In this document: piece after piece, positions 1-31,288 of the stretch
Layout: each line of letters opens with the position of its first letter
Numbering within the stretch: position 1 is the first letter of the stretch
Source of the DNA: a virus
Lineage: Duplodnaviria > Caudoviricetes
Strand: one strand, 5' to 3'
IMG/VR virus record: IMGVR_UViG_3300017658_000231
Coordinates: 1 to 31,288 of that record
DNA length: 31,288 nt
Position numbers and translations under genes: made by a program
The notes under the pieces: model-generated
Database searches by the model: none
Told to the model about the DNA's origin: nothing
What the model saw: the letters and a program-made list of their open reading frames with translations, nothing else

Positions 1-1674
1 ATGGCTGTCTACAACAAACAGATCAAGAGAAGCAAAGACGGTCGGATCGTTCGCTATGTCGGCAAGAACGCCAAAGGAGCCGCTGAGAAGTTTCATCTGG
101 GCTTCGATATGCCCGAGGCAGAGAAGCGTCTCAAACTCATCACTGCTCTCTGGGAAGCGAACTCACAACGTTCCATTCATCCCGATTGCCACCCCTCTTT
201 CTATGTGGATGAATTCGTCTGGGGAGACGACTATCTGAGGGCAGCGAAAGCGATTGCCAAAGGGGAAACTCCAAAACTCCCTCCTTCCATCCGTGCCAGC
301 CTCGATCCCGAAAACTACCTCCACGCCTTGCGTGAAATCTCGGATGCCACGAACACGAAATGGGAAGCCACGGACGAGGCATTGAAGAATGAAGGAATCG
401 AACTGGCAAAAACATCAGTGAGCGATTCCCGTAAAAACCTCAGTGGTCGCAATGATCGTGAAGCGATTGGAGTCTCACTGGATGAAGCGTTTGCATTGTT
501 TGAGGACTATCTCAGGAAAGAATATCACCAACCCGATGACTCCCTTTCAACCACGGGCAAAAAACTCGTAGACCAACTGAAAGGAATTCGTCGCTACGCC
601 GCAGAGTCATTCACAATCAAAGGCGGGAAGAAAGTCAAGCAAGAACTCCTGACGCTCGACCTTGCTTGGTTTGATCTCACTGGATGCCAGTTGGTCTATG
701 ACTGCATCCGTAAACGTCCTTTGTCGTTTCGCAGCGACAAGACTGAGCGGGTCAAATTCTCATCCGCACAGAACATGTGCAAGATGATTACACGATTCTT
801 CGACTGGCTCGATACCAGCGACATCGATTGGAACGAGCCTCCAAAATTCCGAAAGATCAAGAAGACGATTGATCCTCTGGACTCCAATGAGCAGTTCCAG
901 AAACAGCAGGCGAAGAAGATCAGCGTCATCCCCCATGACCACCTTGCCATCATTTCCAAGTATTGCCGACCGAGTGAGCGAGTCCTCTTGTTGCTTGGAC
1001 TCAACTGCGCCTTTGGCGAAGGGGAAGTCGGTCAGTTGAGAATCCCCTTCATCAATGGGAATGAAATTGATGGAATTCGCTTCAAGACGGGCAACCCGAC
1101 CCGCCACCATTTGTGGGATGAAACGGCGGAAGCACTTCAACAGACAATTCAAGCACGCCCCATGATCGATAATGACAAGCAAGTCGTCTTCGTCGCTTCA
1201 ACAGGAAAACCGCTTTGGTACAGGACGAAAGGCGGCAATTACTGCAACGGAATCGCCAGTCGATGGAACATTGTCATGAAGCGAGTCAGGAAAGACCACC
1301 CTGACGTTCCAGCCTATTCGTTCAACAAGTTGAGAAAGACGGCAGCGACAAACATTCTCAATTTGTGTTCAGCAGAGTCCGCATCGATGCTGCTGGCACA
1401 CAAGACAATTTCTGATGATGAACTGTTGGAATGCTACGTTCAGATGCCGTGGAACAAGCTCTACGAAGCTCAACGGAAATGGGGTGAAAAGATTCTTCCA
1501 TACATCAAACCGAACCCACTCCACATCAACATCGGAGGCGGCGGTTTGAGCGTCAAGAAAGTGGCGAAGATCAAAGAACTCAGTGATGCAGGCATGAGCC
1601 GAGCAAAGATCGCAAAACAGCTTGGAGTTTCATGGATGACCGTGAACTCAACTGTGAAGCAATTCGATCTCTGA
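1..1674 (+). CDS. Tyrosine recombinase/integrase-like protein with C-terminal HTH
   Basis: Box I-like LLLLGLNCAFGEGEV, RFKTG, FNKLRKTAA, LLAH, CY; C-terminal IKELSDAGMSRAKIAKQLGVSWMTV resembles a resolvase-type HTH. Confidence 0.75.
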   Translation: MAVYNKQIKRSKDGRIVRYVGKNAKGAAEKFHLGFDMPEAEKRLKLITALWEANSQRSIHPDCHPSFYVDEFVWGDDYLRAAKAIAKGETPKLPPSIRASLDPENYLHALREISDATNTKWEATDEALKNEGIELAKTSVSDSRKNLSGRNDREAIGVSLDEAFALFEDYLRKEYHQPDDSLSTTGKKLVDQLKGIRRYAAESFTIKGGKKVKQELLTLDLAWFDLTGCQLVYDCIRKRPLSFRSDKTERVKFSSAQNMCKMITRFFDWLDTSDIDWNEPPKFRKIKKTIDPLDSNEQFQKQQAKKISVIPHDHLAIISKYCRPSERVLLLLGLNCAFGEGEVGQLRIPFINGNEIDGIRFKTGNPTRHHLWDETAEALQQTIQARPMIDNDKQVVFVASTGKPLWYRTKGGNYCNGIASRWNIVMKRVRKDHPDVPAYSFNKLRKTAATNILNLCSAESASMLLAHKTISDDELLECYVQMPWNKLYEAQRKWGEKILPYIKPNPLHINIGGGGLSVKKVAKIKELSDAGMSRAKIAKQLGVSWMTVNSTVKQFDL

Positions 1675-1698
1675 TACTCAGAGACGTATCATCCATTC

Positions 1699-1728
1699 AA
1701 ACCCCGCTCCCTAATAGCGGGGTTTCTT
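1699..1728 (+). terminator. Intrinsic terminator after integrase
   Basis: AAACCCCGCT-loop-AGCGGGGTTT followed by CTT. Confidence 0.7.
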
Positions 1729-1863
1729 CATGCGCCCATTAAATTTCATCAAATTTCTGCCACTTCTCAATTTTGATATTGGCAACGTGAGTTTCGTGCC
1801 GGATACTCAACATGGAGTGTTTTTCGATTCTTGGAACCACAATTGCTTGTACGGAGATGAGAA

Positions 1864-2439
1864 ATGAGTGCGGGAAATAACACTGGCCCTGCATTAGTGG
1901 GACTTACTTTAGCAGTTGGCGGATTATCACTCTTTCCGATTGGTGGTTTTTCCCTGCTCGCTATAAACATCAACAATCCACCAACATCTATGGAATCACC
2001 AGCCAAGGCAGCGGCAATTCAAGAGCCGTATTCATCTCTTAAGGCCGTTCCGCCGTCCACAGCACCCCCTCCCAAAGCCGAATTGCCGAACCGAGTAAAA
2101 GCTGCACCTGCTCCTTTCAGAGAAGCACCGACTCCAGCCCCTCTGGCAGTAATCCCTGCTCCAAGACCTGCGCCTGCTCCGAAAGTCGAGGCACCCGCTC
2201 CTGTTCACTCATTTCCTAGTGAAACAAATCTTCCATATCGGGCCATTGTTGCTCACGATTCAGAACCGCTGCCATATTACAGTCTTGGTCGTTTTATGTT
2301 CAAAAGTCACGGCCATGGAGTTGAGGAGGTTGATGTAGGCGATGGCACGTTCGAATATCGTTGTCCAGACTGTCACCAACTTCTTCGAAAGACTCGAACC
2401 CGACTTATTATGCAACAACCTACAGTCGCCATCCGATAA
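1864..2439 (+). CDS. Hypothetical membrane-anchored Pro/Ala-rich protein with C-terminal CxxC
   Basis: Hydrophobic N-terminus, PAP-rich linker, HGH...CPDC; GGAG upstream; followed by a terminator. Confidence 0.6.
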   Translation: MSAGNNTGPALVGLTLAVGGLSLFPIGGFSLLAININNPPTSMESPAKAAAIQEPYSSLKAVPPSTAPPPKAELPNRVKAAPAPFREAPTPAPLAVIPAPRPAPAPKVEAPAPVHSFPSETNLPYRAIVAHDSEPLPYYSLGRFMFKSHGHGVEEVDVGDGTFEYRCPDCHQLLRKTRTRLIMQQPTVAIR

Positions 2440-2446
2440 AAGCTTC

Positions 2447-2463
2447 AATACAATTTTTGTATT
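2447..2463. promoter_or_regulatory. 17-bp palindrome copy (AATACAATTTTTGTATT)
   Basis: Perfect 7-bp inverted repeat with 3-nt spacer; member of a dispersed family. Confidence 0.7.
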
Positions 2464-2468
2464 CCACC

Positions 2469-2500
2469 AATCCGCAAGCAATCCTTGCGGATTTTTTGTT
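2469..2500 (+). terminator. Intrinsic terminator
   Basis: AATCCGCAAG-CAATC-CTTGCGGATT followed by TTTTGTT. Confidence 0.75.
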
Positions 2501-2509
2501 GCTCTGCGG

Positions 2510-2517
2510 CATAACTA
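2510..2517 (+). promoter_or_regulatory. Putative late-promoter box CATAACTA
   Basis: Downstream of a terminator, 8 nt before the HNH ATG, no SD. Confidence 0.5.
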
Positions 2518-2525
2518 CTAACGAT

Positions 2526-2819
2526 ATGGCAGATCGCATCAAGACTTTCAATCCGTTTCCCAAAGCTCAACCGAGCATCCAGCGACGGGAATCCACGAAC
2601 TGGTATCACCGATCTCGCTGGTTGAAACTCCGGCAAACCAAACTGCGGCTCAACCCAGTTTGCGAAAATCCTGAGTGCCAAGCTTGGGAAGACCTGCATG
2701 TTCATCATGTGCTTCCACGAAAGACTCATCCCGAACTTTCATACCAATTGGAGAATCTCAGAACCCTTTGCCGGTCATGTCACAGCAAGGAGGAGGCACG
2801 ATGCAACGAATCAGCATAG
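2526..2819 (+). CDS. HNH endonuclease (packaging-associated, HK97 gp74-like)
   Basis: WY...RWLKLR, CENPEC, VHHVLP, ENLRTLCRSCHSK; start reassigned to ATG 2526. Confidence 0.9.
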   Translation: MADRIKTFNPFPKAQPSIQRRESTNWYHRSRWLKLRQTKLRLNPVCENPECQAWEDLHVHHVLPRKTHPELSYQLENLRTLCRSCHSKEEARCNESA

Positions 2820-2980
2820 GGAAAGCGGCGAAGCTCTTGTCGGTTCATCCTGACACGCTCAGGAAGTGGGAGCAGCAGGGTTTCCTGCGATCTGTCCGCA
2901 CACTAGGGGGACATCGGCGATACTTACTCACCGATATCGAGACATTGCTCACCAGCGATGAGGAGGAGGCACGATGCAAC
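2788..2980 (+). repeat. 20-bp direct repeat AGGAGGAGGCACGATGCAAC (2788-2807 and 2961-2980)
   Basis: Exact match read directly; each copy holds an SD and an ATG. Confidence 0.9.
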
Positions 2981-2998
2981 CAACAGAAATCAAACTGA
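2801..2998 (+). CDS. MerR-type HTH protein (excisionase/RDF-like)
   Basis: ISIGKAAKLLSVHPDTLRKWEQQG..RTLGGHRRY; strong SD AGGAGG. Confidence 0.85.
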   Translation: MQRISIGKAAKLLSVHPDTLRKWEQQGFLRSVRTLGGHRRYLLTDIETLLTSDEEEARCNQQKSN

Positions 2999-3204
2999 AC
3001 GTCGAGATCGACTTGTCTCAGAAGCAACTCAATCTTGTCCAATACGCAATCAACAAGCACGCATGGTTTCACGCAACAAGACTCATGCAACAAATCCCCA
3101 TGACGATCAGATTATCAGACAAGGAAGCACTAACGATATTTCCATTCAAGGACATCAACACAAAACAATTCTGGAAGCTATTGGGAGTCAAGGAATGCAA
3201 GTAG
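2974..3204 (+). CDS. Hypothetical protein
   Basis: SD AGGAGG, overlaps neighbours in operon fashion. Confidence 0.6.
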   Translation: MQPTEIKLNVEIDLSQKQLNLVQYAINKHAWFHATRLMQQIPMTIRLSDKEALTIFPFKDINTKQFWKLLGVKECK

Positions 3205-3422
3205 GAGATCAAGCGAGATTGAAGTCGGGCGGTCCAGTGATGACCGTCTACGAGATCAAAGAAGACAGGATCAACTGTCAATGGTTCGATGGGGCCAAGC
3301 TCAAACAATCTGACTTCACCAGATTGATGCTTGTGCCCCATCCCCAACCAGACGACCGCATTGACCAACTGGACAGAGAGACAGATGAACTGCTCATGCA
3401 GTTGAAGGAGATTGACTTATGA
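3195..3422 (+). CDS. DUF2158/YodC-family small protein
   Basis: VGDQARLKSGGPVMTV...CQWFDG; start ATG 3195. Confidence 0.8.
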   Translation: MQVGDQARLKSGGPVMTVYEIKEDRINCQWFDGAKLKQSDFTRLMLVPHPQPDDRIDQLDRETDELLMQLKEIDL

Positions 3423-3604
3423 ATCCAGACATGAGTTTTGCAGAGTATGCAGCGATGGAACGAATGTTTGCTGATGACCACTTCAATTGGTTGAGACAAC
3501 GGGAGTTCATGCTTGAACAACAACGGGAGTTCATGCGGATTCTCTCGGAAGATTGTCAGTACAACAATGAAAAACAACACGACTGGAAGCATGAAGGCTT
3601 CTAA
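3419..3604 (+). CDS. Hypothetical protein
   Basis: AAGGAG SD, ATGA overlap with upstream gene, internal QREFM duplication. Confidence 0.55.
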   Translation: MNPDMSFAEYAAMERMFADDHFNWLRQREFMLEQQREFMRILSEDCQYNNEKQHDWKHEGF

Positions 3605-3616
3605 ACAAGGAGATCA

Positions 3617-3796
3617 ATGGAACAACCAAATGAAACAATGACCATCACAAGCATCAGTATCGACAACGAACTACTGGAAACAATCAAGTGGGAAGCGAAG
3701 TGGCGAGGTATCTCACGATCTGAGTTCGTCCGTGATGCCGTCCACGTCTACTTGAAAGCATTGAAGAAGCAAGGGAAAGCTGCACCGGAGAAATAG
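3617..3796 (+). CDS. Ribbon-helix-helix (CopG-like) protein, 59 aa, absent from the ORF track
   Basis: Hand translation MEQPNETMTITSISIDNELLETIKWEAKWRGISRSEFVRDAVHVYLKALKKQGKAAPEK; AAGGAG SD. Confidence 0.8.
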   Translation: MEQPNETMTITSISIDNELLETIKWEAKWRGISRSEFVRDAVHVYLKALKKQGKAAPEK

Positions 3797-3805
3797 ACCG
3801 ATCCC

Positions 3806-3822
3806 GATACAATTTTTGTATT
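3806..3822. promoter_or_regulatory. 17-bp palindrome copy (GATACAATTTTTGTATT)
   Basis: Immediately after the RHH stop codon. Confidence 0.7.
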
Positions 3823-3966
3823 GGCGATGGTCTCCCCAGACGAGCCACGATTGATCCGAGACGGGATCAGTGCCAACCATCGTTCAAGACAATGGAACAC
3901 AACCATGGAGACCGTGGGAGACGTGGGGGCGAGATGGCTGGTCGATGGGCGACCAGCGGGACGCAT

Positions 3967-4036
3967 GGGGGGAGGCGGGTCAAAATCTCACGGAAGGTGG
4001 AAGGACCGGCATCGCCCATGAACGTCAAAAATTCGC
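3967..4036 (+). other. Possible cos/packaging region
   Basis: G-run-GCGGGTCAAAATCTC...GACCGGCATCGCCC...AAAAATTCGC between HNH and terS, resembling cos contexts of HNH-terminase phages; pattern recognition only. Confidence 0.4.
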
Positions 4037-4062
4037 CTGCATTATTGGGCTGAGGGGGACCG

Positions 4063-4836
4063 TTAAGCAGCAAGCAGAGCAGCGACCTGTTCGAGTGTTA
4101 TGCAAATTTCGCCTCCGCCAAGTGCTGGGGGCAAGTTGGAGCATAGCTTTGTGTTCTTGATCGAAGTGAGATCGGACGGATTGAACTCCCCTGACACATT
4201 CGTATTTACGGAGTATAAAATGACTCCGTTCGTCTTGTGGCGGTGTCGAATTTTTACGTCAAATTTGATCTTGCCATCCTTGAACTCAAATTTTTCAATG
4301 GTTGCCTTACCTTCATTTCCTTGCGCAAGTTCACTAGACAGGAACTTCTCAAGAGTGCTTTTCATTGAGTCCATCTTAGTTTGTGATGGAGGTGTCGGAT
4401 TTGGGTTTGGGGTGGTATTAGAATTGGGACTTGGAGGAGGAGGAGCAATAATACTCCAAGTCAATTCATAAAAAGCATCGTCCCTGTCAAAGACACCGAC
4501 GCCATTCGTTGAGTTACTGTTGATGTCAATTTGCCCTAAAAAATCGTGAGCATCCCCAATTGATGGGATGTCATCATCGTAGAGCTTTGCTGTCGCCGAA
4601 TTGTTGAAAGAAAACTTGAAGCTGACGGTCGCTTCATCTCCGTCATTCAGATCGTCGTAGAAGACTTTTACCAGCTTGTCATCTGCGTAAATCATCAATC
4701 TGCATTCATCCGCTCCGGTATAATCCTCAGTTGTTCGGCACTTCAGCTTCTTAATCAGTATATCCGTGGCAGGACTGGATTTCGGCACAACGATCAGTGC
4801 AACAAGAAATACCCATCTCGAAACGTTCGTAATCAT
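4063..4836 (-). CDS. Secreted two-domain moron protein
   Basis: Signal-peptide-like N-terminus, acidic KLYDDD..DAHDFLG (C2-like) domain, Pro-rich linker; opposite strand to late genes. Confidence 0.75.
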   Translation of the reverse strand: MITNVSRWVFLVALIVVPKSSPATDILIKKLKCRTTEDYTGADECRLMIYADDKLVKVFYDDLNDGDEATVSFKFSFNNSATAKLYDDDIPSIGDAHDFLGQIDINSNSTNGVGVFDRDDAFYELTWSIIAPPPPSPNSNTTPNPNPTPPSQTKMDSMKSTLEKFLSSELAQGNEGKATIEKFEFKDGKIKFDVKIRHRHKTNGVILYSVNTNVSGEFNPSDLTSIKNTKLCSNLPPALGGGEICITLEQVAALLAA

Positions 4837-4906
4837 GATTTGGCCCTTTTGAGTTATGACTTAGAAATGTCATTTAGAGAAACCGAAGAGAACGCATCGG
4901 CAGCAG

Positions 4907-4914
4907 CCTATATA
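4907..4914 (+). promoter_or_regulatory. Putative late-promoter box CCTATATA
   Basis: 8 nt before the terS ATG, no SD. Confidence 0.4.
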
Positions 4915-4922
4915 CCACTTGA

Positions 4923-5402
4923 ATGCCCAAAGGTAAACCCCCACGACCGACCAAACTCCAAGTTGCACTCAAAGGCGATCCATCAAATCGTCGAGGCAAT
5001 ACAACTGAACCCGAAGCCCCAAGAGGCTGGCCCGAGTGTCCTGAACATGTTGCCGATGACTTCATCGCTCATGAAGAATGGAGATCAGTCTGTAAGCAAC
5101 TCGACTCGATGGACCTGCTATCCACAACCGACGCCCGTTCCCTTGAACTCTATTGTCTGACGTATTCTCGTTTTCGTGCGGCTCAGGAACAAGTCAAGAA
5201 GCACGGTGATGTTCTGTTTCTTGGCAAGAACAAATACCCACAGGTCTCACCGTTCTATACCTGCATGAACAAATACCATGAGGACTGTCGGAAGTGGTTG
5301 ATCGAATTTGGTCTGACACCTGCCGCTCGTGCCCGCTTGCGAGTGAAGGTTGAAGAAAAATCGAACAACAAATGGAGCGGGATTTTGCCGGTTGCGGGAT
5401 AA
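4923..5402 (+). CDS. terS: Terminase small subunit, P27 family
   Basis: GKPPRPTKLQVALKGDP..R, LELYC..Y, EFGLTPAARARL. Confidence 0.92.
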   Translation: MPKGKPPRPTKLQVALKGDPSNRRGNTTEPEAPRGWPECPEHVADDFIAHEEWRSVCKQLDSMDLLSTTDARSLELYCLTYSRFRAAQEQVKKHGDVLFLGKNKYPQVSPFYTCMNKYHEDCRKWLIEFGLTPAARARLRVKVEEKSNNKWSGILPVAG

Positions 5403-5407
5403 AGCTT

Positions 5408-5548
5408 TTAGAAGAAATAATTCCAGATGTCGCAAATTTTCTTAATTGTAGACAGTATGAGGTTCAAGAATCGAACCCCATAAAACCACTTCTGCATTGG
5501 CTTCTTCGTAGTTTTCGTAGTCGATTTTTTCTTGGCTTTTGTGGTCAT
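5408..5548 (-). CDS. Small basic/amphipathic peptide (46 aa), absent from the ORF track
   Basis: Hand translation MTTKAKKKSTTKTTKKPMQKWFYGVRFLNLILSTIKKICDIWNYFF; own promoter upstream; stop lies 5 nt from the terS stop. Confidence 0.65.
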   Translation of the reverse strand: MTTKAKKKSTTKTTKKPMQKWFYGVRFLNLILSTIKKICDIWNYFF

Positions 5549-5560
5549 TTTCCCATCCGT

Positions 5561-5615
5561 GAAAAACAAAAAAACCCCGTTAGGAGTTTCCTTTGAGTGA
5601 AACTCCTAACGGGGT
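5561..5615 (-). terminator. Leader terminator/attenuator hairpin
   Basis: Perfect 17-bp stem (5574-5590 with 5599-5615), followed on the minus strand by TTTTTTGTTTTTC. Confidence 0.75.
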
Positions 5616-5640
5616 CGGTTGTTCCGTTTCCGTGCAGGTG

Positions 5641-5669
5641 ATCGTAGGCAACCTAAACCATATCGTCAA
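5641..5669 (-). promoter_or_regulatory. Sigma70-type promoter TTGACG-17-TACGAT
   Basis: Near-consensus hexamers with exact 17-nt spacer. Confidence 0.7.
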
Positions 5670-5687
5670 GAAAAAATCGGAAGTTTC

Positions 5688-5695
5688 CATAACTA
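5688..5695 (+). promoter_or_regulatory. Putative late-promoter box CATAACTA
   Basis: 4 nt before GTG 5700 of terL. Confidence 0.55.
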
Positions 5696-5699
5696 CCAT

Positions 5700-7256
5700 G
5701 TGGAACTTTCAGACAAATCAATCCAGTTCATCGAGAACCTGACTCTCATTGGCGACCATGCCGGTAAGCCTTTTGTGCTTCGACCATTTCAGAAGCAGAT
5801 TCTCAACGCTCTGTTTCGTACACGAGACGGCGAGCGGATCGTCTCGAAGATGTTCCTGCTGTTGCCACGCAAGAACGGAAAATCTCAAATCGCAGCGGCA
5901 ATCTGCCTCTTCTCATTGCTCTGCCTCGGTCAGAGCCAACAGATTCTCAGTGCGGCAGCGACACAGGAACAGGCATCCCGAATCTTCGATGCCATGTGTG
6001 AGATGATCCGTGCTGATGCAACCCTCAGCAAACTCTGCGAGATCATCCCAAGTAAACATCGGATCGTCTGCGAAGCCACCAACAGCTTCTACTGTGCAGT
6101 CACTTCTGGCGGCGATGCCCTCTTGGGTTATTCGCCTACTCTGGTTGTTCTGGACGAATTGGAAGCGTTCACTCAGCCAAAACATCGACGACTCCATGCC
6201 GCTCTGACAACAGGGTTCGGAGCCAGAGCAAACCCTCTAACAATTCTGATCTCCACTCAAACGAGCGATAAGAATTCGTTGGCAAATGAGGAGTTCGAAT
6301 TTTCAAGAAATTTGAAGGGAAGAATCGAAAATTCGAAGGTGAAGAGATCAGGTCAGTATCAGAACGAGAAGTATCTGGCTTGTCTTTATTTTGCCGATGA
6401 GAAAGCAGACTGGACGGATCGAAAAGTCTGGAAGGCGGTCAATCCTGCATTGGGGGACTATCTGAATGAAGACTTCCTTGAGGAAGAGTTCAAGATCGCC
6501 CAGAAAATTCCATCACGCCAGAATCATTTCAAGCAATTCTATCTCAATGTTCCCATCGATTCGCTTGGGAAATGGATGGACATGAGTTTGTGGAACTCAT
6601 GCAAAGGGACATCACCTGATCTCACCCCGTACAAGTGTTGGGGCGGTCTTGATCTTGCTCCGGTCAATGATCTCTCAGCGTTCGTGCTGTTGTTCGACGT
6701 GGAAGGAATCTATCACGTCAAGTCATGGTTCTGGTGTCCAGAAGCAGACATCATGGAGCGTAGCAAAATCTCGCAAGTTCCCTACGACTATTGGAAGGAT
6801 CAAGGGCATCTGCGAGTCTGCTCAGGTTCATCGACAGACTTCCGCCAAGTCAGAAAAGAGATCGCTGAGATTTGCGAGCAGTATCGTTTGCAAACTATCG
6901 CTGCGGATAGGTCATTTGCTTACGACGTGGCACAAGGTCTGATTGAAGACGGTTTCAATGTGGAGTGGTATCGGCCCGGATATGAAAGCATGTCCCGCCC
7001 AACCATGAGGTTGGAAAAACTGGTCAAGGATTCCGAGATCATTCACACGGGACAACCCGTGATGGACTACTGCATGTCCAATGTCGTTTGTGAAAGTGAC
7101 GCCGCTGGGAATGTCAGACCATCCAATAAACTCCGCAGAAAGCAGGACAAGATCGATGGGGCGATCAGCCTGATTTATGCTTTGGGAGTTGCGATGTGGG
7201 ATCAGCCAAAAGTGCAGCCAAGTGTTTACGAGACAAGAGGCATATTTTGCGTCTAG
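5700..7256 (+). CDS. terL: Terminase large subunit
   Basis: Walker A PRKNGKS, Walker B VVLDE, nuclease GGLDLA and KIDGA; start probably GTG 5700. Confidence 0.95.
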   Translation: MELSDKSIQFIENLTLIGDHAGKPFVLRPFQKQILNALFRTRDGERIVSKMFLLLPRKNGKSQIAAAICLFSLLCLGQSQQILSAAATQEQASRIFDAMCEMIRADATLSKLCEIIPSKHRIVCEATNSFYCAVTSGGDALLGYSPTLVVLDELEAFTQPKHRRLHAALTTGFGARANPLTILISTQTSDKNSLANEEFEFSRNLKGRIENSKVKRSGQYQNEKYLACLYFADEKADWTDRKVWKAVNPALGDYLNEDFLEEEFKIAQKIPSRQNHFKQFYLNVPIDSLGKWMDMSLWNSCKGTSPDLTPYKCWGGLDLAPVNDLSAFVLLFDVEGIYHVKSWFWCPEADIMERSKISQVPYDYWKDQGHLRVCSGSSTDFRQVRKEIAEICEQYRLQTIAADRSFAYDVAQGLIEDGFNVEWYRPGYESMSRPTMRLEKLVKDSEIIHTGQPVMDYCMSNVVCESDAAGNVRPSNKLRRKQDKIDGAISLIYALGVAMWDQPKVQPSVYETRGIFCV

Positions 7257-7258
7257 GA

Positions 7259-7266
7259 CATACATA
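7259..7266 (+). promoter_or_regulatory. Putative late-promoter box CATACATA
   Basis: 4 nt before the portal ATG. Confidence 0.55.
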
Positions 7267-7270
7267 ACGT

Positions 7271-8917
7271 ATGTTCAAAAACTGGTTCACAAAGAAGTCA
7301 CAAAAGCCTGAAACCTATTCCTCAACTCCGCTCGACGAGTTGATGCGGTTGCAAGCTAATTCTGCTGCTGGCGTGGCGGTCACGGAAACAACCGCACTCA
7401 ATCTTGTCTCCGTCTACGCTTGTGTTCGTGCCATCGCTGAAACATTGGCGTCCATCAGCTTTCCGGTCTATGAGCGACTGGATGGCGGCGGCAAGGGAAG
7501 ACTTCGAGATCATCCGGTTTATCGCCTGCTCAATGTCTCACCGGATGACGAGATTTCTGCGATGCAGTGGCGTGAGAGTGGCATCGGACATTTGCTCACT
7601 TGGGGAAACTGGTACAACGAGATTGAATTCTCCAATGGCGGCGAAGTTCTTGCGGTTCATCTGCTCAATCCAAAAATTGTAACGCCACGAAGAACGAAAT
7701 CAGGACGGATCGAATACAAGCTGGACGGAGTTATTACGCCAATTCCAGCCGAACGAATGCTTCACGTTGCAGGTCTTGGCTACGACGGTTGCGTCGGTTA
7801 TTCACCATGTCGCATGGGCAAGTCAGCAATCTCGCTGGGAATTGCTGCGGAACGCTTCGGGCAAACATGGTTCGGCAATGGAAGTCGAGGACAAGGCTAT
7901 ATCACTCATCCGGGCACTTTGTCAGATCAGGCGAAAGCGAACATCCGAGCGAGCATCGAAGCTGAACATGCCGGACCAGATCAGGCTCATCGCTGGATGA
8001 TTTTTGAGGAGGGAATCCAAGTCGAACAACTGGGAGTTCCACCGGAAGATGCTCAGTTCCTTGCCACGAGATTATTCCAATTGCAGGAAATTTGTCGTCT
8101 CTATCGGATCAGTCCAGCACTCGTTGGCGATCTATCACGCTCGACTTTTTCCAATCAAGAACAGGAGTCCATCAATTTTGTTGTTCACACATTGAGACCG
8201 TGGTGTCGCCGAATAGAAACCCAGATCAATCAACGTCTTTTCAGTCGTGTTGAGCAGGAAACGATCTTCGCCGAGCATCTCTTGGATGGCTTGCTCCGTG
8301 GAGATCAGCAGACCAGATACGCAGCTTATGCAACGGGTCGTCAATGGGGCTGGTTGTCTGCCGATGACATCAACGAACTTGAAAATCGAAATCCGCTACC
8401 TGATGGTCAGGGTAAAGTTTACTTGATACCGCTCAACTTTCAGGACTCCCGAAACCTCATCAAGACCGAACAGCCGACACCAGAACAGCCAGTAGTTCCC
8501 ACGACTCCATCTGACGCAGCGGTCACTGCTTCTCTTGATTGTGTTCAGGACAATATCGACAGGATGTTACGGCGGGAATCGGAAGCCGTCAGGAAAGCAG
8601 CGACCAAGCCCAATGAATTTCTGGACGCTGTTGAGGAGTTCTATTCCTCGTATTCCAAAATTTGTAATCGGGCACTCGAACCCAGCCTGAAAGCATTCGC
8701 TGCCATCAAAGCAGATCAGTTCTCCGATCCAATGCAAAAATTGGATTGTGTCCAGCAGGTGATGGCGGCAACCAGCAACCTTGTTGAATCCGGCAGAAAA
8801 TCCCTGCTTGATCTCTCTGGAACGGTCTCAGCCAAAGACCTGCCCCAAGCGATTGAGAAATGGACCATCGACAGAGCCACGGTCTCTAAGGAAATCATAA
8901 AGGAGATAAGACAATGA
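7271..8917 (+). CDS. Portal protein, HK97 family, with C-terminal extension
   Basis: VYACVRAIAE, HLLTWGNWY, GYSP, DAQFLATR, EICRLYRI, TLRPW, NELENRNP. Confidence 0.95.
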   Translation: MFKNWFTKKSQKPETYSSTPLDELMRLQANSAAGVAVTETTALNLVSVYACVRAIAETLASISFPVYERLDGGGKGRLRDHPVYRLLNVSPDDEISAMQWRESGIGHLLTWGNWYNEIEFSNGGEVLAVHLLNPKIVTPRRTKSGRIEYKLDGVITPIPAERMLHVAGLGYDGCVGYSPCRMGKSAISLGIAAERFGQTWFGNGSRGQGYITHPGTLSDQAKANIRASIEAEHAGPDQAHRWMIFEEGIQVEQLGVPPEDAQFLATRLFQLQEICRLYRISPALVGDLSRSTFSNQEQESINFVVHTLRPWCRRIETQINQRLFSRVEQETIFAEHLLDGLLRGDQQTRYAAYATGRQWGWLSADDINELENRNPLPDGQGKVYLIPLNFQDSRNLIKTEQPTPEQPVVPTTPSDAAVTASLDCVQDNIDRMLRRESEAVRKAATKPNEFLDAVEEFYSSYSKICNRALEPSLKAFAAIKADQFSDPMQKLDCVQQVMAATSNLVESGRKSLLDLSGTVSAKDLPQAIEKWTIDRATVSKEIIKEIRQ

Positions 8918-9525
8918 ACCAAAACATAGAACGATATTTCACAACAAGTCAAATTGAATTCAACAACCCAGACGAGGGAAGCAAATCCGCAGGACGATTG
9001 AGCGGATATGTCACCCGCTGGAACACCTTGTCTCACGATAGAGGCGGTTACAAGGATGTCTTCCGTCCCGATGCCTTCGCCAATCTGGTTGATCCAGATG
9101 CGGACGTGAAGGCGTATCAGGACCACAACTATTCGATCTATCTTGGAAGAACATCCAATCAATCATTGAAACTTTCGATGGATGCTGAGGGCGTCAGGTT
9201 CTCTCTTGACCTGCCGGACACGCAACATGGCAGAGACACCGCTGCCCTGATGTCCCGCAATGATTTCAACGGGATGAGCTTCGGCTATCTCCCCGACAAA
9301 TACCAACTGGTCAGAACACCGGAGGGAATTGTCAGGGAACATACGAGCGGCACACTCATTGAGGTCTCAGTTGTCTTCGACCCAGCCTTTGAGAATTCAT
9401 CTGTTGAACTCAATGCACTGGATGAACCACCGGAAGAAGTCCTGCAAGAGATCAGGGAATTTCTGGCGACACCAAAACTCAATTCTGCCAAGAGAAAATT
9501 GGAACTCGCCAGCATAGATAACTGA
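8914..9525 (+). CDS. Prohead protease, HK97 family
   Basis: LSGY, DHN..YLGRT, GMSFGY, LIEVSVV.DPAF. Confidence 0.92.
   Translation: MNQNIERYFTTSQIEFNNPDEGSKSAGRLSGYVTRWNTLSHDRGGYKDVFRPDAFANLVDPDADVKAYQDHNYSIYLGRTSNQSLKLSMDAEGVRFSLDLPDTQHGRDTAALMSRNDFNGMSFGYLPDKYQLVRTPEGIVREHTSGTLIEVSVVFDPAFENSSVELNALDEPPEEVLQEIREFLATPKLNSAKRKLELASIDN
9513..9520 (+). promoter_or_regulatory. Putative late-promoter box CATAGATA upstream of capsid leader
   Basis: Same octamer as at 11490 and 19596. Confidence 0.4.
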
Positions 9526-9570
9526 GAAATTGATTAGCGTTTAATCAACTCTCTCAAATATCTGGAATAA

Positions 9571-9641
9571 GACGGCGAACTGTCAGCACTCTGGATCAAT
9601 ACAACTTTTGTATCGACCCGCCGACAGTTCGTCGTTTTTTT
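9571..9641 (+). promoter_or_regulatory. Long hairpin with U-tract carrying palindrome copy 9598-9614
   Basis: 9571-9587 pairs with 9620-9636 (two GU, one mismatch); apical AATACAACTTTTGTATC. Confidence 0.6.
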
Positions 9642-9661
9642 GTTGGGTCACTTGGAGGAAG

Positions 9662-10948
9662 ATGAGTTTAACTACTTACAAACAGGATCGTGCGGAACAA
9701 ATCAAGGAAGCACGAGCCATCACGGAACTCGCCGATAACGAAGGGCGAGACCTCACTGCGGACGAACAGGAATTGTTCAACGACCGCATGGAAGCAATCA
9801 AAGGACTGGATGAGAAGATCGCTCGTGGAGAGCGACTTGAAAAGCTGGAAGCCAGCATCAAGGAATCTGCTGGAAGAATTTCCAAGCCCGAACAATTTCA
9901 GAAGGACATCCATCGGGAAATCCAGCGTTACTCTTTGGTTCGTGCCATCCGCTGCCAAGTCGAAGGGAAGAAGCTGGATGGTATTGAAGCCGAAGTATCC
10001 GCTGAGATTGCCAAGCAGTATGGCAAATCACCCGAAGGTTTCTATATGCCATTGGAGCAATATGGAAACCTTGACACCACAACGGGTGCAGGTGCGGTGG
10101 AATCGGTGCATGACATGCCTGAGTTCATCGAACTGCTCAGAGCCAAGATGCTGATGAATGTTCTGGGAGCAAGAGTGCTTCCGGGTCTTGTGGGAAATGT
10201 TCATGTCCCCAGACAATCCGGTGGAGCAACGGCGTACTGGATCAATGCTGATGGCAGCGCAAGCATCACTGGTAGCAACCAGACCTCCGATCAGGTTCCA
10301 TTGTCACCAAGCACAGTTGGTGCAAGCACGACTTACACAAGAGCATTCTTGCGACAGACTTCGCTCGCTGTTGAGCAGTTTGTTCGCAACGATCTCGCAA
10401 CTGTTCTCGCTATCGAACTGGATCGTGTTGGATTCAATGGAAGCGGTTCTGGTGCTGAACCCGAAGGTATTTTGCAGAACAGTTCCGTTTCGACCGTCTC
10501 CATCGGTCTTGATGGTGGTCCAGCAACACATGGAACAGTTGTCGATCTGGAAACGGATGTGGCTGATGCCAATGCTGATTTTGGAAGTTTGGCTTATGTC
10601 ACTTCTCCAAAAGGTCGTGGAATGCTCAAACAAACCATCATCGGCAGCAACACTGCTGCCAAATTCATCTGGGAGAACAACGAGATCAACGGTTATCGTG
10701 CTTTTGCCACGAACCAGATTCCATCGGATTTGACCAAAGGTTCTTATGGAACTGATCTGACTGCAATTTTGTTCGGCAATTTTGCTGACTGTCTCTATGG
10801 ATTGTGGAGCGGAGTTGATGTGGTGGTGAACCCGTACACGGACGATCTCAAGGGAGCGGTCAGAATCACCATGATGCAGGACTGCGATTTTGCACTCAGG
10901 CACACTGGATCGTTCAGCAAGTGCGTCGATCTTGAAACGACTGTCTAA
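9662..10948 (+). CDS. Major capsid protein, HK97 fold with N-terminal scaffold domain
   Basis: Coiled-coil N-terminus, FIELLR, NGSGSGAEPEGIL, NGYRA..TNQIP, LFGNF; SD GGAGG before ATG 9662. Confidence 0.95.
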   Translation: MSLTTYKQDRAEQIKEARAITELADNEGRDLTADEQELFNDRMEAIKGLDEKIARGERLEKLEASIKESAGRISKPEQFQKDIHREIQRYSLVRAIRCQVEGKKLDGIEAEVSAEIAKQYGKSPEGFYMPLEQYGNLDTTTGAGAVESVHDMPEFIELLRAKMLMNVLGARVLPGLVGNVHVPRQSGGATAYWINADGSASITGSNQTSDQVPLSPSTVGASTTYTRAFLRQTSLAVEQFVRNDLATVLAIELDRVGFNGSGSGAEPEGILQNSSVSTVSIGLDGGPATHGTVVDLETDVADANADFGSLAYVTSPKGRGMLKQTIIGSNTAAKFIWENNEINGYRAFATNQIPSDLTKGSYGTDLTAILFGNFADCLYGLWSGVDVVVNPYTDDLKGAVRITMMQDCDFALRHTGSFSKCVDLETTV

Positions 10949-11015
10949 AAGTTTGGTGATGGTCCTCGACCCATCGCCTTGAACTGACCAGCACCATGTC
11001 TGTCTGGTCTCGTTG

Positions 11016-11054
11016 CAAAGGGGTGATCTCGTCTCAGATCACCCCTTTGTTTTT
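11016..11054 (+). terminator. Intrinsic terminator after capsid gene
   Basis: 14-bp perfect stem CAAAGGGGTGATCT/AGATCACCCCTTTG followed by TTTTT. Confidence 0.85.
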
Positions 11055-11057
11055 CAC

Positions 11058-11074
11058 ATTACAATTTTTGTATT
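11058..11074. promoter_or_regulatory. 17-bp palindrome copy (ATTACAATTTTTGTATT)
   Basis: Between terminator and late box. Confidence 0.7.
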
Positions 11075-11080
11075 GGTTTC

Positions 11081-11088
11081 TCTAACTA
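11081..11088 (+). promoter_or_regulatory. Putative late-promoter box TCTAACTA
   Basis: Downstream of a strong terminator, 4 nt before ATG 11093, no SD. Confidence 0.5.
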
Positions 11089-11092
11089 TCAC

Positions 11093-11494
11093 ATGAAACT
11101 CGAACAAATCATCTATCTCTTGGAGCCGACCTTGATCGGCAATAAATGGCTCGAAACCGGCGAACTCGTGGACTGCGGTTGCAGGGAACGAGCGAAGAAA
11201 TTGCAGAATGATGGCATCTGTTTTGTCGTGGCGTGTGCCCCTGCTTTCGCTCAATTTCTCAAAGACAATCCTGATGGCGAATGGATTGAGTGCGAGCAGT
11301 TTCTCGCACGGGTGAAGACATTCCCGCTGGAATGGAGAACTCCCGAATGGGAGGCATTGGTGTCTCAGTTCGATTCCAGTATTGATCGGTTCATCTCGGT
11401 GAACATCACGGTCAATGGTGAGGATGTGGAACCGGAAGTGGTCGAAGAAAAACCCCAGCCGAAGCCCAAGAGGAAACGAGTGAAGAAGTCATAG
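11093..11494 (+). CDS. Hypothetical protein (head region)
   Basis: Position after capsid; basic C-terminal tail. Confidence 0.7.
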   Translation: MKLEQIIYLLEPTLIGNKWLETGELVDCGCRERAKKLQNDGICFVVACAPAFAQFLKDNPDGEWIECEQFLARVKTFPLEWRTPEWEALVSQFDSSIDRFISVNITVNGEDVEPEVVEEKPQPKPKRKRVKKS

Positions 11495-11497
11495 ATA
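11490..11497 (+). promoter_or_regulatory. Putative late-promoter box CATAGATA
   Basis: 4 nt before ATG 11502. Confidence 0.55.
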
Positions 11498-11501
11498 GTG
11501 C

Positions 11502-12071
11502 ATGGAATATCATGTTGTCACCGAACCGACCGAACCCATTGATCTCACACTCGTCAAGACTCACTGTCATATCGACCATGATGTAGAAGACGACTATCTT
11601 TCGCTGCTCATTTCAGCGGCGAGAAAATACGCTGAGAACTACTGCCAGCTTTCAATCGGCGAGCAAACTCTTGTTCTGACAGCCTCAGAATTTCCAAATG
11701 GTATGAGACGACCGGCTGAGAAAATCTATCGCTATCTGCCGCAACCACCACTCATCAGCGTGGATTTTGTCAAGTATTACTCCAACTCGGTCCTGACCAC
11801 TTGGGACAGTTCTGAATACCGGCTTGATCTGTCAATGCCCGGAAATATCGTGCCGGTGAACTGTTTCCCGTCCGTCGATTGCCGACCTGATGCGGTGCAA
11901 ATCCAGTGGGTTGCAGGCAAAACAGCAAGTGAGAACATCAAGCTGGCTTGCCTGATTATGGTCTCACATTGGTATACGACGAGAGAACCGATTGTCACGG
12001 GAACGATTGTGGCGAAAGTTCCGTGGTCGGCTCATGCCCTGCTGGATCGTGAAAAGTGGGGTTCGTACTGA
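11502..12071 (+). CDS. Head-tail connector (gp6/phiE125 gp8-like)
   Basis: EPIDLTLVKTHCHID..EDDYLSLLISAAR..AE, IKLACLIMVSHWYTTRE. Confidence 0.9.
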   Translation: MEYHVVTEPTEPIDLTLVKTHCHIDHDVEDDYLSLLISAARKYAENYCQLSIGEQTLVLTASEFPNGMRRPAEKIYRYLPQPPLISVDFVKYYSNSVLTTWDSSEYRLDLSMPGNIVPVNCFPSVDCRPDAVQIQWVAGKTASENIKLACLIMVSHWYTTREPIVTGTIVAKVPWSAHALLDREKWGSY

Positions 12072-12448
12072 TGGGATCAGGAAAATATCGCTATCGGGTG
12101 CGAGTGCAAGCACCTATCGAAACCATCATCAACGGATCACCAAAATACACTTGGTCCGATCTGGGAACGTACTGGGCAAATGTCAAAGCCATCAGGTCCA
12201 GAGAACCCACCGAGATCAAATCCATTGTTGATCTGACCGTCTATGAGATCACATTGAGATACCTCGACATCACGAGCAAACATCGGATCATCTATGACGG
12301 CAAGGTATTCAATCTCGCTGAGGTGGTTCACGATGAGCGTAAGACGGAAACGATCTGCAATGCGGTCGTTCGTGCTGGCGAATTGCCCAGTGCAAATTTT
12401 GTAATGCAGGCTTCGGGCGGAATCTCCATTGGTGGCAGCTATGTCTAA
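12071..12448 (+). CDS. Head closure protein (SPP1 gp16-like)
   Basis: GKYRYRV.VQ, WSDLGTYWANV, ITLRY, RIIYDGKVFN; TGATG overlap. Confidence 0.88.
   Translation: MGSGKYRYRVRVQAPIETIINGSPKYTWSDLGTYWANVKAIRSREPTEIKSIVDLTVYEITLRYLDITSKHRIIYDGKVFNLAEVVHDERKTETICNAVVRAGELPSANFVMQASGGISIGGSYV
12389..12405. promoter_or_regulatory. Palindrome variant AGTGCAAATTTTGTAAT (intragenic)
   Basis: Both half-sites match variants seen elsewhere. Confidence 0.5.
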
Positions 12449-12926
12449 TGGCTGGCAGGTTTCTGGGATCAAGGAAATTGAGTTTGTTTTTGACAACTTC
12501 ATCAAAAAGGAAGCTCAGAAGATCATCAAGCGTGCCATGAAAACCGAACTGACGCCGATGGCAAATGAGATCAGAGCGAACTTTCCGAAGGACACCGGCA
12601 AGACTGCGAAGGAAATCAAGCCACGCATGAGAACCAAGCGAGGCGTGATCTTTGTTGATATCAGTTCCAAAGACAACAACTACATTCCCAAGTTCATCGA
12701 ATTCGGAACGGTCGATCATGCTGGCAATCAGACTTCCAAACCCTCTTCCATCGGCTCGTTGATCTCAGGTTTGTTTGGAACGACCGACCATGCTGGGAAT
12801 TGGCATATCAAGCCTCATCACACTTTCGGGAATGTCTTCAAACATCGGGGCGAACAGGTCAAGAAGAGAATGATCGAAAGAATCCTGCATGATGCCCAAG
12901 ACAAACTGAATCCATTTAATGATTGA
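12441..12926 (+). CDS. HK97 gp10-like neck/tail component
   Basis: VSGIKE, PKDTG, KFIEFGT, IKPHH; position in gene order. Confidence 0.85.
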   Translation: MSNGWQVSGIKEIEFVFDNFIKKEAQKIIKRAMKTELTPMANEIRANFPKDTGKTAKEIKPRMRTKRGVIFVDISSKDNNYIPKFIEFGTVDHAGNQTSKPSSIGSLISGLFGTTDHAGNWHIKPHHTFGNVFKHRGEQVKKRMIERILHDAQDKLNPFND

Positions 12927-12930
12927 GACT

Positions 12931-12938
12931 CATACATA
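12931..12938 (+). promoter_or_regulatory. Putative late-promoter box CATACATA in ATG-occluding hairpin
   Basis: 5 nt before ATG 12944; stem ACTCATAC/GTATGAGT. Confidence 0.55.
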
Positions 12939-12943
12939 AAAGT

Positions 12944-13330
12944 ATGAGTGCGGAAGTCATTGTCTGGAATCTGGTCAAGGATATCACGGAGCGGGTCTAT
13001 CTCTCGACTGCGCCCCATAACCCCACGAAACCGTTCCTGCTGGTGACGCTGGTGTCGGGCACACATGAGCATGTCTTAGGCGGTGCTGCCGGTGTTCTGA
13101 ATGCCGAGTTCCAGTTCGATGCCATTTCTGATGACCTGCACGACGCCATTGAAATGATCGAGTCGGTAAGAAATATCCTTGATGGATACGCAGACGAGAG
13201 CATTCTCTATTCCACAATCCAGTTGGAGCAGGACATGAGCTTGCCCCCGAATGACAGTTCACCCGACTGGCTCTTTCGCAAAGCTGCTCGCTATATGATT
13301 CGGGTCAAGGAATCGATCCCATCTGCATAA
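12944..13330 (+). CDS. Tail terminator/completion protein (DUF3168-like)
   Basis: RVY..TAP...KPF, FQFD, VRNILDGY; position before tail tube. Confidence 0.8.
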   Translation: MSAEVIVWNLVKDITERVYLSTAPHNPTKPFLLVTLVSGTHEHVLGGAAGVLNAEFQFDAISDDLHDAIEMIESVRNILDGYADESILYSTIQLEQDMSLPPNDSSPDWLFRKAARYMIRVKESIPSA

Positions 13331-13364
13331 ATAAAACAACCACTTATACACGAGGTTGTTTTAT
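13326..13364 (+). promoter_or_regulatory. Late box CATAAATA overlapping an RBS-occluding hairpin
   Basis: Box 13326-13333; perfect 11-bp stem ATAAAACAACC/GGTTGTTTTAT ending at the ATG. Confidence 0.65.
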
Positions 13365-13787
13365 ATGCCACTTAACACATACGCAGGCGCACAATGCACC
13401 TTCTCTTATGACGGAACAGCGATTGGCGGAATTGTCGATCTTGCTCCATCCGGCTTCTCACGTCCCGCTGTCAAAAATACAGCGATGGGCGATACATCCC
13501 AGAGCTATCGAGCATCAACACAATTCGACGGCGGAACTGTCGATGTCACTGTCAATTACGATCCCGCTGACGCCGGACATACCAAACTCAGAACCGATGT
13601 CAGAACGGCAGTCACCGCAGCGAAGGCGTGCGTCATCACTTATCACGACGGCAGCACAGATACGTTCAACGGGTTCGCCACGAACGAAGTCATCAGCAAC
13701 ATGACCAACGATGACACCGACAACTTACAAGCGAAGTTCACGATTCAGGTTGTGGGAGCCAGTGTCTTTGCCGCCGACTCAACATGA
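13365..13787 (+). CDS. Tail tube (major tail) protein
   Basis: DGGTVDVTVNYDPAD.GH, ITYHDGSTDTFNGF; position in gene order. Confidence 0.88.
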   Translation: MPLNTYAGAQCTFSYDGTAIGGIVDLAPSGFSRPAVKNTAMGDTSQSYRASTQFDGGTVDVTVNYDPADAGHTKLRTDVRTAVTAAKACVITYHDGSTDTFNGFATNEVISNMTNDDTDNLQAKFTIQVVGASVFAADST

Positions 13788-13797
13788 TCTTTGACGT

Positions 13798-13814
13798 AAT
13801 ACAACTTTTGCACT
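13798..13814. promoter_or_regulatory. 17-bp palindrome copy (AATACAACTTTTGCACT)
   Basis: Just upstream of the chaperone RBS. Confidence 0.65.
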
Positions 13815-13830
13815 GAACACTTGGAGGAAG

Positions 13831-14151
13831 ATGATTACCAGAGAAACGCTTGATTCGATCAAGCCCAAAGTGAGAACAACCCCGCTCGACATGACCGCCG
13901 AATGGGGCATCACTGTCTTCGTCAAATGTCCCACCGGAGAAGATGAGATTGCACTCAGAACCACCGAAGACCTGATGCGTCATCAGATATGTGTCGGGCT
14001 TTGTGATGAAGAAGGCAACTGTCTGTATCACTATCCCGAAGATGTTGATGCACTCAACAAATTTCCGACGATTGATCTGATGAAGATTTTTGAGGCGATC
14101 AATGATTGCTCCACACTGCGGGGCAAGGTGAACCACGCTAAAAAAAACTGA
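13831..14151 (+). CDS. Tail assembly chaperone (gpG-like)
   Basis: Between tube and TMP; LCDEEGN; ends AKKN at a slippery site. Confidence 0.85.
   Translation: MITRETLDSIKPKVRTTPLDMTAEWGITVFVKCPTGEDEIALRTTEDLMRHQICVGLCDEEGNCLYHYPEDVDALNKFPTIDLMKIFEAINDCSTLRGKVNHAKKN
14142..14148 (+). promoter_or_regulatory. -1 ribosomal frameshift heptamer A AAA AAC
   Basis: -1 frame (CTG AGA GAT GAT CCG TCC GAA ATG...) is open into ORF 14169-14441. Confidence 0.85.
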
Positions 14152-14441
14152 GAGATGATCCGTCCGAAATGTTCGTGATGGATTTATCTCGTCGGTTGAA
14201 TAAGACTTGGCGTGAAACAGTTTCCTTGCTTGAAGATGAGGACGAACTCGTGATGCAACTGGCATACAACCAGATCAAGCCAATGGAAGACTGGTGGGAG
14301 ATGTGGGCTTGCCTCTTCGAGAGTCAGGTTCAGCAAGGGAAGAAGTTCAATCACCTTCAATGGATACCCGGAGAGAAAACACCGCCCAAACCTGTTGATA
14401 GTGAGACGATCAAAAAACGGATGTCCGTACTGAGGACATAG
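14148..14441 (+). CDS. gpT-like frameshift extension of tail chaperone
   Basis: Reached by -1 shift; LSRRLNKTWRE. Confidence 0.75.
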   Translation: MRDDPSEMFVMDLSRRLNKTWRETVSLLEDEDELVMQLAYNQIKPMEDWWEMWACLFESQVQQGKKFNHLQWIPGEKTPPKPVDSETIKKRMSVLRT

Positions 14442-14448
14442 GAGGAGG

Positions 14449-16707
14449 ATGGCAAATACCGGCACGATCAGAATTCGATCCGTCGTTGATCCCAATGGGG
14501 TGAATGACGGTCTGAAAGGAATCAGTTCCCGCATTCGTGGCTTTGAGAGTTCGTTCTCACGTTCCCGTGGGATGACCGGATACATCGATTCGATGGTGAC
14601 GGGTTTCGCCAAAGCGGGTCTGGCGATTCAAGGCGTGAGAACAATCGTCGGTGGTCTGGCGTCCGTGGTCTCCGCTCCGTTGGCTCTGGCTGCTGCCGCA
14701 CAGCAAACCCAAGTCTCGTTTGAGGTGATGACTTCCAGTGCGGAAACCGCTTCCAAACTGGTCGCCGATCTCAGAACAATGGGAGCGGCCACGCCCTTTG
14801 AGTTCGCCGATCTGTCTCAGGCAACCACTGTGCTATTGTCATTTGGTAGAACGTCTCAGGATGTTCTCAGGGATTTGGACATGTTGTCCAACGTCGCCAG
14901 TGGGAACAAAGACAAGCTCGCTGGTTTGTCGGTCGTCTATGGTCAGGTGGCTTCGGCTGGAAAGCTGATGGGCGGCGATGTTCTCCAGATGATAAATCAG
15001 GGTTTCAACCCCCTGAATGAAATCGCCAAGCGAACCGGCGAATCCATGTCTGATCTCCGCTCCCGAATGAGCAAGGGCAATGTTTCGTTCGAGGAAGTGC
15101 GTCAGGCGTTTGAGGATGCGACTTCGGCAGGTGGACAATTCTTTCAAATGAACGACAAGCAGTCGAAAACATTGAGCGGGTTGTGGTCCACGTTGCAGGA
15201 CGAAACCAGTTCCGCCTTGCAGATGATCGGAGAAGAACTGGTTTCCACCTTCGATCTTTCGGAAGTCGTTGCATCCATTACAACTTTTGTATCGGTCCTG
15301 AAATCCGAGTATCTCCCTGTGATTGTCTCCAATCTGCAATACGTCCTGCATCTGGTGAGTGCATTCGCCGACTGGAAGCGGGTTCTTTCCACCGTCATTC
15401 CGGTGATCTTTGGAGTCGTCACGGTGATGACTGCTGTTGTGGCGGTCCAGAAGGCGATTGCGATGGGACAGGCGATAGTTCTCGCCCTGTCCGGTCCTGC
15501 CGGTTGGGCAACCCTCGCTGCGGGCGCAGCCATTGGAGCGGGTGCTTACTACGCTCTTTCGGGCGTGATGTCCGGCGTTTCGGACGAGATGGCAAAAGCC
15601 ACTGCGGAAGCCAAGAAACTCAATCAGGAAACCGGTAAGGACCAATCAAAATCTCCTGACTCCAAACCCGTCCGGCAGGATCAGTCCGGTATCGATGACA
15701 AGATCAAACAGGTCACGAAAGACCTGAAAGCATTGAGTGGCGAGGCGAACAGTACAGCCGACACCTTGCAGGACATGCTCGACAAGGGAGCATCTCCGCA
15801 GAAAGTTGCTCAACTCAAAAAACTGCTGGACCAACTGGACCGAGCCAAGAAAGAAGACACCGAAAACAAGAAACTTAAAGGTGCTGCCGACAGGATCAAG
15901 GAACAGACAAAATCCGTCTCGGATCAGTTGCAGGAACAGTTCGATCAGATTGACAAGATTCACGAGAAGATGGATGAGAATGGAAACCCGTTGATCTCGA
16001 TTGAGCAGATGGTGCAGGCAAAAGAGAACGCACGAAAATCATTGTTGTCTTCCATCATTCCCGATGATGAATGGGCGACGTTCAACGACAAGGTAGCTGA
16101 ACTCAATGATCTCATGAAAAACGGCTGGATTGATGCTGCGGACGTGGCGAAGGCGACGATGGCGGCTCTGCCGTCCGAGATCGCTTCCGCCATTGAAGCG
16201 AGCAAAACTCCGTTGCAGAAGTATGAGGAACAGCTTGCCAAGCTCCAAAAAGGTGTTGATGCCGGTGTCCTTTCACCTGAACAAATGAAGAAGGCTTCCA
16301 TGTCCGCTCTGCCTCAATCGGTTCAACAGGCGATTGAGGACGCCAAGACTCCACTCCAGAAATACAAGGAACAACTGGCCGAACTGGAATCGTTCCGTGG
16401 GAAGGATGGTGTCACGGATGAAGTTCTCGCAAAAGCTCAGAAGAAGTTGAAGCAGGACATCTTCGGGGGTGGTGAAAGTGGTGGAAACAACCGGCTGGCT
16501 GACCTGCAACTGTATGGATCGGCTGGTGCCAGAGACTCCATCATCCGTCACCAGATGAGACTGGCTGGTATTGATTCTCCCAACGAGAAGCTGCTGAAAG
16601 AGACACAGGCGCAGACCAAGTATCAGATGGCAATGGCAGAGGCAACCAAAGAGACGGCGAAGAACACCAAGCAGAAACCGGCTGGGAAGCCGTCCAGCCT
16701 GAACTGA
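14449..16707 (+). CDS. Tail tape measure protein
   Basis: Tape-measure domain (SFEVMT.SAE.A, TPFE, YGQV.SAGKL.G.DVLQ), Ala/Gly-rich hydrophobic middle, KTPLQKY repeats. Confidence 0.95.
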   Translation: MANTGTIRIRSVVDPNGVNDGLKGISSRIRGFESSFSRSRGMTGYIDSMVTGFAKAGLAIQGVRTIVGGLASVVSAPLALAAAAQQTQVSFEVMTSSAETASKLVADLRTMGAATPFEFADLSQATTVLLSFGRTSQDVLRDLDMLSNVASGNKDKLAGLSVVYGQVASAGKLMGGDVLQMINQGFNPLNEIAKRTGESMSDLRSRMSKGNVSFEEVRQAFEDATSAGGQFFQMNDKQSKTLSGLWSTLQDETSSALQMIGEELVSTFDLSEVVASITTFVSVLKSEYLPVIVSNLQYVLHLVSAFADWKRVLSTVIPVIFGVVTVMTAVVAVQKAIAMGQAIVLALSGPAGWATLAAGAAIGAGAYYALSGVMSGVSDEMAKATAEAKKLNQETGKDQSKSPDSKPVRQDQSGIDDKIKQVTKDLKALSGEANSTADTLQDMLDKGASPQKVAQLKKLLDQLDRAKKEDTENKKLKGAADRIKEQTKSVSDQLQEQFDQIDKIHEKMDENGNPLISIEQMVQAKENARKSLLSSIIPDDEWATFNDKVAELNDLMKNGWIDAADVAKATMAALPSEIASAIEASKTPLQKYEEQLAKLQKGVDAGVLSPEQMKKASMSALPQSVQQAIEDAKTPLQKYKEQLAELESFRGKDGVTDEVLAKAQKKLKQDIFGGGESGGNNRLADLQLYGSAGARDSIIRHQMRLAGIDSPNEKLLKETQAQTKYQMAMAEATKETAKNTKQKPAGKPSSLN
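15277..15293. promoter_or_regulatory. 17-bp palindrome copy inside TMP (ATTACAACTTTTGTATC)
   Basis: Flanked by CC/GG like copies at 3806 and 20640. Confidence 0.6.
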
Positions 16708-16723
16708 TTTCCATTCCAATTGG

Positions 16724-16731
16724 AATAGATA
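16724..16731 (+). promoter_or_regulatory. Putative late-promoter box AATAGATA
   Basis: 4 nt before ATG 16736. Confidence 0.5.
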
Positions 16732-16735
16732 GTTC

Positions 16736-17578
16736 ATGGCAATTTCTTTCAATCAGGTTGATTCATCCGGCAAATACTCGCTCAACGAGGGGGGCAGCTA
16801 CACGCTGATCTACGATGTCCACGATACCTCAGTGGTTCTCGGTCCGGTTCGGGCACGGTTCGCAATTCTGGATCATCTGGGAATCCAGTACGGCTCAACG
16901 TATTCCGATCCGGTCAGCGGCGACTATGACAACAATGCCTATCTCATTGATGTCGATACCAGCAAAGTCAGCGACAACGGGTTTCAGAGAACGGCATTGT
17001 TGTCGTATCAATATATGGGGACGAACCCCAACCCGTTGCTGCAACCGCTCAGATATTCTGGCGGAAGTTCTCCGGGTTTCGAGCGTGTCGTCTGGCGTGA
17101 TAGTCAGGGTTCTCCAATACAAAACAGTGCGGGAGATCAATACGCTCAACCCGTGACCGTTCCGGGCTACATCGCCAACTTTGGCATCTCGAAATACTTT
17201 TCCTCGATCCCGTTCTATCTCGACAACTTCGTCGATTCCGTTTGTGCGGACGGGTTTCTGGGACGGTCGGCGAAGACCGTCAAGCTGATCGACTGGTCTT
17301 ACAATGGCCCAACGTATCACCCCGTCTACGGCTCGTATGTGGATGTCTCAGCGACGTTCTCCGTGAACCCCGAAGGTTGGGACTTGCTCATTCTGGATCA
17401 GGGTCTCAAGCAGATCGGCGACGATGGGAAGCTGGCTCCCATTCTCTATAAGGGTTCGGAGATCACGGAGCCTGCCAACCTCAACGGAGCAGGGAAGGTC
17501 TTGTCTGCCGGTCCAGCGGTCTTTCGCAGGCACACGGTGAACTATGTGATTCCGTGGGGAGGGCTGGGTTTTGTCTAA
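16736..17578 (+). CDS. Putative distal tail/tail-tip protein
   Basis: Directly after TMP; beta-rich composition. Confidence 0.65.
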   Translation: MAISFNQVDSSGKYSLNEGGSYTLIYDVHDTSVVLGPVRARFAILDHLGIQYGSTYSDPVSGDYDNNAYLIDVDTSKVSDNGFQRTALLSYQYMGTNPNPLLQPLRYSGGSSPGFERVVWRDSQGSPIQNSAGDQYAQPVTVPGYIANFGISKYFSSIPFYLDNFVDSVCADGFLGRSAKTVKLIDWSYNGPTYHPVYGSYVDVSATFSVNPEGWDLLILDQGLKQIGDDGKLAPILYKGSEITEPANLNGAGKVLSAGPAVFRRHTVNYVIPWGGLGFV

Positions 17579-18287
17579 GATCAACTACAACGAACGAGCA
17601 GATAAGAGAATCACCAATGCCGTGAACTGGGTGGAGAAACAACGTCAGCCGGTCACGACGAGAACGTTTACTGGGGTTGCGGGAACGTTCATTGAAGGTT
17701 TTCTGAATGAAGACTTGGATGCTCCTGACGATGAGGAGGACTATACCGAAGCGGAGATGCGAATTTATCGGGGTGAGAAGGATGAGTGGCAGCAGAACAC
17801 GATTGACAGTGAGGAGGAAGTCGTTGTCGTCAGAAACAGGGACATCAATTTCTCGGCTGATGAGGACGACCGGATCGCCTGTTTTCGGATCAATGGAGAG
17901 TGGCGACCGTTTGCCGGTGGGTCGATCCCCAAGAACCTCTGTATCGAACTGTTCGGCGATCCGCAGGGGGGAAGCTTCAACATCACGATCAAACGCAGAA
18001 CCTACGATTCCGAGGGGAACGAAGTGTTGTCGGCGGAAGCGGAAGTCGAAATCGCCATGTCGTCTGCGAGTGTGGACGGCGTGCGGGACGCATTCGTGGA
18101 TTCCGGCTTGTACGAAGAGGACGAGATTGAATCGGTCGGTGCTGGACATTTGCCGGTTGAAGGGGTTCGCCTGAAATTCGTTCAGGGAGCGAAGCTGAAA
18201 GACTGTCTGATCCAGTCCGTGAACACGGATGATCTGACGGATTGCTGTCATCGTCCCTATGCCCGTATCAGGAGAATCGGGATATGA
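17571..18287 (+). CDS. Putative tail-tip protein (acidic)
   Basis: TTG start with GGAGG SD, overlaps previous stop. Confidence 0.65.
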   Translation: MSKINYNERADKRITNAVNWVEKQRQPVTTRTFTGVAGTFIEGFLNEDLDAPDDEEDYTEAEMRIYRGEKDEWQQNTIDSEEEVVVVRNRDINFSADEDDRIACFRINGEWRPFAGGSIPKNLCIELFGDPQGGSFNITIKRRTYDSEGNEVLSAEAEVEIAMSSASVDGVRDAFVDSGLYEEDEIESVGAGHLPVEGVRLKFVQGAKLKDCLIQSVNTDDLTDCCHRPYARIRRIGI

Positions 18288-19588
18288 TCTACGATGACAG
18301 ATACGATCTGGCGGAATCGACTCCCAAGCCGGAAGGCGAGCGGTATTCTTTCCTGTTGATGGACCTGAATGGTCGCTACCAGTTTTCGAGCCGGTCCAAC
18401 TTCGCCGAATACCTTGAGCTATCCACATCACGGGTCTGCATTTTTGACAACGACAATATCGGCGTTCTCAGGAACAAATATGTTTCGGGAGTGGGAACAT
18501 GGCATTACGGGCTGCTGGATGGGAATGGCAAGCCGCAGCAGGAAGAGATCACGATGCTGGAGGACTACGAACTGCTTTCGGGTGTCTGGCGATTGAGCGA
18601 TGAAAAGTTCGCCATCAACATCTTTGATGCTCCCGATGAGACTGAAAGCTGGCGAGGGATCAACTGGCTGATCTTCTCACCAGACGGAACTTACAAAGAG
18701 ACTCACTTTTCAGACACTCTCAACACAATTCTGTCGTGGTTCGTGTCGGAAAATGGAGATGTCTACTGTCTGCGACTGGATGACCTGATTCTTTCGGTGG
18801 ATCACTGGAGCTATGACTCCGAGGAGATCACCAGCACAACTATTGATGATGACTTCTATTCTTCGGAGTCAATCTGGCAGTGGGACGGGGGATCAATCCC
18901 CTACCAGAGCCAGTGCAAATTCTGCATCGTTGATGGTGAAGTCTACCGCTTGGCGAAAAATCTGAGTTTTGCCACATCCCATACTTGGGTTGTCAGCGAG
19001 AACCATGAAGCCAATCTGGGCGGGAGGATTGATGGTCTGCTCTATCGTGACTCTTACCTGTGGATATTGGCGCAGGCGAGTTCGTCCACATGGAAGCTGC
19101 ACAAGCTGAACCCTGACCTGACCACCGCCGCTGTGTCGGAAGTCCTGACAATCCCCAGCGGTACGACCGTCCGACCTCTCATGAGCCATGACTCGGGAAA
19201 GATTCTGGTGAACTGGATCAATGGCAACACCGACGATCCCAACGTCATCTGTCTGAATGATGACTGCGAGGTGCTGTGGTCCGGCTTACCAGAAGAACTG
19301 CGAACGGACAGGTCATCACTCAATCAGATCACATGGATCGAGAATGGATATGTCTGGGCGATGGTGAACTGGCAGGTGGACAAACTGGAGGACTGGTGCG
19401 AACAAAAGGACTGGCTTGTTTGTTGTTCCGCCGAATCGGGTGAGATGAGGTGGCGGCATCGTTTCACACGGGGAGACACCTTTCAGGTGATGTCAGTTGG
19501 AAATCTGGTGGCGAACGCTGTCTATCAGGAGAAGAGCTTCGGGGGTTGTGATTCTGAGCTTCTTCATCCTGATGAGGACGAATTGTGA
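18284..19588 (+). CDS. Putative tail/receptor-binding protein, possibly beta-propeller
   Basis: ATGA overlap; Trp-rich with repeated (D/S)G..W motifs such as ESGEMRWR. Confidence 0.6.
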   Translation: MIYDDRYDLAESTPKPEGERYSFLLMDLNGRYQFSSRSNFAEYLELSTSRVCIFDNDNIGVLRNKYVSGVGTWHYGLLDGNGKPQQEEITMLEDYELLSGVWRLSDEKFAINIFDAPDETESWRGINWLIFSPDGTYKETHFSDTLNTILSWFVSENGDVYCLRLDDLILSVDHWSYDSEEITSTTIDDDFYSSESIWQWDGGSIPYQSQCKFCIVDGEVYRLAKNLSFATSHTWVVSENHEANLGGRIDGLLYRDSYLWILAQASSSTWKLHKLNPDLTTAAVSEVLTIPSGTTVRPLMSHDSGKILVNWINGNTDDPNVICLNDDCEVLWSGLPEELRTDRSSLNQITWIENGYVWAMVNWQVDKLEDWCEQKDWLVCCSAESGEMRWRHRFTRGDTFQVMSVGNLVANAVYQEKSFGGCDSELLHPDEDEL

Positions 19589-19595
19589 TTGGACT

Positions 19596-19603
19596 CATAG
19601 ATA
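19596..19603 (+). promoter_or_regulatory. Putative late-promoter box CATAGATA
   Basis: 4 nt before ATG 19608; CATAG/CTATG stem. Confidence 0.55.
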
Positions 19604-19607
19604 GACT

Positions 19608-20975
19608 ATGCCTTTCGACGACAACATTTTCTGGAATAGCAACGAACAAAACGCAAAGAAACTTTTGCAACAAGGCAGGAAATGGGGAAAGAAGCCCGAA
19701 GCCCAACCGGACTTTGCACCACTATCCGACAAACTGCAAGAAGTCGCTGCCAAGCTGGCGGAACAAGGCATCTGGACCGATCCCCAAGTCAGCGAGATTG
19801 AAGCCTATCAGAATTTCGTGCGGGTGTGGGACGCTGTGGAGCGAGGCGACAATATCACGTTGTCCGCCTTGTCTGGTGGATATGGATATGGCGATTCTTA
19901 CGATGAGACAGCAGAAGGTGGCGTCCTTGTTGGTGGTGGAAGCAGACGTTCCATCATCTATACTGAGGATGGAACTTGCGGGGAAGTCGAATATCTGGAC
20001 GATGATTGTTACTACACAGATTCAGACTTTGACTCTCACACAGTGGGCAGCACTGGACAAGTTCATATCACTGCCACAGCATTCTTTCGAGAATGCACGC
20101 TGAATCTATATGACAGTGATTCCACTTCTATCACTTACTATTGGACCGATGGAACGGATTATGTCGAACTCTATTTTTCAGAAGGCTTGATACGCTGTTC
20201 TTATTCCGTCGATGGCTTCATTCCGTATATTGCGGAACATGTTCCCGACGACAAGCCGGACATGTTCAACAAGCTGGACTTTGGATTCAGCTTTACTTGG
20301 TATGACATCAATGTCATTTGGGACGGTGGGAATTGTGTCTTCGGCACGCTCCCCTGCCAGAAGGTCGCCACGGGTGGACTGCTCGCTGGCGGAAGTGCAG
20401 TGGTCCTCAGCGGTGATGTCTTCCACGAAGTGGCTGATGGTGGTGTCTTCGCCGGTGGGGAGTGTTCCCACACAATCATTGCATGGGAGAGCGCTACGGG
20501 CGGATTGCTGGCGGCTGGTGAAGCCGACTTGGAAGTGGTCCAGATGGTCGGGGGACTGGTTGCTGGTGGCAGTGCCACTGTCTCAACCAGACTGAGCGGA
20601 ATGTCTCTGGGCGGAATGCTGGCAGGTGGGGAGTGTTCCAATACAAAAATTGTATTGGAGACGGCGGCGGGGGGAGTGGTCGCTGGGGGAGCGGCAACCC
20701 TGCCGAACTCCGCTGGTTATCTCTACCGGACCACGCTGACGATAGCGGCGGAACAACTGACTGCTGATCTGCATTCGTTTTATGTTGGCAAGGTGGTTGC
20801 TCTGCCGGTGGAACTCCCACTGGATTCGACCTTTCTTGTCACAGACATTCACGGCAACATCAAAGACCACGAGATCAGGAACTTCGATGGTTCGACGGTC
20901 TGGATTTTCTTCCGTGCTGACCTGTCTGCTTCCATCGACAACGAATTTTTCGTGTTCTCGGGAGGAAATCCATGA
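19608..20975 (+). CDS. Gly-rich repeat virion protein with C-terminal DUF2341-like domain
   Basis: About seven GGxxxGG repeats; C-terminal YRTTLTI...DHEIRNFDG..WIFFRADLS. Confidence 0.65.
   Translation: MPFDDNIFWNSNEQNAKKLLQQGRKWGKKPEAQPDFAPLSDKLQEVAAKLAEQGIWTDPQVSEIEAYQNFVRVWDAVERGDNITLSALSGGYGYGDSYDETAEGGVLVGGGSRRSIIYTEDGTCGEVEYLDDDCYYTDSDFDSHTVGSTGQVHITATAFFRECTLNLYDSDSTSITYYWTDGTDYVELYFSEGLIRCSYSVDGFIPYIAEHVPDDKPDMFNKLDFGFSFTWYDINVIWDGGNCVFGTLPCQKVATGGLLAGGSAVVLSGDVFHEVADGGVFAGGECSHTIIAWESATGGLLAAGEADLEVVQMVGGLVAGGSATVSTRLSGMSLGGMLAGGECSNTKIVLETAAGGVVAGGAATLPNSAGYLYRTTLTIAAEQLTADLHSFYVGKVVALPVELPLDSTFLVTDIHGNIKDHEIRNFDGSTVWIFFRADLSASIDNEFFVFSGGNP
20640..20656. promoter_or_regulatory. 17-bp palindrome copy (intragenic; 10-bp arms 20637-20659)
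   Basis: TCCAATACAA-AAA-TTGTATTGGA. Confidence 0.65.
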
Positions 20976-21796
20976 CATTTTGTCCCTGCAATACAATCGA
21001 TGAACTTGCATCAGGCGGCGCATCACTTGGCGGTTCTGCCGATGTCTCCACCTACGTTCCGGCAGGAGTTGTTCTCGGTGGTTCGGCGATTGTGGAAGTG
21101 CGTCCTGATCCGTGGGATGGAATGGTCTTCGTGCTTCCGCTCGATGAGGACGGCACAACCTTTCTGGATCGAACCAAGAACCACTTGGACGGCACGAGTG
21201 ATACCGCCACGTCTCCCACAATCGATGCTGGCGTGTTCTGTTTACCATCCCAGTATTTTGATGAGCGGGACTTCATCACGTTGCCACAGGACACCCTGAG
21301 AGCCACGCAAGGGTTCACGGTCTCGATGTGGTTGAAACTCGACAGTGAGTTCCAAGAGAGAACATTTTATTCCAGAGGCATTGAAGTCGATGGACACCCG
21401 ATGACGTTCAGTTTCGGGCATTCTTTCCTGAATCACTTATGGGCGAAGATCGTCTTGGGAGAAGAGGAGACGGTCTATGACGCATTCAGCGAACCTATCC
21501 CAAGTGGAAAGTGGTTTCACGTTGCCGCCTCGTGGTCGCCGTCCGAGAAACTCAGAGTGTTTCTGAATGGCATTCTCGTCGGCTCTGTCGAGACACCGGA
21601 AACTTCCATGCTGGCGACCACCAACGGCAGTCAGTTAGGGCGACGAAACCAGTCACAATCTTTGACCGGCAATTTGCAGGAAGTGCGTCTTCATCCAGTC
21701 GCTCGTGGTTCTGATTGGTTGGCAGCGGAGTATTCCAATTTTTGTCATGCGGATTTTTGTGTTCAGGGCGAAACCATCGAAGCGGTCTCGGAATGA
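20972..21796 (+). CDS. LamG/concanavalin-A-like domain protein
   Basis: FTVSMWLK, GKWFHVAASW, LRVFLNG, LTGNLQEVR. Confidence 0.85.
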   Translation: MTFCPCNTIDELASGGASLGGSADVSTYVPAGVVLGGSAIVEVRPDPWDGMVFVLPLDEDGTTFLDRTKNHLDGTSDTATSPTIDAGVFCLPSQYFDERDFITLPQDTLRATQGFTVSMWLKLDSEFQERTFYSRGIEVDGHPMTFSFGHSFLNHLWAKIVLGEEETVYDAFSEPIPSGKWFHVAASWSPSEKLRVFLNGILVGSVETPETSMLATTNGSQLGRRNQSQSLTGNLQEVRLHPVARGSDWLAAEYSNFCHADFCVQGETIEAVSE

Positions 21797-21799
21797 TTC

Positions 21800-21816
21800 G
21801 ACACAAAAATTGTATT
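21800..21816. promoter_or_regulatory. 17-bp palindrome copy (GACACAAAAATTGTATT)
   Basis: Upstream of the sigma-like gene. Confidence 0.65.
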
Positions 21817-21823
21817 GGCAACC

Positions 21824-21831
21824 CTTACCTA
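21824..21831 (+). promoter_or_regulatory. Putative late-promoter box CTTACCTA
   Basis: 4 nt before ATG 21836, no SD. Confidence 0.4.
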
Positions 21832-21835
21832 TTGT

Positions 21836-22285
21836 ATGTGGATATCCAAGACCGAACTGGCAAACGAAATCAACCTGATGACAGTCTCAGGACGGGCATC
21901 GGAACGTCTTGGCAGAATGTTGCTGCTGATCGCAGATGGTGCGGCAAGGAGATATGCAACGGGTTTGGAGCATGATGAGGCGGTCGCAAGTGCGGTCTGT
22001 CATCTGTTGGGCGTGATCGACAGATACGATCCCCACAAGTCTGATGCGTTCTCCTACGTCACCACCATCTGTATCAATCGCTTCCTGCACATGAGGCGTG
22101 AAGTGAGATTTCGCAACGCCCTGCTGGCACATGTCAGATACGAGATGGGCGGCGAGGACTTTCGACCCGAAATTCCAAAATACAAAAATTGCATTGGTTG
22201 CGGGAAAGAAAAACCGGCGTCTGCATTCGGGCAGGATTTCATTCGTGGGTTGGCGAACAAATGCAAAAATTGTAATCGGCGGTGA
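21836..22285 (+). CDS. T4 gp55-like minimal sigma factor (region 2) with C-terminal CxxC..CxxC zinc finger
   Basis: WISKTEL, ERLGRMLLLIA, DEAVASAV, IDRYDPHKSDAFSYVTTICINRFL match the gp55-family pattern as recalled; CIGC...CKNC. Confidence 0.7.
   Translation: MWISKTELANEINLMTVSGRASERLGRMLLLIADGAARRYATGLEHDEAVASAVCHLLGVIDRYDPHKSDAFSYVTTICINRFLHMRREVRFRNALLAHVRYEMGGEDFRPEIPKYKNCIGCGKEKPASAFGQDFIRGLANKCKNCNRR
22179..22276. promoter_or_regulatory. Two palindrome copies inside the sigma gene (22179-22195, 22260-22276)
   Basis: AATACAAAAATTGCATT and AATGCAAAAATTGTAAT. Confidence 0.55.
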
Positions 22286-22433
22286 TCTGTGCTTTACAGC
22301 ACGACTTTATTCTCAAAATCTTTCCAGATTTATCTGCCTCAAATCGTCATCAATCACGGCAACTTTGCCCAAAGATCGCACCGTTTAACGATCTGGAATC
22401 AAAGATCGTGGAAATCCGCAAAGTAGCAAAAAT

Positions 22434-22462
22434 TTGACGCATAAAATCGAGATAGATAAAAT
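22434..22462 (+). promoter_or_regulatory. Sigma70-type promoter TTGACG-17-TAAAAT
   Basis: Near-consensus hexamers with exact 17-nt spacer. Confidence 0.75.
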
Positions 22463-22469
22463 CCGTATC

Positions 22470-22555
22470 GGTATAGTTGGAAGCGTAAACGAATCAGCAC
22501 GGCGACCGCCTCTCCCAAGCTTTCAACTACAACGGGGAGAGGCGGTCATTTTTTT
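22470..22555 (+). ncRNA. Putative ~85-nt sRNA/attenuator leader
   Basis: Promoter, 13-bp stem (22504-22516 with 22535-22547) and T7; 5' segment complementary to the terminator loop. Confidence 0.55.
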
Positions 22556-22638
22556 GGACATAAAATTGAAAGCATAAAAACAAATAGGGTCTCACCCCAA
22601 AATAAATTGAAAGTGAAACCCTATTATATGTCAGTCCA

Positions 22639-24507
22639 ATGACAAAGTATAATAGACTACATCCTGACAAAAAATGCAAGAAGAATTCTGAGTCCCAGAT
22701 GACTCAGGATTTGTCTTGGCTTTTCTTCGTCGGTCAAGGCGACAAGTATCTCGGCTTCCATTTTGCCGACCGCACGCTTCAACCAGATGGGTCTTGGAAG
22801 CCAGTCACGAAAAAATACGACTATGAGCTAAAACGATGGATCGCCGAATACGATCATCCAGAACACTGGACCGTCGAAAAATCTCACTCTCACTGGCGAT
22901 GCTCCTCACTTCTCTCACATATACAAGGCAAGCATAGAGGACTCGTTGCAACTGATGATAGTGGTTGCACTGATGTCCCCTTCATTGCATCTGATCTTGA
23001 CCGCCATCACAACGAGCCAGCCAAACAACACATTGAAAGAGTGATACGCACCCTCAGAGCTTGTATCAGATTGTATCCACATCTCAGATGGCTTGCGGAA
23101 GTAAACAACAAAAATGGATCAACCAAGCTGTATGGCATCAGTCACAAGGGTATCCCGATTTGCAGAGCCAAAGAGATGGCGAAGGAACTGTACCAAGTAG
23201 TCGTCCAGATCACGGGCAACCCGAAGACCGAAGTGTTCCCGCACAATATGACGCAAATCCTGCTGCCATGCCGTGCGGACAAAACAACTATCATCGACAC
23301 TGGCATATTGGGCAAGGTCCAACGATACAAAGTTCTCAACGGCAAGCGAGTCTATTACGACGCTTACTCAATGATTGATCTGAGTGATTGGATGAATGGG
23401 CATGAGCAATGTGATGAAATCACATTGAAGCAAGTTTTGGAGAATGTCTGCAAGTGCCCGATAAAAGATATTGCGGATGTCAAATACAATAAACCTGTCA
23501 ATCGTCTTGAGGAGTTGAGAAACGAAGCCTACTTGGAAGCGATGGGATTGAGAGATGTTGATATCGAGGCTAACGCCTCGATATCAAATGCCCCCGCTGG
23601 GGGCATAAAATGTGGCTTGGAGCCTGACGGCGTGTCTTCTCGCACTTCCTTAAATGATATTAGATCGACCGCCAACGCTTTCGACCGCAAGCGTTTGTTC
23701 ACCCAATGGCTTTCACGTCAACTGAGACGTGTACCCACTCTTGAGGAAGTCCTGTCTGCATACAAGTCATACAAGATGTATGGTGGTTCGTGGGACGACA
23801 ATCTGGGCAAGAGACGATCCGATTTTGTGCAGATCATTAAGTATGTGGAGAAATCATTTAATTCCGAGTTATGCGGTCAAGGCAAGTCAGATCGCCCCGA
23901 GTTGAACAAAGAGGTGATGAAATGGCGTGGTCGCATGACAGCACATTTCATGCTGGGTAAGACCTTCTCTGTCATCATCAACCAAACTGTCAGATACGAT
24001 GAGTATGGAAGCCGCATTGTCTCAGGTGGCAAACGACGTTACGTCAATGGTCAGCACATATCGTATGTAATGGGAATCGCCGCCTATGTCATGCTGACAT
24101 CCAAGCTTGGAGACGGAAGTATCAGACGGAAATCAATACAAGGCTGGTGGGAGGATTTAGCGAAAGAAGGCAAACTTCCAGCTTGGTCGGTTGATTATTG
24201 GTTGGCATGTCGGCAAGTCCTTGAAGACATTGGCTGGATTGTTGTCGATGATACATATTCTCACAGAGAGCATCGATCCAAAACAGCAGAAATTACATAT
24301 ACGGATCAGCCATTGGTTGGGACTATCTACCTGTTCCCCATCACGACATATAATTACCCCCCCACCTCTATAATGGTGGTGACGCATTCGTCACCTGAAA
24401 AATCGGGATCAACCGACAAAACATCCCCGAGACCACCACCACGAGGACAACCGCCGCCGATTGTGCGGTTCACGCCATCAAAACAGGAACAAAACTCATG
24501 GAACTGA
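22639..24507 (+). CDS. Large hypothetical protein, possible replication initiator (AEP/primase-like N-terminus)
   Basis: FIASDLDRH (hhhDhD-like); position after an early promoter; start could be 22699. Confidence 0.5.
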   Translation: MTKYNRLHPDKKCKKNSESQMTQDLSWLFFVGQGDKYLGFHFADRTLQPDGSWKPVTKKYDYELKRWIAEYDHPEHWTVEKSHSHWRCSSLLSHIQGKHRGLVATDDSGCTDVPFIASDLDRHHNEPAKQHIERVIRTLRACIRLYPHLRWLAEVNNKNGSTKLYGISHKGIPICRAKEMAKELYQVVVQITGNPKTEVFPHNMTQILLPCRADKTTIIDTGILGKVQRYKVLNGKRVYYDAYSMIDLSDWMNGHEQCDEITLKQVLENVCKCPIKDIADVKYNKPVNRLEELRNEAYLEAMGLRDVDIEANASISNAPAGGIKCGLEPDGVSSRTSLNDIRSTANAFDRKRLFTQWLSRQLRRVPTLEEVLSAYKSYKMYGGSWDDNLGKRRSDFVQIIKYVEKSFNSELCGQGKSDRPELNKEVMKWRGRMTAHFMLGKTFSVIINQTVRYDEYGSRIVSGGKRRYVNGQHISYVMGIAAYVMLTSKLGDGSIRRKSIQGWWEDLAKEGKLPAWSVDYWLACRQVLEDIGWIVVDDTYSHREHRSKTAEITYTDQPLVGTIYLFPITTYNYPPTSIMVVTHSSPEKSGSTDKTSPRPPPRGQPPPIVRFTPSKQEQNSWN

Positions 24508-24535
24508 CCACTGAGAACGTGAAAGGTATGGACTC

Positions 24536-24552
24536 AATACAATTTTTGCACT
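24536..24552. promoter_or_regulatory. 17-bp palindrome copy (AATACAATTTTTGCACT)
   Basis: Abuts AAGGA SD of gene 24566. Confidence 0.65.
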
Positions 24553-24565
24553 CAAGGAAGACAAA

Positions 24566-25015
24566 ATGAAAACGAACGACAATCAAAATCGACCAGATCA
24601 CTCGGACAAAGACATGCTACACGAGATTATTCCTAACAATTCCTTACGGGAGAAAGTTGGTTATATCGTCGCCGAACTTTATCTCAAACGACATGGCGTT
24701 AAGCCCTTAAAGCGAGAATGGAACGGGATGACAGTCAACATTATCCCGAACACCGATCACGACTTGATCTGGATTGCCCTCACCCAACTCAAGAAAACTC
24801 AAGAGAAGCAAGGCGAGGAGAACAGGCTGTTGAAACAACGAGCCATCGACCTACACAATAAGAAACATCCAAGCGACGAGATCACAAAGCAAACGATGCA
24901 CGATGGCATTATACGGTTGTTTTCTCAAGGACGCCGAGTCGGAAGCTACAAGCCAGTTGAAACCAAAACCGGCAGTATATTGATTGCGGTCAAGGAAGAA
25001 GAAGCCACACAATGA
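24566..25015 (+). CDS. Hypothetical protein
   Basis: SD AAGGA; operon context. Confidence 0.65.
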   Translation: MKTNDNQNRPDHSDKDMLHEIIPNNSLREKVGYIVAELYLKRHGVKPLKREWNGMTVNIIPNTDHDLIWIALTQLKKTQEKQGEENRLLKQRAIDLHNKKHPSDEITKQTMHDGIIRLFSQGRRVGSYKPVETKTGSILIAVKEEEATQ

Positions 25016-25221
25016 AAGTCCCATTTGAAGAACCACGGAAGGTTGAGAACTGGTTGCCGTCACTCGATGAAGAGTTCAAGGCAATGTTCCAAGAAACCTC
25101 ATACAAGGAGATGCCCCAACTACAAAGGAAACCACACAATGAAAATCACATTTGGAAAACACAAAGGAGAAGAACTCCACACGATACCCAAGAACTATCT
25201 CAACTGGTTGCGAACGATTGA
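25012..25221 (+). CDS. Hypothetical protein
   Basis: ATGA overlap with upstream gene, but overlaps the next gene by about 80 nt. Confidence 0.35.
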   Translation: MKVPFEEPRKVENWLPSLDEEFKAMFQETSYKEMPQLQRKPHNENHIWKTQRRRTPHDTQELSQLVAND

Positions 25222-25381
25222 TCTCGACGACCACTTGAGACGAGCGGTTGATCTCGCTTTGGAAGGCAAAGAATACAAAGCACCAACCAGACGAGAACGG
25301 ATCGACGAAGCCAGAGAAGACATGATGTCACGGCTGAGGGAACGAGATGCAGGACGCACTCTATTTCGAGTCGTGGCATAG
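25139..25381 (+). CDS. DUF3820-like small protein
   Basis: MKITFGKHKGEELHTIPKNYLNWL; AAAGGA SD before ATG 25139. Confidence 0.8.
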   Translation: MKITFGKHKGEELHTIPKNYLNWLRTIDLDDHLRRAVDLALEGKEYKAPTRRERIDEAREDMMSRLRERDAGRTLFRVVA

Positions 25382-25384
25382 ACA

Positions 25385-25401
25385 AATACAATTTTTGTAA
25401 T
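25385..25401. promoter_or_regulatory. 17-bp palindrome copy (AATACAATTTTTGTAAT)
   Basis: Abuts AAGGA SD of gene 25416. Confidence 0.65.
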
Positions 25402-25415
25402 CAAGGATGAGAACA

Positions 25416-26030
25416 ATGAACATAACAACAAGCAATCTACTGGAACACGACAACCTGTTCCGACTCCGCATCATGTGCGTCGAGTTCTTTCTCAGAGCCA
25501 CGGATGGCAAAACGTATAACCGCCGACCGCCTATTGCCCTGAGACTTCCCTGCGGTGATCTGACATTCGTGGTGAAGCCAACAACGACCCATCGAAGCAA
25601 CGTAGTCACGGTTGATGATCGTGGAGTCATCATCGAGTGCATCCACAACAACAAGAAGAAAGGAGTTGTCTTGTTGATCGAAGGAAGAGCAAGATATCTG
25701 AGATCGTGGAAAGACCAAGACCGCAATATCTCTGAGTTGTCAGCACTCGTTGAACTGGCGGAACAGTTTCGGCTCGATCCCTTTGCGGTGATGAAGCAGA
25801 ACCCCAACCATTGTTGCTGTTGTGGCAAGGCTCTGACGGATGCGGTCTCAAGAGCAAGGGGTATTGGTCCTGAGTGTCTCGGCAATTTCTCGGAAGTATT
25901 CGGAACGACGAGGGAGCCAGTAAAACTCACGAAGCAGGACTACAAAAGAAAGATGATTCAAAATCATCCAGACATGGGCGGCGATCCCGAAGAGTTCAAG
26001 AAGTGGTCAGCACTCTACCACGCCTGTTGA
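25416..26030 (+). CDS. DUF6011-like zinc-binding protein with C-terminal J-domain-like (HPD) segment
   Basis: CCCCGKALTDAVSRARGIGPEC; YKRKMIQNHPDMGGDPEEF. Confidence 0.75.
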   Translation: MNITTSNLLEHDNLFRLRIMCVEFFLRATDGKTYNRRPPIALRLPCGDLTFVVKPTTTHRSNVVTVDDRGVIIECIHNNKKKGVVLLIEGRARYLRSWKDQDRNISELSALVELAEQFRLDPFAVMKQNPNHCCCCGKALTDAVSRARGIGPECLGNFSEVFGTTREPVKLTKQDYKRKMIQNHPDMGGDPEEFKKWSALYHAC

Positions 26031-26047
26031 GGCAGGGACAAAATGAG

Positions 26048-26080
26048 ACCGCACTCCAAACAACGGAGTGCGGTTTTCTT
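26048..26080 (+). terminator. Terminator between convergent genes
   Basis: ACCGCACTCC/GGAGTGCGGT followed by TTTCTT. Confidence 0.7.
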
Positions 26081-26096
26081 CATACCAATTGGAGTA

Positions 26097-26879
26097 TCAC
26101 AAACACTCGCTCAACCGGCGATTTCCAAGAGCAGCGAATTCCGAGACGATCTCGAAGCCGAGATAGTGCCGTCCCTGCAACGACGCCATTTTGAGTGTCG
26201 TCCCGCTACCGGCAAACGGGTCGAAGACCAGATTACCCTGACCGCTCCAAGTGTAGATCAGATCACGAGCCAGCTTTTCTGGCATGATTGCCGGATGACC
26301 AGCACGAACATACTTCTCGGAAGCATTGTCAGTTCCAGTGTGATACTTCCAGATCGGTCCTCGAATCCGAAATTCTGGGATTTCTGCCGGTTCGCTCCGC
26401 TCCCTGAAATCGTCACGTCGATAGTTTGTGAAGCTTTTGTAATCGCCGAAACACTTGTTGGGAATGTCCTTGATGAGATTGATGGTTCTCGGTCTTCCCT
26501 TGCTCAGAACATACACTCGCTGAGGTGAAGGATACTGCTTCATTTTGCCGTTGTTCCCATTGTTGATGTCGAGGAACAACGTCTTGTGACAACTGAACCC
26601 AATCTCATCAACAAAGTGGATTAACTGTCTTCGAGATGTCAGAGATTCAGCAAAGTCCTTGACCTGTTCGCCCACATGCCAGCAGACAACACCACCAGCA
26701 CAAGTGATCCGATACAGTTCAGCGGCAACAATGCAGAACATTTCCCAAGAAAGACGATTCCCCTTGAACGTTCTCATCCTGTCCCACGGTGGCGAAGTCA
26801 CGGTCAGATGAACACAACCATCTGGCATCGACTGCATTCCAGAAACACAATCCGAACAAATTAACTGGTTGATTTGCAT
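26097..26879 (-). CDS. DNA N4-cytosine/N6-adenine methyltransferase, beta class
   Basis: VTSPPW (motif IV) precedes HPA and VFDPFAGSGTT (motif I). Confidence 0.9.
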   Translation of the reverse strand: MQINQLICSDCVSGMQSMPDGCVHLTVTSPPWDRMRTFKGNRLSWEMFCIVAAELYRITCAGGVVCWHVGEQVKDFAESLTSRRQLIHFVDEIGFSCHKTLFLDINNGNNGKMKQYPSPQRVYVLSKGRPRTINLIKDIPNKCFGDYKSFTNYRRDDFRERSEPAEIPEFRIRGPIWKYHTGTDNASEKYVRAGHPAIMPEKLARDLIYTWSGQGNLVFDPFAGSGTTLKMASLQGRHYLGFEIVSEFAALGNRRLSECL

Positions 26880-26899
26880 AGCAAAGAAATCCTTGATGG

Positions 26900-26937
26900 A
26901 AGAAGAAAGAGAATCGGGGGCAGAATTGCCCCCGATT
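26900..26937 (-). terminator. Terminator-like hairpin upstream of the methyltransferase
   Basis: Perfect 11-bp stem AATCGGGGGCA/TGCCCCCGATT, pyrimidine tail on the minus strand. Confidence 0.55.
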
Positions 26938-26954
26938 ACAAAAGCTGGTACGGA

Positions 26955-27539
26955 TCAAGCCGCCACGGCAAAGACCAGTTTCGATCTGAGATCGTCCAGT
27001 TTGCTCTGGATCAATTCCAACTGTTCCCGAGCAGCACCATGCTCATCTGGATCAATCACGATCCCAGATAACAACTGGACGACTTGCACCAGCTTCCCAA
27101 CTCCCGTCAGTTTGATCTCTGGTTCAGATTGTTCTTCTTCACCATTGCCCAGCACATGTTCTGCCGTCTGACGAATCAGCTTGGCGGTGATGGGTTGGGG
27201 AACGTGAGACACAAGGTCAAGGACCGCCTGCCAAACTTTCTTCTGCGGTTCAGCATGTCTCAGTCGGACCAGTTCTCTTGTTTGTCCTTCACATGTCGGC
27301 AGCACCTTGAAATCAGCAAGGTTCATCAAGGCTCGTGCTGCATTCTTGTACCTGCTGACATCGGCTTGATTCATTCCGAATTCGACTTCGCAAAACCCAA
27401 CCAGAGACTTGTGAGATGTCTTCCAGAGTTTTCGTCTGTCGATCTCATAGATGGCGTTCGCCGTCTGGAAGAAAGCCTGTTGTCCTTTCTTGATGATGGT
27501 GAGGAGTTGTTCGTCTGTCTTCCTTGAAAAGTCACTCAT
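26955..27539 (-). CDS. Hypothetical phage/mobile-element protein
   Basis: AFFQTANAIYEIDRRKLWKTSH...FC..EFG, LPTCEGQTREL, VWQ; GGAG SD before ATG 27539. Confidence 0.7.
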   Translation of the reverse strand: MSDFSRKTDEQLLTIIKKGQQAFFQTANAIYEIDRRKLWKTSHKSLVGFCEVEFGMNQADVSRYKNAARALMNLADFKVLPTCEGQTRELVRLRHAEPQKKVWQAVLDLVSHVPQPITAKLIRQTAEHVLGNGEEEQSEPEIKLTGVGKLVQVVQLLSGIVIDPDEHGAAREQLELIQSKLDDLRSKLVFAVAA

Positions 27540-27706
27540 GGTCTTCTCCAAATTTTGGAGTTGCTTCCGACCTGCTTCCTCGCTTGAGGAGGCAAAAAAA
27601 GTCGTCTGCTCATAAGAACCTGCGGATCGCCCCATCTGGTCAAAACTGGTCAAAACTTTTATTCTGCTCTGAAAACATCAGGTCTCAGCATTCAGTGGTG
27701 AGCGTC

Positions 27707-28405
27707 ATGGATCGTGAAGTTTTCAGAGACAACCTGCGGCGACTGGCGGCAGCACAAGGACTCGACTTCGATGGCTTGGCAATCAAGATCGGTCTCATCG
27801 ATGCAGATAAGAAATGGTTGCGACGACTCTGGAACGATGGGCTGCAGGCGATCAACAAACGAAGATCAAACCAATTGGAAAATCTCGCTGCTCATCTCCG
27901 TCTTCCCTCAATCGATCAGTTGTGGCAAACGAACACCGGCAAACGTGAGGAGATCGAAAAACTCGCAACCAGAGCTTTCGATGTCATCAGGCAGATAGAC
28001 AAACTGAGATCGTTCTTCCCTGACGAGATGAGAACAATCGCCAGCGAGTTTCGCAGCGAGCGAGCATTCGTGGCCGAGTGGATTTGTGACGATTACGGCT
28101 TGGCTCAGTCATCACAAATCAAAGAAGTGCGAGAACGAATCAGAGTCTTGACAGCGGAACGTGAAGATGACTCAGATGTGAGCGAGATTATCGAAGCCCT
28201 CCAAGCCAATGTCAAAGAGTGGGATTATTGGTTGTGGAGCATTGGAGGCGAAAAGATGGCGAAGCATCTCATCAAGGAACAGTGGCGAGACGCCGTTCTC
28301 CAAGCAGAGAAAACAGACATGCCATTGACTCCTGATCTTTTCGCTAAGGTATTCCGGCAGCGACATTTTCCAGACATGGGAGAAAAATTTGTCGCTGAAT
28401 CCTAG
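27707..28405 (+). CDS. XRE-like HTH protein (candidate repressor)
   Basis: FRDNLRRLAAAQGL...LAIKIG...LENLAAHLRL.IDQLW; divergent from gene 27539. Confidence 0.55.
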   Translation: MDREVFRDNLRRLAAAQGLDFDGLAIKIGLIDADKKWLRRLWNDGLQAINKRRSNQLENLAAHLRLPSIDQLWQTNTGKREEIEKLATRAFDVIRQIDKLRSFFPDEMRTIASEFRSERAFVAEWICDDYGLAQSSQIKEVRERIRVLTAEREDDSDVSEIIEALQANVKEWDYWLWSIGGEKMAKHLIKEQWRDAVLQAEKTDMPLTPDLFAKVFRQRHFPDMGEKFVAES

Positions 28406-28454
28406 CATTGCAATAAGAACTGATATTCGACACACCTGAGTAGGACCGGGCAGA

Positions 28455-29291
28455 ATGACAAAACTTCGAATAGTTGGACTAAGTTTCCTAACAGTCGTAA
28501 TTTTTGCGGTGTTTGCCGCCTTACCGTTCACCGTTCCAGAAAGAATTACTGGACTGAAGCCGAATGAGTTCGGGGATGCTTTTGGTTCCGTCAATGCTTT
28601 CATGTCGTTTCTGGCATTCGTTGGGGTGTTAGTCACGTTGGCGATGCAGCGTGAAGAACTGGAACTTCAGCGAAATGAAATGCGAGAGAGCAAAGAGGAA
28701 TTGAAGCGAAGTGCAGATGCTCAGAAGGAAATGATTGAAATGCAACTGTGCAATTCCTATTTGCACGGATTATCCACATTGGTTCAACATGACGACATGG
28801 TTAAAAGCTCTCCAGTGCTGCGAGAGCAACCCAGTGAGACATTTCAAGATGTAAACGGTCTCCGACATTTAATGCAAAGGATCGAAGAAGATGTGCATCG
28901 TATTCTTTTCCGCCGTCCCGTGAATGTCGAAGAAGTTTCCTATGGACTGTATAAGGTTGTGGATTTATTTGAAAGTGACATGAAATCGGATGTTTTACCA
29001 GATGTGTGGGAGACAATGGATGAGATTTATGGAAGAATCGCTCGAATGGTTCCGGCACTGAAAGAAAGCGATGATCCTAGAGGAAAACGGTTGGCCAGCA
29101 TAATTTATGGTCCATTCTTTATGCTCAAGCATACTCTGCAAAGCTATCTAGAAGGTTCTTCGGAGATCGAGGTCGATGAAATATGGGAACGACACGAAAA
29201 GCTTCGTCGTGAATTAGAGGTTCTCAACTCGCAATACCCGCCTTCTGACTCTTTGAAATCACAATACCCGCTTCCAGATGACGAAAAATGA
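28455..29291 (+). CDS. Two-TM membrane protein with N-terminus resembling putative abortive-infection (putAbiC-like) proteins
   Basis: NEFGDAFGSVNAFMSFLAFVGVLVTLAMQREELELQR coiled coil. Confidence 0.6.
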   Translation: MTKLRIVGLSFLTVVIFAVFAALPFTVPERITGLKPNEFGDAFGSVNAFMSFLAFVGVLVTLAMQREELELQRNEMRESKEELKRSADAQKEMIEMQLCNSYLHGLSTLVQHDDMVKSSPVLREQPSETFQDVNGLRHLMQRIEEDVHRILFRRPVNVEEVSYGLYKVVDLFESDMKSDVLPDVWETMDEIYGRIARMVPALKESDDPRGKRLASIIYGPFFMLKHTLQSYLEGSSEIEVDEIWERHEKLRRELEVLNSQYPPSDSLKSQYPLPDDEK

Positions 29292-29302
29292 TCTCTCTGC
29301 TG

Positions 29303-29310
29303 ACTAACTA
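29303..29310 (+). promoter_or_regulatory. Putative late-promoter box ACTAACTA in hairpin loop
   Basis: 5 nt before ATG 29316; stem TGCTGA/TCAGCA. Confidence 0.5.
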
Positions 29311-29315
29311 TCAGC

Positions 29316-29807
29316 ATGAAAGACAGAATCAAATCCCTCAAACGCATCCCAGCTTCCAAGCTGGTTCCTCATCCCAAAAATCATCGTGTCCATTCCGACC
29401 ATCAGAAACGTGCCCTACAAGGTGTCCTTGATGAGATCGGCTGGTCTGATGCCTTGATCGTCAGAGAACACAAAGATGGCTACCAGATTTTAGATGGTCA
29501 TTGTCGCTCCGAATTGACGACCGACAAAATCCCTTGTCTCGTGGTTGATCTGACCGACTACGAAGCGGAACTGTTTCTTGCCTCGTTCGACCATCTCAGC
29601 AGTATGGCTGGCGTCGATCAGAGCAAGCTGGATGAACTTCTCTCTGAGTTGTCCGTCAAGAACGCTGATGTGCAAGCCATGCTGGATGATCTCGCCAGCA
29701 AGACCGAGGAACTCCTGCTTGATGAGGGCAAGGAGTTCGTTGAGTCTTGTGCTGATGACGTGGCGACGATCACTTGTCCGCATTGTGGGGGAATTTTCCC
29801 ACAATGA
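29316..29807 (+). CDS. ParB/Srx N-terminal-domain protein with zinc ribbon
   Basis: [26 protein letters not shown]. Confidence 0.85.
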
Positions 29808-30772
29808 CAAAGCCCTACACTGTGATAGAAACTTTTGCTGGTGGAGGAGGTTCTTCGTTGGGACACCAACAAGCGGGCGGCAAAGTCCTGCTTGCTGTCG
29901 AATACGATGACAACGCAGCGAAGACCTATCGAGCAAATTTTCCAACGACTCCTTTGTTTCATGGTGACATCGCCAACCTGACCGGCGAAGAGTGCTGTGA
30001 ACTGGTTGGGATCAAGCCCAGAGAACTCGACATTTTTTCTGGAAGTCCTCCCTGTCAAGGTTTTTCAACTTCCGGCAAACGGCAGTTCCATGACACCAGA
30101 AACCAACTGTTCAAGGAATACGTCCGACTGCTGAGACACCTGCAACCCAAGACGTTCCTCATGGAAAATGTTGGCGGCATGGTCACAGGCAAAATGAAGC
30201 TCATCTTTGTTGAGTGTCTTAGAGAACTCAAAGCCAGTGGTTACAAGGTCAAAGCCCGTTTGCTCAATGCCGCCTGCTATGGAATTCCACAAGCACGAAA
30301 ACGTCTCATCTTCATCGGTGTGAGAAATGATCTGAACATCGAGCCATCTCACCCAAAACCAACTGGTCCTATCGTCAGCATCATGGAAGCAATTGAGGGA
30401 GCAGATACGAGTGGGACACCATCGCTCAGCAAAAGATACTTCGACATGTATCATCAGGTTCCGTGGGGTGGCAATGCCAGCGATGTGATGAAAACCGGCA
30501 CTCACTTCTCGGACTGCATCCGACCGCATCCGATGAAACCTTGCTGCACTCTGCCCAAAATGCAAACGGGAAAAGGTTTCGCAACGATCTGTCATCCGCA
30601 CGAACCGAGATCACTCTCCATCGGCGAAGCGAAAAGAATCCAGACCTTCCCTGATGACTTCCAACTCTTTGGATCGTTCTCAACTCAATGGGCACGAATC
30701 GGAAATTCTGTTCCACCATTGCTCATGCAAAAGATTGCTGAGCATGTGAACAAAACCGTTTTGACCGCATGA
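29804..30772 (+). CDS. DNA cytosine-C5 methyltransferase
   Basis: [30 protein letters not shown]; ATGA overlap. Confidence 0.95.
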
Positions 30773-30919
30773 AACAGCGGATTTGCTGCTCAGAACTATT
30801 TTGGGAAAACTCCAGTTTTGTTCTCGCATTGGGGCTGGCACCGACTCTCCAACCGTGCCAAATGCGTGCATGACAACCATGTCGGCTGTCAAACACGAAA
30901 CAACAAATGGAGACGAAAC

Positions 30920-31288
30920 ATGGCTGCACCCAAGAAAAACAACACCAAGAAGAACGAAACTCCCGTCGTCAAATCTGATGCCATCCGAGACTGGCTCAAA
31001 GCCAACCCCAATGGAACCGCCGTTCAATGTCAAAAGGCACTCGCAGAGCAAGGCATTGAAGTTGGAAGCGGTCACTGTCAGCAGATTCTCAACAAGAGCA
31101 AGAGTGGCGGAAAAGTTGATGTCGCTCAGATCAAGCTCGCTGCAACTTTTGTGGAAACCTACGGCGACATCGATGCTGCTATCGAAGCCATTGATGGTGT
31201 GGGTGAGTTCATTCAGCAGTGCGGCAATCCTGCCAAAGCCAAGAGTGCTTTGGAAGCATATCAGTCAGTTGCAGCGATGCTGAAATAG
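30920..31288 (+). CDS. Small hypothetical protein, possibly DNA-binding
   Basis: GGAG SD; KSDAIRDWLKANP..ALAEQGIEV resembles small Planctomycete proteins (recalled pattern). Confidence 0.7.
   Translation: MAAPKKNNTKKNETPVVKSDAIRDWLKANPNGTAVQCQKALAEQGIEVGSGHCQQILNKSKSGGKVDVAQIKLAATFVETYGDIDAAIEAIDGVGEFIQQCGNPAKAKSALEAYQSVAAMLK

Follow-up and report, generated by a model that had tools for sequence, protein, structure and literature searches.

The window analysed here, a stretch of 31,288 nucleotides, is an HK97-like Planctomycetaceae prophage in which copies of a short box with the consensus (A/C)TA-N-(A/C)TA stand ahead of 13 genes. We consider it probable that each of these genes has its own promoter, made up of the box and an A/T tract, and that hairpins at some of the sites mask read-through RNA. 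Sequence comparison and folding bring out the motif and its confinement to these prophages, two constant spacings, and hairpins in which changes on one side are compensated on the other. Between a quarter and a half of the box sites lie in a hairpin that, by prediction, makes the start codon or the Shine-Dalgarno (SD) site inaccessible on longer read-through RNA.

Our window set comprised 39 curated starts, 11 with a box 4-8 nt upstream and 28 others. The pattern TA-N-(A/C)-TA ends 4-5 nt upstream of nine of the 39, where 0.036 would be expected, and an SD-like word precedes one of the 11 box starts against 22 of the remaining 28. Among curated leaderless-type sites the gap between box and start is 4-5 nt in 49 of 55, the curated set having been picked by eye out of an automatic list and its members being related to each other. 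Related prophages carry the box at the same starts, with stem sequences that differ and pairing that is retained, and the genes behind it there also include a ParB-like gene, methyltransferases, HNH genes and a replication gene, so that the late, structural scope assigned to the box by an earlier, sequence-only reading was too narrow. The pattern occurs at none of 24 distant terL loci and at one site in 280 kb of host DNA; searches of viral contigs with two portals and a gp55-like protein returned no matches, and those with the capsid and ParB-like proteins returned a single copy of the window, together with distant phages whose homologous starts lack the pattern. Within this comparison the motif appears restricted to these prophages. 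The box has the form of a period-4 repeat. A stop-codon origin is ruled out by the variants TACATA, TACCTA and TATCTA, which contain no stop. Pairing of a CAT with the ATG, as drawn in the sequence-only reading, is present in the stems, but the CAT itself belongs to the box consensus, since in 10 of 21 sites without an adjacent start codon the box is likewise preceded by CA.

An A/T tract, overlooked in that reading, keeps a constant distance of 15±1 nt from the box on its upstream side. The word [A/T][A/T]T occupies positions -18 to -16 in 38 of 70 non-redundant sites, compared with 24 of 244 uncurated boxes, while the adjoining offsets on either side have it in 20 and 25 of 70 and all others in 0-11 of 70; if the AUG is taken as +1, the tract falls at -30 to -26. 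Three divergent gene pairs (G055:C5, G354:C96 and G055:C40), with start codons 36, 43 and 61 bp apart, carry one box per strand. The fixed tract and these back-to-back boxes argue for a promoter, as does a second geometry at the tail-tube and capsid genes, and the box likely behaves as the -10 element of a bipartite promoter, a single 5' end at box+4/5 being predicted to account for both geometries. The sigma-70 pattern TAnnnT does not describe the box, whose conserved T stands at the fifth place of the hexamer and is followed by A, and the sigma-70-like matches in the window include none of the 13 box sites. No regulator in the manner of Mu C/Mor or P2 Ogr was found that is common to all box-bearing prophages. 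A TACAA-N3-TTGTA palindrome is missing from one relative (G002:C19) and stands at variable distances elsewhere. A promoter ahead of almost each gene in one operon is unusual for HK97-like phages, and this counts against our explanation.

We propose a model in which RNA would begin 4-5 bases past the box, with the A/T tract 15 bases upstream of the box, and in which a hairpin spanning the start point would hide the start codon or SD on longer, read-through RNA only. In the first geometry, at portal, terminase, adaptor and ParB-like genes, transcription would start on the AUG or GUG, so that the message has no leader, with the 5' arm upstream of the box. In the second, at the tail tube and, in relatives, the capsid gene, the box would form the base of the hairpin and the next four bases an anti-SD, while the promoter's own RNA would carry a leader of 22-31 nt with its SD free. 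RNA reading through from repressor, moron or host promoters would be silenced. It is from the arrangement of these elements that we infer promoter activity, start point, leaderless translation and read-through silencing. The earlier proposal that RNA begun at the box lacks the 5' arm is supported by predicted folding after an in silico cut 4-5 nt past the box.

All sites in the window are on the plus strand. At terL (5670-5710) an A tract (5671-5676) and a box (5689-5695) precede a GTG at 5700, which is the start here, the ATG at 5698 being out of frame, and likewise in the orthologues; the hairpin at 5679-5710 occludes the GTG with an opening energy of 9.5 kcal/mol (p 0.013). The portal site (7242-7276) has its tract at 7242-7247, box at 7260-7266, ATG at 7271 and hairpin at 7256-7276 (7.9 kcal/mol, p 0.04), and at the ParB-like gene (29284-29318) an A/T tract is followed by a hairpin (29298-29316) that has the box (29304-29310) as its 7-nt loop, with the ATG at 29316 (9.8 kcal/mol, p 0.007). 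The tail terminator gene (12914-12949) combines a tract, a box at 12932-12938 and an ATG at 12944 with a perfect hairpin at 12928-12949, whose z is -3.7 and whose p is 0.066 if the 5' flank alone is shuffled. At the tail tube (13308-13368), downstream of the tract, the box (13327-13333) lies at the base of a hairpin (13325-13368) that occludes both the SD GAGGT (13352-13356) and the ATG at 13365; its opening energy falls from 15.4 to 3.0 kcal/mol upon a cut at box+4 (p 0.005). With a z of -5.4 this is the strongest hairpin of the window, and it was absent from the list in the sequence-only reading.

A predicted occluding hairpin is significant at these five genes and not at the eight other box sites. 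The HNH gene (2492-2533) has a tract, a box at 2511-2517, a start at 2526 and a weak stem at 2503-2533 (p 0.29). Its A/T tract doubles as the U-run of a terminator at 2469-2498. At terS (4908-4925) the box, CTATATA at 4908-4914, lies 8 nt 5' of the ATG at 4923, orthologues having it 5-8 nt upstream of the gene, and the hairpin is not significant; nor is it at the adaptor (11491-11504), where the box (11491-11497) overlaps the stop of gene 11093 ahead of an ATG at 11502, or, in the tested window, at a tail-region gene (16707-16738) with a tract, a box at 16725-16731 and an ATG at 16736. Gene 11093 (11062-11100) has its tract within the TACAA-N3-TTGTA palindrome, a box at 11082-11088, an ATG at 11093 and a weak stem (z -1.8, p about 0.05), and gene 19608 (19580-19610) has a tract, a box at 19597-19603, an ATG at 19608 and only a 5-bp stem (p 0.10). 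Upstream of the gp55-like gene (21805-21838) the tract again lies within the palindrome and the box, TACCTA at 21826-21831, is followed by the ATG 4 nt on. At the capsid site (9495-9520) a tract and a box (9514-9520) lie 141 nt upstream of the ATG at 9662, a candidate leadered promoter without a switch hairpin; the capsid gene in G002:C19 and G223 has its box 80-85 nt upstream.

Seven start codons had been placed in hairpins by the sequence-only reading. All seven inverted repeats exist where it put them and fold as drawn when the segment is folded alone (in kcal/mol, HNH -5.4, terL -9.6, portal -7.5, gene 12944 -9.0, gene 19608 -2.0, gene 29316 -5.7, gene 11093 -2.8). The fold test that it proposed, run on -30..+15 windows of the 39 curated starts with 200 dinucleotide shuffles, sustained the stems of terL (p 0.02), portal (0.02), gene 12944 (<0.01) and gene 29316 (0.03), left that of gene 11093 borderline and did not set those of gene 19608 and HNH apart from shuffles. 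Box starts reached p<=0.05 in four of 11 cases with a mean z of -1.36, against three of 28 and -0.19 for the others (Mann-Whitney p 0.010), and seven of the 11 are without a significant hairpin. To call the lock genome-wide was an overstatement: HNH, terS, 11502, 16736, 19608 and 21836 have a box and no significant hairpin, and over 12 prophage stretches 13 of 55 leaderless-type and 9 of 19 SD-type sites beat their nulls.

Against a null in which box, spacer and coding sequence were held fixed, the mean opening energy of 34 non-redundant leaderless-type sites is 6.4 versus 4.6±0.3 kcal/mol (z 5.7), and it falls to 0.85 kcal/mol with a cut at the start codon; 42 of the 55 sites have no significant hairpin (26 of the 34 non-redundant ones, with 11 weaker than the null median). 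In the SD-type geometry, which had gone unnoticed, the box at tail-tube and capsid genes is followed by four bases that pair with the SD. Nine of 19 such sites are significant at p<=0.05, a cut at box+4 lowering their opening energies from 14.7-22.0 to 3.0-6.2 kcal/mol, where 47 boxless SD genes average 5.6 kcal/mol, and in eight of these nine strong switches the four bases are CCTC, CTCC or CCCC. The other 10, the window capsid site included, have no switch, and several of them, from an AT-rich prophage, may be chance boxes. By strand, the sense stem is the stronger in 25 of 55 sites and G-U pairs number 46 of 473 against 45 of 453; since the opposite strand forms its stems just as well, folding alone is no proof of action in RNA.

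Covariation in related prophages, proposed as a check in the sequence-only reading, is present, orthologous stems being retained via compensating changes. Four ParB-like orthologues carry unrelated stems (TGCTGA/TCAGCA, CATACCT/AGGTATG, TGCCCC/GGGGCA and GCA/TGC), with both sides altered in three of five pairs, a weak count drawn from four sequences; their hairpin has p values of 0.02-0.08 in all four and is the most consistent of the leaderless type. In blind prediction, patterns built earlier found the HNH, methyltransferase, terS, terL and three tail-region starts of G354, and located prophages in G136 and G274 with the expected switch (tail tube 15.1 to 3.8 and 14.0 to 3.5 kcal/mol, capsid 13.3 to 3.5 kcal/mol).

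These observations admit other explanations. The promoter could be real and the hairpins serve to set lytic stoichiometry or to couple translation to the upstream gene, with no lock in the lysogen, which we think rather unlikely. A promoter before most genes means that read-through RNA would be mostly lytic, from upstream boxes; the portal and 12944 stems start at the upstream stop codon (7256 and 12928) and could be melted there by a ribosome as it terminates, and leaderless starts fall on low-copy proteins and SD starts on high-copy ones. However, the hairpin of the ParB-like gene follows directly on a putative repressor gene and a moron that the lysogen probably transcribes, and the strongest locks are on the most abundant proteins, tail tube and capsid, silencing of a kind that a lytic tuner does not need. 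Quite improbable, in our estimate, is that the box is a site in RNA, cut by a nuclease 4-5 nt 3' of it or bound by a Com-like protein that melts the hairpin of a long late RNA. Such a site would suit a period-4 box that forms the exact loop at 29316 in the window and at the ParB and portal genes of G055, as sites read by proteins or nucleases often do, and a cut at box+4/5 yields the same folding gains; but the A/T tract stays outside the hairpin at a constant helical distance, divergent genes with boxes back to back leave no space for other promoters, boxes lie 15-30 nt past terminators (HNH), many have no hairpin, and no RNA-binding or nuclease gene common to the prophages was found. Very improbable is that the hairpins are by-products, either of chance CAT/ATG pairing or of repeats acting in DNA as a cruciform or reverse-strand promoter. 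The CA is equally common at boxes without an adjacent AUG, most leaderless-type stems are not significant, strand asymmetry is lacking and perfect stems create a reverse-strand box (the tail tube of G055:C32), yet the stems surpass nulls that leave box, spacer and coding sequence untouched, both sides of orthologous stems change, and the match of post-box bases to the SD was predicted ahead in new genomes.

Since no regulator common to the box-bearing prophages was found, we favour an alternative sigma holoenzyme of the host as the most likely reader of the box-and-tract promoter. The window phage has a candidate of its own, the gp55-like sigma at 21836-22285 (plus strand, 149 aa), with region 2 only and a C-terminal four-cysteine motif; it matches PHROG 234 (E 6e-6) and Pfam Sigma70_r2 (E 7.5e-4), and T4 gp55 is the best solved structure for its profile (E 2.4e-17). 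That this protein is the general reader, relatives using diverged, undetected copies or a helper in trans, seems unlikely. Its gene has its own box and the T4 sequence TATAAATA is compatible with the box, but no counterpart was found in 4-5 host genomes searched by protein, family and profile, among 146 prophage ORFs or in the G136 and G274 stretches, and gp55 promoters are not known to have an upstream element such as the box sites have. A family-wide profile search matched in 22 of 398 genomes, all in frames of 254-417 aa, with only 10 candidates scored in each. The gene is thus a reader candidate in the window phage only, where, itself behind a box, it may add a private amplifier. A host regulon would be expected if a host sigma reads the box, and that none was seen counts against such a reader: box and tract stand upstream of none of 5 recA and 11 groES loci, and none of 29 loci of larger alternative sigmas has the full box geometry upstream. 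It occurs at two host genes, CheB-type and M50-peptidase, possibly by chance. A host-wide signal is ruled out, matches not exceeding reversed-pattern controls in most genomes; one host scan lay above controls (24 vs 15, 13 vs 9), partly through prophage sites. Recurring host matches to CATAACTA were rejected as codons for LHNYHD within a large host gene family, which we take to be DUF1559. A protein at 26955-27539, common to 8 of 13 stretches and missing from those of G136 and G274, matched ParB/Noc-like folds only weakly, at E 0.4 or worse, and a comparison by features gave a DUF3102-like neighbour.

To our knowledge, gene control in temperate phages of Planctomycetes is almost unstudied, and with the box and its hairpins a promoter consensus and a translation switch become testable in them for the first time. 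A tentative reading, possible but short of probable, is that unrelated Planctomycetaceae prophages hand their lytic switch to one host alternative sigma, with a non-sigma-70 promoter for each virion gene and hairpins tying translation to the promoter start. If so, promoters would have been newly written before captured genes of only 21-30% identity, the late operon would be dissolved, induction would need no phage activator and insertions would be tolerated in either orientation, which would explain the defence and moron genes absorbed between terminase, portal and tail genes; the captured gp55-like sigma would be an optional self-amplifier. Such prophages can already be searched for with the motif. 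The tail-tube leader, whose opening energy is predicted to fall from 15-22 to 3-6 kcal/mol, offers a small module that would tell own from read-through transcripts.

The box sites differ from Mu C/Mor and P2 Ogr late promoters in that no shared phage activator was found and no dyad stands at a fixed distance. ECF-sigma promoters have a T-tract at -30 to -26 (PMC5758882), and Planctomycetes encode 40 ECFs per genome on average (PMC7826278). The box sites share the two-part layout, the place of the tract with the AUG as +1 and a spacing that fits 14-17 bp; they lack the AAC -35 core and the CGT(A/C) -10, and no cognate sigma or regulon was identified. In Deinococcus-Thermus, leaderless genes behind an adjacent -10 motif are a host-wide pattern (PMC12340547). 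As there, the putative promoter box here lies directly ahead of the start codon, with no SD; unlike there, it departs from TAnnnT, occurs only in prophages and sits within occluding hairpins.

T4 late promoters are not known to have an upstream element, whereas box sites have the tract at its fixed 15±1 nt. As described in PMC3014915, the T4 late promoter, TATAAATA, lies within the 5' arm of a hairpin occluding the SD or AUG of e, soc, 49, I-TevI and Aeh1 mobE, and the principle of promoter-nested occlusion is already known from T4 e, soc, 49 and I-TevI. As there, the long RNA is predicted to fold its initiation site away and RNA from the nested promoter to lack the 5' arm; TATAAATA fits the box, whose consensus admits ATAAATA but is far more degenerate, and the window phage has a gp55-like gene, although, unlike in T4, none was found in relatives with the same box. 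The setting here is a temperate HK97-like phage, the genes are those for terminase, portal, adaptor, tail tube and capsid and not a few toxic enzymes, and most starts are predicted to be leaderless. A trick that T4 plays on a handful of genes would here serve an entire morphogenesis module, and both of its geometries predict one exact 5' end.

The 31.3-kb window lies within a 103-kb metagenome contig and, judged by its genes, is a temperate siphovirus of the HK97-like type, with genes in the order integrase, HNH, terminase, portal, protease, capsid, connector and tail, then sigma-like, putative replication, methyltransferase and ParB-like genes. Its terminase matches loci of genomes titled Planctomycetaceae at 76-81% identity. 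A sequence-only reading had proposed that hairpins over start codons silence read-through RNA genome-wide, while RNA begun at a late box lacks the 5' arm. The box is (A/C)TA-N-(A/C)TA. All seven stems that the sequence-only reading named are present at the places given, and when -30..+15 windows were compared with 200 dinucleotide shuffles, folding was significant at terL (start codon GTG 5700), portal, 12944 and the ParB-like gene 29316, borderline at 11093, and not significant at 19608 and HNH. The box signal in the window far exceeds that of the stems: of 39 curated starts, 9 have TA-N-(A/C)-TA ending 4-5 nt upstream, where 0.036 would be expected; an SD-like word accompanies one of 11 box starts against 22 of 28 others. 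The C5-methyltransferase start (29774-29815) and its orthologues have a hairpin without a box (p<=0.05), which overlaps the ParB-like stop and likely represents translational coupling. An 18-bp inverted repeat in the terS-terL interval (5573-5616) is terminator-like on the minus strand, and the tail chaperone gene has an A9-like run, AAAAAAAAC (14145-14169), at its end, a position at which long-tailed phages usually shift frame by -1 into the following ORF.

Twelve prophage stretches were compared: those of the window, of five host genomes (G001, G002, G003, G055, G223) and of G354; a thirteenth, G001:C93, was left out, having one doubtful site. Every TA-N-(A/C)-TA was listed with the next plausible start and then curated, giving 55 sites with a start 3-8 nt away (leaderless type) and 21 sites 13-141 nt upstream (SD type), with the 244 remaining boxes as control. 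The box stands before portal genes sharing only 26-61% identity, and before terL, adaptor, tape-measure, HNH, methyltransferase and ParB-like genes; none of 24 less closely related terL loci has it, and the 280 kb of host DNA examined contained it once. An A/T tract ends 15±1 nt upstream of the box, [A/T][A/T]T occurring at the peak offset in 38 of 70 non-redundant sites (20 and 25 at neighbouring offsets, 0-11 elsewhere) and in 24 of the 244 control boxes. In three divergent gene pairs the start codons lie 36-61 bp apart, with one box per strand in the interval, and less than 20 nt separates a terminator from the HNH box. A promoter plus a partial lock is the reading we consider reasonably probable.

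At L003 3493-3520, L004 7694-7720 and L005 9910-9935 the box is built on the terS stop codon; 3 nt further on, a homologous short ORF begins with GTG, TTG or ACG. The prophage of G002:C19 has a copy with many frameshifts, G002:C6 (L030-L032), in which the boxes are retained. In relatives (L003 3465-10525, L156 9494-13131) GmrSD-domain, pentapeptide and STAND-type ATPase genes are inserted between terS, terL and portal.

Among relatives the stems conserve pairing and not sequence. Four ParB-like starts share a loop on the stems TGCTGA/TCAGCA, CATACCT/AGGTATG, TGCCCC/GGGGCA and GCA/TGC. In these four sequences only, both sides change in 3 of 5 pairs in one register, a score reached by 2 of 500 shuffles, and a -1 slide scores nearly equally because two orthologues use a shifted register. 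With the 5' flank alone shuffled (60 shuffles per site; box, spacer and coding sequence fixed), 13 of 55 leaderless-type sites reached p<=0.05, and 12 when flanks were exchanged between genes. Opening the start costs a mean of 6.4 kcal/mol at 34 non-redundant sites against 4.6±0.3 for the null (z 5.7); eight of these sites reach significance, and 11 fall below their own null median. The hairpin is therefore selected at a subset of sites, most steadily terL, portal, tape measure and the ParB-like gene, and the lock is not genome-wide.

In a second geometry, a 15-bp hairpin with the box (13327-13333) at its base buries SD and AUG of the window's tail-tube gene (z -5.4), and RNA beginning at 13338 folds as unstructured; this layout recurs in relatives at tail-tube, capsid and head-protein genes. 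Nine of 19 testable SD-type sites reach p<=0.05, their opening cost falling from 14.7-22.0 to 3.0-6.2 kcal/mol once the RNA is cut four bases beyond the box, compared with a mean of 5.6 for 47 SD genes without a box. The switch is absent at the other ten, among them the capsid box of the window, which lies 141 nt upstream. In eight of the nine, the four bases after the box are CCTC, CTCC or CCCC, the SD complement. Since neither strand folds preferentially, it is this SD match, together with position, that the RNA reading depends on. Both geometries would follow from a single new 5' end at box+4/+5.

The tract-box-start pattern on five genomes found G354 starts outside the set used to build it; on the matched contigs the box lies 4-5 nt before HNH, methyltransferase, terS, terL and three tail-region genes. 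A strict pattern matched six of 398 family genomes (reversed-pattern control, one match); in the five new genomes three matches are phage-type gene starts and two are short ORFs of unrecognised type. In G136 and G274 the prophages have boxes at portal and adaptor, and show the expected switch at tail tube (15.1 to 3.8 and 14.0 to 3.5 kcal/mol) and at the G274 capsid (13.3 to 3.5).

The window, a 31-kb temperate siphovirus, encodes a candidate reader of the box, a T4 gp55-like sigma (21836-22285) whose tail has four cysteines; it has its own box upstream and 27 similar proteins in a library of 1.8 billion, and protein, family and profile searches found no counterpart in the relatives. The most widely shared protein (26955-27539; 8 of 13 stretches) has a weak likeness to the ParB/Noc DNA-binding domain and does not occur in the stretches of G136 and G274; beside virion genes G136 has only an integrase, an excisionase-like ORF and a 534-aa protein. 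The simplest reader, given both absences, would therefore be a host alternative sigma. No host regulon with the box was seen in the host samples examined; two host genes, M50 peptidase and CheB methylesterase (L249 4326-4337; L250 7154-7165), have the full geometry, and are possibly host targets or chance.

The ParB/Noc-like HTH protein (minus strand) is divergent from a putative repressor (27707-28405, plus strand), and the pair is relocated as a cassette between terS and terL in G223 and beside the integrase in G055:C5. A palindrome, TACAA-N3-TTGTA, occurs 15 times within and between genes of the window (2449, 3808, 9600, 11060, 12391, 13800, 15279, 20471, 20642, 21802, 22181, 22262, 24538, 25387, 31141), 12-18 times in the G055:C5, G223 and G274 prophages and not in G002:C19; it is likely bound by a ParB/Noc-like protein or a repressor. 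It supplies the A/T tract at 11093 and 21836.

Full-text searches found no paper combining leaderless, hairpin and late promoter or late genes, and none of the papers listed dealt with Planctomycete prophage promoters; a consensus like this one may stand in subscription papers or supplements, for example in the ECF promoter table of PMC7826278. With the AUG as +1 the A/T tract lies at -30..-26, the position of the T-tract of ECF promoters (PMC5758882); the box does not match sigma-70-type TAnnnT, and the T4 late promoter TATAAATA fits it (PMC3014915). In T4 this kind of promoter-nested occlusion is already established, at e, soc, 49 and I-TevI (PMC3014915). What is new here is 13 copies in one genome, a non-sigma-70 box and two geometries with one start rule, with no phage regulator in common.

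Follow-up and report, generated by a model that had tools for sequence, protein, structure and literature searches.

A start-proximal hexamer as the probable core of a leaderless promoter in a family of Planctomycete prophages

Introduction

Which signal starts the messages of late phage genes that mostly lack a Shine–Dalgarno (SD) sequence, and what reads it? The question is raised by the window, the whole 31,288-nt stretch of DNA analysed here, an HK97-type prophage of Planctomycetaceae in which 13 copies of a short box were counted before individual late genes. No mapped phage promoter for the Planctomycete phylum was found in the literature searched. A preliminary description of the window had proposed that a T4-late-like octamer starts leaderless messages gene by gene, and that a gp55-like sigma factor encoded in the window reads it as a -10-only promoter.

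Results

The box in the window

All 13 copies were re-located by hexamer coordinate where the preliminary description had put them (table 1), with the difference that the invariant core is a hexamer, TAnMTA, the first two positions of the supposed octamer being variable. Among 40 starts of the window, picked by the analyst using ORF and homology evidence, nine have TAnMTA (scored as TA..TA) 4–5 nt upstream. The same upstream regions contain four matches at 2120 other offsets (binomial P = 3.8e-14, about 4e-14), and the enrichment still stands at 1e-9 once the choice of pattern is corrected for; box sites of related phages are not independent, so that such P values overstate the evidence. The maximum at 4–5 nt was four in 2000 shuffles, and TA...T was not enriched at 6–7 nt before the start, the window having no instance at either distance. 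An SD-like word precedes one of the nine boxed starts versus 20 of the 31 unboxed ones (Fisher P = 0.007), in agreement with the initial impression that most boxed genes lack this signal.

Two boxes had been described as following terminators, and terminator-like hairpins do lie directly 5' of the boxes of HNH and gene 11093. The hairpin at 11017–11048, with a 13-bp stem and a T-run, was read by eye and is absent from the terminator-scan list. At HNH, the T-run of the terminator supplies the upstream WWT element described below; the HNH orthologs have 4-nt spacing.

Table 1. Coordinates of the boxes, hairpins and genes discussed in the text
Feature	Position	Strand	Remarks
Hairpin resembling an intrinsic terminator, directly 5' of HNH box	2469..2497	+	Hairpin 2469–2493; terminator scan
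Box (putative promoter) before HNH	2493..2528	+	TAACTA at 2512, 8 nt to ATG
Box before terS	4890..4925	+	TATATA at 4909, 8 nt to ATG, without WWT; weakest copy
Box before terL (GTG 5700)	5671..5702	+	TAACTA at 5690, 4 nt
Box before portal	7242..7273	+	TACATA at 7261, 4 nt; WWT
Long-leader box, 141 nt 5' of SD-led major capsid gene	9496..9520	+	TAGATA at 9515; WWT
Hairpin resembling an intrinsic terminator, after capsid gene, 5' of box 11083	11017..11054	+	Sequence reading
Box before gene 11093	11064..11095	+	TAACTA at 11083, 4 nt; directly after terminator hairpin
Box before head–tail adaptor Ad1	11473..11504	+	TAGATA at 11492, 4 nt; overlaps upstream stop codon
Box before tail terminator gene	12914..12946	+	TACATA at 12933, 5 nt; WWT
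Long-leader box, 31 nt 5' of major tail gene	13309..13333	+	TAAATA at 13328
Box before gene 16736	16707..16738	+	TAGATA at 16726, 4 nt; WWT
Box before gene 19608	19579..19610	+	TAGATA at 19598, 4 nt; AAT shifted by one
Box before sigma-like gene 21836	21807..21838	+	TACCTA at 21826, 4 nt; WWT
gp55-like sigma-region-2-only protein	21836..22285	+	149 aa; profile and fold matches
DUF3102-like gene, divergent from XRE gene	26955..27539	-	Candidate binder of dispersed palindrome
XRE-type HTH gene	27707..28405	+	Candidate family-wide reader or repressor
Box before ParB-like gene	29286..29318	+	TAACTA at 29305, 5 nt; WWT

Conservation in relatives and near-absence from hosts

The box is conserved at 45 starts in related prophages (44–46 sites in total, by count). 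These relatives are divergent, their terL being 26–81% identical to that of the window, and all terL orthologs examined with the start in hand are boxed except that of G004:C5. Rubinisphaera brasiliensis also has a 71% terL homolog (P0008). According to per-prophage listings, orthologs switch between box and SD: the protease gene has an SD in the window and a box in G004:C32 and L008, and the tape measure gene an SD in the window and a box in G004:C32, G004:C5 and G219. Positional counterparts of the long-leader boxes were found in G002:C19, G219 and L008 (capsid) and in G002:C19, G004:C32 and G004:C5 (tail); the box of the ParB-like gene is kept in G001:C61, G002:C19 and G004:C32. Distant prophages with 30–33% terL identity (G113, G157, G017, G211, G137, G236 and G121) showed no box cluster.

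Two relatives are complete, namely G219 (closed chromosome, integrase to tRNA-Val) and G004:C5 (integrase to tRNA-Gln); no replication gene was recognised inside the latter, where small ORFs were scanned in part. G001:C61 and C98 have internal deletions, G002:C6 is frameshifted, and the left ends of G004:C32 and G002:C19 are missing. In the relatives, genes of foreign origin lie between terS, terL and portal, some of them in inverted orientation, an insertion pattern that independent promoters would make tolerable.

The box occurs at 17 sites among 101 prophage ORFs versus one among 226 host ORFs, and this single host copy falls within the opening codons of the ORF concerned. Phage starts are enriched in the box over host starts, and host genes are practically free of it. 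Tested against a reversed control, the strict bipartite pattern (WWT plus box) showed no enrichment in three of five genomes, the excess in the other two consisting of prophage sites and a coding artefact. WWT accompanies one of 52 host intergenic boxes, 15 of 20 further host matches fetched fall inside long reading frames, and none of the 20 examined matches to box-N4-ATG in G002, out of 36, starts a plausible host gene. One striking host motif that matches the bipartite pattern was considered as a host regulon and rejected: at 17 of the 20 loci fetched it is coding sequence of pilin-like genes, which we take to be of the DUF1559 type.

Architecture beyond the hexamer

An A/T-rich WWT stands 15 nt 5' of the box, at a single offset, in 30 of 46 sites, as against 0–8 sites at offsets two or more away; the notion of a -10-only promoter does not survive this observation. 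The full bipartite pattern has 45 sense versus 6 antisense matches in 182.5 kb of prophage DNA (eight regions), and four matches on both strands of 450 kb of host DNA. G occupies -2 at 32 of 45 boxed versus 5 of 84 SD-led starts, and Y occupies -1 at 38 of 45 versus 42 of 84. Among the 5-nt-spaced sites listed, G is still at -2 from the ATG; this signature is initiator-like and tied to the ATG. No binding site richer than WWT was detected in the 120 nt upstream of the sites. Long-leader copies with WWT recur 5' of capsid and tail-tube genes.

The ATG follows the last T of the box by 6–7 nt, mostly 6; the modal sigma-70 start is at 7 nt (PMC5730371). Since TAnMTA does not have the A-nnn-T spacing of the sigma-70 -10 element and the distance to the start is short, the housekeeping sigma would need remodelling. 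The layout WWT-N15-TAnMTA-N4/5-start departs from the registers of both sigma-70 and gp55.

The gp55-like protein

The product of gene 21836 is indeed gp55-like, as first suspected: it matches phrog_234 (late sigma, E = 3e-6) and the T4 gp55 profile (E = 2.4e-17), and its closest solved fold by Foldseek is 7d7c_F (TM 0.59, rmsd 2.3, E = 2.6e-3). It carries a C-terminal four-cysteine zinc ribbon, retains the equivalents of gp55 Y97, T99 and R57, and keeps one of the three acidic core-binding residues (E70, not D74 or E77). In the T4 register, derived from PMC7892883, 20, 10 and 29 of 44 sites have A at the equivalents of the gp55-flipped A-12, A-9 and A-8, respectively, and 33 of 44 would have the ATG at -1.

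The expected co-occurrence of box and sigma gene was not borne out: boxes are retained in relatives in which no sigma-2 gene was found. This holds for both complete prophages, which keep 9 and 4 intact sense-strand copies of the putative promoter, and for several incomplete ones with boxes. Searches of the six genomes that harbour box-bearing prophages, and of 398 Planctomycetales genomes, detected no sigma-2-only gene, a result short of proven absence because few candidates were scored per genome (3–14 at first look in large runs, up to 60 in one). No locus for close homologs of the 21836 protein was found in viral contigs, cultured phages gave weak gp55/HNH matches only, and contigs from DNA runs contained no joint skipping the sigma gene. 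No Pfam or PHROG match to gp33 or a sliding clamp was obtained among 41 window proteins, many ORFs being without a family.

XRE-type and DUF3102-like genes

An XRE-type HTH gene is present, together with the DUF3102-like gene, in six of six box-bearing prophages with the region in hand, and the pair shows an invariant W-x-R-R helix. Distant pairs occur in four regions without a box cluster, where no virion gene was found, and ten regions around distant DUF3102-like homologs have no box cluster. The XRE gene occupies the place expected of a cI-like repressor. The idea that its product is a hidden sigma was rejected, as profile comparison showed no similarity.

Each element holds 12–18 dispersed 13-bp palindromes, that of G002:C19 differing in sequence; a palindrome overlaps the WWT element of the 11083 box. 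The DUF3102-like model weakly resembles the DNA-binding domains of ParB, Noc and KorB (Foldseek E 0.2–0.6; Z about 6), the ParB-type match scoring below AAA+ lid matches; the protein is on this basis a candidate palindrome binder. A role of the palindromes as operators controlling the boxes was rejected: enrichment near promoters was seen in the window only (P = 0.03) and was absent from G219, G004:C5 and G004:C32 (P 0.22–0.78).

Discussion

The box is probably the core of a promoter specific to this prophage family, with transcription starting at the start codon. The upstream element, the initiator signature, the strand bias and the conserved long-leader copies all favour the gene-by-gene leaderless promoters of the preliminary description. 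WWT would lie at about -28 to -26, TAnMTA at -10 to -5, G at -2 and Y at -1, and the A or G of the start codon would be +1. The genes for capsid and tail tube, which are highly expressed, would use the same promoter with an SD leader of 26–150 nt. A signal acting on RNA, either a substitute for the SD akin to start-associated sequences or a by-product of stop codons in a long late transcript, seems very unlikely. It would account for the alternation of box and SD and for the frequent overlap of the box with the TAG or TAA of the upstream gene (11492, 13328), but it does not explain an upstream element at fixed spacing, copies 26–150 nt before SD-led genes or copies directly after terminators. 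Stop-codon overlap as the sole cause is rejected, the boxes of terL and gene 11093 being far from any upstream stop codon.

The identity of the reader is a more delicate matter. Our tentative preference, which we would not call probable, is a lytic promoter from which each gene would be transcribed as its own leaderless message by the RNA polymerase of the host, redirected by a factor that all members of the family share; the gp55-like protein, found in the window phage only, would be an accessory booster or a competitor for core. The redirecting factor may be, with low confidence, the conserved XRE-type protein acting near -27, which would parallel the late factor postulated for Lalka27a. Somewhat unlikely, in our estimate, is that the gp55-like protein itself reads the same leaderless promoter, in cis here and in trans for relatives without a sigma, which would be defective or helper-dependent; the window phage would be autoregulated and the zinc ribbon could contact WWT. 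The PHROG, profile and fold matches, the retained Y97, T99 and R57 and the box of the sigma-like gene fit this reading, the retained residues and the box also counting against our preferred one. Against the latter also stand the position of the XRE gene where a cI-like repressor is expected, the failure to detect a site richer than WWT, the distant XRE–DUF3102 pairs in regions with no box cluster and the remodelling that the housekeeping sigma would need. The identity of the hexamer with the last six positions of the T4 late promoter TATAAATA, the TAAATA variants in relatives, the decayed or truncated state of several relatives and the lack of a recognised replication gene among the scanned ORFs of G004:C5 also agree with it. 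Against it stand the sigma searches in the six genomes, the intact promoters of the two complete prophages, the loss of D74 and E77, the variable positions to which the flipped adenines map together with the location of the ATG, and the WWT element, since T4 late promoters show no upstream conservation (PMC7892883). A further version is unlikely: full head-and-tail prophages would bear a gp55-type late promoter that most cannot read themselves, virion genes would be switched on only once a helper such as the window phage supplied the gp55-like sigma in trans, and a ParB-like protein would coat each element at the dispersed palindrome of that element. If true, the relatives would be transcription-level parasites or infection sensors. 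An alternative host sigma (group 3 or ECF) acting without any phage factor is improbable; the bipartite layout with its fixed 15-nt spacer suits such a factor, no phage sigma would be necessary and the hosts are rich in sigma paralogs, but the host searches, from the reversed control to the intergenic boxes, revealed no regulon.

A sharply specified, non-canonical putative promoter is now defined for Planctomycete phages. It raises the question of what reads a promoter outside the sigma-70 and gp55 registers in phages mostly without a sigma. Either an XRE-type protein redirecting host RNA polymerase or a sigma acting in trans would, if true, be a new late-gene switch of temperate phages. Start codons can also be assigned from the motif, such as GTG 5700 rather than TTG 5619 for terL, and the box may serve as an orthogonal promoter for Planctomycete genetics.

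Comparison with known systems

KorB, Noc and ParB proteins bind dispersed palindromes, and the prophages resemble these systems in their dispersed 13-bp palindromes and a predicted ParB-like DNA-binding fold, the fold match being weak. Unlike host leaderless promoters of the TANNNT type, the prophage box is nearly confined to prophages. phiYS40 is a lytic Thermus phage, from a host phylum different from that of the prophages studied here. Most of its middle and late mRNAs are leaderless, according to a review (PMC3594737).

T4 late promoters are read by gp55 with gp33 and gp45, and the 21836 protein shares the sigma-2 fold of gp55 (PDB 7d7c), with a zinc ribbon in place of the gp55 C-terminus. 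In T4, gp55 flips out A-12, A-9 and A-8 (PMC7892883); in the prophage box these adenines are unconserved, an upstream element is present and the spacing is mostly one nucleotide shorter. The window is, unlike T4, a siphovirus-type prophage, and its sigma gene was not found in relatives.

A close parallel is Lalka27a, a Thermus phage able to lysogenise. Its report describes 16 dense late promoters, most transcripts being leaderless, with a phage-specific -10 word preceded by a small element at -25, where C is found (10.64898/2026.04.20.719267). According to its authors' inferences, late transcription does not rely on antitermination, a phage sigma is not recognisable and a factor of the phage modifies host RNA polymerase (10.64898/2026.04.20.719267). 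The preliminary description knew of no such design in HK97-like temperate phages; the Lalka27a report contradicts the claim that it is unknown in temperate phages. In the window and its relatives, too, a putative promoter word specific to the phages recurs many times ahead of single late genes. The Lalka27a word TAGGGT follows the TANNNT frame with the transcription start 6 nt downstream, whereas TAnMTA has an invariant A at position 6 and lies 4–5 nt from the start codon; WWT near -27 replaces C at -25, the host is a Planctomycete and not Thermus, and one member has a gp55-like protein. Transcription starts have been mapped for half of the Lalka27a promoters, whereas those of the prophage boxes are predictions.

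Position and conservation of the box

The box, a hexamer lying 4-5 nt before start codons, is confirmed and extended here: every copy listed in the preliminary description was found at the spacing reported for it, and its invariant unit is TAnMTA, where M is A or C. TA..TA occurs 4-5 nt upstream of 9 of the 40 starts in the window and at 4 of 2120 other offsets (P=3.8e-14, 1e-9 once corrected; maximum 4 in 2000 shuffles), P values that are optimistic because box sites are phylogenetically related. A Shine-Dalgarno (SD)-like word accompanies one of the nine boxed starts of the window versus 20 of the 31 unboxed ones (p=0.007). As the sites had been selected on TA..TA, the informative parts are the M position, present in 44/44 sites by selection in one set and in 46/46 unselected sites in another, and the sharp spacing peak (34 sites with a 4-nt and 12 with a 5-nt gap, no other offset exceeding five).

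Box-bearing related prophages span six genomes (G001-G005 and G219). Their boxed starts include terL, portal, protease, adaptor, tape-measure, HNH and ParB-like genes, even at about 30% protein identity, and one prophage, on contig G004:C5, was found via the motif itself, its terL being just 26% identical. No box cluster was found in prophages with 30-33% terL identity. Among 226 ORFs in 280 kb of host G002, a single one is boxed, and that copy falls within the first codons of its ORF. None of the 20 fetched matches to box-N4-ATG, of 36 in the whole G002 genome, begins a plausible gene; among 13 small G004 host regions with a box, one box precedes a 224-aa ORF.

In two G001 prophages (contigs C61, regions L001/L074, and C98), protease or terL is fused with the distal tail region through internal deletions, which took out capsid and tail genes but left the boxes in place. 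The G004:C5 element (7210-30156; L105-L106) extends 23 kb from integrase to tRNA and carries boxes and palindromes besides genes for head and tail; neither a replication gene nor a sigma was recognised in it, and it is a candidate satellite-like element.

The nearest terL homologs (71-83% identity) are labelled Planctomycetaceae or Rubinisphaera brasiliensis, and the named genome loci are mostly Planctomycetaceae MAGs. A 33.8-kb contig from a DNA run, which may represent the source sample, spans 20 kb of the window and begins about 226 nt before it, suggesting the unit length of the phage. The 622-aa protein had no match in Pfam, PHROG or NCBIfam; it is conserved at 50-54% in relatives and contains a DxD motif, which we take to be reminiscent of primase-polymerases.

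Features of the window
Feature	Position	Remarks
Integrase gene	1-1674	ORF and family scans
HNH, terS, terL, portal, prohead protease, HK97-type capsid, connector genes		head/packaging; ORF and family scans
Tail genes		siphovirus-type; ORF and family scans
Two methyltransferase genes, one ParB-like gene		ORF and family scans
Long inverted repeat	5573-5616	18 pairs; between terS and terL; resembles strong or bidirectional terminator
Sigma-like gene	21836-22285	149 aa; ORF and family scans
Second long inverted repeat	22504-22555	after sigma gene; resembles strong or bidirectional terminator
Gene for 622-aa protein	22639-24507
DUF3102-like gene	26955-27539 (-)	divergent from XRE gene; pair spans 26955-28405
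XRE-type HTH gene	27707-28405 (+)	helix motif W-x-R-R
13-bp palindrome	2449, 3808, 9600, 11060, 12391, 13800, 15279, 20642, 22181, 22262, 24538, 25387	12 copies
Near-matches to palindrome	7669, 8654, 21802

The box as a probable promoter

At 30 of 46 sites the box is preceded by an A/T-rich element, WWT, whose end lies 15 nt upstream. The full bipartite pattern occurs in 45 sense versus 6 antisense copies in 182.5 kb of prophage, and in 4 copies in 450 kb of host DNA. The initiator rule is G-2 Y-1 R+1. Of 45 boxed starts, 32 have G at -2 and 38 have a pyrimidine at -1 (9/9 in the window for the pyrimidine), compared with 5 and 42, respectively, of 84 SD-led starts; both bases are tied to the ATG. 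A purine in the template beside the start site stabilises initiation (PMC13226041). Several phages repeat the box together with WWT 26-150 nt upstream of their SD-led genes for capsid and tail tube. Box and SD alternate among orthologs, and in relatives kilobases of inserted, partly inverted genes lie between terS, terL and portal. Taken together, WWT, the strand bias, G-2/Y-1, the long-leader copies, this alternation and the insertions make it quite probable, from sequence, that the box serves as a promoter whose +1 coincides with the start codon.

Candidate readers of the box

The preliminary description had proposed the encoded gp55-like sigma as reader. The protein matches phrog_234, its relatives include T4-type gp55 sequences, and its family profile matches gp55 at 2.4e-17; its AlphaFold model (pLDDT 92.6) has gp55 as best PDB match and also matches phage sigma factors in BFVD. 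Aligned with gp55, the protein retains R57, Y97 and T99, has Y for F86, and departs from gp55 at N13, L54 and H95; among the core-binding residues E70, D74 and E77 it preserves just E70. Unfiltered HMM searches in six frames detected no sigma-like gene in any related prophage region; the predicted co-occurrence of box and sigma gene was not seen there. In whole-genome searches, the candidates scored (3-14 per genome in the large runs, up to 60 in another) were all long host sigmas. The G219 and G004:C5 prophages are complete from integrase to tRNA gene; G004:C32 and G002:C19 lack the left end, and their slot between tail and replication genes is empty or otherwise filled; the remaining box-bearing relatives are deleted or frameshifted. 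The leaderless promoter of the earlier interpretation is favoured by WWT, strand bias and initiator signature, whereas its reader is not, the gene having been found in none of the related prophage regions searched. T4 gp55 flips out adenines at -12, -9 and -8 (PMC7892883); in the T4 register derived from that source, these positions are variable in the window-family box and the ATG would fall at -1 in 33/44 sites, so the resemblance to TATAAATA is only partial. As reader of the box promoter, the gp55-like protein, acting in cis or in trans, is less likely than not, but only slightly less probable than the family-wide factor considered below. On three unrelated metagenome contigs (L177, L179, L181), ATGs of either strand are preceded at 4-5 nt by ATAMATA-type words, nearer to the true T4 register.

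All-against-all comparison and alignments revealed one non-structural module common to 6/6 box-bearing prophages, the divergent XRE and DUF3102-like pair. Its presence in all six and the invariance of W-x-R-R make the XRE protein the best family-wide candidate reader; a role as immunity repressor would fit this protein just as well. Distant pairs of this kind occur in four more elements, which are box-less and in which no virion genes were found. Our tentative preference is for a family-wide phage factor acting on host RNAP. Reading by a host sigma alone seems distinctly improbable; an alternative sigma of the host might serve, but the searches for a host regulon turned up none.

A dispersed palindrome

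The 13-bp palindrome T[AG]CAA-N3-TTG[TC]A is dispersed over the window in 12 copies, against 0.13 expected. Prophages G219, G004:C5, G004:C32 and G002:C19 hold 18, 10, 5 and 0 copies, respectively, and strict genome-wide matches in G219 (12), G004 (3) and G001 (1) all lie inside box-bearing prophages. It is enriched around ten distant DUF3102-like homologs (16 versus 0.7 expected). The palindrome tracks this gene family and its sequence changes where the protein has diverged: G002:C19 and G002:C6 carry a diverged homolog and four copies of a different palindrome. Because its model weakly resembles Noc/ParB/KorB DNA-binding domains, the DUF3102-like protein is the likely binder of the palindrome, and the two form a candidate parS/KorB-like system.

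Comparison with known systems

With sigma-70, transcription most often starts 7 bp downstream of the -10 element (PMC5730371). In Lalka27a, a Thermus phage able to lysogenise, 16 late promoters combine a -10 word specific to the phage with a -25 element; its late transcripts are mostly leaderless, and the source describes no recognisable phage sigma and infers that antitermination is not relied upon (10.64898/2026.04.20.719267). Most middle and late transcripts of phiYS40 are leaderless too (review PMC3594737). The leaderless late-promoter design, which the preliminary description did not know from HK97-like temperate phages, is consequently already represented, in Lalka27a as a lysogenising phage. 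As far as our literature searches reach, three things are new here: the word of the box, the register in which it stands and the phylum of the host.
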